From IMG/VR virus record IMGVR_UViG_3300025087_000034: a stretch of 64,000 bases of DNA. The stretch is one strand, 5' to 3'. A program made the translations under genes and the position numbers. The DNA comes from a virus. Lineage: Duplodnaviria; Caudoviricetes. Shown piece by piece: positions 1 to 64,000 of this stretch; position 1 is the first letter of the stretch, and the number at the start of each line of letters is the position of its first letter. The notes beneath the pieces are model-generated. The model saw only the letters and a program-made list of their open reading frames with translations. It had not been told where the DNA came from and did not search any database.

Positions 1-127
1 ATGTGGTTCTCCGCACATGGTTTCTTCTGTCTACTAAGAAATAAGAATGGAGAAGGAAAAACATAGACATTATACCCCTTTTGTCATGTTTAATGAACTA
101 AGTAAATAGATTGGAGGTATCTCTAAA

Positions 128-1735
128 ATGGCGAGAAATAGAATAATTTATGCCTCCCAAAGTGTGCATGTCGACGGGGACGTGTTACACCGAGTTCAGA
201 CACTGGGCTCTAGTACTACTTTTACCAGTGAAGACGTATTCGAACTCGGGTTATTGGACATCATCGACGTTGTAGATGATGTGCCCACGGTTGCGGTAAC
301 TGTCGATACGAACGACTTTGGAAGCATAACTTCAATGGCTACTATTGGCAACGTAGATAAATCAGGATTTAATGCTACGGCTACTAATAGTAATGCTAAC
401 TTAACAGTTGTTAGTGGAACAACTGAAACTGAGTTTTATCATGGGGTTGCCATTGCAAACTTTGGTGCAACCAACTTCTTTGATTTGTGGGCTCCGGTTC
501 AGGCCGAGGCTGATTTAGGGACTGCGTCTAATAATGTAGACCAGACCCTTTATATGCCGGACTGTTTCGTTAACAGTATTGAAATGAGCTATTCGGCTGG
601 CGCAACGTCTACTGAGAATTATGGGGCAGAGACGGACACCAAGATGTGGCTTTTGAATAGTGGTAAGTATGTATCTCAGGAAGAGTGGGACGAGGGTGGG
701 GCCCTAGCTGCTACGGTTACGCTAGGTCTGAAGCCTACGACTTCCGGCGTGGCTACTATGTCCGATAGTACCAGAGGGTTCTTGTACACCTCTGACGCTG
801 GTGAGCGAGCCATTCGTTATTATGATTCCAGCGCTGCTGAATGGACCAACTACGCAATAGATACCAATGCTGCTACTGCGACTAAGGCTTACTATAATGC
901 TACAACCAATGAGGTAACCCTACCTACTGGTATATCCATTGATACTGGAGACAAGTTGAAGATTCGCTATGCGGCTAACTTCTACGCTGTTTCTGGTGAT
1001 GGTGATGCCGATAGAACCAAGTCCGGCTACTTTACGGCCCTTGCTGCTGGTGATACTGTAGAGCCTGAAGATGTTGGTGCTCTCAGGCAGGGCCAGGTTG
1101 AGATCTATCTTGTAGACCCAGATGTAGCCGGTACGGACTCGGCGTACGAGCTGGCTCTTAGAGTTTCTTCTTGTACTATTACCGTGAACATGACTCGTGA
1201 GGCTCTTAACGAGTTGGGTCACTTAAAGCCATACGAGCGCAGTTTGACTTTCCCTGTTGAAATTACTACAGCTATTGAGACTACAGCAGGTGACTTGGAG
1301 TTGTTTGCCAAGATGGCCGGAAAGGAAGCCTCTTACGATGCAGATACGCTTGTAGATTTGACCATTAACGATTTACAGAAGAAGGATAACCTTGTTCTCG
1401 TTGTAATGGTATACCAACAGACGGATTCTACCGCAGGCGGTTCTGGTTCTAATAGAAAGGTTCTAGATAGTGCTATGGTTGGTACTGAGTACTTTGTACG
1501 TGGTAATAGGGCTGTGTATGCGGCTATTAACCCAGCATCTCCTGAGCGTGAGTATCCGTTAAAAACCGTAATAGTCCCGGGTCTTAAAGCAACGGATGAA
1601 AACTACAACCTTGCGGTGGGCTCAAATGCTTCATATAGCATGAGCTTTAGATCGGTCAATAAATTGTTTGCCATTAAGGGTTATGTGGATATGGCTGATG
1701 TTGTGTGTACTCCTGGTTTGCAGCTTAATGCTTAA
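128..1735 (+). CDS. Probable major tail (tube) protein, 535 aa
   Basis: SD GGAGG at ~114-118. A/T/D/G-rich beta-type protein. The N-terminal MARNRIIYASQSV and the internal LRVSSCTITVNMTREALNELGHLKPYERSLTFPVEIT resemble tail-tube segments. It lies upstream of chaperone-like genes and the tape measure gene, the canonical order. Confidence 0.6.
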   Translation: MARNRIIYASQSVHVDGDVLHRVQTLGSSTTFTSEDVFELGLLDIIDVVDDVPTVAVTVDTNDFGSITSMATIGNVDKSGFNATATNSNANLTVVSGTTETEFYHGVAIANFGATNFFDLWAPVQAEADLGTASNNVDQTLYMPDCFVNSIEMSYSAGATSTENYGAETDTKMWLLNSGKYVSQEEWDEGGALAATVTLGLKPTTSGVATMSDSTRGFLYTSDAGERAIRYYDSSAAEWTNYAIDTNAATATKAYYNATTNEVTLPTGISIDTGDKLKIRYAANFYAVSGDGDADRTKSGYFTALAAGDTVEPEDVGALRQGQVEIYLVDPDVAGTDSAYELALRVSSCTITVNMTREALNELGHLKPYERSLTFPVEITTAIETTAGDLELFAKMAGKEASYDADTLVDLTINDLQKKDNLVLVVMVYQQTDSTAGGSGSNRKVLDSAMVGTEYFVRGNRAVYAAINPASPEREYPLKTVIVPGLKATDENYNLAVGSNASYSMSFRSVNKLFAIKGYVDMADVVCTPGLQLNA

Positions 1736-1750
1736 TTTTTAATTTTTTCC

Positions 1751-1772
1751 TACTCCCTGTTTACAGGGAGTA
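1751..1772. promoter_or_regulatory. Perfect inverted repeat TACTCCCTGT-TT-ACAGGGAGTA just after the tail protein stop, preceded by a T-tract
   Basis: Read directly from sequence. Possibly a terminator or RNA-stability hairpin. There is no downstream U-tract, so it is not a textbook intrinsic terminator. Confidence 0.45.
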
Positions 1773-1827
1773 CAAGTTAGTATTATATATATAGTTAGTG
1801 CCCTGTTGGTTACTAAGGAGGTCTTAT

Positions 1828-3063
1828 ATGTGTCGAGTAATATCTTCAGGTCATAATCTTGCCACATGTTTTCCCGATGTTCTCCGTTTGTGGGATTATG
1901 ACACTAATGAGGATGGTCCTGAGTTTTATATGCCAAAAACAGGGAGAAAGGCTTGGTGGTTACATTATACGGACGGCGGGGTTTTGCACAGGTGGAGAGC
2001 CAGAGTTTGTGATGTAGTTAAGAGAAACTGCCTTCAAGAAAAAAGTACTCTTGGGTGTCCATATTGTGTAGGTAAGTCTGTTGGTTTTGGTAATGATCTT
2101 GTTACAACGCACCCGTATTTAGCGGAACAGTTGTCTGTATGTCGTAATGGGTTTGGTTCGGAATCTTGCACACAAGGCTCTCATAAAAAGGTTTGGTGGT
2201 GGCATAGGACCGGGGGTGGGGTTTTGCATGAGTGGAGGGCTTCTATTTATAGCAGGGCTCTAGACGACAAGGGGTGCCCTTATTGTAAAAATCAGCTTGT
2301 TGGTTATGGAAATGATTTAAAATCTTTACGCCCAGATATTGCTAAAGACTGGGATTTTGATAGGAATGATAGGGGGCCAGAGAGTTATGTACCCAAGTCG
2401 GGTAAGGCTGTTTGGTGGGTGCATACGACAGACGAGGGGGAAATACATAGGTGGAAGGCCATAATAAAAAATAGGGTCAGCAATAAAAGTAGGTGCCCCT
2501 ACTGTTCTGGTAGAGAGCCAACTTTTGTCCACAATTTAGTTGTTTTGTATCCAGTTTTGGTATATAATGAGTGGGATTTTGAAAGGAATAAGAAAGGACC
2601 AGAGCAGTATACCCCAAAGTCAGGTAAAAAAGTCTGGTGGAAGCATTTTTGTGAGAAAACAGGGGAGCAGCATAGGTGGAAAGCAATTGTTTGTAGTAGG
2701 ACCTTGAACAGCACGGGGTGCCCTTACTGTAAGAACGGTCCTATATCTAAGGCCTCTGGTTGTTGGTTGGATACGTTAGGTATTCAAAACATTCATGGGG
2801 TAACAAGGGAAGTTAGTTTAAATGTAGGTACTAAGTTTTTTAGGGTTGATGGTTTTAATCCTGAAACCAAAACTGTTTATGAGTTTCTTGGAAACTATTG
2901 GCACGGTAATCCGTCTATGTTTGGTTCAGATGAACTAAATAAAACAGTAGGCAAGACTTTTGGTCAACTTTACCAAGGGACCATGGAAAGAATTAATTGT
3001 CTAGAAGAAGCAGGGTACAAGGTATTTTATATTTGGGAGAAGGATTTTAATGAGAGATTTTAA
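1828..3063 (+). CDS. Zinc-ribbon-repeat (DUF4379-like) protein with C-terminal Vsr/DUF559-like endonuclease; putative free-standing homing endonuclease
   Basis: AGGAGG precedes ATG 1828 (the ORF track starts at GTG 1798). Four 70-80 aa repeats WD..N..P......S.K.VWW.H....H.W.A.I..R......CPYC, then FRVDGFNPETKTVYEFLGNYWHG...GYKVFYIWEKDF. Confidence 0.75.
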   Translation: MCRVISSGHNLATCFPDVLRLWDYDTNEDGPEFYMPKTGRKAWWLHYTDGGVLHRWRARVCDVVKRNCLQEKSTLGCPYCVGKSVGFGNDLVTTHPYLAEQLSVCRNGFGSESCTQGSHKKVWWWHRTGGGVLHEWRASIYSRALDDKGCPYCKNQLVGYGNDLKSLRPDIAKDWDFDRNDRGPESYVPKSGKAVWWVHTTDEGEIHRWKAIIKNRVSNKSRCPYCSGREPTFVHNLVVLYPVLVYNEWDFERNKKGPEQYTPKSGKKVWWKHFCEKTGEQHRWKAIVCSRTLNSTGCPYCKNGPISKASGCWLDTLGIQNIHGVTREVSLNVGTKFFRVDGFNPETKTVYEFLGNYWHGNPSMFGSDELNKTVGKTFGQLYQGTMERINCLEEAGYKVFYIWEKDFNERF

Positions 3064-5093
3064 TGTCGGTGCAGTTTATGCCAAAAATTAAATATCCTTA
3101 TTCGTTTGTAAAGGATTTTATAGAAAGTTTTGGGTACAAGCTATATACTGATGAGGAAAGTTACGAGAATGTAACTACCCCGCTGCTAGTAGCGTGCAAG
3201 AAGGGGCATGTACATACCACTAGTTTTAACCATATTTATGGAGGCGGGGCGAAATGTCGTGAGTGTAATAAAATAGGAATAGCTAGAGTTATAGAGGAGT
3301 TTTCTAAGGTTGGCTATACTGTTTTATCTGAAAATTATAAGAATCAGTATACCAGAATAAAGTACTCTTGTGATAAGGGGCATGTTAATTTTACTACTTG
3401 GAATAGTTTTCAGAGTATGCGCAGGTGCCCCGAGTGCGAAAAAGAGCCTTACGACAATATTGTTAAGGCATTCAAGGATAGGGGATATGAGGTATTATCT
3501 TCTTTAGAAGAGTACGATTTAGTTGGTAGCCATTTCAAGTTTCGTTTTATATGCCCAAACGGGCATAGATCGTTTATGACCTATAGTAATTTTAAGAAGC
3601 CCACAGAGTGCGGTTTATGTTCTAAGACTAGAAAGAAGACGTATGAAGAAGTGGAAAAGAGGTTTAGGGCAGCGGGGTTTTTATTGGATGAGGGAGACTA
3701 TGTAAACCAGGACACTGATATGTCTTGTTTTTGTACTAACGGTCACCAAAATAGTACTTCGTTGTATAGGCTTCCTGGTTATTCGTGTAAAGAATGTGAC
3801 AGGGAGGTTTTTTTAAGGGAGCAGGATAGACTTCTTATTTTGGGTTTGATTTTAAGTGAGGAGAGAGATATACATAGCCAGCTTAAGGTTGAGTGTTTTG
3901 TTTGTGGTAGTATATATTGGCGGTATTTTCCAGAGGTTACTAGGTTGAGGGCTTGTTCTTGTTGTGAACAAGAGGCAGAATCTTATAAAAACCTTGTGGA
4001 GCTTTTGCCAATAGGGTTTAAAATGAGGACGGGTATGTGGGTTGGGTCTGATAACACCTACGTAGTTGAGTGTGGTAGGGGCCATGTGGCCAGGCAGGCT
4101 TATCCTAATATAATCGGAAAGAGGGTTGGGTGTGCTGAGTGCTATGGTAATAAGCTTGTGGGAATAGATCGTGTTCGTGACTATATGGGTACTTTTGATT
4201 ATACGCTGCGTTCAGATACCTACGTAAATGCACAGGGAAAATTAGAATATGCATGTCCAAAAGGGCATATAAGACAGATGAGTTGGGATAATTTTTTTCA
4301 TGGAAAAAGGTGCCCAGAATGTAATCCTTCGGGTGTTTCTAGAGCAGAAAAGGAAGTTTGTTCTTATGTTATTTCCCTAATTGGTGAAGAAAATGTAATC
4401 CCAAATGATAGGGAACAAATAAAGCCGTACGAGTTAGATATTTTTGTACCGTCGAAAAATTTTGCCATTGAATATTGTGGACTATATTGGCACTCAGAAT
4501 TTTCCGGCGGGAAAGATAAATTCTACCATAAAATGAAATATGATATGTGTAAGGAGAAGGGAATTAAACTTTTCACACTATTTGAAGATGAATATATTAA
4601 TAAAAAAGATATAGTATTAAATATAATATCACAAGAACTAGTAGGGAGTAATATAGATTTTTCAAAATGTCAAGTAAAAGAAGTAGATGTTGAGGCGGCA
4701 AATAATTTTCATAATAAGTATAATCTTGATGGTGGTTGTGATATAAAATATTCTTTTGGTATGTATTTTAATGGTAATTTAATTAGTTGTATTTCTTTTG
4801 ATAGATATCTTTTTTTGGTGAGGTGTAGTAATATAAATGGTTGTTTTGACAGGCTTTTTTTGGCCGCCGAAAAAATTTTCGGGCGGAAGATAAAAATCAA
4901 AACCAACCTAAGATATGATCAACAAGAAGACACCTACATAAAATTAGGATTTAAAAAAGATAGGTATATAGATCCAACCCCGTTTAATCTAGACGGGGAG
5001 AAAAGATACATTAGTACAGACCTAGACCTTAAAGAAGAAGAATCAGACAGGGTCTGGGACTGTGGTTTCCAGTTGTATATTAATAATGCTTAA
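3063..5093 (+). CDS. CHCC zinc-finger-repeat protein with PD-(D/E)xK/Vsr-like nuclease and a C-terminal accessory domain; putative homing endonuclease
   Basis: About seven GY.LLS..Y.N....L.Y.C..GH......F....RCP.C repeats, then ELDIFVPSKNFAIEYCGLYWHSE and KLFTLFEDEY, then a C-terminal domain ending RVWDCG. Start overlaps the upstream stop (TAATG). Confidence 0.7.
   Translation: MSVQFMPKIKYPYSFVKDFIESFGYKLYTDEESYENVTTPLLVACKKGHVHTTSFNHIYGGGAKCRECNKIGIARVIEEFSKVGYTVLSENYKNQYTRIKYSCDKGHVNFTTWNSFQSMRRCPECEKEPYDNIVKAFKDRGYEVLSSLEEYDLVGSHFKFRFICPNGHRSFMTYSNFKKPTECGLCSKTRKKTYEEVEKRFRAAGFLLDEGDYVNQDTDMSCFCTNGHQNSTSLYRLPGYSCKECDREVFLREQDRLLILGLILSEERDIHSQLKVECFVCGSIYWRYFPEVTRLRACSCCEQEAESYKNLVELLPIGFKMRTGMWVGSDNTYVVECGRGHVARQAYPNIIGKRVGCAECYGNKLVGIDRVRDYMGTFDYTLRSDTYVNAQGKLEYACPKGHIRQMSWDNFFHGKRCPECNPSGVSRAEKEVCSYVISLIGEENVIPNDREQIKPYELDIFVPSKNFAIEYCGLYWHSEFSGGKDKFYHKMKYDMCKEKGIKLFTLFEDEYINKKDIVLNIISQELVGSNIDFSKCQVKEVDVEAANNFHNKYNLDGGCDIKYSFGMYFNGNLISCISFDRYLFLVRCSNINGCFDRLFLAAEKIFGRKIKIKTNLRYDQQEDTYIKLGFKKDRYIDPTPFNLDGEKRYISTDLDLKEEESDRVWDCGFQLYINNA
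4864..4886. repeat. Near-perfect palindrome CCGCCGAAAAAATTTTCGGGCGG; related copies at ~21527-21557 and ~45375-45397
   Basis: Read directly from sequence. Member of the dispersed T-tract/CG-core/A-tract motif family described in findings. Confidence 0.7.
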
Positions 5094-5103
5094 AGGAGAC
5101 TTC

Positions 5104-5424
5104 ATGGAAAAGGAACCAAAAGTAAAAAAAGATTTACTTGTTAAGGACGACAAGACCAAAAAGTGGTCTGCAGAAAAATTACAAGAGGTTTTACGTGGAG
5201 ACATTACCAAGTTATTTGAGAATGTTCTAGATTTAGCCGAGTTAGCTATTGGTGATAAACAGCGTTACGAGATTTTTAGGTCCAAGGTTCTGCGACTTGG
5301 TAATAATACAATACGTAAACTTTCTGCAGAAATAGACCAGAATTATGAAGTTAATTACACTAAAGTTGGTGTTGATATTTTGAAAATAAGACAACCAACA
5401 CCAACAACAAAAAAGGAAGGGTAA
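5104..5424 (+). CDS. Hypothetical protein (106 aa), helical
   Basis: AAAGGAG SD before ATG 5104 (the ORF track starts at GTG 5062). Sits between the tail protein and chaperone-like genes. Confidence 0.7.
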   Translation: MEKEPKVKKDLLVKDDKTKKWSAEKLQEVLRGDITKLFENVLDLAELAIGDKQRYEIFRSKVLRLGNNTIRKLSAEIDQNYEVNYTKVGVDILKIRQPTPTTKKEG

Positions 5425-5427
5425 ATC

Positions 5428-6234
5428 ATGGACCAGGAAAAATTGGATTCTTTATTGGATGATGGAAAAAGAAAGTTTGAAATTGAATTTGGTAAGGATG
5501 ATGTACGAACATTCTTTTTAGTCCAGCCCACGGCGGCGGATGTGCGAGACGCGGAGTGGGAATCAATAAAAAGTTATAATAAGGCCTTAAAAGCAGGCCT
5601 TTTCACGAAGTCAGAGATGATGGATCTCTTAAAAAAACGTAATATTATAGGCCCTGATTATGACCAGCAAGGTAATAGTTTGCAGGAAAAGTTGCAAGAG
5701 AAGGTCATAGCTATGGAAAGAGCCACCGATAGGTCAGAGAGAATTGGTTTAGTGGTTGAGGTTAACTCGGCCCGCACAGCAGTTGTAGAATGGAACCAAA
5801 GGCTTACAGTTCCTATGGCAAATACATGTGAAGAGTATGCACAAACAGAAAAGGTAGAATTCCTGGCTTGTGTGCTTACTGTGGATAGCAATGGAAAGAG
5901 GGTATGGGAATCGTTGGAGCAGTTTAAGCGTGAGCGTAATATAGTACTTCAAACGAGGGCGCGCTTAGAAATTTTACTTTGGATAGAAGGGCTGGGCTCT
6001 GATGTTTTTGATGCCCTACCTGAGCGAGCAGTCTTTTCTAAGGTAATGACCGAGATATCTGATGAGGAAGAAGCTAGGAAGGAAGAAGAGGCAGCTGCTG
6101 CAAATAAGGCGGTGGTTGATGGAGAGGCGTCTCTTTCTGAGGTTGTGGACCTTGTAGTGGAGGAAGCTTTACCTGTAGAGGTTGTTGTGGAGGAGAAGGT
6201 AAAATTAAAGAGGGGAAGGCGTAAGGCTTCTTAA
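5428..6234 (+). CDS. Probable tail assembly chaperone (gpG-like), with acidic then basic low-complexity C-terminal tail
   Basis: Position between tail tube and tape measure genes, helical acidic composition, and visible similarity to the N-terminal part of 7036..8079. Confidence 0.55.
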   Translation: MDQEKLDSLLDDGKRKFEIEFGKDDVRTFFLVQPTAADVRDAEWESIKSYNKALKAGLFTKSEMMDLLKKRNIIGPDYDQQGNSLQEKLQEKVIAMERATDRSERIGLVVEVNSARTAVVEWNQRLTVPMANTCEEYAQTEKVEFLACVLTVDSNGKRVWESLEQFKRERNIVLQTRARLEILLWIEGLGSDVFDALPERAVFSKVMTEISDEEEARKEEEAAAANKAVVDGEASLSEVVDLVVEEALPVEVVVEEKVKLKRGRRKAS

Positions 6235-6260
6235 GGTTAGTTAGTTTTTAGGGGTATATT

Positions 6261-7028
6261 ATGCAATGCAGGTCTGGGATATACGCTATAATAAATATTG
6301 TTAATGGAAAATTTTATGTAGGGTCTGCTTGTAATTTTAGAGAGAGGTGGTCCAATCATATAAGGGGCCTTAATAAAGGAACCCACTACTCAGTGTATCT
6401 TCAGAGCGCTTGGAACAAGTATGGTAAGGAGAATTTCTACTTTGGTGTTTTGGAACCAGTGGAAAATATAGAGGATTTGGTGGGTAGGGAGGATTATTGG
6501 ATCAAATACTTTGATGCTGCCAACCCTAAAATAGGCTATAATATTTGTCCTACAGCGGGAAGCCTTTTGGGCTATAAATTCACGGAAGAATCCAGGCAGA
6601 AAATGTCTAAGAACAATAGGGGTGAGAAGAATCCTATGTATGGTCGTACAGGTGAAAAAAGCCCAAGCTATCAACATGCTAAGTGCTGGGAGTACGAGGG
6701 AAAATCCCAGCCTTTGTCTGACTGGGCGAAAGAGTACAATATAAGTCGGACAACCCTTGCCTTCCGAGTAAAAGAGATGGGCTGGTCTCTTGAACGGGCA
6801 CTAACAACACCTGTTCTTTCTCTGGAAGGGGAAAACAACTCTAGCTACCAGCGAGCCAAGTGCTGGAAATATAATGGAAAATCCCAGCCGTTGTCTGATT
6901 GGGCTAAAGAGTACGGTATAAATAGAACCACCTTAAACTTCAGGGTTAATGTGCTAGGTTGGTCCTTTGGACGAGCCCTTGATATCCCTATAGTGCCTAG
7001 GGATAAAAATAAACTTTCTATTGTATAG
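6261..7028 (+). CDS. GIY-YIG homing endonuclease with NUMOD3-like motif and two tandem HTH-like C-terminal repeats
   Basis: SGIYAIINIVNGKFYVGSA...R...H; LEPVE; GYNI.PTAGS.LGYKFTEESRQKMS; two repeats KCW.Y.GKSQPLSDWAKEY.I.RTTL.FRV...GWS..RAL. Confidence 0.9.
   Translation: MQCRSGIYAIINIVNGKFYVGSACNFRERWSNHIRGLNKGTHYSVYLQSAWNKYGKENFYFGVLEPVENIEDLVGREDYWIKYFDAANPKIGYNICPTAGSLLGYKFTEESRQKMSKNNRGEKNPMYGRTGEKSPSYQHAKCWEYEGKSQPLSDWAKEYNISRTTLAFRVKEMGWSLERALTTPVLSLEGENNSSYQRAKCWKYNGKSQPLSDWAKEYGINRTTLNFRVNVLGWSFGRALDIPIVPRDKNKLSIV
6678..6990 (+). repeat. Tandem duplication (177-bp period) within the GIY-YIG gene
   Basis: AAGTGCTGG..GGAAAATCCCAGCC.TTGTCTGA.TGGGC.AAAGAGTAC begins at 6681 and again at 6858. 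Confidence 0.85.
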
Positions 7029-7035
7029 TTAATAT

Positions 7036-8079
7036 ATGGTTTTTCAAGAAACACAATCTCAAAATTTTTCCTTACCTATAGAAAAAGTTTCTATACTTAT
7101 AGATGAGATTAGTTTTGGTGGTAAGCTTGAAAGGATTAAGAATGGTAAAGACAAAGATGTTTTAGTCTATTTAAAGCACTGTTCTGGTCATGATAAGATG
7201 ATGGCCAATATGACATATGAGGTAGAATATTCTCGGGCTATTGAAGCAGGATTTTTGACAGTGGCACAAGCCACTGAAATACTTACGGCTAGGGGAATTT
7301 TTACAGGAGAGGAAGAAAAAGAAATAGGGGTATTGAGGGAAAAAGTCAAGGCCCAAGAAAAGCTACTTGAACTTATTACGAAAGTCCCGTCTCGAAAAGA
7401 GAAAGTGAAGGGTGTTATAGAGGATTTAAATCAGCAGCTTCTTGATTTAATCATTATAAAAGAGCAGCATTTAGATTTTTGTGCTGAAAAAAGAGCTCAA
7501 GAAGCTAAATTTAATTACCTATTGTGCAGAGGTATTTATAGACCAGACGGTGAAGAACTATGGTGGCCAACAAAGAAAGATTTTGATGGTGAAAAGGATA
7601 TTCTGTTTAAGAGTCGACTATATGCTAAATATATTCGTTTTAGTATGGGTTTGGATGTTGGGGTTTTAAGGTATTTAGCAAGACATTCCTTATGGAGAGT
7701 ACGGTATACTTCTGCCATAAAGCTTGGTGACTCTTTATTTAGTATTTCAATAAAGGACTTTTCTCCTGACCAACTAGCTGTTGTATATTGGAGCTCTTTT
7801 TACCAATCTATCTACGAAATGATGCCGTCGGATCGACCTTCCGACGATATTATTGAAGATGACGCTTCTTTGGATGCTTTTATGAAGAATTATTTTGATG
7901 AAAAATCCAGAGAATCGGCGGGGGAAAAAGGTACAAAAAGAGGTAAGGGTTTATCAGCTTGGAACCATGAAGAGACTATAGTTACTAAGTCGAATCCCAT
8001 TCGAAATGAAATAAAATATAGTCCAACAATGGCTGCTAAACTAGATAAAAAATCCACAGACGTTAACGTTAAAAAATAA
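7036..8079 (+). CDS. Probable second tail assembly chaperone (gpGT-like: paralog of 5428..6234 plus a C-terminal extension)
   Basis: Immediately upstream of the tape measure gene. YSRAIEAGFLT...ILTARGIF and FCAEKRAQEAKFNYLLC...DGEELWW align by eye with YNKALKAGLFT...LLKKRNII and NTCEEYAQTEKVEFLAC...NGKRVW. Confidence 0.5.
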   Translation: MVFQETQSQNFSLPIEKVSILIDEISFGGKLERIKNGKDKDVLVYLKHCSGHDKMMANMTYEVEYSRAIEAGFLTVAQATEILTARGIFTGEEEKEIGVLREKVKAQEKLLELITKVPSRKEKVKGVIEDLNQQLLDLIIIKEQHLDFCAEKRAQEAKFNYLLCRGIYRPDGEELWWPTKKDFDGEKDILFKSRLYAKYIRFSMGLDVGVLRYLARHSLWRVRYTSAIKLGDSLFSISIKDFSPDQLAVVYWSSFYQSIYEMMPSDRPSDDIIEDDASLDAFMKNYFDEKSRESAGEKGTKRGKGLSAWNHEETIVTKSNPIRNEIKYSPTMAAKLDKKSTDVNVKK

Positions 8080-8109
8080 TTATATAAACGTCAATAAATA
8101 AGGAACGGA

Positions 8110-11100
8110 ATGGCAGGTAGTAAGAATAAATATATCTTTGATTTGCTATTCAATATTTCTACTCAAGGTGGCACTAAAGGGGGTGGTATTGGGGCCGGAG
8201 GTGGAGGAACATCCGCTGCTGCTACTGAGTTAAACGCTGTTCTAAGTTCATTAGTAAAAACCCTAAAAGATTTTCAAAGGGGTTTGGAGACTGCGTCTTC
8301 TGGGGCCTCTCACACGGGTGGGGGTGCTGGTCCTACCGTGAACACAGGCGAGGCAGGAAAGGCTGCTAAGTCTGCTGTAGATGCAACTACCGAGGCATTA
8401 AAGAGTGTGGCTGAGGAGGCTCAGAAAGCGGCTGAGCAAGAGGCTAAGGTCGCCTCTAAAGAGGCGGGGGCTGCTTTGGGTGATGTTGCTGATTCGTTTA
8501 AAACTTTAAGAGAAAATATAGGTAAACATCTAAGGGCATCCGAGGCTACAGTTGTATCTTCTGCTGTTTCTCAATATAGGACTGCAGCTCGAGCTATGTC
8601 CTCCCAGGTTTCTGAATTAAATAGGTCTAGTGTTACTGCAGGGGACATGGGTCTTAATAAGGTAATGGACAAGGTTCGTTCTTCCTTGCAGGGGGTTGAC
8701 GTAGAAGTTAAGCTCCATTTGGACAATCTTGTAAATATGTTAAAAGAGAGGGGGGCTGGAGGAATAGTTGCACCAGCTATTGTAGAGTCTTCAATACTAA
8801 ATTTGCGTAGAACCTTATCTTCTAAGAATATTGGTTCTGGTTCTGAGGCTAAAAGAGCTTCAGCAGTAGTAGAATCGTTTGGTAGAGAGGTTATTAGAAA
8901 GATACAAGATAACCTTGTTACTGAGTTAGATTCTTTGGCGTCCACGTTTGATTTAGCAGTTGGTGCAGGACAAGAAACTAAGGCTCGACAGTTATCGTCT
9001 AAGATATTGGAAAGTAGCCAAACTTTAATAAGTTTTATGGAGGCAGTAGCACGGGCGGGTGGGACTGGGGTTATTAATCCAGCTGTTATGTCTAAGGGTG
9101 GTCGTGGGGTGGCTCCTTTGGTTACTCCAGAGGCTAGTTTTTTATTTAGAAAGCCTAGTAATCTTGAAGCAGGTTTAAGTAGTACTCAACAGGAAGCTCT
9201 TGTTTTGTTGAGGTCTATGAAAGAGGTTCCTGATGTTACAGAGAGGGTCAGGCAGGCTTTTGCTTTATTGTATAAAGATGCAGGGGGTAACCTAATTAAG
9301 CTGCGTCAGAATTTTGGTGTAGTAGTAGAAGCGATGAAGACTTCCCCCCAATTTCAGCTTTTGGATAGGAGAGAGGCTGCTCTTGCAGCTAAAACCTTAG
9401 ATCAGTATGCCAAGGCTCTAGAAACCATTTCTATTTCTGGCGGTGATAAGATTAGGATTCCTAGGTTTATTACAGAGTTGGCTGGTAGTACAGGTAAGGC
9501 TGCTTTACAGGGTATAAATGCCTTAAGGGATAAGATAGCGGCCGCTGCCAAGATTTCTGGTGGGGCTCGTCAGGAGAAGGTTCTAGAGGTAGAGGACACT
9601 GCGGGTGGCCTACAAAAATATCTTGTATCTTTAACAAAGGCAGGCAATACTGCTGATAAGGTTAGGGTACAGGTAAGACAACTTAATAAAGAACTTAGCG
9701 CTAAGGAAGGTTTAACACTAGCTTTTAGAAGGGTTGCTATGTGGGGTTCCGCCGCCGGTATTGTTTATGGTGGCGTGGCTATGTTGCGTAGTGCAGTAAA
9801 GACTATGAAGGACGTTGAGTTCGGTGTAGCAAGTCTTGGCAAGGTTATGGTAGAGGCAGATAAGGACTTTGCTGCGTTTTCTGAGAATGTAATAAAATTT
9901 GCCATGAAGATGGCAAAGTCTTACGGAGCTAGCCTAGCGGAAGTTATTGGGGCTATGCAAATCTTTGCTCAGCAAGGGTTTGAGATGATAGACGTACAAA
10001 GGTTAACAGAGGCTGCTGTTCTTGCTGCAAATGTTACAGTATTAAATCAAAAAGACGCTGCTGAGGGTTTGACCTCTGCTTTGCATCAATTTGGAATTGA
10101 GGCATCAAATGCTATACAAATAGTTGATGCCTGGAACGAGGTAGCAAATAGAAACGCGGTAACCGAGGGTACTTTGACTGATGCTTTAAAGAAAGCGGGT
10201 TCTGCTGCTGCGTCTGTGGGTGTGAACTTTGATGAATTAAATGGTATGATAACAGCTATTGGAACGGCTACTAGGCAACCAGGTAAAGAAATTGGTACAT
10301 CTTTAAGATTTATTTTTCAGAGAACAGTTCGTCCCGAAACTGTGTCTGAATTAGCTAAGGTCGGTGTTATAACCAAGGATTTACAAGGCAATTTTAGGGG
10401 TTTTATGCCTATTTTGATTGAGTTAGCTGATAGATGGGACACTTTAACTAGAAGTCAAAGACTATCCGTTGCTACTGCTTTGGGTGGTGCTCGTCAGTAT
10501 AACTCCGTCTTAGCTTTGTTAAATAACTTTGGTTTGGTTTTGAAGGCTTCCGAGGAGTCATCTAACTCACAAGGGTCAGCTATGCGAGAAAACGCTCGCA
10601 TAATGGAAACAGCTGAGAAGGTATTTGCAAAGCTAAGGGCCTCTGCTGATAATTTAGCTGTAAGCTTTGGTAACACTTTATTACCAGTTATGAAGGGAGT
10701 AGCTACTGGAGGAGAGGTATTTTTAAATGTTATAAATGCTATACCCGATGCGTTGAAGGGTGTTTTAGCTGGCATTGCGGTGGCTTCGATTGGGTTTACA
10801 AGGTTTGCTTCCTCTATAGACATGGCGTTAACTTCTTCATTGGCTGCGGGTGGGGGCTCTATTGCGGGTGTTTTTTCTTCTATGGCTAAGGGTTTAGCTG
10901 GGGGGCCGAAGAACCAAGCTTTCTTAGAGAATGTATCAAAAATGGGCAAGTTGGACAAGATGTCTCAGAGTATGAAGGAAATTCCCGATTACTCTGCCGC
11001 TGCCGGTAAGCACCTCGCTGGTATGGGCGGTATCGTAAAGGACTTAAATGGCAACATAATATATAATGTAGAGTCCATGAGTAAGTTACAGTTGGCTACT

Positions 11101-14100
11101 CGTGGGGCACATTTGGAAATGTCTACATTGGCGGCTAATGGGGCAGTTGGTTTGGCTGCTTTGAATTCCCCCATTAATAAAGTCTTGGTTGGTTTAGGTA
11201 AATTTGGGAAACTTGTTTTTGTTTACTTATTTACCGGTTTGGGTAATTTAGCAGGGTTATTACCTGTTGTAGGTAAGGGTCTTAGGGATCTCTTTTCTAC
11301 GATGGTTGCAGGTAGAATAGCTACGTTGGGATTTGCTAGTTCCTTAGTTTTGTTTGCAGGGGTTGCTGCTGCAATTGGTGTTGGTATTGCGGCTTTGGTT
11401 AAGTGGGGAAAAGAGTCCGGCTCTGCTGGTAGGGTAGCTGAAGAGGCAGTTTCTTCTGAATTAGCTAAGAGAGAAGAAGTATTAAGGACAATAAATAAGC
11501 AGTTGTCCATGTATAAGCAGTTGGAGGTTCAGAGTAAAAAGGCAGAAAGGGGGGCACAAAAGACCGAGGACGAGCGAATAAAAGAGGCAGTAAATACAGG
11601 CGTTTATAAGTCTTCTAGTTTTGAGCGGTTAGAACTAGAAAAGGCAAAGCAGAAGCATGCTTTACCAATGGCAATGGTTTCCCCGGGTCTTATTGAGGGG
11701 TTTGATAAGTTTGGAAATGTTATAACTAAAGCTAGCTATGCTTTTGATGATTTTACTTCTTCTGCTATAAAGGCACAAGCTCAGCTGGTGGCTTTTTCAA
11801 GATTAAAGATAGCAGAGGGCTATAGTAAGGACGCTATTAAAGCATTTGATAAACTAACCGGGTCTATGGATGATATGGTGGCCGTAAAGGGGTTTTTAAG
11901 CCCCCAGACTGAGGGTCTGGGGATGCTTGTTGCGGGTATGGATTTATGGGCCGAGAGTGTTGATAAAGTTATATCAAAAGAGCTGGAATTAAAAACGGCC
12001 CTTTCACAGGTTGAAACACAAATATCTCGTATACCAAAGCAGGCTGGTGTAGAGGCTTTCGGTGTTTTTGGTTTTAATGAGTCTGTTAGTAAAGCGTTGG
12101 ATTTAGCTGCAGGCAGGCTTAGTCCGGCCTATTCAAAAACCTATGGTAAGACGCTGGGCGGTGGGGATATTTTGAATAAGATGTTTTTGCAGTCCAGGGG
12201 GGTTTCTGGTGCCGGGTACACGGGGGAGGAAACAGCATCCAAATTAAAGCAGAGAAATATTTTAGAAAAGCCCATCGATGCATTTTTGAAAGAGGTCAGC
12301 GAGGCTCGTAGGAAGATGAGGGGCGGTGAGCTTCTTATTTTTGAGGAAGGGTCGTCTTTTGGGTTTGATCAGGCTGTAATAAGAGTAAACCAGGGAGGGG
12401 AGGCTGTAGTCGAGGCTATAGATTCTAAGGGTAGGGATATAAAGGTATCTTTATTTGAGGCCTTGGCATCTGCTAGGAATGAGTCAATCAAGGTCTTTGA
12501 CCTCTCACAGCTTAGGCAGCAGGCTAGTGAGTCCTTATTGAGAGTTAAGAGGCAAATAGCCGGTGCGGGTGCTGGTTTATTTTCGTTTCCTGGGAAAATA
12601 GACTTTGGTGTTAAGTTTAATTTTGAATTGGGGGATACTGACAGGCTTCAGAAGGTAGGAAAGGAAGCTACCTCAATGTTGTTGGAGGTTTTTAAGTCAC
12701 AGACTAAGTATAATTCCGCTGTAAGGGAGTATCAAAAAACCTTGAAGCAGCAGGGTGTAGCGGGTGTAGAGGGGGTTATATCGACGCAGGGAAAACAGCA
12801 GCTTGATATTCAAGCCGTTACGATTTCTACCATTACCAACATTGTTCGTTTAGCTTCTGAGGTGGAGAAGCTCGGTTCCTCATTGGATAAGGCTGTTTTT
12901 AAATTAGAGGAAGCCCGTATTGGAGACAGGGTTGAGGCAGAGTTTGCTACTGTTTTTGGTAGCACGGCGGGTTTGGCAGATAAGCTTACAATAACATTAC
13001 CTAAGACTTTTGGTCAGCTTTCCCCAGCAGAAAGGGTTGTCCAACTTAGTCCAGAGTTTGCTATAGGCATGCGTTCTATGGATAGGCTGGTTACTACTTT
13101 AAAGGCTCAGATTCTTTCTACTCGTATGTTTAGTGGAAGAGACATCCCTAGAATGTTTAAAGACTTTACTGACAAGGATAGGGACGTGTTGTCTTCCGAG
13201 ATAGAAAGGCTGGGTGGGGATGAAAAGACTGCTACACAAAACACCCTTTTACTGTCAATAAGAAATACCAATAAAGAAGGGTTCGATGCTCTTCTTAATG
13301 CCCTTGGGGTACAAACAAAAGAGGTTAAACAGCAAGAAAAGAAAAATCCTGTTGATAAATTAGTTGATGCTTTTTCTGTAAACTTGGCTTCTGTTCTTGT
13401 AAGTAAGGGAGTTGGCCCTGTTTCTGTTGGTGATATAGCAGAAAGGGCTATGGCTGTTTCTAGGAGAGGGGCTGGGGTAGGTGGGCAGCCTATGGTTTCG
13501 GAGCCCGAGGTTTTTAAGGGTATAAAGGATGTTTTACGTAGTGCGTTTGAAAAGGGAGTAGCTCCAGAAGAATTATACGGAAAGGTGCTGTCTTTTTGGG
13601 AGAAGCTGTATAAAGAAGCACAGGAAAGGGAGAAACTAGTGAGGGGGGCGGGTGGTATGGCTAGTCCTGTTAGTCGCCAAGGTATCGCTCAGGCTAGGGC
13701 GTCGAGTGAAAACCTTGAAGTAATTAGGTCGTTTATTGACAATCTTAAAGAACTAGGTTCAGAAAAGTTTAAGGGTATATACGAAAGGGTGTTAGCACAA
13801 AGAAGTGTAGGGGCTGGTGGGGTCGGGGCTATTGATATTAGTAAGGCTGCTCAGACTCTTAGAATACAAGGGGAAAAGGCAGGTTTTAAAGAGACTGAGC
13901 GGTTGGTTGGTGCTACTGATGAGCTTTTAGTAGCTAAATTAAAGGAAGCTCAGATTAGTAAAGAAGCGTCTCAACAGATAGCCTTGTTTGCTACTAGACT
14001 TACAAGCTATTCTGATTCTTTGATACAGGGTTTTGAGAATATACCTCTTAAGGTTGGTGAGATTCTTTCTGCTGGAATGTTAAATGCTCCTATAGCAGGT

Positions 14101-17100
14101 GCGGCTAAAGGTGTGTTTGCTCCTAAGATACAATTAGGGAAGTCCGTTGATGAGCTTTCTCCGATGGAGTCCTTGGTTAAGAAGTTTCCCGAAGTTAGGG
14201 GTGTGGTGATTGCAGAATTAGAACGACAGGAAGCATTAAAGGTATTTTCCCAGCAACAGCAAAAATATCTACAAGCAGAGGTGGAACTACAAAGAGAATT
14301 AAACTCTGTGCAGGACCCACAAGGAAGAAAAGTTTTAGTAACTTTGCAGGAAAGGTTTAATAATCTACATATTTCTACAGCTTCTGCTGTAGGGGCTGCT
14401 AATGATAATATGGCTCCGTTTATAGAATCATTAACAGAAATGTCTCGTCTTGAGCAAGTTGCCAAGAACTTAGAGGATATAGTTAAGGGCCTTAAGAAGA
14501 TAAAGGATTTAAGGTTTGATGAGACTTCATTAGACATTGCTTTTGGTAAGCACCCACTATCTCCAACTCCTGGAGTTTTTGGTCAGCCAGCAGGGCTGAA
14601 TAAATATGAGCGTGATTTATATTCTATAGAGCAGAAGGGGAAGGGACCTCATACTTTAGAGGAATTTAGTAAATTAGCCATTCAAAAGAAGCAGGTAGAG
14701 TTTGCCAGAAAAGAAGCTTTAATTCAGTATACACAAGGGAAGGAAAATCAGAAGTTAGCTCAGGAAGTAGACGCCGCTAAGAGGGCTATGGGTATTTTAT
14801 GGGACGCCCAATATAAGGGTGTGGAAGGATTAAACCCCCTAATTAGTATGTTAAAGTCCGAGCTTTCTTCTGCTGGTGAGGTAATTAGTACTATGGGTGG
14901 GAAGAAAGAATTTAGGGGGGTTCCTGGTCTTTTTGGTGCGCGTGAAGAAATTGCTAAGGTTCAAGAGGCTGTAAAAGAGAGGGAGTTTGCGGTTCAACGT
15001 AAGGTAGTCATGCAGCCTTTAGAGGATTTAACTGCTACTGGTAATAAATTACTAGAAGAGATAAAGGGTCTTTTAGATACTAAAGGCGGCGAAGATGAAA
15101 AGAAGGCTCAGCAGATAGAGGAGGGGGCTTTAAAGGGTACCGGTGGAATAGTGGCGGAGGGAGTTAAGAATCTGTCTATGTTAGGGGATAATCTTAGCAA
15201 GGTTTTGTCCGGAGGGGTGGATAATTTTAGGACTATGTTTGACGCTATTGATGCTTTGTCTCAGGGAAATTTAAAGAGCTTTGGAACAGCCATAGACACT
15301 GTTACAAAGAGCCTGGCTGGTATAGTTGCAGCTATACCGGCCCCACAGAACGTACCTGCTGGGAGGCCTGACTTTTCTGCCTCTGTTGAGAAGCAGGCCT
15401 CTGGGGGGAAAATATCAGGTCCGGCCGGTATAGATAGGGTTCCTGCTATGTTGACAAGTGGTGAGTATGTAATACCAAAGGCGTCTGTTGATAAGTTTGG
15501 TGTTTCGTTTATGGACTCTTTAAAGAATGGTAAGCTTCCCGGGTTTAATAGGGGTGGGTTTGTTCGTAAATATGCACAGGCTGGTTTTGTATCTAAACTT
15601 ACTGATGATGAGAAGGACTATATATATGATTTTTATAAGGCAGATGCACAAGCAAGAGAGATAATAGAGGGTTCCTTAAGTAAACCGGTGGGTACTAAAG
15701 AAACTAATATATTTGCAAATTTAGGTAAAGTTTCTAAAGATAGAGAGGAATTATTAGGAGAAAGTGCTGGAGGGGGTGGTGGATTTATGAGGGGACCAAA
15801 TGGTGAAGTAATAGCTATGGGGGATATTGGTCGTATTAGGAGGAATGTTTTTTCGCCGGCGGAAAAAATTTCTAAACAACCAACAAGAGATTGGATCACC
15901 TCAAAACAACTTATAGATCAATATGATTCATTAAAGTCGAAAGAAGAACTACAAGAATTGGCTTATTCTGTTAAAAATGCCGGGAGTCTTCTTGGCCCAG
16001 AAAAGGACTTTGTAGAAAGTTTGAGACAAGGACTAGATCCTGGATTAGTTTTTCTAGGACAAATGCAGGGGCAGTTTGGTGAAGGTAATAAGATTATACA
16101 AGGCTCTTTGGAAAAGCCTGCTAGTACTACTATATCTGAACTTAAGAAAAAAGAGTTGGAGGCTAAAAAATTAGTTGGGGCAACTTTAGGTAATATAAAG
16201 GGTTTTGATCCTAGGGAAGTATTAGATAAAGAAAGAAGCAAGACTTTAGAATCATTGAAGAATCTTGGTGGAACTATTGGTGGTTTTATAGGAAAGCAGT
16301 TTGATCCAGATGATGCTATGATAAAGGAAATGACGAAGGGTGAGGATACATGGAAGGATTTTGGTAAGGGTGTGGGTAGGGGGTCTATGGGGCTGGTTTC
16401 AGATGTATTGTCTGGTGATATATTGGAGAAAACAGTTAAGGGGGCAATCGATTTTTCTAAGGTTGCTGCTAAGATAGGGTGGGAACAGGTTACTACAAGT
16501 CCAATAGAAACAGCAATAAAGGGGGAAAAATCCACTGCTCTTAAGTTGTGGGAGGGTATATGGGGGGCACCTTTAGGACAAAAGGGGGAGATGTTGGGTG
16601 GGTTGTTACCTAGTTTATTGTTACCGGGGGCCGGTGTTAAGGTAGCCGGTAAAGCAGGTAATCTTAAGGGGGGGTTAAAATCCAGGAAGAAGGTTACGGG
16701 TAAAAAAGCTGATATTACGGAAGCCCAGTGGTTAGATATTGTTAGGGCTTTTAAGGAGGAGGGGCTTTTTGTTGACCCTCTTCTTAAGAGTGGCACCATT
16801 ACTGGTGGTGGTTCTAGGGTAGGCCCTAATGTCGGTGGGTTATCAAAGGTTATGGTTGATAGGGGGCAGTTGTATGGTCAAGTAGGTATGGGTAAGTTAA
16901 TGGCCCCAGATTTAGCCCCAGTTAAGGGAAGAATGTCTAGATATATGGGAGAGGCTCGTAAGATTGTGGGGGATGTAGGAGTACCGAGGGGAGAGAGTAA
17001 GGGGAACCTTATTGGTTATGTGGAAACTCTTCTATCTAAGGGTGTTTCAAAAGATGAAATAACTAATATGTTAGCTAGCACACAACGTATGAGTAGGGGC

Positions 17101-18873
17101 TATGGTAGGGATGTCTCGATGTCCCCTGCTGGTCCCCACTTTGACCCAAGGACGGGGGAATTAACTAATGTGGTTGGGAGGCTTAGGGGCGAGCAGGGGG
17201 CTTTGCCTCTTAATTTACCGGGGGTGCAGGCATTACCTGGTGGGGCTACTCGTAGTTTTAATGCCCTAGATGTTTCTAATACCCAATTGACAGAGCAGGC
17301 ATTTACTAGGAGGCTTCGGTACGAGAGGTCTAGAGGGGCGCCCAGAGAGGAGTTACTTAAGTTAGAGAATGAGCTGCTCGAGTTGAGGCTTACACTAATA
17401 GATGATCTGGCTGACATAAAAAACTATTGGAAAGTTTCTGAGCGGTATTCGGAGGTTTCCAGGAGGGGGGCTTCAAGGGGGGACTTGTGGGAAGCTGAGG
17501 AAGTTGCTGACCTGGCTCATAGGAGGGCTTTTAATGAGTTATATTTAGATCTTGAGCTTCTAAAACCAACAAGGGAAGGTGTCCCAGGACCTTCTCCATA
17601 CGCAGAATCTTTAGGAAGGGCACGAACAATAAGGGCATTTGTTTCTGGCGGAGCTGTTTCTGGTTCGGGGGGGCCTATGTCGGATAGGGTTCCTGCGCTC
17701 CTTAGTAATGGGGAGTATGTAATACCGGCTGGGGCTGTTAAGAGATATGGGTCAGCTTTCTTTGATAGCTTAGCTAAGCCTAAAAAGTTGGCTAGTGGTG
17801 GTGTGGTAAGCGGTGGTATGTCTTTAGGGTTTGAACCTCGTGTGCTAGAGGGTTTAACCACAGCTATAAAAATAGCTACAGATGAAATAATGATAAATCT
17901 TAGGGGGGTACAGCAAAGAAGCCTCGACCTTATAGGTAATAGGGGTGTTTTACAAAGGCCTGTGAGTGAGGTAGCAGGAGGTTCTGCTTCTGGTGGTGCG
18001 GATATAGTTAGTGTATTAAAGGAGGTATTGCTTTCAGCTAGCCCATCTATGACTGGGGCAACTCCAGAGCAGCGAGGTTGGCAAGCCACGGGTAAGTCTA
18101 GTGGGTATATGGTGAATGTAGCTGGTATGGGGGCTGTTTCTGAAGACCAAATGAAGTCTTTGGTTGGTCCTAAAGGAGCAGTTAATGTTACTGGTCTTGG
18201 TGGGACGTCTGTGTCTGAGGTAGATCGTCTTATGGGTGGGGGAAAGTGGAAGCCTGCTGGGGAAGGTTCTATGGGTATGTCAGAACAGGATTTTCGTAAG
18301 TATATGGAAAGAGAGCACTTGCAGGCAGATGTAGAATTGGCGGCTGACGAGGCTACTTCTAAGTTGCCGGGGTTTAAACAGCCAGGCCAGGAGGCTGTTA
18401 GTGGCGGGGCTATGGATATAGATGCTTTGGCAGAAAGAATATACACAGCTATTGTTGATGGTTTTAAGGGAGGGGAGATAAGACTAGACCAGGACAGCTT
18501 GGTTTCTTTGCAGAAGGCTGTTGCAGCTGGTGTGGTGGAGGGCTCTTCTTCTATCAAGGAAGCCATTGTTGAGGCCCTGCCTTCTTTACAGGCTAGTGCT
18601 GGAGGCAGTGTGGGTCCTGCTTTACAGGGTAAGCTTGATGAATTAGAGGGTGGCATGCTTATAGTAACGGATGGTTTGGTACAATTAAAAACAGATATGA
18701 CCACAACCATAAATGAAAGATTTAGTGATATGGAAACACAGCTTACATCAAATGTAGACAGGACGTATAAACCAGAAATAGTTAGTATAAAGGGAGAATT
18801 GCAAAGAATTGAGGGGTTTGTTAAGCAAGTATCGGCTATGGCCCATGCGTCGTTATCGAGGTCCACTGATTAA
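8110..18873 (+). CDS. Tail tape measure protein, TP901-type core, 3587 aa
   Basis: Core at ~9810-10670 (MAKSYGASLAEVIGAMQIFAQQGF...AAEGLTSALHQFGIEASNAIQIVDAWNEVANRNAVT...LKKAGSAAASVGVNFDELNGMITAIGTATRQPGKEIGTSLRFIFQR). Long A/K/E/L/G-rich helical body. Two copies of the GG..SG....DRVPA.L..GEYVIP motif typical of tape measure C-termini. Confidence 0.92.
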   Translation: MAGSKNKYIFDLLFNISTQGGTKGGGIGAGGGGTSAAATELNAVLSSLVKTLKDFQRGLETASSGASHTGGGAGPTVNTGEAGKAAKSAVDATTEALKSVAEEAQKAAEQEAKVASKEAGAALGDVADSFKTLRENIGKHLRASEATVVSSAVSQYRTAARAMSSQVSELNRSSVTAGDMGLNKVMDKVRSSLQGVDVEVKLHLDNLVNMLKERGAGGIVAPAIVESSILNLRRTLSSKNIGSGSEAKRASAVVESFGREVIRKIQDNLVTELDSLASTFDLAVGAGQETKARQLSSKILESSQTLISFMEAVARAGGTGVINPAVMSKGGRGVAPLVTPEASFLFRKPSNLEAGLSSTQQEALVLLRSMKEVPDVTERVRQAFALLYKDAGGNLIKLRQNFGVVVEAMKTSPQFQLLDRREAALAAKTLDQYAKALETISISGGDKIRIPRFITELAGSTGKAALQGINALRDKIAAAAKISGGARQEKVLEVEDTAGGLQKYLVSLTKAGNTADKVRVQVRQLNKELSAKEGLTLAFRRVAMWGSAAGIVYGGVAMLRSAVKTMKDVEFGVASLGKVMVEADKDFAAFSENVIKFAMKMAKSYGASLAEVIGAMQIFAQQGFEMIDVQRLTEAAVLAANVTVLNQKDAAEGLTSALHQFGIEASNAIQIVDAWNEVANRNAVTEGTLTDALKKAGSAAASVGVNFDELNGMITAIGTATRQPGKEIGTSLRFIFQRTVRPETVSELAKVGVITKDLQGNFRGFMPILIELADRWDTLTRSQRLSVATALGGARQYNSVLALLNNFGLVLKASEESSNSQGSAMRENARIMETAEKVFAKLRASADNLAVSFGNTLLPVMKGVATGGEVFLNVINAIPDALKGVLAGIAVASIGFTRFASSIDMALTSSLAAGGGSIAGVFSSMAKGLAGGPKNQAFLENVSKMGKLDKMSQSMKEIPDYSAAAGKHLAGMGGIVKDLNGNIIYNVESMSKLQLATRGAHLEMSTLAANGAVGLAALNSPINKVLVGLGKFGKLVFVYLFTGLGNLAGLLPVVGKGLRDLFSTMVAGRIATLGFASSLVLFAGVAAAIGVGIAALVKWGKESGSAGRVAEEAVSSELAKREEVLRTINKQLSMYKQLEVQSKKAERGAQKTEDERIKEAVNTGVYKSSSFERLELEKAKQKHALPMAMVSPGLIEGFDKFGNVITKASYAFDDFTSSAIKAQAQLVAFSRLKIAEGYSKDAIKAFDKLTGSMDDMVAVKGFLSPQTEGLGMLVAGMDLWAESVDKVISKELELKTALSQVETQISRIPKQAGVEAFGVFGFNESVSKALDLAAGRLSPAYSKTYGKTLGGGDILNKMFLQSRGVSGAGYTGEETASKLKQRNILEKPIDAFLKEVSEARRKMRGGELLIFEEGSSFGFDQAVIRVNQGGEAVVEAIDSKGRDIKVSLFEALASARNESIKVFDLSQLRQQASESLLRVKRQIAGAGAGLFSFPGKIDFGVKFNFELGDTDRLQKVGKEATSMLLEVFKSQTKYNSAVREYQKTLKQQGVAGVEGVISTQGKQQLDIQAVTISTITNIVRLASEVEKLGSSLDKAVFKLEEARIGDRVEAEFATVFGSTAGLADKLTITLPKTFGQLSPAERVVQLSPEFAIGMRSMDRLVTTLKAQILSTRMFSGRDIPRMFKDFTDKDRDVLSSEIERLGGDEKTATQNTLLLSIRNTNKEGFDALLNALGVQTKEVKQQEKKNPVDKLVDAFSVNLASVLVSKGVGPVSVGDIAERAMAVSRRGAGVGGQPMVSEPEVFKGIKDVLRSAFEKGVAPEELYGKVLSFWEKLYKEAQEREKLVRGAGGMASPVSRQGIAQARASSENLEVIRSFIDNLKELGSEKFKGIYERVLAQRSVGAGGVGAIDISKAAQTLRIQGEKAGFKETERLVGATDELLVAKLKEAQISKEASQQIALFATRLTSYSDSLIQGFENIPLKVGEILSAGMLNAPIAGAAKGVFAPKIQLGKSVDELSPMESLVKKFPEVRGVVIAELERQEALKVFSQQQQKYLQAEVELQRELNSVQDPQGRKVLVTLQERFNNLHISTASAVGAANDNMAPFIESLTEMSRLEQVAKNLEDIVKGLKKIKDLRFDETSLDIAFGKHPLSPTPGVFGQPAGLNKYERDLYSIEQKGKGPHTLEEFSKLAIQKKQVEFARKEALIQYTQGKENQKLAQEVDAAKRAMGILWDAQYKGVEGLNPLISMLKSELSSAGEVISTMGGKKEFRGVPGLFGAREEIAKVQEAVKEREFAVQRKVVMQPLEDLTATGNKLLEEIKGLLDTKGGEDEKKAQQIEEGALKGTGGIVAEGVKNLSMLGDNLSKVLSGGVDNFRTMFDAIDALSQGNLKSFGTAIDTVTKSLAGIVAAIPAPQNVPAGRPDFSASVEKQASGGKISGPAGIDRVPAMLTSGEYVIPKASVDKFGVSFMDSLKNGKLPGFNRGGFVRKYAQAGFVSKLTDDEKDYIYDFYKADAQAREIIEGSLSKPVGTKETNIFANLGKVSKDREELLGESAGGGGGFMRGPNGEVIAMGDIGRIRRNVFSPAEKISKQPTRDWITSKQLIDQYDSLKSKEELQELAYSVKNAGSLLGPEKDFVESLRQGLDPGLVFLGQMQGQFGEGNKIIQGSLEKPASTTISELKKKELEAKKLVGATLGNIKGFDPREVLDKERSKTLESLKNLGGTIGGFIGKQFDPDDAMIKEMTKGEDTWKDFGKGVGRGSMGLVSDVLSGDILEKTVKGAIDFSKVAAKIGWEQVTTSPIETAIKGEKSTALKLWEGIWGAPLGQKGEMLGGLLPSLLLPGAGVKVAGKAGNLKGGLKSRKKVTGKKADITEAQWLDIVRAFKEEGLFVDPLLKSGTITGGGSRVGPNVGGLSKVMVDRGQLYGQVGMGKLMAPDLAPVKGRMSRYMGEARKIVGDVGVPRGESKGNLIGYVETLLSKGVSKDEITNMLASTQRMSRGYGRDVSMSPAGPHFDPRTGELTNVVGRLRGEQGALPLNLPGVQALPGGATRSFNALDVSNTQLTEQAFTRRLRYERSRGAPREELLKLENELLELRLTLIDDLADIKNYWKVSERYSEVSRRGASRGDLWEAEEVADLAHRRAFNELYLDLELLKPTREGVPGPSPYAESLGRARTIRAFVSGGAVSGSGGPMSDRVPALLSNGEYVIPAGAVKRYGSAFFDSLAKPKKLASGGVVSGGMSLGFEPRVLEGLTTAIKIATDEIMINLRGVQQRSLDLIGNRGVLQRPVSEVAGGSASGGADIVSVLKEVLLSASPSMTGATPEQRGWQATGKSSGYMVNVAGMGAVSEDQMKSLVGPKGAVNVTGLGGTSVSEVDRLMGGGKWKPAGEGSMGMSEQDFRKYMEREHLQADVELAADEATSKLPGFKQPGQEAVSGGAMDIDALAERIYTAIVDGFKGGEIRLDQDSLVSLQKAVAAGVVEGSSSIKEAIVEALPSLQASAGGSVGPALQGKLDELEGGMLIVTDGLVQLKTDMTTTINERFSDMETQLTSNVDRTYKPEIVSIKGELQRIEGFVKQVSAMAHASLSRSTD

Positions 18874-20795
18874 TGCCCACCCCAGTAAATTTTAGCAGCA
18901 GTCCAAATTTTAGTACTACTAGCTATAGTTATGATTGGGCGTCTAGGTATGCTCCAGCAGACGATGGTAATTGTTCAGAGAATGTGGCCGTAAAAGTTTT
19001 AACTGACAACGGGATACCAATAAGAGGGCAGATACCGTCTAGAGGAAATCTTTGTGGTGTAGATATAAATAATATGCCTTGTTTGGACGCTATTGCTTTT
19101 TCTTTGGCGGAGAATTTGATAGACGGAAAGTTCATTGAATGTTATATGGACGCAGATGGCTTTGCTTATTTTGTAGATATATATCCAAATGCAGAAACTG
19201 TTGATTTAGATATACGTTCATGTGTTCCGACTACGTCTATAGATAATAAAGTAGACCTGGTAATTGTTAGGGGATATGATACCCCACCTGTTAGGTACTT
19301 TAAGGATTTTGAATCATTGAAGTGGCTTGACGTAGATAGCCTATCTTTACATTCAGATGTTGAGGAAATTTGTCAGGGTCGTTTTTTTATTACAGAAGCG
19401 TGGAAGTCATATAAGGACCCTGTTTTGGAATCTTCATATAAAGATGGAGTAGAAAGTTTATATGATGTTAAAGAATTTGAGAGCCTGGCTGGTTATGTTA
19501 TTGATTTTGACGGGTCTACAAGGGTGGGCGTTAAGTATTCTATGAGTCCTACTACTACGGTTTTTAGGGACGTTTATGTACCTGGTAGCGTTGGTACTAC
19601 TCCTGTGACAATACAGGGGTGCTCTAATACACCTTTGGTTGTAGCCTCTACAGGTTTGGGTAGTTTTACTGAAGTAGATAGGTATGGAGAGGATTGGCCC
19701 CTATTTAATAACGTACAGGCTATTTATATATCTGGGTACAAGATTACTAATGTAGAGGATTTTTCTGCTTTTGGTGGTTTAAGTGACAATGGTCCCGTTT
19801 ATATATGGACCGACGGTAAAAAGCAGCTAATAAACCTACCTACGTCAAATTGGCACTGGGAGAGGGATGGTAGTGGAAATATAACAGTAAAGTTATACTA
19901 TCAAGTACCTGAAAATAATCATATTGCTGATGCCTTATTTAATTCTGGTGGTACTAAGTATTTAATGCGCCCACCTGATAGTAATAACCCAGTTCCTACG
20001 GTTAGTTTGATTATGGGGGCAGCGGGGGATTTATACCCGTATCTTGGTGGTGGTATGGGGATGGCGGTTTCAAAGTGTTTTGCTGCTATAGAGTTAGACA
20101 GACCCTGTGTTATGGTTACAGACCCAGAGGGCTTTGCATATTCTTTAGCATACGAGTTAGAAATAAAGTACCAGCCCATAGTAGTTGAAGATAAGCCGGC
20201 CCCTGTAGCCTATACCTTTGGTGGCGGGGCTAGCTTAGTAGATCATACCTTGGATTTGTACGATACAGACCCTAGTACTTTGCAGGATCCACCAGATTCT
20301 GTGGAGGGCTCCATGGCTTGGTTACAATCTCATACTAGTGGTAATACTGTTGATGTTTCTTTTCCGTTTTTGGACGAGGGTGGTTGTATGGCTGTTGCTG
20401 GTACATTATATAGTATACAAAAAGAAGAAATGACGCAGTATAGTTTGGTTTGTGGGCCAAAATCTCAGCCTAAACTTGGGGCAAAGGTTAATGGGTTTGA
20501 TGGTCGTATAAATCGTATTTCTGAAAGTTTTCAGGACGGCTCTTCATATAATATAAATGTTTCTATTGGCCCAACATTCCCACAAGCTAAGGGGTTTCAG
20601 CAGAGTCTTTGGACTAGAAAGACGGACGATGTTTCTCGTGAAGGTATAGTCCTTAGTTCTTCTGGGGACGGTGTTAATTATGTTGTTCGTGTTAGGGGCC
20701 TGGGTGTTTTTCAGGCGGTAAATAAAACCGCGAATGCATATGTTGCTGGTGATAAAGTAAGTGTTACTGTTTATAATGTTTTGCAGGAGTACTAA
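18873..20795 (+). CDS. Putative tail tip / hub protein, 640 aa
   Basis: Directly follows the tape measure gene, translationally coupled by TAATG. Beta-rich. The C-terminal segment GVNYVVRVRGLGVFQAVN...GDKVSVTVYN looks OB-like. Confidence 0.45.
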   Translation: MPTPVNFSSSPNFSTTSYSYDWASRYAPADDGNCSENVAVKVLTDNGIPIRGQIPSRGNLCGVDINNMPCLDAIAFSLAENLIDGKFIECYMDADGFAYFVDIYPNAETVDLDIRSCVPTTSIDNKVDLVIVRGYDTPPVRYFKDFESLKWLDVDSLSLHSDVEEICQGRFFITEAWKSYKDPVLESSYKDGVESLYDVKEFESLAGYVIDFDGSTRVGVKYSMSPTTTVFRDVYVPGSVGTTPVTIQGCSNTPLVVASTGLGSFTEVDRYGEDWPLFNNVQAIYISGYKITNVEDFSAFGGLSDNGPVYIWTDGKKQLINLPTSNWHWERDGSGNITVKLYYQVPENNHIADALFNSGGTKYLMRPPDSNNPVPTVSLIMGAAGDLYPYLGGGMGMAVSKCFAAIELDRPCVMVTDPEGFAYSLAYELEIKYQPIVVEDKPAPVAYTFGGGASLVDHTLDLYDTDPSTLQDPPDSVEGSMAWLQSHTSGNTVDVSFPFLDEGGCMAVAGTLYSIQKEEMTQYSLVCGPKSQPKLGAKVNGFDGRINRISESFQDGSSYNINVSIGPTFPQAKGFQQSLWTRKTDDVSREGIVLSSSGDGVNYVVRVRGLGVFQAVNKTANAYVAGDKVSVTVYNVLQEY

Positions 20796-21461
20796 ATGGC
20801 ACTTTCTTGTTTAAATATAGTCAATGAAAAAATAAGAGCTACGGTAAAATTTGGGGGGATAGAAATAAAAACCCCATATGTTAAGGCTTTTAATATAGAT
20901 AGTGCTAGACCAAAAGCGTCTGCAACATATAGTTTAACTGTAGAAATCCGGATGGGTGTTAATTTTACTCTTGGTGAGGATTTGGAAATTTGGGCGGGGG
21001 AAAAAGATAATGAAACAAAAAGATTTACAGGTATTATAGCAAATATAAACTCCCAACCAAATTATGATAAAGCAGGTTATTATGTATTACAAATATCAGG
21101 TTATGACAGACTAGGACTATTAGAACGTAAAACATTCTCAAGAAGACTAAGAAGTGATGGTTTTTCTATGTTTGCTGCCATTGAAGGTGGTCCTACAAAT
21201 AGACCAACAAGAGGATACTCAACAGAAAAAAGAATTACTAATGGTAAACATACGTATATGTCTTCATCTCCTAGACCAGATAAAATAGAAAATTCAGAAA
21301 TAAGGTGGATGCCAACAAGGGGTAATGATAGGCATGGGTCTCTAAATAAAGCCAGTAGGTTAGAATACGGAAATCTGGACGCAAGCCAAACAATAAAGCC
21401 ACATGATCATAGCACGTTAGAGAAAATGGGGCCCAGTTTTGGGGTGTATAGTGCTGACTAG
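20796..21461 (+). CDS. Putative minor tail protein, 221 aa
   Basis: Abuts the previous gene. The pattern GEDLEIWAGE...RFTGIIANI....YVLQISGYDRLGLLE resembles N-terminal domains of tail hub proteins. Confidence 0.4.
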   Translation: MALSCLNIVNEKIRATVKFGGIEIKTPYVKAFNIDSARPKASATYSLTVEIRMGVNFTLGEDLEIWAGEKDNETKRFTGIIANINSQPNYDKAGYYVLQISGYDRLGLLERKTFSRRLRSDGFSMFAAIEGGPTNRPTRGYSTEKRITNGKHTYMSSSPRPDKIENSEIRWMPTRGNDRHGSLNKASRLEYGNLDASQTIKPHDHSTLEKMGPSFGVYSAD

Positions 21462-21617
21462 TATATTCATTTGGGAATTTTCAGTATAAGGGAAAGTATG
21501 GTCGGGAGACTTTGATTTGTTTTTTGTTGGCCCAAATAAAAATTTTCAGCGCGCCAAAAAAGAACTTACCAAAAGTTCAAAATTAATTTATTTATATATA
21601 AGAGGATAAAAGAAAAA

Positions 21618-22214
21618 TTGCCAGGATGTGGTTGTAATATAGTAGGTTTATTAAATATTAATTATCAAGGTATTATCTCCGCCTCGATCAACGGCGGCAC
21701 ATCGATCGAGGTGGCCGATGATGGTACTGTATTGATTGGTGCAACTATAAACAATCTGTCATTAAGTGCTTATCCATTTCCTCCTGGTGGTGATTTTTAT
21801 TTAGGTGTTACTTGTCCTTCTTCAGCACAGGCAAGTATAAATTGGTTGCAAAAGTATGATTGTTTTGAAAATAAGACTCATTTCATTCCAAAGGCGGGCG
21901 GAAAGGCCTCTATAACCGGCAGTAATATAGACGGTGTTACTCTTGGGTGTGACCCCGATATAGTGTCCTCGGCTTTTGATGCAAATGCTTCCGGTGGTCC
22001 TACATCACCCTATATAACTAACTATAGGCGCGATGGATTTAATTTGCGATTTTCCGGAACACCGATACCGATAAACAGTGGTTCTCCACAACCGTATAAT
22101 ATAGAATTGGGGGATGCAGGTATTTTGAAATGTTATTTACAGAGCTTTAGTTTGTCTGTATCTCCACCACAACCTGCTGTAGTTAACTACAGTTTTGTTT
22201 TTACTAACAATTAG
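21618..22214 (+). CDS. Hypothetical virion protein (198 aa, TTG start)
   Basis: Intact ORF in the tail cluster, G/S/N-rich beta composition, ends YLQSFSLSVSPPQPAVVNYSFVF. Confidence 0.6.
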   Translation: MPGCGCNIVGLLNINYQGIISASINGGTSIEVADDGTVLIGATINNLSLSAYPFPPGGDFYLGVTCPSSAQASINWLQKYDCFENKTHFIPKAGGKASITGSNIDGVTLGCDPDIVSSAFDANASGGPTSPYITNYRRDGFNLRFSGTPIPINSGSPQPYNIELGDAGILKCYLQSFSLSVSPPQPAVVNYSFVFTNN

Positions 22215-22244
22215 ACTTTAGGGGTTTTTATAGGGGTTTTAAGT

Positions 22245-23309
22245 ATGTGTAGAAAATTTACATATGAAGAAGTCAAAGAGGCCTTTGAAGCTAGGGGGTA
22301 TACCTTGCTTAGTAAGGAATATATAAACTGTGATACAAAATTAGGGTACGAGTGTGTGGGGGGTCATTTCGGGGCCATGTCTTTTTACAGGTTTAAGGGT
22401 GGTACGAGGTGTCCTACTTGTGTAAGAAATAAAAAACTTACTTATGAGGAAGTTAAAGAGGCATTTGAGCTTAGAGGCTATGTTTTATTAAGTGATAACT
22501 ATGATAATGCTCAAACTAAATTAAGGTATAGGTGCCCAAAAGGGCACATTGGGTACACTACTTATGGTAATTTTTATCAGAAACATAGATGTCCTATTTG
22601 TTATCATGAGGAACGCAAATTTTCGTACGAGGAAGTTAATAAAAGTTTTACAGCTAGGGGCTATACGCTCCTTAGTTCAGACTATAAAAATAACAGCACT
22701 AAGTTAAATTATAGGTGTCGCAGGAATCATTTGGGGGCAATGCCCTATAGTCAGTTTTTGCGGGGGCATAATTGTCCAGAGTGTTATGCACAAGACTGTT
22801 ATTTAACTTACACGGATGTTAAGGAAGTCTTTGAAGCTAGGGGCTATGTATTGCTTAGTGACACATATATAAATACTAATACTAAGTTGAAGTATAAATG
22901 TCCAAACGGGCATATTGGGGCTATGTCTTATGGCCATTTTAGTCAAGGTAGTGATTGTCCAATTTGTGCGAGAAATTCCCACGTATCTAAAAGTTCTCAA
23001 CAATGGTTGGATTCTTTAGGCCTTCCCAAGGAAATGGGTATTAATAGGGAGGTTAATTTGAGGGTCGGGGGTATTAGGTTTAAGGTTGATGGTTTTGATT
23101 CAGAAACCAATACTGTGTATGAGTTTCTTGGTAGCTATTGGCATGGAAATCCAGCAGTGCACAGGCCGGATGAAATTAATGAGCGGTCTGGAAAAACCTT
23201 TGGTAAGCTTTATAAAGAAACTTTTGAACGGTTTGATAGTATAAAACAAGCTGGCTATAACATAAAATATGTTTGGGAAGGGGATTTGGGCACTGTGTAT
23301 AGTTACTAA
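22245..23309 (+). CDS. CHCC zinc-finger repeat (x4) + Vsr/DUF559-like endonuclease, paralog 1
   Basis: Four 60-61 aa repeats (e.g. TYEEVKEAFEARGYTLLSKEYINCDTKLGYECVGGHFGAMSFYRFKGGTRCPTC), then SKSSQQWLD...FKVDGFDSETNTVYEFLGSYWHG...YVWEGD. Confidence 0.8.
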   Translation: MCRKFTYEEVKEAFEARGYTLLSKEYINCDTKLGYECVGGHFGAMSFYRFKGGTRCPTCVRNKKLTYEEVKEAFELRGYVLLSDNYDNAQTKLRYRCPKGHIGYTTYGNFYQKHRCPICYHEERKFSYEEVNKSFTARGYTLLSSDYKNNSTKLNYRCRRNHLGAMPYSQFLRGHNCPECYAQDCYLTYTDVKEVFEARGYVLLSDTYINTNTKLKYKCPNGHIGAMSYGHFSQGSDCPICARNSHVSKSSQQWLDSLGLPKEMGINREVNLRVGGIRFKVDGFDSETNTVYEFLGSYWHGNPAVHRPDEINERSGKTFGKLYKETFERFDSIKQAGYNIKYVWEGDLGTVYSY

Positions 23310-23339
23310 ATCTTTTACTAAGAGAATAAATAATTAAAA

Positions 23340-23684
23340 ATGATACAAATAGAAAAATATAGAATAAGAGGTTCTGGAATTCAACCGAAATCGTCTGGTT
23401 GTCCTTCGGGCGCCCCCCACATGTACTATTTTCAGTCGTTCGGGGCCGAACGTACAATAGTAGATGTGTACGAAGCTAAAACTATACTCTTAAAATCAGA
23501 AGATTTTCAAGGGGTTAAATATGGGGATGAAGAAAGTCCAATTTTTAGAAACTCTACATTTGTACGTGCTTCTTATTCTGGTAGACCATTAAGAAATACT
23601 GACGGAACATTGGTGTTTACAGCTCAAGAAGAACATATAATGGAATTTGTTGACGAGGACGAGGTTCCTGGTTGGAGCGACTAG
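23340..23684 (+). CDS. Hypothetical protein (114 aa)
   Basis: Intact + strand ORF filling the gap between two nuclease genes. No recognised motif. Confidence 0.65.
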   Translation: MIQIEKYRIRGSGIQPKSSGCPSGAPHMYYFQSFGAERTIVDVYEAKTILLKSEDFQGVKYGDEESPIFRNSTFVRASYSGRPLRNTDGTLVFTAQEEHIMEFVDEDEVPGWSD

Positions 23685-23691
23685 ATTTAAA

Positions 23692-24609
23692 ATGGGTAAA
23701 AAGAAAACATTAGAAGAAGTTGAGCAGGATTTTTTGGTACGTGGTTATACACTGCTAAGTGATAGTTATTTAAATAATAAGACTAAATTATGCTATTCAT
23801 GCTCGGAAGGGCATACCAACTCTATGACTCGTAGCGAGCTTATACAAGGAAGCCATTGTCCAACGTGTAATATAGAGAGACAAAAGGTTCCGTTAGCAGT
23901 TATAAAGGAAGCTTTTGATAGTGTAGGGTATAAACTGTACGAGCAGCCTTATATTAATAGTGGTACTAAGTTAGATTATACTTGTAATAAGGGTCACCAT
24001 AGGTCTATGACTTGGAGTAATTTTAGAAATGGCCAGAGGTGCTTGGTGTGTTTTTGGGAATCAATGCGGCTGGATATTGGATATGTTAGGGAGGTTTTTT
24101 TAGCCCGGGGGTATACTTTAGTAAGCGATACTTACGGGAATGCTTTTTCTAAGTTAGATTATATATGCCCAAAGGGCCATTTTGGTAGTATGCGGTTTAA
24201 CGATTTTCAACAAAAGCATGATTGTCCTATTTGTGCAGAGGATTCGTCTGTTTCTAAAATATCACAGGTGTGGTTGGATTCTTTGGGCGTTCCTAACAAA
24301 TTAGGCCAATATAGGGAAGTATGGAAAAAAATAGGGGGAAGGCTACTAAAGCTAGATGGTTTTGTAGAAAAAACTAATATGGCGTATGAATTTTTGGGTG
24401 ATTACTACCATGGTAACCCAACCAGATTCAACCCCGGCGAAATGAACAAAACTGCTGGAAAGACCTTTGGTGAGTTATTTGATACTACGATGGAGAGGTT
24501 AGACCTGATAAGGAAAGAGGGTTTCAATCTTGTTTATATATGGGAAAAAGATTTTGGTTATATTGTTAATAAAGACGAGCTAGTGAGATATAAGCACACA
24601 TGCCCCTAG
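23692..24609 (+). CDS. CHCC zinc-finger repeat (x3) + Vsr/DUF559-like endonuclease, paralog 2
   Basis: ATG 23692 (MGKKKTLEEVEQDF) matches paralog N-termini; the ORF track starts at 23647. Three repeats, then SKISQVWLD...LKLDGFVEKTNMAYEFLGDYYHG...YIWEKDF. Confidence 0.8.
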   Translation: MGKKKTLEEVEQDFLVRGYTLLSDSYLNNKTKLCYSCSEGHTNSMTRSELIQGSHCPTCNIERQKVPLAVIKEAFDSVGYKLYEQPYINSGTKLDYTCNKGHHRSMTWSNFRNGQRCLVCFWESMRLDIGYVREVFLARGYTLVSDTYGNAFSKLDYICPKGHFGSMRFNDFQQKHDCPICAEDSSVSKISQVWLDSLGVPNKLGQYREVWKKIGGRLLKLDGFVEKTNMAYEFLGDYYHGNPTRFNPGEMNKTAGKTFGELFDTTMERLDLIRKEGFNLVYIWEKDFGYIVNKDELVRYKHTCP

Positions 24610-24869
24610 TATGTTCAACCAGCGTAGTTAGTTATGAACAATTTGAATTTATAGATTGTAGTACACTTAATGTTTCATATAATGCTAGAGGTTTAGCTTC
24701 TGTAAGTTTTTCTGTAGTGTCTAGCAAGAACAGTATGGATAATAACTATACCAGTCTTACTATTGGGGAAGTTGATTTTAATGGTTATTTAGATAATGTT
24801 CAACTGTCTGTAATTCCAGGCACGACCGTATATGTATATCAAATAAGCCTACAAGCATTTGGCTGTTAA
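24600..24869 (+). CDS. Hypothetical protein (89 aa), probably structural
   Basis: Intact beta-rich ORF overlapping the upstream stop by 10 nt. Confidence 0.6.
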   Translation: MPLVCSTSVVSYEQFEFIDCSTLNVSYNARGLASVSFSVVSSKNSMDNNYTSLTIGEVDFNGYLDNVQLSVIPGTTVYVYQISLQAFGC

Positions 24870-24883
24870 ATAGGAGAACTGCT

Positions 24884-25042
24884 ATGAGGTGTGGAGGATG
24901 CGGGAAAAGACCGCCAAAAAATAATTCGCGGCCACAAAAAAAGACCCCAAAAGAAAGTTCCCTTAAAAAGTATGCTTTCCTACACCCAAATCAAAAAGCA
25001 TTACTAGAGTCTATAGAAGCAGAAGAAAACAAGGAACAATAA
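24884..25042 (+). CDS. Small basic protein, 52 aa (MRCGGCGKRPPKNNSRPQKKTPKESSLKKYAFLHPNQKALLESIEAEENKEQ); not in the ORF track
   Basis: Translated by hand. AGGAGA SD at ~24872, ATG 24884, and the TAA stop abuts ATG 25043 of the next gene. Confidence 0.65.
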   Translation: MRCGGCGKRPPKNNSRPQKKTPKESSLKKYAFLHPNQKALLESIEAEENKEQ

Positions 25043-25744
25043 ATGGCTGTAATTATAGGAAATAGTACAACTGTAGTTAGTACCTTGTTCCCAGATGGGG
25101 GTGTGGTAAGTGTTAATTTTGGTCTACAAGCACAAATAAACAGGTTGTGGCAAATAGGTTCGTTCTCTCCTTATGATACATACTCGCAGAAACAAAAAAC
25201 ACTCTCTCTTACTTTATATGGAAAGAAAGAGGACGGGACAGGGGGAAGTACCCCAATAGATTTAACACCAGCAACCTCTTGTAGTGACGCTGAGAGTTTT
25301 GAAGTAACAATCAACCCTGCAAGTTGTGGAACTTTTATTTCCCCATTCTCGGCTTTATGGTTTCCAAATTCTTATTCATACTCAAAAGAAAATATGGGAT
25401 TTGGTCAAGAGAATTGGGGATTTACAACCAAACCAGAATTGGATTCATATACTGGGGAGATTGTTTTTATTCGTGGTATAGCTTTTGGTCAAGTTTTAAT
25501 TGGGGCAGGGATGATGACAGAGACAGACGTTGGCGTTGTTACTAATGACGCGGATAGTCGGGATAGCAACGGGGAATACATAGAAGGAGAGAGCGGGAGT
25601 GTTTCTGCTGGGGAAACTTCTGTGGGTGAGTATTCTGTGCAGAGGGAAGTAATTTTTTCTGGTGTTGGGGGTTCTGTATTAATAAAAGATGGCTACAAGG
25701 GCTCCGCTACTTGTAGTATACCCTATACACCTGTTTATATTTAA
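25043..25744 (+). CDS. Hypothetical virion protein (233 aa)
   Basis: G/S/T-rich beta-type protein in the tail cluster. QINRLWQIGS loosely resembles tube-fold segments. Confidence 0.6.
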   Translation: MAVIIGNSTTVVSTLFPDGGVVSVNFGLQAQINRLWQIGSFSPYDTYSQKQKTLSLTLYGKKEDGTGGSTPIDLTPATSCSDAESFEVTINPASCGTFISPFSALWFPNSYSYSKENMGFGQENWGFTTKPELDSYTGEIVFIRGIAFGQVLIGAGMMTETDVGVVTNDADSRDSNGEYIEGESGSVSAGETSVGEYSVQREVIFSGVGGSVLIKDGYKGSATCSIPYTPVYI

Positions 25745-25757
25745 AGGGGGTTTAAGC

Positions 25758-26855
25758 ATGTGTAGAAAGCTTACGTACGAAGAAGTTAAAGGGACTTTTG
25801 AAGCTAGTGGTTATACCCTACTTAGTAAAGAATATATAAGTAATTGTACTAAGTTGGATTATAGATGTTCTGAGGGGCATTTTGGTTCAATGACGTACAG
25901 CAGTCTTCAACAGGGACACTCTTGTCTTATTTGTAGTATAAAGAATAAAAGACTTAGCTATAAAGATGTTAAAAAAATGTTTGAGAGTAGGGGATATGTA
26001 TTGCTTAGTAAGGAGTATATAAATAGTGGTACTAAGTTGGATTATAGGTGCCCTAGAGGCCACCTTGGGTCAATGGTTTATAATCATTTTCAGGATGGGA
26101 GAAAGTGCCCTGTTTGTGTTGGTGAGGATCGAAGGCATTTTTATGAAGAGATTAAGGTTGTTTTTGAGTCACGAGGCTATAAATTGATTAGTAGTGAATA
26201 TAAGGACAATAAAACTAAGTTAGAGTATGTGTGTCCAAAGGGGCATTTAGGATCTATGACCTTTAGTAATTTTCAACAGGGAAGGAAGTGTCCTGTTTGT
26301 TCTGTTGATAATATTAGGCTTTCTTATGAAGAGGTTAAGGAAGCTTTTGATAACAGGGGTTATACGTTACTTAGTACTGAGTATGTAAATTCTAATATTA
26401 AGTTGGATTATAAGTGTCCAAAGGGGCATTTAGGTGCTATGAAATATAATAGTTTTCAGCAGGGAAAGTCTTGTCCCATTTGTTCATTAAACTACTCTGT
26501 TTCCAAGGTTTCCCAAGTATGGCTTGATTCTTTAGGGGTGTCAAATGAAAGGGGCGTTAGTAGAGAAGTTACTTTGAAAATTGGAGAAAACAGGTTCAAA
26601 GCAGACGGTTTTGATCCAGAAACCAATACGGTTTATGAGTTTCTAGGTACTATTTGGCACGGAGACCCCAGGGTGTGTAAGCCTTTAGATATAAATTATG
26701 TCAATAAAAAGACCTTTGGTCAACTTTATCAGGAGACCTTTGACCGTATAAAATTAATAGAAGAAGCAGGATACAGAGTAATTTATATTTGGGAGTCAGA
26801 TTTTAGATCCCAAAATTTTTCTGGCGGGGAAAAAGAATTAATCCAACATGCTTAA
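25758..26855 (+). CDS. CHCC zinc-finger repeat (x4) + Vsr/DUF559-like endonuclease, paralog 3
   Basis: ATG 25758 (MCRKLTYEEVK) after AGGGGG; the ORF track starts at 25689. Four repeats, then SKVSQVWLD...FKADGFDPETNTVYEFLGTIWHG...YIWESDF. Confidence 0.8.
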   Translation: MCRKLTYEEVKGTFEASGYTLLSKEYISNCTKLDYRCSEGHFGSMTYSSLQQGHSCLICSIKNKRLSYKDVKKMFESRGYVLLSKEYINSGTKLDYRCPRGHLGSMVYNHFQDGRKCPVCVGEDRRHFYEEIKVVFESRGYKLISSEYKDNKTKLEYVCPKGHLGSMTFSNFQQGRKCPVCSVDNIRLSYEEVKEAFDNRGYTLLSTEYVNSNIKLDYKCPKGHLGAMKYNSFQQGKSCPICSLNYSVSKVSQVWLDSLGVSNERGVSREVTLKIGENRFKADGFDPETNTVYEFLGTIWHGDPRVCKPLDINYVNKKTFGQLYQETFDRIKLIEEAGYRVIYIWESDFRSQNFSGGEKELIQHA

Positions 26856-27258
26856 TAAATATATTTTAGAATTACATTGGTTATATACAGATTTAATAAA
26901 TGATGAAACCTGTATATTGCACCAACCCTACTTTTCAGGTCCAGCATTAAAGATAGCACAAAGAATAGAACCAAATAATAACATAGTTATAGACCTTTCA
27001 GGTCAATATAGTTCATTAATTTCTAGTCATTATTTTGTAACACTCTTTTGGAAGGAAGTTAGGTACTATGACGAGCGTGCTTATTTGGGAGACGCAAGAT
27101 TTTTCGGCGGGCTAATAAATAAGTTGTCAAAACTGACAAAGAATGATTATATATTAATTGATACTTCAAAACATGAAGAAAATAAACATATGTATAATTT
27201 AGTATATGAAGGAAGAATCTATACACAAGATAAGAAGGATAAAGTAATTAATGGTTAA
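26848..27258 (+). CDS. Hypothetical protein (136 aa)
   Basis: Intact ORF overlapping both neighbours by 8 nt. A-rich. Confidence 0.6.
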   Translation: MLNKYILELHWLYTDLINDETCILHQPYFSGPALKIAQRIEPNNNIVIDLSGQYSSLISSHYFVTLFWKEVRYYDERAYLGDARFFGGLINKLSKLTKNDYILIDTSKHEENKHMYNLVYEGRIYTQDKKDKVING

Positions 27259-27514
27259 AATTCATGGACATACTTCCAATGTTGGATACACATATAAGAG
27301 ATGTCCTTATAGTACTTGGTATAAAGAAAACTACTATGATATAGGTGAGTTAGGAAATTCAACAAATCCCAACTTACCCGTTGTAACAGGTGATCATCCT
27401 AGTACTGATGGGACGATGAACATGTACAATAGGGGTGGGGTACCTGGATGGATGTGCTGGGATGATAATTGTCCGTTTTTCTTGTTGCAGGGGGTTAGAT
27501 ATACAGAGGTTTAG
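27251..27514 (+). CDS. Hypothetical protein (87 aa)
   Basis: Intact ORF, AAGGA upstream, three Cys (RCP...CWDDNCP). Confidence 0.6.
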   Translation: MVKIHGHTSNVGYTYKRCPYSTWYKENYYDIGELGNSTNPNLPVVTGDHPSTDGTMNMYNRGGVPGWMCWDDNCPFFLLQGVRYTEV

Positions 27515-27529
27515 ATAAAGGAGCGTTTT

Positions 27530-28627
27530 ATGGGTAGAAAGCTTACTTATGAAAAGGTTAAAGATGTTTTTGATAATAGGGGTTATACGTTGCTTAGTAG
27601 CGAGTACGTGGATAATACAACTAAGCTAGACTATAAGTGCCCAAGGGGCCATTTAGGGTCTATGATTTATAATAGTTTTCATCAGAATCGTGGGTGTCCT
27701 ATTTGTGATATGGAGAATAGAAAACCTACTTATAGTAAGGTTAAACAGTATTTTAAGGACAGGGGCTATACGCTGTTTAGTATGGAGTATAGAAATAATA
27801 ATACTAAGTTGGAGTATAAGTGCCCTAGGGGGCATTTAGGGGCCATGACTTATCGTAATTTTCAGCAGGGGGGTAGTTGCCCTGTCTGTTCTATAGAGGA
27901 TAGAAGGCTTTCTTATGAAGAGGTTGAGCGAGCATTTGCTGACAGAAGGTATAAGCTACTCAGTACTGAGTATGTAAATTGTTTTACCAAGCTAGACTAT
28001 AGATGCCCAAGGGGACATTTGGGAGCTATGTTTTATAATTGTTTTCAGCAGGGGTGTAGTTGTCCTGTTTGTTCGGTCGAGGATAAGAGACATTCTTACG
28101 ATGAGGTTGAGCGGGCATTTGCTGACAGAGGGTATAGGCTACTCAGTACAGATTATTTAAATAGTAAAACCAAGCTAGAATATAGGTGCCCAAAAGGGCA
28201 TTTAGGGTCTATGATTTATGGTAGTTTTCAACAGAGCAGTGATTGTCCTATTTGTTCGAAGATTTCCTTCGTTTCTAAAGTGTCACAAAAATGGTTGGAT
28301 TGTTTGGGTTTGGCTAAAGAAATGGGAATTAGCAGAGAGGCTAATTTGCAGATAGGGGACCATCGTTTTAGGGTAGATGGTTTTGATTCTAAAACAAGCA
28401 CTGTTTATGAGTTTCTTGGAGACTATTGGCATGGTAATCCATCCATGTTTAAACTTGACGATATGAACGACAGGGTAGGAAAGTCTTTCGGTCAACTTTA
28501 CCAAGAAACCATTGATCGTATTAAACTATTAGAGGACGCAGGGTACAAGGTAGTTTATATATGGGAGAAAGATTTCAGAGAACAGGAACTTATGGCTGGG
28601 AAACTAACCTACACAAACATAAAATAA
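27530..28627 (+). CDS. CHCC zinc-finger repeat (x4) + Vsr/DUF559-like endonuclease, paralog 4
   Basis: AAAGGAG SD. Four 61-aa repeats (YKCPRGHLG.M.Y..F.Q...CP.C), then SKVSQKWLD...FRVDGFDSKTSTVYEFLGDYWHG...YIWEKDF. Confidence 0.8.
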   Translation: MGRKLTYEKVKDVFDNRGYTLLSSEYVDNTTKLDYKCPRGHLGSMIYNSFHQNRGCPICDMENRKPTYSKVKQYFKDRGYTLFSMEYRNNNTKLEYKCPRGHLGAMTYRNFQQGGSCPVCSIEDRRLSYEEVERAFADRRYKLLSTEYVNCFTKLDYRCPRGHLGAMFYNCFQQGCSCPVCSVEDKRHSYDEVERAFADRGYRLLSTDYLNSKTKLEYRCPKGHLGSMIYGSFQQSSDCPICSKISFVSKVSQKWLDCLGLAKEMGISREANLQIGDHRFRVDGFDSKTSTVYEFLGDYWHGNPSMFKLDDMNDRVGKSFGQLYQETIDRIKLLEDAGYKVVYIWEKDFREQELMAGKLTYTNIK

Positions 28628-28688
28628 TAAACAGTATTGGTTTTTTTACTGTTTTAGATAATAAAAATAGTTAGGAGGGTAAAATAAA

Positions 28689-29600
28689 ATGGTTGTCAAT
28701 ATAAGTGTTTACAATTTGGAGGATTTTCCCGATACGAGTAAGACCGTATCGATAGATTTAAAGGCGGTAGTGCCCGTAGGTGCGTATGGCGATGAGCAGT
28801 TCGTGTCGCTCATCTATACGAGCGCCACAGCATCGGGCAGTGCTTCGATACAGGATGTAATAATTAGGAACTTTACTTTGGGCTGGGCCAAAAGCAATGG
28901 CATATCCCAAGGGCCATATACTATTAATGCTTCTCAGAACACTTTCCGTGTGTCCGTAAATGGTAGTGCCTATAGAACGGTTACTCTCGCTAACCAGACT
29001 TCTCCTGTTACCGGAGAAGCTGTCTCAATGGACATGCAAGATAAGATTCAAGGGCTGTCCTCTGTGGGGGGTTTAGAAGCTGGTAATCTGGCCTTCAAAA
29101 ATTGTCAGGTTACATTTGATGAGGGTAAATTTGAGATAGTTTCAGGGTCACCTAGTATGACTTATACTGGTAGTCGTAAGTCTTCTGTGGACATTCTTTC
29201 TGGTTTGACCAATGATGTAGCAGCACATTTGGGTTTATTTGCTCCTACTACGAGTGAGAACATAGCAGGCAATGCAATTTATCAAACTGCACTAAGTTTT
29301 CCTTATACGTCTTCTTCCGGTCTAACTTATGTGGACGTTTCTTCAAGTACAAACTTTCAGACAGGTGACTGTGTCGGTATTACAGACGGTACTAATATTG
29401 AATATCGATACGTGTCCTCCGTGTCCTTAGGTCTCATAAATATTAATGCTGTTTTATCTAACAATTATAGTATGAGTTCCCGTATTCAGACTTTAAGGTT
29501 ACAGGATTCCGACGCTCGTCCGCCGTCTGCTTTTGAAAGTATTGACGATGCTATACGTTACGGGATTTCAAGTATCGTCAATCAAATCGATTTTTCCTAA
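28689..29600 (+). CDS. Virion structural protein (303 aa)
   Basis: Strong SD AGGAGG. S/T/G-rich. Contains a domain shared with 42379..43950 and 51765..56795. Confidence 0.6.
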   Translation: MVVNISVYNLEDFPDTSKTVSIDLKAVVPVGAYGDEQFVSLIYTSATASGSASIQDVIIRNFTLGWAKSNGISQGPYTINASQNTFRVSVNGSAYRTVTLANQTSPVTGEAVSMDMQDKIQGLSSVGGLEAGNLAFKNCQVTFDEGKFEIVSGSPSMTYTGSRKSSVDILSGLTNDVAAHLGLFAPTTSENIAGNAIYQTALSFPYTSSSGLTYVDVSSSTNFQTGDCVGITDGTNIEYRYVSSVSLGLININAVLSNNYSMSSRIQTLRLQDSDARPPSAFESIDDAIRYGISSIVNQIDFS

Positions 29601-29607
29601 TTTTTAG

Positions 29608-30150
29608 ATGGCCACTTTCTATGTAAAAAACGCCCTATTTCCTGATAATAGTCAACTGTTTATTATCGATTTGATGCAGGTTGTTACTTTAAGGGGTGAA
29701 GCCAATACTAGTTTTTGGCCGCATAGAAGAGGGGAACATTATTGGAAGTTTGTTATTTATACTAGTGGGTTGGACATAAGTGGAAATAGTTTAGGTCCGT
29801 TTTGGGTAGGTGAGATAACAGACGAAGACACTATTGACGAGCTTATTAATAACAAAGTAAAAGAGATATCTGGACTTATAGATTGGAGACGTTCACCTGT
29901 TTATGATGGATTATTGACGGCCCAAGAAGATAGGTACCCTCCTAAAATCACGTATATGTATCCTCTAAACGGGGCAGTAAACGTACCAATAAGTTCTAGA
30001 ATAGTTATCCGGCTGGTGGATTTACCACCAGCCACAGGAGTAGATTTTGGTTCTGTAACTTTGTCTGTGAATGGTTTAACTATCATACCGGAAATTACTG
30101 GAAATCCTTTTGATTGTACGGTTTCCTATAAGCCCCTGAGTGGAGCGTAG
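29608..30150 (+). CDS. Structural protein with C-terminal SbsA/Big_5-like Ig domain
   Basis: PPKITYMYPLNGAVNVPISSRIVIRLVDLPPATGVDFGSVTLSVNG...CTVSYKP pattern. Confidence 0.55.
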   Translation: MATFYVKNALFPDNSQLFIIDLMQVVTLRGEANTSFWPHRRGEHYWKFVIYTSGLDISGNSLGPFWVGEITDEDTIDELINNKVKEISGLIDWRRSPVYDGLLTAQEDRYPPKITYMYPLNGAVNVPISSRIVIRLVDLPPATGVDFGSVTLSVNGLTIIPEITGNPFDCTVSYKPLSGA

Positions 30151-30152
30151 GT

Positions 30153-31385
30153 ATGACTTACGAAAATGTTAATATGGTTTCGCCAAATATGACTGGGGAC
30201 AGGAGTAACTCTTATTTTTATTCTTTTGAGTCTATTGGTAATGCCGTTGTTTTTAAACAGTATAAAAAGAGTTCACCTTTAGACCCTATTAATGCTGTTT
30301 ATCCATTAGACCAGGATATTTACGGAACCGTAGAGTGTTGTCAATTTGATGGTTATTACTATTGGTCATTGGAAAGGCAGACTGCAGGTATTACAATAAA
30401 AAAGTGGGAATTACTATCTGGTATTATGTATTTAAGAGCTACTTATAGTTTTGGTAATGGTAGTATGTTATGGTTTGATTCTTATTCTTTCGCCGTTGAT
30501 TTTTATAGTAGTACTTTATCTTTACCAGTTTCTGCAGGGCTCTCATATATAGAAGTTTCTGATGGGAGTAAATTTCTAGCAGGAGATACAATAGTATTAG
30601 GACCAAGTTCTGTATTAGGTTATATTAATAAATATGAATCTGCTACTATAAATAGTGTAGTGGGGAATAGACTTAATTTAAGTATTGGTTTGTCTAATTC
30701 TTTCGCCGCCGGAAATTTTGTTTATGCTAATAGGTATTTCTATATATTTAATGAGCACGCGCCATATGAGAGAAACAAGGGCTGTCTATTAAAGTATAAG
30801 AGTAGAACGGGTGTTTTGACGGACTATGCCCCTTCTGGAATGTTTAAAGATGTTAGAGCTTCGTGTTTTATAAACGATAAAATATTGTTTATACAAGGTA
30901 ATTCTGGTATATATTTGAACTCTGGTGATTTAGGTATTTATAGGTATATGGCTGTTGATAATTTAGATTATGGTAGAACGAATACACTTACCACGTATGC
31001 TCTTTGGGCTTATTCAAATGCTGTGTATAGTCTTCGTTCACGTTATGTTTTTTATTCTGGTGGGGTTTGGAACTATGAAGATTGGTTTCCTAAATATAAC
31101 TATGTTACTAGCTCAACTGACCCCACTGTGTTTTTTATAAATGTTGTTGCTGAACCGAACATGATTCATTCTGTAGTTGCGGGTCTGTCCCCAACTTCTA
31201 ATATAAAGATTTCTGTATTAGATCAATATTTGTCTCCTGCTGTAGGAAAAACAGTTTCTTTGTCTTCGTCAAGTGGGAGTTTTTCTTCGTCTGTTGGTCT
31301 TACAAATACAAACGGGGAATTTTTTACTACATTTAATGGTTCCTCATATATTGGGGATGTTACTATAAGAGCTACGGTTACTTAG
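30153..31385 (+). CDS. Structural protein with C-terminal Big_1 (intimin/invasin-type) Ig-like domain; paralog of 31396..32790
   Basis: C-terminus SNIKISVLDQYLSPAVGKTVSLS...TNTNGEFFTTF...GDVTIRAT. N-terminal PNMT and FDGYYYWSLE...IKKW are shared with the next gene. Confidence 0.6.
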   Translation: MTYENVNMVSPNMTGDRSNSYFYSFESIGNAVVFKQYKKSSPLDPINAVYPLDQDIYGTVECCQFDGYYYWSLERQTAGITIKKWELLSGIMYLRATYSFGNGSMLWFDSYSFAVDFYSSTLSLPVSAGLSYIEVSDGSKFLAGDTIVLGPSSVLGYINKYESATINSVVGNRLNLSIGLSNSFAAGNFVYANRYFYIFNEHAPYERNKGCLLKYKSRTGVLTDYAPSGMFKDVRASCFINDKILFIQGNSGIYLNSGDLGIYRYMAVDNLDYGRTNTLTTYALWAYSNAVYSLRSRYVFYSGGVWNYEDWFPKYNYVTSSTDPTVFFINVVAEPNMIHSVVAGLSPTSNIKISVLDQYLSPAVGKTVSLSSSSGSFSSSVGLTNTNGEFFTTFNGSSYIGDVTIRATVT

Positions 31386-31395
31386 AGGAAAAATA

Positions 31396-32790
31396 ATGTC
31401 CAGACAGAACATTCGAATAGCAGACCCGAATATGACTACTGATGGAATGTTTTTTTATACTATGTCTTATTCGCGAAATGCTTTACAGGTAAAAGTAGAG
31501 GATGGTACAACTGCGTTTTCTTATCCGTGTGATACACCATTAGACGCAACGGTTAATAGTCTTGAGTGGGACGGTGTGTATTTTTGGTCGTTAGAGAGCA
31601 AGCCTGGCGGTGGGGGTTTGTATATAAAGAAGTGGGCTATAGATGCATTTATATGTAAGCAAATAAGTAAATTTGCCCTTACAAATGATGCCACACATAC
31701 ATATGATGCAAATGATTTTGCTGTGGGGTCTTATTGTCTGTCTGTCGGTAATAACGGTCTTGATGGTATAAACCCACCTTTTACGTACGGTTTAAGTAAC
31801 GTTAAAGTTAGTAGCAACAGTGTGTTCGGCTCAGGGGATGTGGTTTCTTTTGTTAGGCGTAATACCCCCACTTCTCAAAGGTATTCTTCTACTCTTTCAG
31901 AGCATATGGTTGTGAGTACTGTTGACGGGGACGGTGTTACGTTGCATTTAACAGGAGCGATGTCGGAGGGTGTATATTCTGACGTTGGGGGGTTTAGGGG
32001 TCCTAGTGCTACATTTGTAGCTGGAGAGCCCTCTCCCCCAGACTTGGTTTATGTTACAAAGGCTATTTGGTTATTGAATAACTATGCTCCTGGTGGTTCA
32101 ACTACGGGAGCTATTTATAAGATAAACGCCTCTAATGGTTCTAATATTGTTCAATATACGGGTGCCCAGTATGATAATGTTAAGGGGGCCTCCTTTTACG
32201 CTCAGTATAGTGTGGCTGGTTCTTATCCGAATAAGTACAATACAAGTGTAGCTAGTGGGAATCGTTATTTAATCTTGGTTAAAGATACAAATTTGCTTTT
32301 TTATGACGTAGTAAATTTACAAGTTGCCAAGAGTCTTACTATGGAAGGTATAAATAAGGTAGCCGGGGGGTCGTGGGATGTTTTTGATTTGGCTGTTTCT
32401 GGTTATGAACCAGATATAACTCTTTATAGGCTACAATTAGGAACGACTTATGGCAATCCCTTGGCTGATGAGGCTTGGACTACCAGTTATAGTAATGAAA
32501 AGACGTTGTTACGTCGTGTTGTTAGTTCTATATCTGTTACCGTTACCCCTCCGATATTGCCCGCAGACGGGTCCTCACAGGCCCAGGTTGAAGCATCTGT
32601 GCTTGATCAGTATGGCGTTGCTGTTGCAAGTAAGTCCGTTGTGTGGGCAGAGGACGGGACTACAGGAGAAATCACGGGGTCCAATCCTTCGACAACAAAT
32701 GTGTTTGGAAAAGCCTATACTGTATATAGGGCTGGCACGACTGAGGCTGACGTGAAGATAACCGCTACTGTAGCTAATGGATTAGTATAG
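31396..32790 (+). CDS. Structural protein with C-terminal Big_1 Ig-like domain
   Basis: LPADGSSQAQVEASVLDQYGVAVASKSVVW...TNVFGKAYTVYRAGTTEADVKITATV is a classic Big_1 pattern. Confidence 0.65.
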   Translation: MSRQNIRIADPNMTTDGMFFYTMSYSRNALQVKVEDGTTAFSYPCDTPLDATVNSLEWDGVYFWSLESKPGGGGLYIKKWAIDAFICKQISKFALTNDATHTYDANDFAVGSYCLSVGNNGLDGINPPFTYGLSNVKVSSNSVFGSGDVVSFVRRNTPTSQRYSSTLSEHMVVSTVDGDGVTLHLTGAMSEGVYSDVGGFRGPSATFVAGEPSPPDLVYVTKAIWLLNNYAPGGSTTGAIYKINASNGSNIVQYTGAQYDNVKGASFYAQYSVAGSYPNKYNTSVASGNRYLILVKDTNLLFYDVVNLQVAKSLTMEGINKVAGGSWDVFDLAVSGYEPDITLYRLQLGTTYGNPLADEAWTTSYSNEKTLLRRVVSSISVTVTPPILPADGSSQAQVEASVLDQYGVAVASKSVVWAEDGTTGEITGSNPSTTNVFGKAYTVYRAGTTEADVKITATVANGLV

Positions 32791-32791
32791 T

Positions 32792-34090
32792 GTGCCTAAT
32801 TTTTCTGACATAACTATAAGGCAATACTCTCCGGGGTCCGTTGGTGGGTACGTGGCAGATAGAGATTTTAATTGGAGTAGCGAGGGAGACTGTAGGGATT
32901 CCTTATTGGGGGTTTCCACAGAGATAGGGGTGCAATTTTATTACGCTTATCAACATCCCCGCCCAATGTTTGTTAGTTTGCCCTATTCTGTGTCTGAAGA
33001 CTGGTCTGATAGTCCGTCGAATGCCCCATTTTTATCTGATTTAGAAAGGTACTCGTATGGCAGGTTTGGGCCTAATAGGTATGGGAAGTTAGATAATTAT
33101 CGGGGGGCGAGTGTAAGACAAAATTACTTTGGTATGGCGTCAGAATCGTTAATTACTGAATTAATAACTAGTAAAGATACTGTAATATATGATATTGATA
33201 CGGGTTTAACGAATGAAACCTTAGTTTATGAAACCGAGGTTCCGTTTAATTACACAACCTTAAACCAACGTAACTTATTATTAAATGCTTCCCCAGCACC
33301 GTTTTCTTATAAGAATCCTGTTGATACGGATGTTTATATACGAATGGGTAATTATGTTTATACTCTTAGTTCAGGAACTATCACGCTTTCTTTGGACGGG
33401 GAAAGTAAAACAGGATTAGAAATAACCCCTTATTTTGGTGGGTTAGGCGGTTATGACGTTACTTGGAGTAATGACCAGGAGTTTGGGTATAATTCAAGAG
33501 TAGCGGTTCATTGGACGGTTTATGACTCTTACGTTCCACCAAATAAAATAGATTTCGATTATTGGTTTATGACCGTACAGGACTATTTAGGTCCTAGGTT
33601 TTTTTCTTTTTCTCCGCAGGATGGGGATATTGGTGTAGGTGTTGATACCTGCATTTCCTTTGTTGTTAGAGATTATGAATTAGGTATAAATATAAGTAGT
33701 CTTGAACTATATGTAAATAATGTTTTTATACCTATTAGTAGTATGAGTATAAGTGAAACAAGTTCTGGTGATGGTTATAGTATTTCTTTTTGCCCGCCGG
33801 AAGAATTTTTATATGGTGACACTATACCAGTATCAATATATGTAGAGGATAATTCAGAAGAAAAGAACTACTCTTTTTATGTGTATTCTTTTACTACAGA
33901 GGAAAGCTTGGCTCCTAATGTAATATCGCAGGATCCAAGGCCTTGTATTGGGTATGTTCCTGTTGACTATGATGTTGAGGTTGACGTAGTTGACGGAGGT
34001 GGCGGTATAGACGGTGAATCAATTGTACTAATAATAGATAGCAAGCCTGCTGTATTTAGAAAAGAGCCTATAATATATAGAGAGGATTAG
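32792..34090 (+). CDS. Structural protein with tandem SbsA/Big_5-like Ig domains (GTG start)
   Basis: GPRFFSFSPQDGDIGVGVDTCISFVVRDYELGINISSLELYVNN and APNVISQDPRPC...DVEVDVVDGGGGIDGESI. Confidence 0.55.
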   Translation: MPNFSDITIRQYSPGSVGGYVADRDFNWSSEGDCRDSLLGVSTEIGVQFYYAYQHPRPMFVSLPYSVSEDWSDSPSNAPFLSDLERYSYGRFGPNRYGKLDNYRGASVRQNYFGMASESLITELITSKDTVIYDIDTGLTNETLVYETEVPFNYTTLNQRNLLLNASPAPFSYKNPVDTDVYIRMGNYVYTLSSGTITLSLDGESKTGLEITPYFGGLGGYDVTWSNDQEFGYNSRVAVHWTVYDSYVPPNKIDFDYWFMTVQDYLGPRFFSFSPQDGDIGVGVDTCISFVVRDYELGINISSLELYVNNVFIPISSMSISETSSGDGYSISFCPPEEFLYGDTIPVSIYVEDNSEEKNYSFYVYSFTTEESLAPNVISQDPRPCIGYVPVDYDVEVDVVDGGGGIDGESIVLIIDSKPAVFRKEPIIYRED

Positions 34091-34094
34091 TTGA

Positions 34095-37000
34095 ATGCCT
34101 AATACAGTACCTGGAAAACTTACTAAGCAAGGACCCATAGCAACACTAGAGGGTACAGTGGGTTTTACCGATGGTGACAAATTTATGTTTAACGGCAGCC
34201 AGTTTGTGCATTTTGTTTCTCAGGCTCCTACTGCTATAGAGGCTTCTGCTAATAAAGTACAAATACTTTATGATGGTCAGGTATATTCTAAGTTGTCATA
34301 TTCTAATTTTAAAAACAGCTCAAATGTTTTTAGGTTTTTAGATGGTGAGCCTATGTATACAGGAGTTTATATTGGTACTCCTGGTGCTTATGACCATGTT
34401 ATTATAGGGTATTCTTCTCCTATCACAACCAATCAAATTAGGTTTTGGTCTGCGAACTATATACCGAAGGATTTTATACGTGTAGATTATAGCCATGACG
34501 GGGATTATTTTTTTAATGTTCCAACAAGTGTGGGTGATGTTTCCTTTGAATTTGATGACTCTATAAGACTTTATTCTACAGAGGCTTCTCCTAGGGGCCA
34601 GTATGTTTATACTGTAGAGTTGAACGCAGATTACACAGCTAGTTATTGGCGTATTAGGTCTTTTATATTCGCTACCAATACAGCTAGGGTAGCAGACGTA
34701 AATGGTAAGACGGTTACACTGACCACGGTGTCAGGGCTCCCTGCTAGTTCTGATTTATATGAAGACGGTGGTTTATATTATTATGTTGGTAGTATAGGGA
34801 CTTCTTTGCAGACTAAAACTTTCCGGTCTTCTTCTTTACCGCCGATTAGTGGAGATGATAGGTTTATTACTTATAGTGCTACAAATATTACGTTGGATCC
34901 CAATTGTACTACTTTAACATTGAATAATGTTAGACTGGACAATTGTGTGGGAACTATTCGCAGAGGTTCTACCATTAAGGGCACGTGTTCTTTGATGTCT
35001 TTTCCTACTGAATATTACATAGCTGAATTAGCAGAGGATGTGGTTGTTTCTTCTAATCCAGATTATGTGGATCTTGTTTTTGATATCACCTATTCTTCTG
35101 TCCCTGGTTATGTTGTTGGGTGTCCAAATGTTCGCCTTAAATCTATAATAGGTAATTCTGGCAATATAGGATTTACGTTCTCTTACAGTGCTGAGTTGGG
35201 GTTGGTTTTATCTTATAAACCTATGTCTTCTGTCTTGTATGGTTCTTTAGGTGCTTCTTCTTTAGTGGGAATGAACATAGGGAGTTTTGGTGCTTCTGAT
35301 GATCTTGAAGCAGGAAGTTCCTTTGTTTATAGTTATGATTGTGAACTGACCCAGGTTCAGATAGTAAGTGGAGACAATAGCCAGCTTAGGTACTGGGAGT
35401 CTGATGGAAGTAAGTCAGTTACAAATTTATTGGAAGTAGATAATGTTTATGATCTTTCCTACGATGTTTCTGATGAGGTTTATTATGCTATAAGATTTAA
35501 TGCCTTAGGTGGGTTTGGTAGTCCTAGTTTGACCGATGATTTTTCTGGAAATTTTGGTAGCTCTTTTGATGCTTCTAAATGGGGGGAGCTTGGGACCGGT
35601 TTCTATAGGGACCCTGTAGCGGGGTGTGCCGTTTTTAATACTTCTTCTGGGGTTGTTAGTGCGGGGGGTCTTATAAGCACGGCTTATATAACGGGTAATT
35701 TTGATGCTTCTTTATATAACGAAGTAGCGACCTTGTCGGGTTCCGGTTTTTATGGTTTTTCGTTAATAGATAAAGATAGTAATAATATGTATGGCGGTGT
35801 ATTTTTAGCTAGTAATTGGGGGGCAGGGTTCAGTGGGTCTGTTGTCGGTGTGGGTGTTAGTGCGTTAGTAAACGTTGTTAGTTCCTATGTTAATTTTAGT
35901 AGTCTTAGCATTGATCCCTATGTGTTAGTAGAAGGAGACCATAAACATACTTTAGAGTATAGCTCTTCCTTGTGGTATTATACTAGGGAAAGCTTAACTC
36001 CGTCAGGTGTTTTATGGGATGTTTCTGATGTTAATGTTGGCTCTGGTCCAGGTGTGTTGTTGGACGGCATGAGCGTGTCCTTGGAAACGTCAGCTATGCC
36101 TCCGGATGGTAGCCACATTAGTTTTATTACGCATAAGAGCACGGCCTCTGGGTTGAGTAGTTCTACGGTTATGTTGTCTAGTAGCTATGACAGTCTATTG
36201 GGGCAGATTATTTTTAGTTTTGATGATGGGTTCGTAAGCTCTGTTCTGGTTTCAGAGATATACGGGAAGAATTTTAAAATAGGTATTTTTGGAAGTAATA
36301 GCAACTTTACTACTGTTAGTTCTACTCTATTTGAGTCTTCTGGGAGTGTTATATGGACCATACCTTGTTTTGAGGTTGTTGCTATTAATGCTGAGGGTAG
36401 TGTTACAGATGTTCCTGATGTTACTTCTGGGCGAGGTTTAGCAATATCTGCCTTGGATCTTGTGCAAGACCCTGTGGCCTCTTTTGGTGACTATTATAAT
36501 AAGGTGTCCATAGCAACAAACGGCTTAAGAAAAGACTCTGGTGGGGCATTGTTTCTAAGGATTAATTCAGATATTTATAGGTATGAGAAATCAGATCTCC
36601 CAATAATATTACCAGAGGAAGGGTCTACAGCTTCTGTTGTTGTCTCTGGTACTTTGCCATCTATCGAACTACGACATTTTAGTTATGACGACTATGTTAA
36701 TGGTGGTCTTAGTTATGGGTATGAGGATAGTCGTGGTGTTTTTATCACGACTGTTTCTTCCTCGTCTTTATTGGAAACTGGGTATGAGGCGGAGTTAGAT
36801 TTATTGGCCTGCTCTGTTCCTTTAGCTAGGGATCCTGTAGACTATTCTGTCTTATATACACTGGTAGGGAATAGTGTATATGTATTTAATTCAGATGATA
36901 CGTCTGTTGCTTTTTGTAATGTGATATCTAGTGAACCTGTGTTGCCGGCCAATTCAAACTATAGCTCGCTTATTACAGCGCAGGTTACAAACTTGTATGG

Positions 37001-37172
37001 AGATCCTTTGGCTAATAAAACAGTTAATTTTTCTATAACTTCTGGGGCTGGCTCATTAAATACGGCCTCTTCTTGTACAACGAGTAGTGGTGTTGCTACC
37101 ACCGTGTTTGTAGCTGGGCCCGTTGAGGGTACCTCTGTTGTTACGGCTACAGCAACAAATACTGCTTGTTAA
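34095..37172 (+). CDS. Large tail fibre/spike-like protein (1025 aa) with C-terminal Big_1 domain; paralog of 37184..39838
   Basis: S/G/Y/V-rich. C-terminus FCNVISSEPVLPAN...AQVTNLYGDPLANKTVNFSITSGAG...GVATTVF...VVTATAT. Shares several blocks with the next gene. Confidence 0.6.
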   Translation: MPNTVPGKLTKQGPIATLEGTVGFTDGDKFMFNGSQFVHFVSQAPTAIEASANKVQILYDGQVYSKLSYSNFKNSSNVFRFLDGEPMYTGVYIGTPGAYDHVIIGYSSPITTNQIRFWSANYIPKDFIRVDYSHDGDYFFNVPTSVGDVSFEFDDSIRLYSTEASPRGQYVYTVELNADYTASYWRIRSFIFATNTARVADVNGKTVTLTTVSGLPASSDLYEDGGLYYYVGSIGTSLQTKTFRSSSLPPISGDDRFITYSATNITLDPNCTTLTLNNVRLDNCVGTIRRGSTIKGTCSLMSFPTEYYIAELAEDVVVSSNPDYVDLVFDITYSSVPGYVVGCPNVRLKSIIGNSGNIGFTFSYSAELGLVLSYKPMSSVLYGSLGASSLVGMNIGSFGASDDLEAGSSFVYSYDCELTQVQIVSGDNSQLRYWESDGSKSVTNLLEVDNVYDLSYDVSDEVYYAIRFNALGGFGSPSLTDDFSGNFGSSFDASKWGELGTGFYRDPVAGCAVFNTSSGVVSAGGLISTAYITGNFDASLYNEVATLSGSGFYGFSLIDKDSNNMYGGVFLASNWGAGFSGSVVGVGVSALVNVVSSYVNFSSLSIDPYVLVEGDHKHTLEYSSSLWYYTRESLTPSGVLWDVSDVNVGSGPGVLLDGMSVSLETSAMPPDGSHISFITHKSTASGLSSSTVMLSSSYDSLLGQIIFSFDDGFVSSVLVSEIYGKNFKIGIFGSNSNFTTVSSTLFESSGSVIWTIPCFEVVAINAEGSVTDVPDVTSGRGLAISALDLVQDPVASFGDYYNKVSIATNGLRKDSGGALFLRINSDIYRYEKSDLPIILPEEGSTASVVVSGTLPSIELRHFSYDDYVNGGLSYGYEDSRGVFITTVSSSSLLETGYEAELDLLACSVPLARDPVDYSVLYTLVGNSVYVFNSDDTSVAFCNVISSEPVLPANSNYSSLITAQVTNLYGDPLANKTVNFSITSGAGSLNTASSCTTSSGVATTVFVAGPVEGTSVVTATATNTAC

Positions 37173-37183
37173 GGGTGTAATAT

Positions 37184-39838
37184 ATGGTTACAGTTCAGCC
37201 TGGTAAAGTACCTACGTATACTTCTAGCCCCAATGTACAATTAGAGGACTATGAAGACTCTGATCGTACTAGGTTTGTTTTTAATGGGAGTCAGTATGTT
37301 AAAGCTTCCTTAGTTTCTTCTAAGCCGTCTTTTGCTTATGTTGGGTATAACAATTCTTCTTCATATGTAATGTTTTATACAGAATATAAGGATTCTTCTG
37401 GTAAGTATGCTCTTGTTAATGGCGAATACTATATACCCGAAGCTACGGGGCTACCTTCGTCTAGCTACTCTAATGTTATTTTAGTAGGATTTCCCACACA
37501 AATAAGTACGTCTGAAATAACTCTGTGGGGTATTTCTATGTTGGGTTTTTATGAGAATTTAACAGTTTCATATAGTTATGATGGGGACTTCTTTTTCGAT
37601 ATCGCTGGGTCCTCTGTTGTTTTTGGGTACGATGCTGATAAACAGCGCAGAGTGGATGAGTCTCCCCCCACAGGACTTTACTATTTTACAATTACGTTGG
37701 GGGCTACCTATACTGCTAGGTATTTTAGAGTACAGGCGTATAAAAAGACGCTGCTAACTCAGACAGTTCCGATTGGTGGGGCTGCTTCTCTTTTGGTAAA
37801 TTCTACGGCAGGGTTTCCTACGACATGCCTTTCTGGAGGGGCAGTGTTTGTTGAAAGTGTTTCTGGAGATAATTACTATATTACATATACTGGTAAAACT
37901 GCTACAAGTTTTACTGGTGTTTCTTATGTAACCTCGCCATTATATGAGAGTACTGCTTCTGTGCACGGTGTTATATTTAAGGGAGACTTTGCCCATTTTT
38001 TAACAGAGACTGTGGTTGTTGGTTCTGCTGAACCGACATTAGAGTTTTGGGATACAGATGGTAGTAAAGCCACCACTAAAGTCCTAGATAAGATTGACTA
38101 TTATGATATAGCCCATGATAGGGGGTATGATACGTATGTTTCCATAAGGTATAATGAGTCTTTGGATGGGTCTGGTGGGGTAGGTTTTTCACCTAGCGAT
38201 GATTTTGATTATGCAACAGCGGCGTTAAATACTACTAGGTGGGCGGTTGGTACTGGTGAGCCAAATTTTCAGGTCAATACTTCTTCTGGTACTTTGGACT
38301 ATCTTGTTCCTAATGATGAAGGTCGTATTATAACTAATTATTATTTATCCGGAGATTTTACAAGCTCCATAGACATAGGGTTTAATAACATAACCTCTAG
38401 CTTGGCTAGGTTAGAATTAAGAGCTGTGGATGATGATACAAATAATGTATTTGTACAAATGGGTGTCAGGGGATCTTGGTTATACGGGGGAGCAAAGGAT
38501 GGTGTATGGGAAGCTTTGCAGGTTAGAAAAACGATTGATACCACAGGTGGAGATGCGAAAATTAGAAATCTCAGAATAACTACTAGTGGTATGTCTTTTT
38601 CTGAGAAGTTTACTTTTGTTTATGACGCTGTTAATGAGGAGTGGGGTGTAAGTTCTGATGTTAGGGGTGACTTGTTATCATTATTACCGGGCAGTGATTA
38701 TTTAGACGGCCCCTTGGCTATGAGTATAGCCCATTCCGACGATCCTGCAAATGGTGCACAGCTGGTTTTAGATGTAAATTTGCAACAAAATGCCCTTCCG
38801 TATTCTTCATGGCCTTGGGATTGGAGAATAAGTATAGACAGGGCCTCTAGTAGTATTATATGCAAGTATGATAGTGGCTCTGGTTTTGTTAATTGGGTTA
38901 CTTATACCGATAGTGATCTACTAGATTTAAATCTTGAGTTGTACGCAGACGGTGCTTCACAGCCAATAGATGCTGTTTTTGATAACTTAGTTGTAACAGG
39001 GACAGACTTGTTTAGTGGTATTCCAGTTTTTTCTATAGAGACCGTGAATTCAAACGGGGTGACGACGCAGGTAGCTGGCCTATCTGATATGGATGGTTAT
39101 GTAGTTAAGAGGTTCGATGTTATAAATGATGTTCTTGAATATAATTCCTATATAGGAAATAGAGTACAGATAGCCACAGATAGTTTAACGGCTGTTCAGG
39201 GAGGGAGTTTATATATAAAGATCGGTAAGAACATATATAAGTATTCAAAGTCTTTGTTACCTTTAGACCTTGAAGACGGGTCTTTAGCTACTAAATACAT
39301 GGAAAACGTGGTTCCCGAGACTTCTGCCGTAGCCTTTTCTTACTCTTCTTATACAAATGGTGCTTTAGCCTATGTAGAGTATGATAGTGAAAGAGAGGGC
39401 ACGTATATAAAAACAGTCGGTACAACTACATGCAGTGGAACTTCCTATGAAGCATTATTAGATGTGGCTTCTTCGGATTTTCCTTGGGCGTGGGACCAAA
39501 ATAACTATACAACACTCTATTATGTTGATGCTTCTGACAATATTAAGTTTTATGACATGGATGCTAGGGATGTAGCTTTTTGTAACGTCGTTTCTTCAGA
39601 AAAAATAATGTCTGCAGGTACGGGCTCGTTATCTTCTATAAATGCTACTGTCTTGAACGTGTATGGGGAACCTTTACAGTCTAAAACAGTTACGTTTAGT
39701 GTGTCAGCTGGTGATGGAGCTGTTCCTTCTAGTACGTTCTGTACTAATGCTTCTGGTATTGCTAGTACTATCTACACTGTAGGTAACACTGTTGGTATAG
39801 TTACAATAACAGCAACAGCCTCTGATGTATCTTGTTAG
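37184..39838 (+). CDS. Large tail fibre/spike-like protein (884 aa) with C-terminal Big_1 domain
   Basis: FVFNGSQYV, YSYDGDFFF, FWDTDGSKA and FCNVVSSE...NVYGEPLQSKTVTFSVSAGDG match the upstream paralog. Confidence 0.6.
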   Translation: MVTVQPGKVPTYTSSPNVQLEDYEDSDRTRFVFNGSQYVKASLVSSKPSFAYVGYNNSSSYVMFYTEYKDSSGKYALVNGEYYIPEATGLPSSSYSNVILVGFPTQISTSEITLWGISMLGFYENLTVSYSYDGDFFFDIAGSSVVFGYDADKQRRVDESPPTGLYYFTITLGATYTARYFRVQAYKKTLLTQTVPIGGAASLLVNSTAGFPTTCLSGGAVFVESVSGDNYYITYTGKTATSFTGVSYVTSPLYESTASVHGVIFKGDFAHFLTETVVVGSAEPTLEFWDTDGSKATTKVLDKIDYYDIAHDRGYDTYVSIRYNESLDGSGGVGFSPSDDFDYATAALNTTRWAVGTGEPNFQVNTSSGTLDYLVPNDEGRIITNYYLSGDFTSSIDIGFNNITSSLARLELRAVDDDTNNVFVQMGVRGSWLYGGAKDGVWEALQVRKTIDTTGGDAKIRNLRITTSGMSFSEKFTFVYDAVNEEWGVSSDVRGDLLSLLPGSDYLDGPLAMSIAHSDDPANGAQLVLDVNLQQNALPYSSWPWDWRISIDRASSSIICKYDSGSGFVNWVTYTDSDLLDLNLELYADGASQPIDAVFDNLVVTGTDLFSGIPVFSIETVNSNGVTTQVAGLSDMDGYVVKRFDVINDVLEYNSYIGNRVQIATDSLTAVQGGSLYIKIGKNIYKYSKSLLPLDLEDGSLATKYMENVVPETSAVAFSYSSYTNGALAYVEYDSEREGTYIKTVGTTTCSGTSYEALLDVASSDFPWAWDQNNYTTLYYVDASDNIKFYDMDARDVAFCNVVSSEKIMSAGTGSLSSINATVLNVYGEPLQSKTVTFSVSAGDGAVPSSTFCTNASGIASTIYTVGNTVGIVTITATASDVSC

Positions 39839-39846
39839 GAGTTTAA

Positions 39847-42360
39847 ATGCGCTGGAAAGAGGGTGGAATAAACTATGCCTCTGGTAGTTTTAGTATTCCC
39901 GGGAGTAGCGTTCGGGTGTGTGCCTATGATAATGGCACACAGGTGTGTGATAAAGGACACAAAATAACAACACCAGGACAGTGTTATTCTCAAAGCATAG
40001 GAACTATAATAAGTACAGACCCTACGTTTCAGCCTACTTACCCTATATGTTTGGTAGATTATATGGGTCTTATTAATAGTTCGGGTTTTATATTTAATAG
40101 ACAGTATGGTATTTCTAGCACTTTTAATATAAGTACTTTAGATGTTGTTTTGTCTGCCTATAGCTTGGTGTTGTCTTCATTATATACAGAGAAAGAAGAG
40201 TATTTAGTTGTAAAAAGTATATATAAGTTGTTTGATTCTTTAGGTATTAGGGTTTGGTCAGATAGTATAACAGACAGTTATTCAGCCTATTTATCTGATT
40301 ATTATATGGTTGGTACTTTTAAGCTTTTATTGTTGAATAGTGGCTACATTCTCAGAGCTATAAATGCCTTTTCTGAGTTGTACCAGTATGATGTGTATGG
40401 TAGTGTTTCCTTACTTATGCCCTATTATTTTTTCCCTAAGATTACTAGGCAGGTAAATTTAGTAGTAATAGATGATATTACTGGTAGTTTTTCTGAGGTT
40501 GAGTCTTTATTTAAGTTGAGTGTAGAAAATTCTTCCGGCGGGGAAAATGAAAATCCTACAGATATATGTGTAGGAGACTTAACAAAACCATCTCTAGAAA
40601 ACATTCTACCTATACCAGGTTCTGTACTAAGACCAAATACTTCCTCTATATCATTTACTATAATAGATGCTATAGGGGGTGTTGATAGGTCTTCATTATA
40701 CATAACTATAAGTGGAAGTATAACAGCCCAAGCAGGTGGTAGTTCTATTATTGAGGCGGGTGTTATTCAAACTCCCCTGTATGCTTTTTTGGACGGGGAT
40801 GAGAATAGTTATGAATTTACCTATAACCCACCCTTTTTGTGGGCTGATAATGAAACAGTTTCTATAGCAGCTCATGGTTCTGATAAACTGCCTTTAGACG
40901 CAGAAGATGAAGAATTTATATGTGGTGGTCTTTCTACGAATAGCTTTGATGAGGCTTGGTCTTTTAATGTTGCTGGTATAAAGGAACTTACTTGTTCTAT
41001 AGTTGGGTTGGCGGATTCAGAACCTCCGTACATTGATTCTATATATCCTGTTCCTTTTTATGCTTATGCAAGATATGACGATGATATAACTTTTAACATA
41101 AAAGATGACCATGCCGGAGTTGATTTAAGTACTCTTTATGTCTATATAAATAATATTCCTGTTATTAGTGCTGGTGTGATTAATTCTGGTAATGTTTTTT
41201 TGGCCGGCGAAAAAAATTCATATCAATTTACATGGTCTAATACAGTAGGATTTATATATGGTGATAGAGTAGAAGTACATATAGTAGTTTCAGACTTATA
41301 TGCTGTTTTACCAAATATGTTAGACACAACTTATTATTTTGATGTAGTTGATGATTCTTCTCTGCAGTTCTTAAATTTTTTGCCGGCGGTAGGAATAACA
41401 CCTGACCTAGAAAATGTAAATATTGAAATAGATATTATAGATTCTCTTTACAATATTGATCAAAACAACTTATATATAAGTATGAACCAAGAAGTTGTAG
41501 ATAGTACCAAGACAAATATACAAGGTAATAGAAATTTAACTACTACATATTCTGGTTTAACAGCAATATCAGGTACTTGGATACATGATGCAGAAGTACT
41601 AGGCAGTATAATTACAAATACAACAGTTTCTGGTTCTTATATTATAGGAGGTAGTATAGAATATGGAAGTTCCATTTCTGGTTTTATGGGCTCTTTTCCT
41701 GCTCCTTTCGACTTAACTCCTTCCGGTATGATTATTTCCGCTGATTTATATGAAGGAATTGTAGTTTCGGGGACACTGGAAACTGTTCTTGTTAGTGGCA
41801 CTAACTGGGATGGCAAATATGAGAATTCAACTATTACTGATGTTAGTTTATCTGGGTTTTATTGTAGCAGCGTTTCTTCTTATAATACGATAATAAGTGG
41901 TACTATTGGCTACCATTTAGAGTATCACCCAGTAAATGACTTTGCTTATGATAGACCAATAGATATACTTATACATGCAGAAAATTTAAATTCCATTTCA
42001 CCGGTTGTTCGTGAAAGGATTTATAGGTTGTTTTATGGTTATAATGTAAAGACATTTAATACTAAGTTCAATAATAATGATAGAATAGTTGTTTATCTAG
42101 AAGCTTTAAATACATCAAATTTTTCGGCGGCGCTAAAAAATTCATATTACTTCAACACGAAAGAAAAAAGTATTTCTAATATATATGCTTCTATAAATAT
42201 AGTAGAACCATGGTTAAATATAACAGCCGATATACAACCACAAGCACCCGTACACAGGTACGGAGAAACAATAACTGTAGTACTATACGCACAAGACGTA
42301 CAAGGTAATGTATTGGGGCCGTATACCTTTTCATATACGATAGAAGATGCCCCAGAATAA
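39847..42360 (+). CDS. Structural protein (837 aa) with repeated SbsA/Big_5-like Ig domains
   Basis: KPSLENILPIPG...SISFTIIDAIGGVDRSSLYITI; PPYIDSIYPVP...DITFNIKDDHAGVDLSTLYVYINN; LQFLNFLPAVG...IEIDIIDSLYNID. Confidence 0.55.
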   Translation: MRWKEGGINYASGSFSIPGSSVRVCAYDNGTQVCDKGHKITTPGQCYSQSIGTIISTDPTFQPTYPICLVDYMGLINSSGFIFNRQYGISSTFNISTLDVVLSAYSLVLSSLYTEKEEYLVVKSIYKLFDSLGIRVWSDSITDSYSAYLSDYYMVGTFKLLLLNSGYILRAINAFSELYQYDVYGSVSLLMPYYFFPKITRQVNLVVIDDITGSFSEVESLFKLSVENSSGGENENPTDICVGDLTKPSLENILPIPGSVLRPNTSSISFTIIDAIGGVDRSSLYITISGSITAQAGGSSIIEAGVIQTPLYAFLDGDENSYEFTYNPPFLWADNETVSIAAHGSDKLPLDAEDEEFICGGLSTNSFDEAWSFNVAGIKELTCSIVGLADSEPPYIDSIYPVPFYAYARYDDDITFNIKDDHAGVDLSTLYVYINNIPVISAGVINSGNVFLAGEKNSYQFTWSNTVGFIYGDRVEVHIVVSDLYAVLPNMLDTTYYFDVVDDSSLQFLNFLPAVGITPDLENVNIEIDIIDSLYNIDQNNLYISMNQEVVDSTKTNIQGNRNLTTTYSGLTAISGTWIHDAEVLGSIITNTTVSGSYIIGGSIEYGSSISGFMGSFPAPFDLTPSGMIISADLYEGIVVSGTLETVLVSGTNWDGKYENSTITDVSLSGFYCSSVSSYNTIISGTIGYHLEYHPVNDFAYDRPIDILIHAENLNSISPVVRERIYRLFYGYNVKTFNTKFNNNDRIVVYLEALNTSNFSAALKNSYYFNTKEKSISNIYASINIVEPWLNITADIQPQAPVHRYGETITVVLYAQDVQGNVLGPYTFSYTIEDAPE

Positions 42361-42378
42361 TAAGAGGAGGATGAATAT

Positions 42379-43950
42379 ATGACGGCAACGAGTAGATGGG
42401 TGAGGTTTCCGATTGCGGGAGCTACCTATGTATCATCGGCCAACATAGGACAAAGGGGTCTAGTAGTGGGTACGGGATCTACTTCCGATACCTTTACTAT
42501 TGGGGCATCTAATAACCAAATAAGGGTTAATTTGGATGGCATTGGTGCTCAAGAGATTACTCTTACCTCTGGTACTGATTTAGATCCTAGGTTTGTTGCA
42601 AAAGATATACAGAGGAAGCTTCAGGTATTAAGTTCTCTAGGTAATGCATATAAATATGCAGACGCTGAATTTTCTAACCTACTTTCTGGGGACGGCGAGA
42701 GTCATTATGTAATTAGGTCTGGTACGAGCGGGGCTAGTAGCTCTGTAGCTATTACCGATGGTACAAATAATGCCAGGTCAACCCTTGGTTTGAATACTAC
42801 TACCACAAAAGCCGGTGATGTCTATCATACAGACTACAATAGGGCCGCGACCAATAGCAATACCTATGCTGGTACGGCTACTTCTAGTGGTACATATGGT
42901 GGGTTGCTTGACGAAGAATACCATGTAGCTTGTACTAATGCAGCTTTAATGGCAATAACTCCCGGGGGCGGAAATGTTTATGCTGGCACTGCCTATGTAA
43001 CAGGTGACTGGAACCATAGTCTGGGTTCTACTTATACCGTTACGATTGATGCTTCTGGTGGAAAAGAGGTTATGAATGCTGGAACGGGAAGTGTTCCTAC
43101 GTTTACGGCTACGGATGCTGGTGCTGCCGGCGATAATGTTGCAGTGGCTCAGGAACTTCTTTTCTCAGACGAGTGGTATTATTTAGGGACTTATGGTGCT
43201 AGGATTAAGTTTACGGACGCCCAATTTGGAAATGGTGATACTTTCACTATAACTTGTACTCCTGCGGCTGGGGGTAATGGTGCTGTAGGGGCTGCTACGG
43301 TGAGGTTCTATTCTGACCGTGGTGATAATTCTAGTGGGAACTTAACAACTAGTACTGATTATGTAAGTATAGGTACTAAGGGTATTACCATGAAATGGAC
43401 TTCAAGTGCACTAGCTGTTCAGGACGAATGGAGAATTATGTGTCGTGCTCCACATCCCGAAGCTTATGGTGTTACTAGTATGTCCTATGGAAATGTTACG
43501 GTTACAACCAACTCTCCTGTGAAAGTACACCAGTTTGAAATTATTTCTGGTGCTCGTATTCTTTCTAATGTTAAGTTTTCTCTATATAGCCATGGAACAT
43601 TTAGTCATCATGATGCTGGGAACGCGGATACGCTTTTTCATTATGGTACCGTTGGCCCTGCTAATAGGGGTGATGGTTCTGGCCCTGTGGCTGATGCAGG
43701 TGTAGAGTGGGCTGCCAATATTTTAGCTACAGATATCTCTGTGGATAAGACGGGTGGTTCCACTGGTTCTCCAACTAACCTGTGGGCATCTAAAGAAGAC
43801 CTTGCTGTTGTTTCTGACGCAGATTCAGCAGAAACTATTGGAAATATTGGTCTTGCTTCCGATGCTATATTTACTGGAATAAAATTAGGAAGCGCAGAAA
43901 CGGGTAGTAATTCTGCCATATGTATGAGGGCCTACTTCGATTACTCATAG
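42379..43950 (+). CDS. G/T/A/S-rich virion structural protein (523 aa)
   Basis: Strong SD GAGGAGG and all-beta-type composition. The N-terminal domain is shared with 28689..29600. Confidence 0.6.
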   Translation: MTATSRWVRFPIAGATYVSSANIGQRGLVVGTGSTSDTFTIGASNNQIRVNLDGIGAQEITLTSGTDLDPRFVAKDIQRKLQVLSSLGNAYKYADAEFSNLLSGDGESHYVIRSGTSGASSSVAITDGTNNARSTLGLNTTTTKAGDVYHTDYNRAATNSNTYAGTATSSGTYGGLLDEEYHVACTNAALMAITPGGGNVYAGTAYVTGDWNHSLGSTYTVTIDASGGKEVMNAGTGSVPTFTATDAGAAGDNVAVAQELLFSDEWYYLGTYGARIKFTDAQFGNGDTFTITCTPAAGGNGAVGAATVRFYSDRGDNSSGNLTTSTDYVSIGTKGITMKWTSSALAVQDEWRIMCRAPHPEAYGVTSMSYGNVTVTTNSPVKVHQFEIISGARILSNVKFSLYSHGTFSHHDAGNADTLFHYGTVGPANRGDGSGPVADAGVEWAANILATDISVDKTGGSTGSPTNLWASKEDLAVVSDADSAETIGNIGLASDAIFTGIKLGSAETGSNSAICMRAYFDYS

Positions 43951-44094
43951 TATATTCTTTGACTTTATTAGTAATGGGGCATTAAAATAATTATATTATG
44001 TTTCTTTTTTGATTTACAAATCATATGCTTCTTATTATATATAGGGTAAGAGTCGCTTGGGCTCATGACATTTATAGATAATAGGAGGCACAAG

Positions 44095-45231
44095 ATGTCA
44101 AATCTATGTGAGTGTGGCTGTGGAACAGAGGTACCAGGTGGAAGGTTTGTACATGGGCACAACCGTAGGGGTAAGGCTAGTTTTACTTCTAACGGGCGCT
44201 GGTCTATGAAATATGATTGTTGTAGAGAGTGTGGTACCACAGAGTTAAAACATACTAGAGACGGGTATTGTCGCAATTGTTATAGAAGAAAGGCTCGTTC
44301 TGGAGAGATAGTTATAAAGAGGGACTTAACAGGGGGTAAGTGGTCTAAAAAATATGATTGCTGTACTGAGTGTGGTACTACGGAGGTTAGATACAAGTCT
44401 AAGGGACGTTGTGAGCATTGTGTTGCTAAAAAACAGGTGAGGGATAGGGGGAAACGGAATCGTAATTTTGGAGGGTGGTCTTGGTATTATGATAGGTGTG
44501 TTAAATGTGGTACTAGTGAGATTCCACATGGCTCGAGGGGTTTGTGTATGCAATGTTATTCAGAATTGGGGCGTGAGGATAAAAAGGGGGACTTGGCCCG
44601 TTGTCCAGTTTGTGGGGTTGCCACTGTTAGGTTGGAGCAGCATTTGGCCATGAAGTCAAAGAGAAGTCTCGAACATAGGGGCCTATATAATAAACTTTAT
44701 GATAGTGCTGTTGAGGCTTTTAGTAGTAGTCAAACGTCGAGGGAGGTTGCACTTTCCTTTGGTGTTAGTAAGAGAAGAATATTGGATATATGGCACGAAA
44801 ATTTTACAAAAGAAGAGGTTGTTGCTAGGGGAGAGAAAATACGCATAAGTAAGATTTCGGGAGAAAACCATTATCTTTTTGGTACTCTTATTAGCTTTCC
44901 TTATTCTAGTATTATAAGGTTTGAGGATATTAAGGGGAAAGTTGTTTTTTTGCGGTCTTCTTGGGAAGAAAAATATGCTCGGTATTTAGATTCCCAGAGG
45001 GTTGAGTGGGAGTATGAAACATACAAATTTAAATATTATGACTCTGAGGGTTCCCCTCATTACTATTTTCCTGATTTTTATTTGCCAGGTACAGGGGAGT
45101 TTGTTGAGGTTAAGGGTTATATGACAGATAAAGATCAGTACAAGATGGACGAGTGCAAACGTATACACGGTATTAATATAAGGCTTATGCAAAAAGAAGA
45201 TTTTAGAGTTATAGGCATAGTGGTATATTAG
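44095..45231 (+). CDS. Cys-repeat protein with C-terminal PD-(D/E)xK endonuclease (TnsA-N / T7 endo I-like); putative homing endonuclease
   Basis: AGGAGG before ATG 44095 (the ORF track starts at 44065). LCECGCG...RFVHGHN; three W..YD.C..CGT.E..H...G.C..C repeats; HTH-like SREVALSFGVS; RSSWE...LD...WEYE...YFPDFYLP...FVEVKG. Confidence 0.75.
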   Translation: MSNLCECGCGTEVPGGRFVHGHNRRGKASFTSNGRWSMKYDCCRECGTTELKHTRDGYCRNCYRRKARSGEIVIKRDLTGGKWSKKYDCCTECGTTEVRYKSKGRCEHCVAKKQVRDRGKRNRNFGGWSWYYDRCVKCGTSEIPHGSRGLCMQCYSELGREDKKGDLARCPVCGVATVRLEQHLAMKSKRSLEHRGLYNKLYDSAVEAFSSSQTSREVALSFGVSKRRILDIWHENFTKEEVVARGEKIRISKISGENHYLFGTLISFPYSSIIRFEDIKGKVVFLRSSWEEKYARYLDSQRVEWEYETYKFKYYDSEGSPHYYFPDFYLPGTGEFVEVKGYMTDKDQYKMDECKRIHGINIRLMQKEDFRVIGIVVY

Positions 45232-45434
45232 TTTATGTTTTTGTATGTGTGATTTAATGCTTAAACCTAAATTATTAACCCAGAGTTGCATTTTAATTTT
45301 CGGTCTTGTTTTTTTCTTTGGGGACTATATAGGACATTACCTCTATTGTAGTATTATTTTAAGGGTTTTTTCTTTCGCCGAAAAATTTTGTGGGCGATAA
45401 AAAATCAAAATTAACTTAGGATAGGAAAAAACAA

Positions 45435-45794
45435 ATGGATGTAGCTATCATTGGACAAGTTATCGCGGCTGTAATTGTAGCTTTGCTGGGATGGAAAGGT
45501 GGGGAAGTCGCAATTTTTCGCTATCGACATCGTAATGATGTAGAGGGCCCTGCGTCTGTTTTAGTGAGCTTGTGTGAAGAGAGGCATCGGGCAGTTGACC
45601 AACACATGTTAGAGCTTGTGAAGGCTACTGAGAATCTCTCCAATGAAATACGGAAGGTAGTTGAACTTCAACAGAATTTTTTATCTTTGGAGGGCCCACT
45701 AAATAGAATAAAAGAGGAGATTTTAGAGGAGGTAGAAGAAGAAGTGGGAAAGGCTATTTCAGTGCATGAGCAAATTCACCACAAAAGTATTTAA
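45435..45794 (+). CDS. Small membrane protein with one N-terminal TM helix plus coiled coil; possible holin
   Basis: VAIIGQVIAAVIVALLGW hydrophobic stretch, then an E/L-rich helical tail. No endolysin recognised nearby. Confidence 0.35.
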   Translation: MDVAIIGQVIAAVIVALLGWKGGEVAIFRYRHRNDVEGPASVLVSLCEERHRAVDQHMLELVKATENLSNEIRKVVELQQNFLSLEGPLNRIKEEILEEVEEEVGKAISVHEQIHHKSI

Positions 45795-45828
45795 TATATT
45801 TCTTTGATTAAAGGTGAGAGAATTTAAA

Positions 45829-46197
45829 ATGAGAAACGCTACCCCCATAGGATTTTCTATAGACGATAATATTATGAATTTACCTATCGGTTGGTTTTTA
45901 GTCTATAATGATGGAACAGTTATAACTGAAAACCAAGCTGATTGGAATAAGGTAAGTAAGTTTAATATAAAAACTTTGGGTTTAAAGTGGGGAGAAAAGT
46001 TTTGGACTATAAGTGGAAAGAGTTCTTATGTACAATTTAAAAGGGGGGCGGCTAGTTTTTCTCTCTCCGGAGATTTTTCTTCTGATATAGAATGTCTAGA
46101 ACACTGTATAGGTTATTACGAAGGAAAAAGCAAAATAATTTATAGGGTTAATCACTATACTGGACAGATGAGGTTGGATGTCAAGGATGTAGATTAG
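45829..46197 (+). CDS. Hypothetical protein (122 aa)
   Basis: ATG 45829 with upstream GGTGA SD; the alternative GTG 45814 is in the ORF track. The stop abuts the next ATG. Confidence 0.65.
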   Translation: MRNATPIGFSIDDNIMNLPIGWFLVYNDGTVITENQADWNKVSKFNIKTLGLKWGEKFWTISGKSSYVQFKRGAASFSLSGDFSSDIECLEHCIGYYEGKSKIIYRVNHYTGQMRLDVKDVD

Positions 46198-49100
46198 ATG
46201 GCTAACTTGACTAGGGTAGCCAGCAATGTTTGTATTTATTGGTTGACCCATGAAAATAGCCCTTCTGTAGTTTTAGAGGGTAGCCCTGGTCGTTGTCATG
46301 CCTATACCTATTTTTCCCCTGCCAGAATTTCTTGCTATAATAAGGGTAAATGTAATGGGTCGGGCACTTGTAGAAATTGTTCTGCATATGACGTCGGCGG
46401 GCTAAAAATATCTCATAAAGATACCCAACAAGTTTATACGGATCATTTTTTACAAGTTTGGAATGATGAACAAAATAAATATTTACCAGTAAGAAGTCTT
46501 ACGGCAGATGAAGCAAGTGATATTTCTCATTTTATTAATACCCTTACCCACGGGGAACAGGTTTCTTCTTCCAATTATAGTGGTTTACAAGTTCCTATAA
46601 ACTTATCTATATATAATTTAAGGGCGTCTTTTAAGAAGTGTTGTAATTGGACAACTCAACCGGTTGTTTTTGAGAAAAGTAGGGGCGGCATTCTATATGC
46701 GGTTATCTATAGTAGTTCGTTTAAAATAACAGTACCTTATTTAGCTACAAATACTAAGGGGGAGTATACTAATATAGGTAGTATAGCCTCTTTTTGTAAG
46801 TTAAGTGCTGTAACTCTTCCTTGGCTAACTCCTTTTACTGAACAAAATCCATACGCTTATGGTTGTAACGGCTGTAAGCCGGAGTGTCCTTATTATACGG
46901 GGCCTCTATGGACGTATTGTAGAGATGGTAGAATGGAGTTAGGGGATAGGATTTCTGCTTCACAAGTATTAGAGCTTAGATACTATAGTGACGATTGGGC
47001 TTCTATGGAGGCTCCTAAGATTGAGTGGAATAAGAGATTTAAGAGTCCTGATATATGGGCCTGGACAGGTGGTTTTCAGGGCATAGAGGCTGGAGCGGAC
47101 ATAGATTTAGACGCTAAACCTATGGTTAAGAGGGTTCATATAGATAATTTTAGTACAAAAGAGCCCCTTATAGTTATAGACCCACCCGTAGAAACTAGTA
47201 ATGGTTTAGTCGTTAACAATTTTGTTGACGATGAAATAGTTCCCACAGTTTCTTATCCTACCCTTATACAAGAGTTGTCCGATGTAGCTAGGACTATAAA
47301 AATAGCCTGGCCAAAGGCCCCAGCTACAAGCCCCTATGTTTATAGGACATTTAGACAAGGTCAAAATATTATTCGTATATTTGTGGAGACCCCCCACTAT
47401 TCTAATGTAGTTGCTATCAATATAACAAAATACCCCCAAGGAAGCTTTTCAGATAAAGATTTTTTGGACTATATGCAGGGAAATTTTCCTGATGATGTTA
47501 TACCTTACTATTCTACCACAACTGCTAATGATCTTATATATTTTGATGTTCCTTTAGTTTACAAGGGGGGGTCTCAATTTATAGAGGCAGTTCCTGGTTT
47601 AAATGTTATAAAGGTTTTTGTTCCAGACTTAAGGGGGGAGACTGGCAAATACCTAACTGTTAGTGCTTATATAAAACATAAATTTTATCATGCTATGTTA
47701 GCTCAAACCAGAGGGGATGATTTATCTGGCCACCAAGAAATGCATCCATGGGTGGATAGGTTTGAGCATGTTGAGTTAGAGGCTAAGATTATGAAGTTGG
47801 TTAACTATCCTCGTGTGCATAAGGTATTGTGGGATACACATGCAGGAGGAAAGCTAACTACATATCAAATAGAAGAGGTTATAGAAGATGAGCTACAGGT
47901 AGATTGGGACCCTATTTACTGTAATTTGGTTGCAATAAATTTCTTAGACGGTAGGTGTAATTGTGTTACACCCTGGTTGTTGTCTGGTACTTCTACTTAT
48001 GGTGTACCATTAAGGGTCTATGTAGACAGGACGGAAAATGCTAAGGCTACAGAAGGCATTGTGCAATTAGAGGTCTATTATAAGTCATCTAATGGTCAAT
48101 ATCTACAAGGAAATGTAGTTATTGCTGGCCCTGTTAGTGGTACTAGTCTTAGTTCCAGTTTGGACCCTTTGACAGATAAGATATATGCTACGTACTCTGT
48201 TACGGAGTATAAGCAGGGCCCGGTTCTTTCACAAGATGTATCCAAGCTTAAATACCCAGATTTACTAGCTAATTATATAGATGAAATGCCTATAGAGGTT
48301 TCATATAACGAGGAGGGAGATACCTTTTCTGTTTCTGGTACATTTGTGAAGCTTTCTGGTCCAAACTCTTTAGATAAAGTTTATAATTTAGAAGACCATA
48401 AGAATCGTGTATATAGGGAGTTAGTGGGGCAGGAGGGTATTTCTCTTTATAGTTTTAGGAACGGTGGTTTAGAGGATGGGAGTATAAAAGCCTCTAGCCA
48501 AATTTTTGAGTCAGAGGGGGCTTATTTAGAAAACTCTTACGCAGGTAATGTGTTTTCTAGTGACGGTACTCCGTTTTCTTTGTCTAGACTATGCGAAAAA
48601 TTGTCCGAAGTTAGGCTGCACGAAGGCAGCTATACGTTTACGGTTATGTTTAAGGACGAGGATGGAAGATTAATCGGTATTAAGCGCATAAGCTTGCTTG
48701 TGCAGTCTGCTTTTGCAGAGACTAGGGACGTGGAAATAAAATATAAGTGGAGCATGGCTACTAGGGAATGGCCTATAGTAGACTCGATGCTTTTATTGGC
48801 AAAATATAATGAGCCTATAATAGCGTCGTCTCCAGAGGGCAGTATTAATTATAGCCCTATGTGTGGGGACCATTCTGAAACCATGGGCAGTAGGCATTTT
48901 TTTGGTGATCCTGGCCCAATGTGGTACCCATATTCTAGGTGTTTAGACCCAAAGTATGATAACACCAGCTATACTGATGAGGTTAAATGTAAAAATTATG
49001 TAGAGGGGTTTAGTTCGCAAACCTCTGGTAAAAGGTGGTCTTACTGGGAGAGAATGAGGGGCCCTGATAAGTTCTATACTTGGAATGCTGGTGGTATATA

Positions 49101-51765
49101 TATACTTGGGTGTTTTTATAGAAGTATTAGTTATACATATGAAACTGTTGGCGAGCAAGAGTTCGTAGGGTATACAAGGATAAGATCACTACATATGAAC
49201 GGTCCCTATGCTAAGGATAGGGAGGCTTTGCATATAAATAGGCACTATATAAAAAGAAATTTAAAGGTTAGGGATGAGGTAATACAGCGGGCAGACGACC
49301 CTAATACTATTTCTTGGACAGATGAATATTCACAGTTGTTGTTTACTGACGGGGGTGTGGAGAGGGTAGGGGAGGACAGGGAAACAGCTATATGGTCGCA
49401 TATAAACGATAATGCATCTGAGGTTAGTACTACCACAGAAGATATTCAGCATCCGTTTACGCATTATTTGTTAAAAACAGTTGGTAACTATAGTTATGAT
49501 GAGGTATTTAATACGGGACTTAGGGTAAGTTTAGATGGGCTTTTTTCTGATAGGGACCTTACCTCAACTCAGCAAAGAAACCCTGTTACTGGTACTCTTA
49601 TTTATAAGCCGGGCGAGCCTATGTACACTGCTGGTTTAGAGCAGTATGACGATATTTTACCTGTATTTTCTGAGCCAAGCACTGCTTGGTCTTGGATGGA
49701 GGTGTCTAAAGACCCGGTTAGGGGCTCTCCAAGAGTGACTGGTATACGTATTTATGCTCCTAGTAGTACTGAGTGGAAACAGGATAAGACTTCTGCTACA
49801 CATTCTGACGAGGGCATACATACTTTGTATTATAGCCCCCCGGCGTTTAATGATTCTGGTGTTTTGGTTTCTTTACCTTATGTTTCTTGGGATGATGGGC
49901 CAGAAAGGCCTTTAAATTGGTACGCAGGTAGGTGGCGGGACTCTGGTACTGTGTACGAATATTCTTCGCATACAAATGTTGAAAATTTTAAGTTGTTTGG
50001 CGTTGGGTCTACCTCTACTGGTAGTAGCTTTTTAATTGATTCATCAGGCATACATCAGTGCGTGCTTGGTAACGATAACGCTGGTGTTGTGTATGGGTAT
50101 ACTTATAGGGGCGTGGGTGTAAATAGTTTGGTTTCTATATTTCAGCTTCCTAGTGTAGTAACGGATTTTATAGAGGAGGACTTGTCATCTGGGAAGAAGG
50201 TTGAATTGTTGAATTCTAAGTTTAGTAATTACACAACTAATACTATAACGATACCTTTAAAGGGTTATTTTTATGTAGATAGCGTGGATATAACCTATAA
50301 TTTTGGTCCTTATACAGACGAGCTTGGGCAGCCCATACGGTATGATATTCCTGGCATTAGTGTTATGGCTGCTATTTTGGTAACAGAAAATGGGGAGACT
50401 TCTTCTAATAGGTATGTAGAGGTCGCTAATAGGGGATACCAGAGAATAACTACCGGCGAGGTTTCTGAGGGTGAAGACGATGAAGGCACGGTTTTTACTT
50501 ATCAGGGTCTTAGTAGTAAAAAGATAGTATACCAGGTAGGTATGTTTTGCGACCATGTAGTTGTGAGTTATTCTTCTTTGGAGACTGTGGCAAGGGCTAG
50601 TATTTCTTCTTTTCGTATATGGTATAGAAAGCCTATTGAAGTTTCAGAGTCTGTATATAGCTATGAACGAAAGTTTAATTATAGTTCTGGTAACTATGGT
50701 ACACATGACTATAGAAATATGCTTTATTACTATAATCGTACTTATAGAGACTATGGTGATGATTTAGCTTATACTGTTTCTAGTAATACCTCAAGGCCGT
50801 CTGTAAAACTTACAAATAGAAATATAAAAGACGTTATATTAGAGTATGAGTTTGTTGACCCTACGTATACAAGATTTGCGTATAAGAGTGAAATAAGGCC
50901 TGAAAATAACCCGCTGGCAGCTGTAGACGTTGATGGTCTTCGTACTATTCCAGGGTCCATTAGTGTGTGTACTAAGGGTAGGACCCTTATAGCCGGTATC
51001 CATAAGAACGATTGTCCACAATATAGGGCAGATGGAAGCTTGAATACTCGTAATGTGGCGTTTAATGAAACTTCTACTTGTTCTTCTGAGGTTGGAAATA
51101 AAACATTAAACGAGGGCGTACAAGAATGCCTGTATAATGAAGCTAGAAATTTGGCTGGTAGGGGCGACATTGTAACTGTATACGATTGGTTTTGGCATCC
51201 TGATGAAGTAGAGTTCTGGGAAAATACAGTGGGTATATCTCTCGGTACATTTAATACTCAGTTAACCATGACTAGTAAGGTTGCTGAATTTAACAAGGTG
51301 TGGGAACATGAGTCGTTTGGCTGCGCTAGTGATTTGTCCGTACCATATTACGATGGGTATGTACACCCAATTGGAAAGTGGCAAGCTATGGGGCATATTT
51401 TAGAGGTTACTAGTCCATTGTTTAACGAGTCGTGCTGGGATGTCGTTGTAACAAAAGAGGGTAAGCATTTAGGGGAGAGTACTTATGGTACAAAGGAGTA
51501 TGGGTCATTGGTTGGTAAAGCTAGGTGGCCATATGAGGCGGCTAAGGATAGCGGGTATTATTTAGCGGCCGGGCTAATTATGGATAGGAGAACATACGAG
51601 GGTGGTAGTATAGGAGGGGCCGGTATATGGGGTATTGTAATAGACCACGCTAAAGCAGCGGGTAACTTGCCACAACAGAGGTCTCTGATGGCTGAATTGA
51701 ATGAGGAGGTTTATAGTGGCAGGGAAATGTCTGTTAGGGCAGATGCTCCAAGAACAGGGTTCTAG
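46198..51765 (+). CDS. Very large virion-associated protein (1855 aa) with Cys-rich N-terminal region
   Basis: Intact 5.6-kb ORF, Y/S/D/G-rich. CIYW, CHAY, CYNKGKCNGSGTCRNC, CCNW and GCNGCKPECPY occur in the first ~245 aa. Confidence 0.6.
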   Translation: MANLTRVASNVCIYWLTHENSPSVVLEGSPGRCHAYTYFSPARISCYNKGKCNGSGTCRNCSAYDVGGLKISHKDTQQVYTDHFLQVWNDEQNKYLPVRSLTADEASDISHFINTLTHGEQVSSSNYSGLQVPINLSIYNLRASFKKCCNWTTQPVVFEKSRGGILYAVIYSSSFKITVPYLATNTKGEYTNIGSIASFCKLSAVTLPWLTPFTEQNPYAYGCNGCKPECPYYTGPLWTYCRDGRMELGDRISASQVLELRYYSDDWASMEAPKIEWNKRFKSPDIWAWTGGFQGIEAGADIDLDAKPMVKRVHIDNFSTKEPLIVIDPPVETSNGLVVNNFVDDEIVPTVSYPTLIQELSDVARTIKIAWPKAPATSPYVYRTFRQGQNIIRIFVETPHYSNVVAINITKYPQGSFSDKDFLDYMQGNFPDDVIPYYSTTTANDLIYFDVPLVYKGGSQFIEAVPGLNVIKVFVPDLRGETGKYLTVSAYIKHKFYHAMLAQTRGDDLSGHQEMHPWVDRFEHVELEAKIMKLVNYPRVHKVLWDTHAGGKLTTYQIEEVIEDELQVDWDPIYCNLVAINFLDGRCNCVTPWLLSGTSTYGVPLRVYVDRTENAKATEGIVQLEVYYKSSNGQYLQGNVVIAGPVSGTSLSSSLDPLTDKIYATYSVTEYKQGPVLSQDVSKLKYPDLLANYIDEMPIEVSYNEEGDTFSVSGTFVKLSGPNSLDKVYNLEDHKNRVYRELVGQEGISLYSFRNGGLEDGSIKASSQIFESEGAYLENSYAGNVFSSDGTPFSLSRLCEKLSEVRLHEGSYTFTVMFKDEDGRLIGIKRISLLVQSAFAETRDVEIKYKWSMATREWPIVDSMLLLAKYNEPIIASSPEGSINYSPMCGDHSETMGSRHFFGDPGPMWYPYSRCLDPKYDNTSYTDEVKCKNYVEGFSSQTSGKRWSYWERMRGPDKFYTWNAGGIYILGCFYRSISYTYETVGEQEFVGYTRIRSLHMNGPYAKDREALHINRHYIKRNLKVRDEVIQRADDPNTISWTDEYSQLLFTDGGVERVGEDRETAIWSHINDNASEVSTTTEDIQHPFTHYLLKTVGNYSYDEVFNTGLRVSLDGLFSDRDLTSTQQRNPVTGTLIYKPGEPMYTAGLEQYDDILPVFSEPSTAWSWMEVSKDPVRGSPRVTGIRIYAPSSTEWKQDKTSATHSDEGIHTLYYSPPAFNDSGVLVSLPYVSWDDGPERPLNWYAGRWRDSGTVYEYSSHTNVENFKLFGVGSTSTGSSFLIDSSGIHQCVLGNDNAGVVYGYTYRGVGVNSLVSIFQLPSVVTDFIEEDLSSGKKVELLNSKFSNYTTNTITIPLKGYFYVDSVDITYNFGPYTDELGQPIRYDIPGISVMAAILVTENGETSSNRYVEVANRGYQRITTGEVSEGEDDEGTVFTYQGLSSKKIVYQVGMFCDHVVVSYSSLETVARASISSFRIWYRKPIEVSESVYSYERKFNYSSGNYGTHDYRNMLYYYNRTYRDYGDDLAYTVSSNTSRPSVKLTNRNIKDVILEYEFVDPTYTRFAYKSEIRPENNPLAAVDVDGLRTIPGSISVCTKGRTLIAGIHKNDCPQYRADGSLNTRNVAFNETSTCSSEVGNKTLNEGVQECLYNEARNLAGRGDIVTVYDWFWHPDEVEFWENTVGISLGTFNTQLTMTSKVAEFNKVWEHESFGCASDLSVPYYDGYVHPIGKWQAMGHILEVTSPLFNESCWDVVVTKEGKHLGESTYGTKEYGSLVGKARWPYEAAKDSGYYLAAGLIMDRRTYEGGSIGGAGIWGIVIDHAKAAGNLPQQRSLMAELNEEVYSGREMSVRADAPRTGF

Positions 51766-54700
51766 TGCGAGTACTTCCAAATATAGTTAATATACTTAAA
51801 AATGCGAGTATTAGAAACTGTGTGTCGTGTATGCACGATAACAAGAAAGGCTACTCTGTTGTTTGGAATACCAACAATGATTTAAATGGTTATTCATCTG
51901 TGGGGGGTGTCGTTTCACATACTGTTTGGGACGGTGTTTATTTTGGCGTTTCTGTTTCTGGTTCTTGTTATATAGAAAGCCCAGATACTCTTGATATAAA
52001 TGGTTCATACTATACACAGTTTAAAGCAGACTATAGGGTTGATTCTGGTAACAAAATAGTATCATCGTTATCTGGTAAGGTGCAGTTTAAGACTAATAGG
52101 GAACAGTATTGGTCAGAAGAAAAGTCTCTATATTTTGATGCTTATACAGATAATGCCTATCACGAGCATGTTGTTGATATGTCTATGCATGCTAAGTGGA
52201 ATGGCACTATAACCGCTTTAAGGTTCTACCCGTTTATCGATGGTGTAAGTGGTTTAAAATTTCATTTACGTGAGTTAGGGGTAGATTCTAGTAATAGGTA
52301 TTATTGTGATACAGGTAGTAGCGATGATGTTTGTGATAAGTATTTTGAGTACTCACACCCCTGTCCTTGGACAGGCAGTCCCGGGTACGCCTTAGCCAGT
52401 ACTGTAACGGGCACACTAACTATATACGAAGGTGTGAATGATACCTTATTGGTTGACATAGATGACTATGGATATCACTCTGTTAAAATAGGATCTGGGG
52501 TTAATAGGGAACTTAGTAGTATAGCTTGCGATATAGAGGAGAAGTTGAACTTAATTGGTGTTGGTGGGTACGCATATGCTAGGTGTTATGTAGATGAAAG
52601 CAGGTTAATAGTAGAGTCTGATTGGCGGAATAGTTCTTCTAGGGTAGTAATAGGTGTTCCAGAAGAGGGCTCTGCTTGTGTCGTCCTAGGTTTTTTTGGT
52701 GCCACAGGCGCTCCTTTATATACTAGTTTTTATGGTACAGATAAGGCTAGTGGGTACGAGGCTCCTTCTGTCCTAGTCTCTCCGTCCTCTTTGTCTTATT
52801 TAAAAAGCGCGGATAGGTCTAGTGCCGAAAGTTCTTTTAGTATTACTGGAAATGACTATTCTGTTTATGGGGGGAATAAGGATTATAAAAATTTTTCGCG
52901 CGACACAAAAATAATCTTTAGAAATCAAACTATAATAGACTACTGTAATCCTATAATAAGAACAGGAAAATTAAAGTTTTTAGGGTACAGTGGGGATAGG
53001 TATAACAATACAGAATTAAGAATATATAGAGAAAAAGTTGACGGTTCAATTTCTTTAGTAGGAAGTGTTTCTGTTCCTAGCTCTGCTGATGAGCTTGATA
53101 GGGTTTTTGAACTTGATATAGACCTTGACGTAAAGAAGGGTGACTTGGTTTCTTTATATAGTGCGGGTTTGCATTTAGGGGCAGAGACAGAAAAAGGGGA
53201 CTTTTCGTACTATCTTTATGATTATGACCTAGGAAGCCTTAACGAACACGTGGAGTATTTATCTGGAGCAGGGGAGGCGGGGCTACCCTTATATGTCAGG
53301 GGGTCTAGAGTAGCCTCTGAGGCTGTTATAGACATCATTTTTGATGAGGTTTTACCTGTGGAGTCTCTGGTTGTGTCTGCGGAGCACGAAGGCGTGTCTG
53401 AAGATATAAACCTGTGCACCTTGAGGGCAGGTGGTAACAATGGGGGGCCTTATTTAACTGGCTATACTGGTTTAGACATAGAGGGCAACCAGGCCCCCAC
53501 TTTAGTTAATATTGATTCTATAATAGACGGGGTTAAGCAGGACGTTAATACTGTTTCCACTTATTGTTACCCAGGCTGGCTAGATTTAGGACTTCCTGCC
53601 CAGGAAGATTATTATTATACTCCTTTTAGTGTGGCCATAGATTTCATTAAGGGTATAGATGTATTTTTTGATGTTTATAAGATAAAGCTTTATTTTGTAG
53701 ATAAGAAAAACATAAAGAGCTTTAGAATAGAGGTACCCTTTAGTTTTGATGCTAATGATGAAAACAAAATATGGGGGATAGGGTTTCCTACTTATAATGA
53801 AGTCTATACAGAGCTTGGGTTGATGGATAGTGAATATATCTATCTCTATAATAATCCAGCTATATTAGTTGCAAATGATTATCAGGTAGCTTACTCGCAT
53901 CTTGATTATAGGTATTTAGAGTTAGTTTTGGAGCCATATAAAACGAAGGCGATTCGCTATAATGCTTCTTTAGAGGGGTATTTTGTAGAGGACCCCCTAC
54001 AGTTAGACTACTCTGGTTTTCCTATAGCGCCAAGCCCAAAAATTCAAGAAATAGAAGTATATGCCAAGTCTATACCTGAGAATAGCATATCATCATATTT
54101 TAGTGTAGAGACCTCTAAAGATGGCACCATATATTTGGGGCATAATGACATAGACACAGTGTCTTCAACACGGGCTTCTTATACTGTGGGTAGGCCAACA
54201 AGATATTTAAGATTAAATATAAAGGCGAAAACACCCCTTAAGGTTTTTGATATTTATGGTATCTTAAGTGAGGGTCTTGTTGAACTTAATTCTAACAATT
54301 CACATTGTTTGAGTTTAAACCCGCCCCTAGATTTACCTGGGTCTTCTGTAGAAAAGGTAACTGTAACCAATGACAGTAGTAGTGTGTCCGATTTTTATGT
54401 AGATATATTGGAAGATAGGTCTTCAAGAGAGCTTTGTGTATTATGGAATAAGCTAGATTCAGATACTAGTGTCCAATATAGCGAGATTGGGCCGGGGGGT
54501 ATTGTTCATCGTAGACAGCCTTTTTATCTTAGAGCATATAACTATGCTTATAGGTGTCCAGGATATTTTTTGGATAAGTATTTTTTACGTGATACTAACT
54601 CTTATCTTAGCCAGGATGGAGGGCTTTCTTGGTCTAATATTGGTACTATTGTAACTGATGGCCAGAACTCTACTTATATAACAAATGAATACGAGTTGTA

Positions 54701-56795
54701 TCATCAGTATAACACCATGTATGTGGCGATTCCTCTAGGGGATAGGTATAATGTAAGCGGTGTTTCTTTTGAGGCCCCTGTTGATGCACCTGTTTTTGAC
54801 GGTTCTGTTTTATACTCTGATTTAGATACTACTAATCCAGGCTCTATACCATTTGAGGTCGGTGTACCACATGCTTGGTCTGTTTCTTATTCTGTTTCTG
54901 CTAGGTGGGTTTTAGTTCAGGTTGTTGGTACATATATAGGAAATCCAAACGCTAAATATTTATCTAACGTTGGTGTTTCTCTTAATTTGTCTAGTATAAC
55001 AAATAGGGGAAAGCTTCCTTGGGTTTCCGCCGGCGGGTATCTTACAAATGGGGTGTCAGGGTATGTAGGGGACGAAGGTGAGGTTGCCGAGGGGTGGATA
55101 AGCGATGGAGAGGCAGAATACTTTTGTGTGGACCTGCAATGGTTTCATAATGTTTCTAATGTTATTGTCGGTCCGTTTGGTGCCCTAATTAGTAGCGTTG
55201 ATGATATCGATTCTGTGGTCGCGGGTGAGTGGCCTAGTATTGTAGACGAGAACGGTACCGGTATAAACGTTGCATACTCCTCGTCCCCTGTTAATGAGCC
55301 TAGCAAGGTTACCTGGGGTTCTTTTGGCGGGGCTCCTCCTATGGATACTAAGTGGGTGTTGGTTAAGACTGCTACCAGAGTGGAGGAGATTATTGTCCAT
55401 GTAAATAGCAACGACCAGGGTACAAAGAAGCCTTTTCTTAATAGCTCTTGGTGTAGTTGTACTACGTTGGTTCCTTACACAGATGTTGTGAATACTCGTT
55501 CCAATGGTGTATCTGTGGGGGTTGTGTGTCCAGGGGGCCATGGACTTATGGAAACCTTTAGTTTGAAACAAAGTTTTGGCATAGACGCGGAATTATCCCC
55601 TAGGGATTCCCTAGTCTTTTGGTTCTATGTTTCAGATGTTTCTGAACTGGATTTTTCTGTTGGGTACTTTAGGGTTGGTAGGTCTGTTACACAGGATAAT
55701 AGCCCTATAGATATAAACTTAACTTCCGACACTAATTCTTATTATGAGTGGCCTTTGTCTTTATTGGGGAGTTCTTTGTTAGACGGGTGGAATGTTGTTA
55801 ACTTACCATTTTCTGATAACTACAGGGTTGGGGACCTATACTTTACTAGGGATGACAGGGCCAGGTCTGGGTATACAAATAAAAGGGACAGAATAATCTA
55901 TATAGACTTAGTTTTTTCTGGTGTTTCTGACAACGATGAATTTACAATTCTGTTTGATGACTTTAGAATTGCTAGGAGGTATTATTCTAGCGGGGAATTT
56001 GGGTATGGGGTGTATATTCCGTATCAAGAGCACATAAAGTTTCCGTTGGGAGATTTTGACCCAACAAAAGGTACCATAGAGTTTTATTTGAAGTCAGATT
56101 GGAATCGTACTGTTTTGTGTAACTCGTGTGATTCTCCTGTTGACCATTCTCTGCTTAGAGTTTTTAGTTCTGAAGATTCTTCACTGTTTTTTCTATATGC
56201 TTCACAGGACGGGCTTTGTTTTTATGTGACAGACGGATCCAGGGAGTTTGTGTTGTCTGACAATTCTTTGAATGGGTTTCTTTCCGATACTCCTGTTCAT
56301 ATTGCTATAGTGTGGGACTTTGGTAGTAGGTACGGTAATATAGCTTCTGGTATTTATGTTAATAATATTCTTAACACTTATTTAAATTATTCTTATTTAT
56401 ATACTGTGGGTGAGTTGCCTATATTTTCGCAGAGGTCGTCTTATAGTTTGATTCTTGGTGGTCGTGGCACAGAAATGTTGGTTTCTTCTATGGGGTCTTC
56501 TGCAGACTCTGTTTTTGAGAACATAAAGGTTTATAACTACCCTATTTTTGACCATTCTTATTCTATGTCTAACCAGGGGGTTCTTATACCTAAAAGATCA
56601 CATGAGTTAGTGGAAGTTTCTCTAGACGGGGTAAATTTTATGGATTATTCAGATAGAGGGAATGGAATTCCTTTGGTTGTAGAAAACGTCAGTGTGGGTT
56701 CTTCTTTTGATGTTTTTGTTAGGGCTAAGGATATAAGTTTGACTAGAGAAAAACAATTTAATAGAAAAAGTACCCTTTCAATTTCGAGGTCTTAG
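51765..56795 (+). CDS. Very large tail/adhesion protein (1676 aa) with N-terminal carbohydrate-binding-like domain and C-terminal LamG/ConA-like domain
   Basis: QFKT...WSEEKSLYF...YHEHVVDM....WNGTITALRFYP at ~51990-52280. FDPTKGTIEFYLKSDW...PVHIAIVWD...GIYVN...VFENIKVYN at ~56030-56550. GTG start overlaps the upstream TAG. Confidence 0.6.
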   Translation: MRVLPNIVNILKNASIRNCVSCMHDNKKGYSVVWNTNNDLNGYSSVGGVVSHTVWDGVYFGVSVSGSCYIESPDTLDINGSYYTQFKADYRVDSGNKIVSSLSGKVQFKTNREQYWSEEKSLYFDAYTDNAYHEHVVDMSMHAKWNGTITALRFYPFIDGVSGLKFHLRELGVDSSNRYYCDTGSSDDVCDKYFEYSHPCPWTGSPGYALASTVTGTLTIYEGVNDTLLVDIDDYGYHSVKIGSGVNRELSSIACDIEEKLNLIGVGGYAYARCYVDESRLIVESDWRNSSSRVVIGVPEEGSACVVLGFFGATGAPLYTSFYGTDKASGYEAPSVLVSPSSLSYLKSADRSSAESSFSITGNDYSVYGGNKDYKNFSRDTKIIFRNQTIIDYCNPIIRTGKLKFLGYSGDRYNNTELRIYREKVDGSISLVGSVSVPSSADELDRVFELDIDLDVKKGDLVSLYSAGLHLGAETEKGDFSYYLYDYDLGSLNEHVEYLSGAGEAGLPLYVRGSRVASEAVIDIIFDEVLPVESLVVSAEHEGVSEDINLCTLRAGGNNGGPYLTGYTGLDIEGNQAPTLVNIDSIIDGVKQDVNTVSTYCYPGWLDLGLPAQEDYYYTPFSVAIDFIKGIDVFFDVYKIKLYFVDKKNIKSFRIEVPFSFDANDENKIWGIGFPTYNEVYTELGLMDSEYIYLYNNPAILVANDYQVAYSHLDYRYLELVLEPYKTKAIRYNASLEGYFVEDPLQLDYSGFPIAPSPKIQEIEVYAKSIPENSISSYFSVETSKDGTIYLGHNDIDTVSSTRASYTVGRPTRYLRLNIKAKTPLKVFDIYGILSEGLVELNSNNSHCLSLNPPLDLPGSSVEKVTVTNDSSSVSDFYVDILEDRSSRELCVLWNKLDSDTSVQYSEIGPGGIVHRRQPFYLRAYNYAYRCPGYFLDKYFLRDTNSYLSQDGGLSWSNIGTIVTDGQNSTYITNEYELYHQYNTMYVAIPLGDRYNVSGVSFEAPVDAPVFDGSVLYSDLDTTNPGSIPFEVGVPHAWSVSYSVSARWVLVQVVGTYIGNPNAKYLSNVGVSLNLSSITNRGKLPWVSAGGYLTNGVSGYVGDEGEVAEGWISDGEAEYFCVDLQWFHNVSNVIVGPFGALISSVDDIDSVVAGEWPSIVDENGTGINVAYSSSPVNEPSKVTWGSFGGAPPMDTKWVLVKTATRVEEIIVHVNSNDQGTKKPFLNSSWCSCTTLVPYTDVVNTRSNGVSVGVVCPGGHGLMETFSLKQSFGIDAELSPRDSLVFWFYVSDVSELDFSVGYFRVGRSVTQDNSPIDINLTSDTNSYYEWPLSLLGSSLLDGWNVVNLPFSDNYRVGDLYFTRDDRARSGYTNKRDRIIYIDLVFSGVSDNDEFTILFDDFRIARRYYSSGEFGYGVYIPYQEHIKFPLGDFDPTKGTIEFYLKSDWNRTVLCNSCDSPVDHSLLRVFSSEDSSLFFLYASQDGLCFYVTDGSREFVLSDNSLNGFLSDTPVHIAIVWDFGSRYGNIASGIYVNNILNTYLNYSYLYTVGELPIFSQRSSYSLILGGRGTEMLVSSMGSSADSVFENIKVYNYPIFDHSYSMSNQGVLIPKRSHELVEVSLDGVNFMDYSDRGNGIPLVVENVSVGSSFDVFVRAKDISLTREKQFNRKSTLSISRS

Positions 56796-59700
56796 TGGTA
56801 AGCCAAACAGGTTATAACATAGTAAAGGAAGGAGACTTATATAATTCAGAGATTGCTACGTATTTTGTCTCTGTTTCTGGCTTAAGGTTTCTCTATGTTA
56901 ACCCATCAGAGGCGGTTTCGTTTGTAGTACCACAGGGCCGCGTATCCTCTTTAGACATAGTTTTTGGGGAATACTTTGATATAGACAATATAAAATGTTA
57001 CCTTTCTCCAATAAACTTGGGGGATATTAGTATAAGCTATGGCATCGAGTCTCCTTTAGAAAGCAGTGCTACAATATCTTCGTCCGGTACTTTTATTTAT
57101 GCAGATATAAAAAACGCCGTTGGTTTTTGTAGGATAACGTGCTCGGGTTCTGTTGACACCTCTGTTAGTAGCTTATTTGTTGAGGGTGTTCGTAACGAGT
57201 CTATGTATTTTGGTGTTCAGAATGCCCCTATCAGTATAACTAGTATAGGAAATTCCCCTATTGGGTATTATGGTTCTGCTTCTGAGATTTCTATATATAA
57301 TAAAGATAAGGCGTCCTCAAAGGCCCTGGTAGCCGTTGCTCCTACAGGGACCTATATAGATGAGTATTTGTATTTGGGGACTACCTCTTCTGGTCAGTTC
57401 TATGGTATAAACCAGCTGGGTATAACACAGCCTTCTTTTGATAAAATATTGACTACTCAGGATAGTTTCGTCTATTCCGACGAGTCAGGCCTTGTGAATT
57501 TGTGGGACATTGTTTCCACCTCCAGCTCGTATTTTACTGTAAATTCCGACAGCCTGTCTTTTGTGGCTTCTTTTATTAATGCCGATATACATGTGGCCAG
57601 GCCAGCTCATGGGTATAATGAGTCTAGTGTCTTAGGTTTAGTATGTAAGGATACTTTTACTACAGATCAAAGTTTTGTTGCCTCATTAAAGATAAAATTT
57701 ACTGATTCTTCTTTCGATTCTTATGATAAGTCTTGGGTTTATAAACCTAATAAATTTTTATTTGGTTTTACTAATAGCTTTCCTATTCAGGAGCCCTTGC
57801 TATCCTACTCGTCTTTAGACCAGGGGTCGTATTCTAGACAGGGAGGAAGTTTAGCCGCTGTTTGGGTTGGTGCTGACAATAAAGAGCAGGGTACCCTATA
57901 TGTTGGCGCGGCTGCTAATGATGGGGATTTTTCTAGTAATAATATACTTAGTTCTTTTGATGAAGTAAGAACTGTTCATAATGGTCACAGTATACTCTCT
58001 GCCTATAGTTTGGAAAGTATTTCTGAGTTTGTTCTTTATGAAGAAAATTATACAGACGGAACTTTGCAGGCTCCGTGGAGGACATTGAAGGTTTCGTATG
58101 ATCACCTTAGTGGCAAGGCAGTGTTCTTGTTCGACGGGGTTATTGTTGGGGAATATGTTTTTAGTTCCGGGTCTTTTTTTGAGGGTAGTAGGTTTTTCTT
58201 GTCTTTCGTGGGGTTTGGGGGTGCAGAAGTAGCGGTGAAGGATTTTTTTGTAAGCGTGGATGAGTACTTAACCTTGTATTCAAACCAGTCCTCTGCTACT
58301 GCCTATGGTTCTAAAGATAGCACACAACTACCGTACAAACTTGTGGATGGTTTTTATGACAATAGTAACTATAGCTCTGCTTGGGTTTCCTCTACGGTGC
58401 CCTCTCCTGCCAATTCTTTTTCTGTGTATTTTGGTGGTGTGTATAATGTAGAGGCTGTACGAATAAAGAGGGCCTCTGAAGGTAGCACCATTACTATTTC
58501 AGGCCTTTCTTCTTATACTCCTACGTCATCTGTAAAAACTTTGCAACTTAATTTTGACACAGGGGACCAGCGATACGTTTCTTTTAATAAGGAACCTTTT
58601 CTTATTGACGGGTGGGATATTGGTTATATGTATACAGTGTTCGGGGAAAGGTCTCCTGTTTTGGGGGCCTCATCTGTTACTGCTAATTTTTATCAGGTTA
58701 ATAGCCTAAGTGGTAATACTGGGTGTTTAGTTATAGACGAAGTAGAGTTTTTTACTGTTTCCGGTATTAGGTCGCTTCCATCTAGTAGTTATATAGATGA
58801 TAGTTATGGTTTTTTTTCCGGCCAAAAAAGAAATCTGTCTAAAACTTCTACCTCTCCAACTATGGTTATGGTAAGTAAAGATTTATACGATGTGTCTACT
58901 AATGAAATGTGCCATTTATTATTGGAGAATCGAGATTACGGGGGATCTTCTTTGGTATTTAACAATGACGACCCTTGGAAATATATAAATAGGACCTATG
59001 CAGAGTCTGTATTTAAGCGTGATGGAAGGGGCAGTGAGTGGGTGTTTTGTAGTGTAGAGGGCAATACAGCTTATATATGGAGACAGTTTGAGGAAGTTGT
59101 AGATTTAGGGGCCTTTTTTGTTAATTTTGTAAACTCTTCTAGTGATTATGGGTTGGGGTTTTCTGGAAGGCCCGATAGTTGGAAACTACAGTTTTTAAGA
59201 ATAGGAGGTGACCCGCTAACAGATAGTGACTGGATTAACATACCACCAGTTTCGACTTCGTATCACAGTGTCTCTGATTACAAAACCTATAGGGATAGGT
59301 TAGTTTCTAATAATGACGGAGAATACTATACTCTGTATTTGAACGCATTTGATGGTCTTGGCACAAGTGTGTCCCTTCCTTCGGATTTATTGTGTCGTCT
59401 TAATAGGGATAATAAGCAGACGTATTTATATAGTACAAGCGCAGAATTTTCTGCTTACGTCGAGTTTGATAGTGAGATAAGAACACAAGGTATTAGATTG
59501 TATATATCATATGGTTACACAACGACCAGCAGGGCAGTAGTTGCTTCGGGTTATTCTATGACAGGGTTTGTGGTTTATAGTAGCATGGCTGTTGGTTCGT
59601 ATACGTCCCCTATTTTTGATTTGGGTGGTAAACAAAATACGGAGAGGGTATTTGTTGATACTGTGCACAACGAAGGTAGCTCCTATATAATGTATAGGGC

Positions 59701-61927
59701 GGGGCCTGTTCCTCCAGAGTATAGTTATGATCCCAACTATGAGGAGTGGGAGGACCTGGGCTCTTCGTATGCCGGACTTTCTGAGTACTCTTCGGATCCT
59801 CTACGAGACGGCTTTGCTATGGTTTCTTATGGTAATTATATTTGTTTTATTGGTTGTACTAGCCCAGACGGTGAGGTGTATAGATATAATACCATTACTA
59901 AAAAGTGGGGAGTCGGTTTTTATATGCCAGAGGATGGTGGCGGCGTTGTATTGTCCCCTGATTTTAGAACAAGGAACAGTGTTGTTAACACAGGTTCCGT
60001 TATTCTTATGGCGGAAGGAACCGATGGTGGAGAGGGACTATATACTTCAGGTATTTATAAGTATAATCTAGTAGCTAATGAGTATGGGTATGATGGTTGG
60101 GAAGCTTTTCCTTCTCAACGTCAGGCCTCTGCATATTATGCGGGAATGGCCTATGACGGGGCTAACAAGTTGTATTTTGTTGGTAGGGATGGTACTATTA
60201 CTGTTTTTGATAGTCTTACTGGTGTAATAAATACAGAAGGAAGAGCAGAGGCGCCTCTTCATGGCCTTTCTTCTAGGGACTATTTTATACCAACTATTGT
60301 GGAAAATAGGCTGTTTGTTATAGGAGGCCATGCAGTAGGGTCTAGTGACTACTCTGATTCAGTAGCGACTGTAGATATTTATGATATCACAAATAACACT
60401 TGGTCTGAGGGTACGTCTGCTCCCTATAAACTCCCAACTTCTTGGTGTATTTTTTATAGTCCATATATATATGTTTTTCCATACGCACCTATGGGTTCTC
60501 ACTATAGCCCGTTCCTTAAATATGATATCTACGCGGACGAATGGACGGAGGTTGTTTCGTTGGGGTATAATCGTGCCACCCAGTTTCTTTATAATAATGA
60601 CGTGGTTGTTGGAAATAATCATTCACACGCATACTGTCTTTGTGGGGACTATATATATGGCTACAACTCTTTGTACGGGGATTTTAGAAGAGTAAAGGTT
60701 GGAAAGGAGGGGTGGGTTTCAGGGAAATTGCCGGATAAGGACTCTCATGAGTGGGGTGTTTTGGGTGGTATTCCTTGGGTAGAGTGTGCTATCAGTGGCG
60801 AAGTTATGCCTCAGGATAGGTATGCTCAATATAAAGCAGTGTTATCTTGTGAAGAGGGGTTACCAGGACCCTCCCTTAGATCTTCGTGTATTGTTAAGCC
60901 TCTTTCTATTGACGTTTCTATTAGTGGTACCACGAGTGTATTTGTAAAAACCGGAGTGTCCACTGAGTATGATGCAGAGGTTTGGTATGCTGGTAAGAGG
61001 TATAGGGACGTTGGTAGCACTACTGTATATTCCTCAATAATTTATGGTATTACTTCTGATAGTTTATCTATCAGTTCTTCTGTTCCTTGCGTAGATATAC
61101 ATACAGATACTATTTCTGGGGTTTTTTGTTATTTTGATCCTTGTGTTGTAAAAGAGGGGGACGATTATACTATGTGGGCTTCTCATGGTTTAGTAAACGG
61201 GGTAGCCACTATTTCCTATTCTAATATACATGTAATGTCTTCTGTGGTTGGGTACGAATGGTCTTCTCCTGTACATAGTATAGGAAGAGGTACTTTATCT
61301 CCGTATGATAGTAGCGGTGTTTATGGCCCCCACGTTGTGCACAATGATATATATGAGGTGTGGTATACGGCCCTTGATTCTTTGGGTGTAGAAAGGGTGC
61401 TAAGAGCCACTAGTATCGACGGTGTAAACTGGTATAATTTTTCACTGGTTCAGGATATTGGTACGGTAGGGCTTCAATATGAAGCAGACTCTAATGGCGC
61501 AGGCTCTCCTTCCGTTATTCTTTTGGAAAGCATATATCATATGTGGTATCATGGTAAGGATGTTTACGGGGTATACAGAATTATACATTGTGTTTCTTCA
61601 GATGGGGTGCTTTGGGGTGACCATGAGGTGGTTATGGTTCCAACAAGTATGGGTACATTGTATACGTACTGTATGAGTCCAAGGGTTGTATACGATAGGG
61701 GTGTGTATAAGATGTGGGTTATAGCTGGAAATGAGGGCAACAAAAGCGTGTATTATGGTGAGTCGGATGAGGGTTCTAGTTGGGGCAGTTTTATTTGTAG
61801 CATTCATAAGGGGGAGAACTATGACTACGACAACTTAGGGGTTGGTACCCCGTCTGTGACATTAAATAGACTATATGAGACACCAAATAGGGTTCTTTTT
61901 GGTAAGTTGAAGTTGTACAATGACTAA
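56795..61927 (+). CDS. Very large multidomain receptor-binding/depolymerase-like protein (1710 aa): discoidin-like, Kelch propeller and C-terminal GH43/GH32-like propeller
   Basis: PYKLVDG...AWVSS...VYFGGVYNVEAVRI (F5/8C-like). RLFVIGG...VDIYDITNNTWSEGTSAP and KYDIYADEW (Kelch). Blades DPCVVKEGDDYTMW, GPHVVHNDIYEVWY, SPSVILLESIYHMWY, SPRVVYDRGVYKMW. Confidence 0.6.
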   Translation: MVSQTGYNIVKEGDLYNSEIATYFVSVSGLRFLYVNPSEAVSFVVPQGRVSSLDIVFGEYFDIDNIKCYLSPINLGDISISYGIESPLESSATISSSGTFIYADIKNAVGFCRITCSGSVDTSVSSLFVEGVRNESMYFGVQNAPISITSIGNSPIGYYGSASEISIYNKDKASSKALVAVAPTGTYIDEYLYLGTTSSGQFYGINQLGITQPSFDKILTTQDSFVYSDESGLVNLWDIVSTSSSYFTVNSDSLSFVASFINADIHVARPAHGYNESSVLGLVCKDTFTTDQSFVASLKIKFTDSSFDSYDKSWVYKPNKFLFGFTNSFPIQEPLLSYSSLDQGSYSRQGGSLAAVWVGADNKEQGTLYVGAAANDGDFSSNNILSSFDEVRTVHNGHSILSAYSLESISEFVLYEENYTDGTLQAPWRTLKVSYDHLSGKAVFLFDGVIVGEYVFSSGSFFEGSRFFLSFVGFGGAEVAVKDFFVSVDEYLTLYSNQSSATAYGSKDSTQLPYKLVDGFYDNSNYSSAWVSSTVPSPANSFSVYFGGVYNVEAVRIKRASEGSTITISGLSSYTPTSSVKTLQLNFDTGDQRYVSFNKEPFLIDGWDIGYMYTVFGERSPVLGASSVTANFYQVNSLSGNTGCLVIDEVEFFTVSGIRSLPSSSYIDDSYGFFSGQKRNLSKTSTSPTMVMVSKDLYDVSTNEMCHLLLENRDYGGSSLVFNNDDPWKYINRTYAESVFKRDGRGSEWVFCSVEGNTAYIWRQFEEVVDLGAFFVNFVNSSSDYGLGFSGRPDSWKLQFLRIGGDPLTDSDWINIPPVSTSYHSVSDYKTYRDRLVSNNDGEYYTLYLNAFDGLGTSVSLPSDLLCRLNRDNKQTYLYSTSAEFSAYVEFDSEIRTQGIRLYISYGYTTTSRAVVASGYSMTGFVVYSSMAVGSYTSPIFDLGGKQNTERVFVDTVHNEGSSYIMYRAGPVPPEYSYDPNYEEWEDLGSSYAGLSEYSSDPLRDGFAMVSYGNYICFIGCTSPDGEVYRYNTITKKWGVGFYMPEDGGGVVLSPDFRTRNSVVNTGSVILMAEGTDGGEGLYTSGIYKYNLVANEYGYDGWEAFPSQRQASAYYAGMAYDGANKLYFVGRDGTITVFDSLTGVINTEGRAEAPLHGLSSRDYFIPTIVENRLFVIGGHAVGSSDYSDSVATVDIYDITNNTWSEGTSAPYKLPTSWCIFYSPYIYVFPYAPMGSHYSPFLKYDIYADEWTEVVSLGYNRATQFLYNNDVVVGNNHSHAYCLCGDYIYGYNSLYGDFRRVKVGKEGWVSGKLPDKDSHEWGVLGGIPWVECAISGEVMPQDRYAQYKAVLSCEEGLPGPSLRSSCIVKPLSIDVSISGTTSVFVKTGVSTEYDAEVWYAGKRYRDVGSTTVYSSIIYGITSDSLSISSSVPCVDIHTDTISGVFCYFDPCVVKEGDDYTMWASHGLVNGVATISYSNIHVMSSVVGYEWSSPVHSIGRGTLSPYDSSGVYGPHVVHNDIYEVWYTALDSLGVERVLRATSIDGVNWYNFSLVQDIGTVGLQYEADSNGAGSPSVILLESIYHMWYHGKDVYGVYRIIHCVSSDGVLWGDHEVVMVPTSMGTLYTYCMSPRVVYDRGVYKMWVIAGNEGNKSVYYGESDEGSSWGSFICSIHKGENYDYDNLGVGTPSVTLNRLYETPNRVLFGKLKLYND

Positions 61928-64000
61928 TCGGCTATATGATACCTCATACGTAGATGGCAGGGGTAACCAGGTGGTGTGGTCTAACGATACTAAGTTAGTG
62001 TCCTACTATAGCTGTGAGGGAGAGTCGTGGGATATTTATGGGGGTACCTCTTCAAGTTGGTACTTAGAAAATTATAGGCCTACCGATTTTTTCTATTCTA
62101 CAGATTTGGCAGATGATAAGTGGTCATATTTTTCTTATAGAGGTACTATTTCTGGGTCTGTTTCTAGTGGTTTGACTTTGGGTACTTATGGAAAAGAGGT
62201 TAGAGGAGGTGTGACTTCCTACGGAAAGTGGACTCTTTCAGGAATATTTGATATAAGACTTTACATTGATGAAAATTCTTATTATAATGAATATAGGAGT
62301 AATGTAGCTGTTGGTCTATCTGTTTCTAAGGATAGTTCTTATAAATATAGGGTGTCTAAGTATTTTGATGGGTCTTCTATAGGAGCTATGTCTCATTATG
62401 TAGAGGGTAAAGAACTAAAATATTACTCTTGGTTCAACAACGGTTCTTTTGTTTCTACTGAGGCTGATTCAAGTGTATCTTGTTTGAGGATCGTTCGTGA
62501 TGCCTCGGGGGTGTCCTCCTATGTAGATTACGGGGGCGGTTTCGTACAGGTCGGTAGCACGGTATCTGGGTTATGCTGGGAGAAGCCTTTGTATGTGGAG
62601 TTGGAGTTGGAGGCTGAGCAGGCTAATACAGTAGTGTGTAGGGTTGAGGGGGTGTCTATAAGCGGGTCCGTTATCCCCTCAACTATGTTTTCCTCAAAAA
62701 TACGTGGGGTTACACAGTCTTTTCCTGGTGAGACTATTTTTGTTGTTGATTCTTTGGGCTTATCTGTGGTGGACTTGTCAGACTCCTCCCTTTGGATGAG
62801 GTTTGATTTGGATAGCGGCGCTATGTTTAGAGACGTTGATTGTAAAATTTCGGCGGGGGAAGGAAAAATTTATTATACTTCCACACAAGGACTTAATTGC
62901 ATAGATTTTTCAAATGATACTTTTTATAGGTATATAAAAGGAAAGAAACAAACTAGTAGTTATTGTATAGTAGAAAGAAATTTTGATACAATTTTGTACG
63001 ATTCTATTAGTATGGATTTGCTTCCAGACAATCAGGTTAACGACGTATTTTTTAGGAAGTTTAATGGTACAGACTATTTAGCGGTCACTACTGTTAGTGG
63101 TTTGGATATACTAGTAGATGATTTTTCAGTATATAGTAGTTTAAATAGAAATGAAAATATATCAAATGTTTTTATTTCCCCCGCTGGGAAATTATTGTGG
63201 TCTTCTTATAGCCAGGACTCCAATACAGGAAAACTCTATGCTTTAGATGACATATCTGCTATACTTACTGGTGGTGGGGTGTTCAATTATTCAGTTTTTT
63301 ATGATTCTGATACTACCCCTATTTCCCTATCTTCTGAGAAAATAAATTCTATATTCTGTTCTATTGAGGGGGAGATAGTTTTAGCAAATGAGTTTGGAAT
63401 AGATTATATAAATAATAGTGGGTCAGTTTCTTTTGGCCCAATTAACTCTATTAATCCCTTAAGCAGCCCTTCTTTTGAATCGTTTTTAGGGGTTGATTGG
63501 CACTTGCTTTACTCTTCTGTTTTACCAAAGCCCCTGGTTTCCGTTTCTAGGTCTTCTTCTTGGAAAACTAATGGTAGTTATAGCTTAAAGCTTTCTTCTA
63601 TTAGTGGCGGTTACTATGTTTCTAATTATAGTGGTGGTGTTTATCAACAGGTAGATTTTTCATTAATAGATAAATTATATTTCGATATTAAGGTTGTGAA
63701 TACTACTGGTATTACCTCTAATATAGGGGTGTTTGAGGTTCTTTGTGGTGGGTCTGTTTTATTGTCTGTTAATAGTATAGAAGGCTCCTTTATAAAGTAT
63801 AATTATTCGATAGATTGTTCTTCTATTAATTCTGTAGGTCAGCTGGTATTTAGACTTAGATATCTTACTTCTATTGCAGGTGTTGGGGAACTTTCTTATT
63901 ATGTTGATAACGTAAGGGTATTTATAAAGGAACCAGACTATAATATAATACCAACTAGAACACATGAGGTTTTATCTGCAACTTTATTTGAAGCTTTAGG
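61920..64000 (+). CDS. Large virion protein, truncated by the window end (over 690 aa; MTNRLYDTSYVDGRGNQVVWSND...)
   Basis: Hand translation from ATG 61920, which overlaps the upstream stop, is open to the end of the window. S/Y/V-rich with propeller-like segments (LPDNQVNDV...YLAVTTVSGLDIL). Confidence 0.75.
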   Translation, partial: MTNRLYDTSYVDGRGNQVVWSNDTKLVSYYSCEGESWDIYGGTSSSWYLENYRPTDFFYSTDLADDKWSYFSYRGTISGSVSSGLTLGTYGKEVRGGVTSYGKWTLSGIFDIRLYIDENSYYNEYRSNVAVGLSVSKDSSYKYRVSKYFDGSSIGAMSHYVEGKELKYYSWFNNGSFVSTEADSSVSCLRIVRDASGVSSYVDYGGGFVQVGSTVSGLCWEKPLYVELELEAEQANTVVCRVEGVSISGSVIPSTMFSSKIRGVTQSFPGETIFVVDSLGLSVVDLSDSSLWMRFDLDSGAMFRDVDCKISAGEGKIYYTSTQGLNCIDFSNDTFYRYIKGKKQTSSYCIVERNFDTILYDSISMDLLPDNQVNDVFFRKFNGTDYLAVTTVSGLDILVDDFSVYSSLNRNENISNVFISPAGKLLWSSYSQDSNTGKLYALDDISAILTGGGVFNYSVFYDSDTTPISLSSEKINSIFCSIEGEIVLANEFGIDYINNSGSVSFGPINSINPLSSPSFESFLGVDWHLLYSSVLPKPLVSVSRSSSWKTNGSYSLKLSSISGGYYVSNYSGGVYQQVDFSLIDKLYFDIKVVNTTGITSNIGVFEVLCGGSVLLSVNSIEGSFIKYNYSIDCSSINSVGQLVFRLRYLTSIAGVGELSYYVDNVRVFIKEPDYNIIPTRTHEVLSATLFEAL

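Follow-up and report, generated by a model that had tools for sequence, protein, structure and literature searches.

A dispersed T-tract, GC-core, A-tract element in a giant phage is tied to gene boundaries and may punctuate transcription

Introduction

What does a short DNA element do when its copies lie both between genes and inside them, and have composition rather than sequence in common? The genome of an uncultured groundwater giant phage raises this question. The window analysed here, a stretch of 64,000 nt, lies within a 145.5-kb contig, which is part of the phage genome (about 110 kb more lie outside it). The data are assembled contigs of groundwater and soil metagenomes. The element consists of a 5' T-tract, a CpG-rich G/C block and a 3' A-tract, and there are about 40 copies on the contig. 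A sequence-only reading of the window had listed 20 sites and proposed a DNA-level signal superimposed on genes, with a protein-binding site, a promoter, a nick site and a packaging or positioning element as candidates. No comparable signal was found in the literature searched.

Results

Strict copies were defined as G/C-only (S-only) runs of at least 5 with T at 5 or more of the 7 positions upstream and A at 5 or more of the 7 positions downstream; relaxed copies fall below this definition, and half-sites have a poor T- or A-tract. The contig carries 37 strict copies, compared with 2.5-3.2 expected from Markov-1/3/5 simulations (maximum 6). The other flank orders, A..T, T..T and A..A, occur 3, 3 and 5 times, at expectation. 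At a flank sum of at least 10 there are 44 copies against 6-8 expected, and at 12 or more there are 16 against 0. The pattern TTTTNSSSSSSNAAAA has 42 matches with at most one mismatch and its reversed form has 0. These counts bear out the existence of the motif, and its T-to-A polarity is strict. The general form is (AAA)T5-7, a 5-10 bp CpG/GpC-rich G/C block and A6-7(TT), spanning about 20-24 bp with the T- and A-tracts 5-10 bp apart. In position profiles, T reaches 76-97% at six positions upstream and A 68-92% at seven positions downstream.

Nine of the 20 sites listed earlier are strict copies, seven are relaxed, and four (7916, 30704, 46395 and 62851) proved on a coordinate check to be half-sites with a poor T- or A-tract. 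The nuclease ORF 3063-5093 contains a relaxed copy at 4497-4518 (core CCGGCGGG, at 4504) and, in its 3' part about 200 nt before the next start, a tandem double copy at 4855-4893 (T7-GGCCGCCG-A6, then T4-CGGGCGG-A...; strict at 4862). Deep in the 3587-aa tape-measure ORF 8110-18873 lies the strict copy T6-CGCCGGCGG-A6 at 15847-15869 (strict at 15854). Near the start of ORF 20796-21461 is a relaxed copy with core GGGCGGGGG (20985-21007; at 20992), and the intergenic gap 21462-21617 holds a tandem double copy with cores GGCCC and GCGCGCC (21522-21562; relaxed at 21549). The relaxed copy at 24920-24940 (core CGCGGCC, at 24927) is about 110 nt before the start at 25043. The strict copy T5-CT-GGCGGGG-A5 at 26816-26836 (strict at 26823) marks the 3' end of nuclease ORF 25689-26855, with the ATG at 26848 lying 18 nt further on; ORF 26848-27258 in turn contains a strict copy with core CGGCGGGC at 27098-27119 (at 27105), about 140 nt before the next start. 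ORF 32792-34090 has a relaxed copy with core GCCCGCCGG (33785-33807; at 33792) some 300 nt short of its end. ORF 39847-42360 carries a relaxed copy with core CCGGCGGGG at 40528-40550 (at 40535), the strict copy T7-GGCCGGCG-A7 at 41195-41216 (at 41202) and, about 235 nt before its stop, the strict copy T5-CGGCGGCGC-T-A6 at 42118-42140 (at 42125). The relaxed copy at 41375-41396 (core GCCGGCGG, at 41382) has a good T-tract and a poor A-tract. Just after the nuclease gene 44065-45231, a tandem double copy with cores CGCCG and GGGCG spans 45369-45403 (strict at 45376), and the ATG at 45435 follows 40-55 nt later. Two further strict copies are T5-CGCGCG-ACACA5 at 52890-52909 (at 52897), 1.1 kb into the 1676-aa ORF 51765-56795, and T8-CCGGCC-A6 at 58811-58830 (at 58818), 2 kb into the 1710-aa ORF 56795-61927.

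Most strict copies on the contig lie in coding sequence (26/37), as the sequence-only reading had it for its sites. Codon-preserving controls give far fewer, 4.5±1.9 for a synonymous shuffle and 1.6±1.2 for a whole-codon shuffle. The in-CDS copies use all three frames and encode unrelated peptides, and the codons of their cores are seldom used (mean within-amino-acid usage 0.12, where 0.32 would be expected). The LF-L-AA-EK encoded at the 4862 copy aligns ungapped to the LF.AA of homologues, and this copy arose through substitutions in conserved LF.AA codons. Taken together, the shuffle controls, the use of all frames, the rare codons and the lack of gaps in that alignment support a DNA-level signal laid over genes. 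The motif is kept by selection at the DNA level, both in and between genes.

The core has no fixed sequence. Copies have in common an S-only, CpG/GpC-rich composition over 5-10 bp, and core length does not correlate with arm length. Cores are rich in CGCG and GCGC, words otherwise avoided by the genome, and are not simple repeats. CpG and GpC steps are the most stable stacks by nearest-neighbour parameters. Alternating steps make up 66% of core steps compared with 36% in other S-runs, but many cores (GGCGGGG, CGGCGGG) are not alternating; strict purine-pyrimidine alternation over at least 6 bp is the mark of Z-DNA-prone (CG)n tracts. The core G fraction is 0.54 despite the G-skewed genome, and composition is the same on both strands, each reading 5'-T-tract, GC, A-tract-3'. 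A fixed TTT-N12-AAA geometry fits 32 of the 37 copies despite the variable core, since the tracts give slack. There is no selection for hairpin formation: the folding energy of the element matches that of core-shuffled versions (MFE -2.54 vs -2.58 kcal/mol, Wilcoxon p = 0.82). Mirror complementarity is confined to the A/T tracts, and the window contains no Rfam match.

The motif has a strong association with gene boundaries. Intergenic DNA makes up 4.3% of the genome and holds 11 of the 37 copies, a 7-fold enrichment, and for 65% of copies the next start is no more than 300 nt downstream, compared with 25% for random positions. Many copies are 18-60 nt ahead of an RBS and ATG, seven start 0-39 nt past a stop codon with the next start 22-215 nt away, and many in-ORF copies are 20-250 nt ahead of the stop. 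Copies are found on both sides of gene boundaries, and they also occupy poorly conserved linkers. At least five strong ones are buried 1-3 kb deep in giant ORFs, with no start nearby; across the giant-gene block, which offers no boundaries, such deep copies occur about every 6 kb. The element is carried by the main arm, a long one-strand gene arm, and an adjoining region of about 11.5 kb, oppositely oriented and of higher GC, has nearly no copies. Two far-left copies lie between gene ends that are convergent according to database gene calls, which are uncertain. The regular recurrence every 3-8 kb proposed earlier did not hold up: spacing is random and Poisson-like (CV 1.02), and density tracks gene density.

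Downstream of many copies the strand was said to turn A-rich, and this is confirmed. Averaged over 36 copies, A stands at 0.44/0.39/0.37 over +0-150 nt against a baseline of 0.30, and AT skew is positive to about +250 and one-sided. The coding strand is A-rich and G-poor for about 150-250 nt after copies, even deep in giant genes; examples are 15870-16020 on the + strand and the 150 nt downstream of the 52890-52909 copy, which are 43% A. The zone also follows copies whose nearest start is over 500 nt away. Among the residues it encodes, Lys and Ile are up and Ala, Gly and Val are down.

Other gaps in the same phage carry sigma70-like promoters and hairpin+U terminators. Since these ordinary signals are also present, the element constitutes an extra signal class. 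Gaps hold a hairpin or the element, seldom both, and gap 40284-40418 (oriented coordinates) has the order stop, element, sigma70-like promoter, start. Neither the gene-boundary tie nor the canonical promoters and terminators figured in the sequence-only reading. The window shows no excess of sigma70-like sites (34 vs 37.9 expected). The element itself was rejected as a sigma70-type promoter, whose -35 and -10 hexamers would be separated by about 17 bp, its tracts being 5-10 bp apart and without TTGACA or TATAAT. No RNAP or sigma factor gene was detected in the 145-kb part of the genome. The phage encodes at least 12 zinc-finger HNH, PD-(D/E)XK and GIY-YIG nuclease genes.

Related lineages differ: only some have the motif in strength, and it recurs loosely where gene junctions are syntenic. 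Copies with differing cores are present near the TerL 3' end in our phage and in two loci of diverged relatives (L012 and L018); our phage and L012 also have them near where the orthologue of gene 7975-8190 ends. At the TerL-portal junction copies have been gained and lost, and their distribution is patchy. In L012 the A-tract runs directly into the portal ATG. The closest TerL relatives (L016, L017, L102 and L103) are without the motif, and a NusG-like gene is present in relatives both with and without it. One nuclease family occurs in all motif-positive loci compared with 1/6 motif-poor loci, a comparison of about 10 related loci in which some hits fall within the nuclease genes themselves.

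Discussion

Judging from sequence and placement, the element most likely punctuates transcription. We put the probability of a duplex-DNA site read by shape or stability, acting on transcription at gene boundaries, at about 0.4. Within this reading we infer that a protein reads the element and that transcription initiation is the process, and we favour a phage-specific promoter or activator site whose transcripts would have an unstructured A-rich leader. Selection would keep the element as a duplex-DNA punctuation signal in the long one-strand gene arm, with composition, not sequence, as its defining property. The protein may be a dimeric regulator encoded by the phage or an RNA polymerase that the phage modifies, with indirect readout of the T- and A-tracts on either side of a rigid GC spacer; the A-rich, G-poor 150-250 bp or so downstream would melt easily, in the direction of transcription.

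The site of the phi29 regulator p4, 5'-AACTTTTT-15 bp-AAAATGTT-3', is read largely by A-tract indirect readout (PMC1904284). It too is a dyad with a T-tract 5' and an A-tract 3', and p4 is phage-encoded and switches transcription. A fixed geometry is possible for the element as well: TTT-N12-AAA fits 32/37 copies, yet core length varies and the tracts give slack. However, p4 has few sites at one promoter cluster, whose spacer is fixed at 15 bp and whose flanking bases are specific, whereas the element has about 40 copies genome-wide, many of them intragenic, with a variable G/C-only CpG-rich spacer. Phage-specific promoters embedded in coding DNA are familiar from T7-type promoters and T4 late TATAAATA. 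Like these, the element is short, dispersed, unlike sigma70 sites and often placed where the upstream gene ends, and its copy number scales with gene number; unlike these fixed and directional sequences, it has a degenerate core and a symmetric composition. Of the mechanisms in the sequence-only reading, a protein site (given the TTT-N12-AAA fit) and a phage-specific promoter stand as candidates, the latter tempered by the lack of a detected RNAP or sigma factor in the 145-kb part, while nicking and periodic packaging or positioning have lost ground.

Several observations speak against this reading. Promoters are usually directional, and the element is symmetric in composition with a core that varies from 5 to 10 bp. 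With the L012 A-tract abutting the portal ATG, a leader would have no room, and deep copies are far from starts. The seven copies just past stops occupy the place of a terminator, one of them being followed by a sigma70-like promoter, and the two far-left copies fall where genes converge, if the uncertain calls are right. The motif is missing in the closest TerL relatives, and the NusG-like gene occurs in relatives whether or not they have the motif.

It is possible, though doubtful, that the element is instead a hairpin-independent bidirectional pause, terminator or insulator at gene boundaries. A weak U-tract hybrid followed by a stable CpG/GpC-rich duplex clamp would make polymerase pause on either strand; polymerase would sometimes release, or a bound protein would block it, and read-through and antisense transcription would be trimmed. 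An element that reads T-tract, GC, A-tract on both strands would look alike to polymerases from either side. Also in keeping with such a role are the seven copies 0-39 nt past stops with variable next starts, the use of hairpin or element per gap with the order seen in gap 40284-40418, the two copies between genes called convergent, and the CpG/GpC preference and frequent alternation of the cores. Hairpin-free termination directed by a T-tract is documented for Pol II (PMC7615648). Yet termination at in-ORF copies, which are 26 of the 37 and in many cases 20-250 nt ahead of the stop, would produce stop-less mRNAs, the one-sided A-rich zone would have no role, and the phage already has canonical hairpin+U terminators. 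We know of no bacterial or phage polymerase for which a U-tract and an ensuing GC block serve as a terminator.

The element was separately rejected as an intrinsic terminator. It resembles such terminators, bidirectional ones included, in having a GC-rich centre between A and T tracts and in its location at gene ends, but its tracts come in the inverse order, T ahead of the core and A behind it whichever strand is read, placing the T-tract 5' rather than 3'. The A..S..T order occurs 3 times vs 37, or 0 vs 42, and self-complementarity of the core is no greater than chance would give (p = 0.82).

A site outside transcription altogether is unlikely. On this account a phage nuclease or nickase making localized T5-like nicks, or a replication, recombination or DNA-organising protein, would recognise the element or load there, and boundaries and protein linkers would be occupied only as the best-tolerating places. 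Copies on both sides of boundaries and in poorly conserved linkers, deep copies about every 6 kb in the giant-gene block, the abundance of nuclease genes and the nuclease family that accompanies the motif are all compatible with this, and the A-rich zone could act as an unwinding region. Dispersal over a phage genome and obscure function are shared with the localized single-strand interruptions of T5, phiKMV-like phages and tf, and the T5 major-nick consensus, R/GCGCRGG, is likewise CpG-rich; these interruptions are, however, fixed words on one strand only (PMC3517423). The nick candidate is weakened because the element differs on both counts: it is degenerate and compositionally symmetric, with no fixed word in its cores and no strand bias (core G 0.54). 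The packaging or positioning candidate is weakened by Poisson spacing and gene-boundary bias. The 7-fold intergenic enrichment and upstream-of-start bias also exceed what tolerance alone predicts, and the nuclease correlation comes from about 10 related loci, with some hits inside nuclease genes.

It is improbable that the element is a functionless by-product of a mutational or selfish process such as TnAn filler insertion, slippage or a mini mobile palindrome. Its patchiness among relatives, including the gains and losses seen at the TerL-portal junction, and its preference for tolerant places would suit such an origin. Against this, the 4862 copy is ungapped relative to homologues, the core lengths of in-CDS copies do not come in multiples of three (8/27, counted from the copy list), no similarity of flanks was found among the 37 copies, the cores, besides not being simple repeats, abound in the avoided CGCG and GCGC, and strict T-to-A polarity together with the A-rich zone is hard to make by mutation alone. 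In the first three respects the element departs from mobile palindromes (MITE, REP or RPE-like), and the mobile-element reading is weakened.

Highly improbable is an RNA-level element for mRNA processing, ribosome standby loading or translational coupling: many copies do lie 18-60 nt ahead of an RBS, and unstructured A-rich, G-poor downstream RNA would favour ribosome or RNase access, but the RNA fold is weak and not selected, the window is without Rfam matches, copies occur deep in ORFs far from starts, and composition is symmetric as though both strands mattered.

DNA uptake sequences and Chi sites are exact, oriented words dispersed in cellular genomes. The element resembles them in being genome-wide, in overriding codon preference in all frames and in arising via point substitution, not insertion; it differs as a composition-defined dyad in a virus with a strong gene-boundary bias.

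An element defined by composition is enriched across the contig

The window derives from a 145.5-kb IMG/VR viral contig (estimated completeness 68%), of which it covers positions 30319-94318 on the minus strand. With the full contig turned to the orientation of the window, a window position equals the oriented position minus 51225. Strict copies of the T-S-A motif consist of at least five consecutive G or C (S) positions, with at least 5 T among the 7 nt upstream and at least 5 A among the 7 nt downstream, for example T7-GGCCGGCG-A7. The contig contains 37 such copies, against 2.5-3.2 in Markov-1, -3 and -5 simulations (maximum 6), which confirms the motif as real. Other flank arrangements occur at expectation (A..T 3, T..T 3, A..A 5), and half-sites alone are not enriched. 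The pattern TTTTNSSSSSSNAAAA matches 42 sites with at most one mismatch, and the reversed pattern matches none. At graded thresholds the T..A class gave 44, 28 and 16 sites, compared with 6-8, 1-2 and 0 expected, from which we estimate approximately 37-40 true copies for the contig, with 12-16 falling within the window. The sequence-only reading had placed the motif at 20 sites; nine are strict copies, seven are relaxed matches, and four are only half-sites. It had also proposed a regular recurrence, which did not hold: spacing is Poisson-like, with a coefficient of variation of 1.02 that rules out periodicity, and motif density tracks gene density.

Copies share the consensus (AAAA)T6-7, followed by 5-10 nt of S core and then (T)A6-7(TT), with conservation ending about 11 nt out on each side. 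The core has no fixed sequence, yet it is not an arbitrary run of G and C: C and G alternate in 66% of steps compared with 36% in other S-runs, and homopolymers of either base are excluded. CGCG and GCGC are depleted across the whole contig (0.37 and 0.57 of mononucleotide expectation), which suggests restriction-site avoidance. The cores cover 0.18% of the genome, yet 26% of its CGCG and 20% of its GCGC words fall within them. A fixed TTT-N12-AAA geometry fits 32 of the 37 copies despite the variable core because the arms are homopolymers; the variation in core length therefore does not argue against a rigid dimer. A constant total length was rejected, as core length is not compensated by the arms (r = 0.02). 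A hairpin or cruciform was likewise rejected, since folding energies match those of core-shuffled versions (-2.54 and -2.58 kcal/mol, respectively; p = 0.82) and mirror complementarity is confined to the tracts. Tandem doublets of the form T-S-A-T-S-A occur at three sites.

The element is selected at the DNA level within genes

Twenty-six copies lie within open reading frames, compared with 4.5 ± 1.9 after synonymous-codon shuffling and 1.6 ± 1.2 after whole-codon shuffling. These copies use all three frames and encode unrelated peptides of the type F-S/L-(G/A/P/R)n-E/K, with core lengths that do not keep to multiples of three. The codons of the cores (GCG, GGC, CGC and CGG) are rare, with a mean usage of 0.12 against 0.32 expected. 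Copies share no flanking similarity, so an origin as a mobile cassette or by paralogous duplication was rejected. The in-gene copy at 4862 aligns to the LF.AA of homologues without gaps and was therefore written by substitution; an origin by insertion is rejected for this single alignable copy. Together, the shuffles, frames, rare codons, dissimilar flanks and ungapped alignment bear out the earlier proposal of a DNA-level signal superimposed on genes, including its observations on peptides and codons.

A few matches are driven by protein sequence. A conserved nuclease peptide, (E)LDIFIPAKK(L/V)AIE, mimics the motif with codons of the type TTT-ATT-CCC-GCG-AAA-AAA, and DIFIPAKK accounts for the matches at oriented 31007 and, in related metagenome loci, at L013:5533 and 22189 and L018:19112. 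As a general explanation this artefact was rejected, because it holds for this peptide only. Strain variants show 0-9 differences over 21.7 kb, too few to gauge conservation of the element.

Copies concentrate at gene boundaries and precede an A-rich zone

Intergenic DNA holds 11 of the 37 copies and makes up 4.3% of the genome. The next start codon lies within 300 nt downstream for 65% of copies, compared with 25% of random positions. Many copies stand 18-60 nt before a ribosome-binding site and ATG, and the interval contains no further conserved box. In seven cases the copy starts 0-39 nt past a stop codon. A few copies are located slightly within a gene, one of these being an over-extended ORF call.

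Downstream of the copies the coding strand, and only that strand, becomes A-rich for approximately 150-250 nt, as the sequence-only reading had noticed (A 0.37-0.44 against a baseline of 0.30, with a fall in G). The same rise in A and fall in G is seen at the 10 copies that lie over 500 nt away from the nearest start. The zone contains no sub-motif; where it is coding, it is rich in Lys and Ile and poor in Ala, Gly and Val.

The element coexists with host-type transcription signals

The phage occurs in groundwater and soil metagenomes, and contigs as long as 258.5 kb carry an identical terminase gene. Terminase identity to the nearest cultured phages is only 26%. Every gene of the window lies on the + strand, among them genes for a 3587-aa tape-measure protein, several proteins of 1700-2000 aa and many nucleases. 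The nuclease genes, of HNH (with zinc-finger repeats), PD-(D/E)XK and GIY-YIG types, number at least a dozen and are scattered in the virion gene block (window 1798-5093, 6261-7028, 22245-28627 and 44065-45231; oriented 30104-33225). The coding strand is G- and T-skewed, CpG stands at about 0.6 of expectation, and a Shine-Dalgarno sequence precedes about half of the genes.

Left of the main arm, beyond the oriented start of the contig, lies a divergent region of about 11.5 kb (L099:9000-20600, on a metagenome locus) in which G+C is higher (44-52%), non-coding stretches are long and genes, including RadC-like and LDcluster4 genes, run in the opposite direction. It is probably an early or regulatory region. 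The motif is almost absent from it; four copies follow, among small genes whose orientation is uncertain. This opposite arm gives no information on element polarity, since A is abundant all along it and the gene calls are doubtful.

Gaps without the element carry canonical hairpin-and-T-tract terminators, for example after the capsid gene. Good sigma70-like promoters (TTGTCA-N17-TATAAT, TTGTCA-N17-TATTAT and TTTACA-N17-TATATT) also lie mostly in motif-free gaps, at oriented 127175-127238 (window 75950-76013, outside the window), 6918-7047, 6280-6452 and 40284-40418. Host-type transcription is thus probably used as well, and the element represents an additional class of signal. No RNA polymerase or sigma factor was detectable in the 145-kb contig. 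A gene for a NusG-like protein (NGN and KOW domains; score 22.9 bits, cutoff 22.2) lies at oriented 18974-19459, equivalent to the minus strand of L010:12085-12570, and precedes TerL by two genes. This gene is conserved in all sampled relatives, motif-bearing or not, and was rejected as a partner of the motif since the two do not co-vary.

Strong intergenic stem-loops with ACAAG(T/G) immediately 3' were also observed, for example after the major capsid gene. They occur at window 1752-1776, at oriented 30009-30041 and 17517-17557, and in relatives, including motif-free ones, at L012:20056-20090 and 6818-6857, L016:11347-11381 and L017:18569-18609. They constitute a punctuation signal shared across the clade, which may be a terminator or a processing site; genome-wide enrichment of hairpins with ACAAG was not significant with a permissive hairpin detector.

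The element may be a promoter or activator site

The results exclude or weaken several explanations, namely chance, codon bias, hairpins, periodic packaging signals and mobile cassettes. They point to transcription through the bias towards gene boundaries, copy numbers that scale with gene number, the polarity downstream of copies and the coexisting host-type signals. The element falls within the class of dispersed phage regulatory or recognition motifs. We favour a phage-specific promoter or activator site, with a probability of roughly 0.4. Such a site accounts for the in-gene placement upstream of starts and for the A-rich leader, and phi29 p4 provides a precedent for indirect readout of a T-tract/A-tract dyad (PMC1904284).

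A hairpin-free, bidirectional pause or terminator would account for the symmetry of the element and its positions after stop codons, and has a distant precedent in T-tract-directed termination by Pol II (PMC7615648). It is hard to square with the 26 copies inside ORFs, and we consider it unlikely. A site acting on DNA outside transcription is also doubtful. The nick sites of T5, tf and phiKMV are fixed words on one strand (PMC3517423), whereas this element, known here from assembled sequence, is degenerate, symmetric and without a fixed word. A role at the RNA level and a non-functional by-product are both improbable.

The promoter or activator site, or alternatively a stop or pause site, might also belong to a new class of transcription signal set by DNA mechanics rather than base sequence, although we consider this unlikely. 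In this view a huge phage would combine a T-tract that pairs weakly, a CpG/GpC clamp of maximal stability, an A-tract and an extended zone that melts readily. A phage-specific factor would read the combination as a symmetric start, or as a stop or pause that needs no hairpin. Searches of the literature turned up no signal of this shape, and there is a modest chance that this composition-defined signal is mechanistically new.

Huge uncultured phages, with gene arms of more than 100 kb, are known almost solely as gene lists. The signal described here is statistically very clear and has three unusual traits: it is selected against codon preference, retains the otherwise avoided CGCG and GCGC, and is defined by composition. 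A promoter or activator site would offer a handle on the phage's own transcription factor and allow the clade's transcription units to be predicted. Were it instead a pause or terminator without a hairpin, a bacterial virus would join the known cases of T-tract-directed termination. As a practical warning, fixed-word motif finders would miss such an element.

Related loci differ in motif content

First scans using single proteins gave no matches. TerL relatives at 36-59% identity are syntenic; the protein collection contains none at 70-90% identity, the best TerL match being 59%. Within 10 kb either side of TerL, the T..A class numbers nine in this phage, seven in L018, five in L013, three in L012, two each (weak) in L017 and L104, and zero in L016, L102, L103 and L014. 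The TerL-portal junction carries an element in this phage and in L012, with different cores. In L018 it lies about 190 nt inside the 3' end of TerL, and in L016 and L017 the TerL and portal genes are directly coupled. Two further positions coincide approximately: the 3' end of the gene 7975-8190 orthologue (this phage and L012), and a variable linker in the gene 12586-13062 orthologues, where the positions in this phage and in L018 agree to about 10 residues. The nuclease family o30104/o54288 is present at all motif-positive loci and at one of six motif-poor loci, in a small and phylogenetically non-independent sample. The TerL of this phage is free of inteins; Intein_splicing and LAGLIDADG matches mark TerL inteins at L012:10001-12343, L013:10001-12472 and L104:10001-12919.
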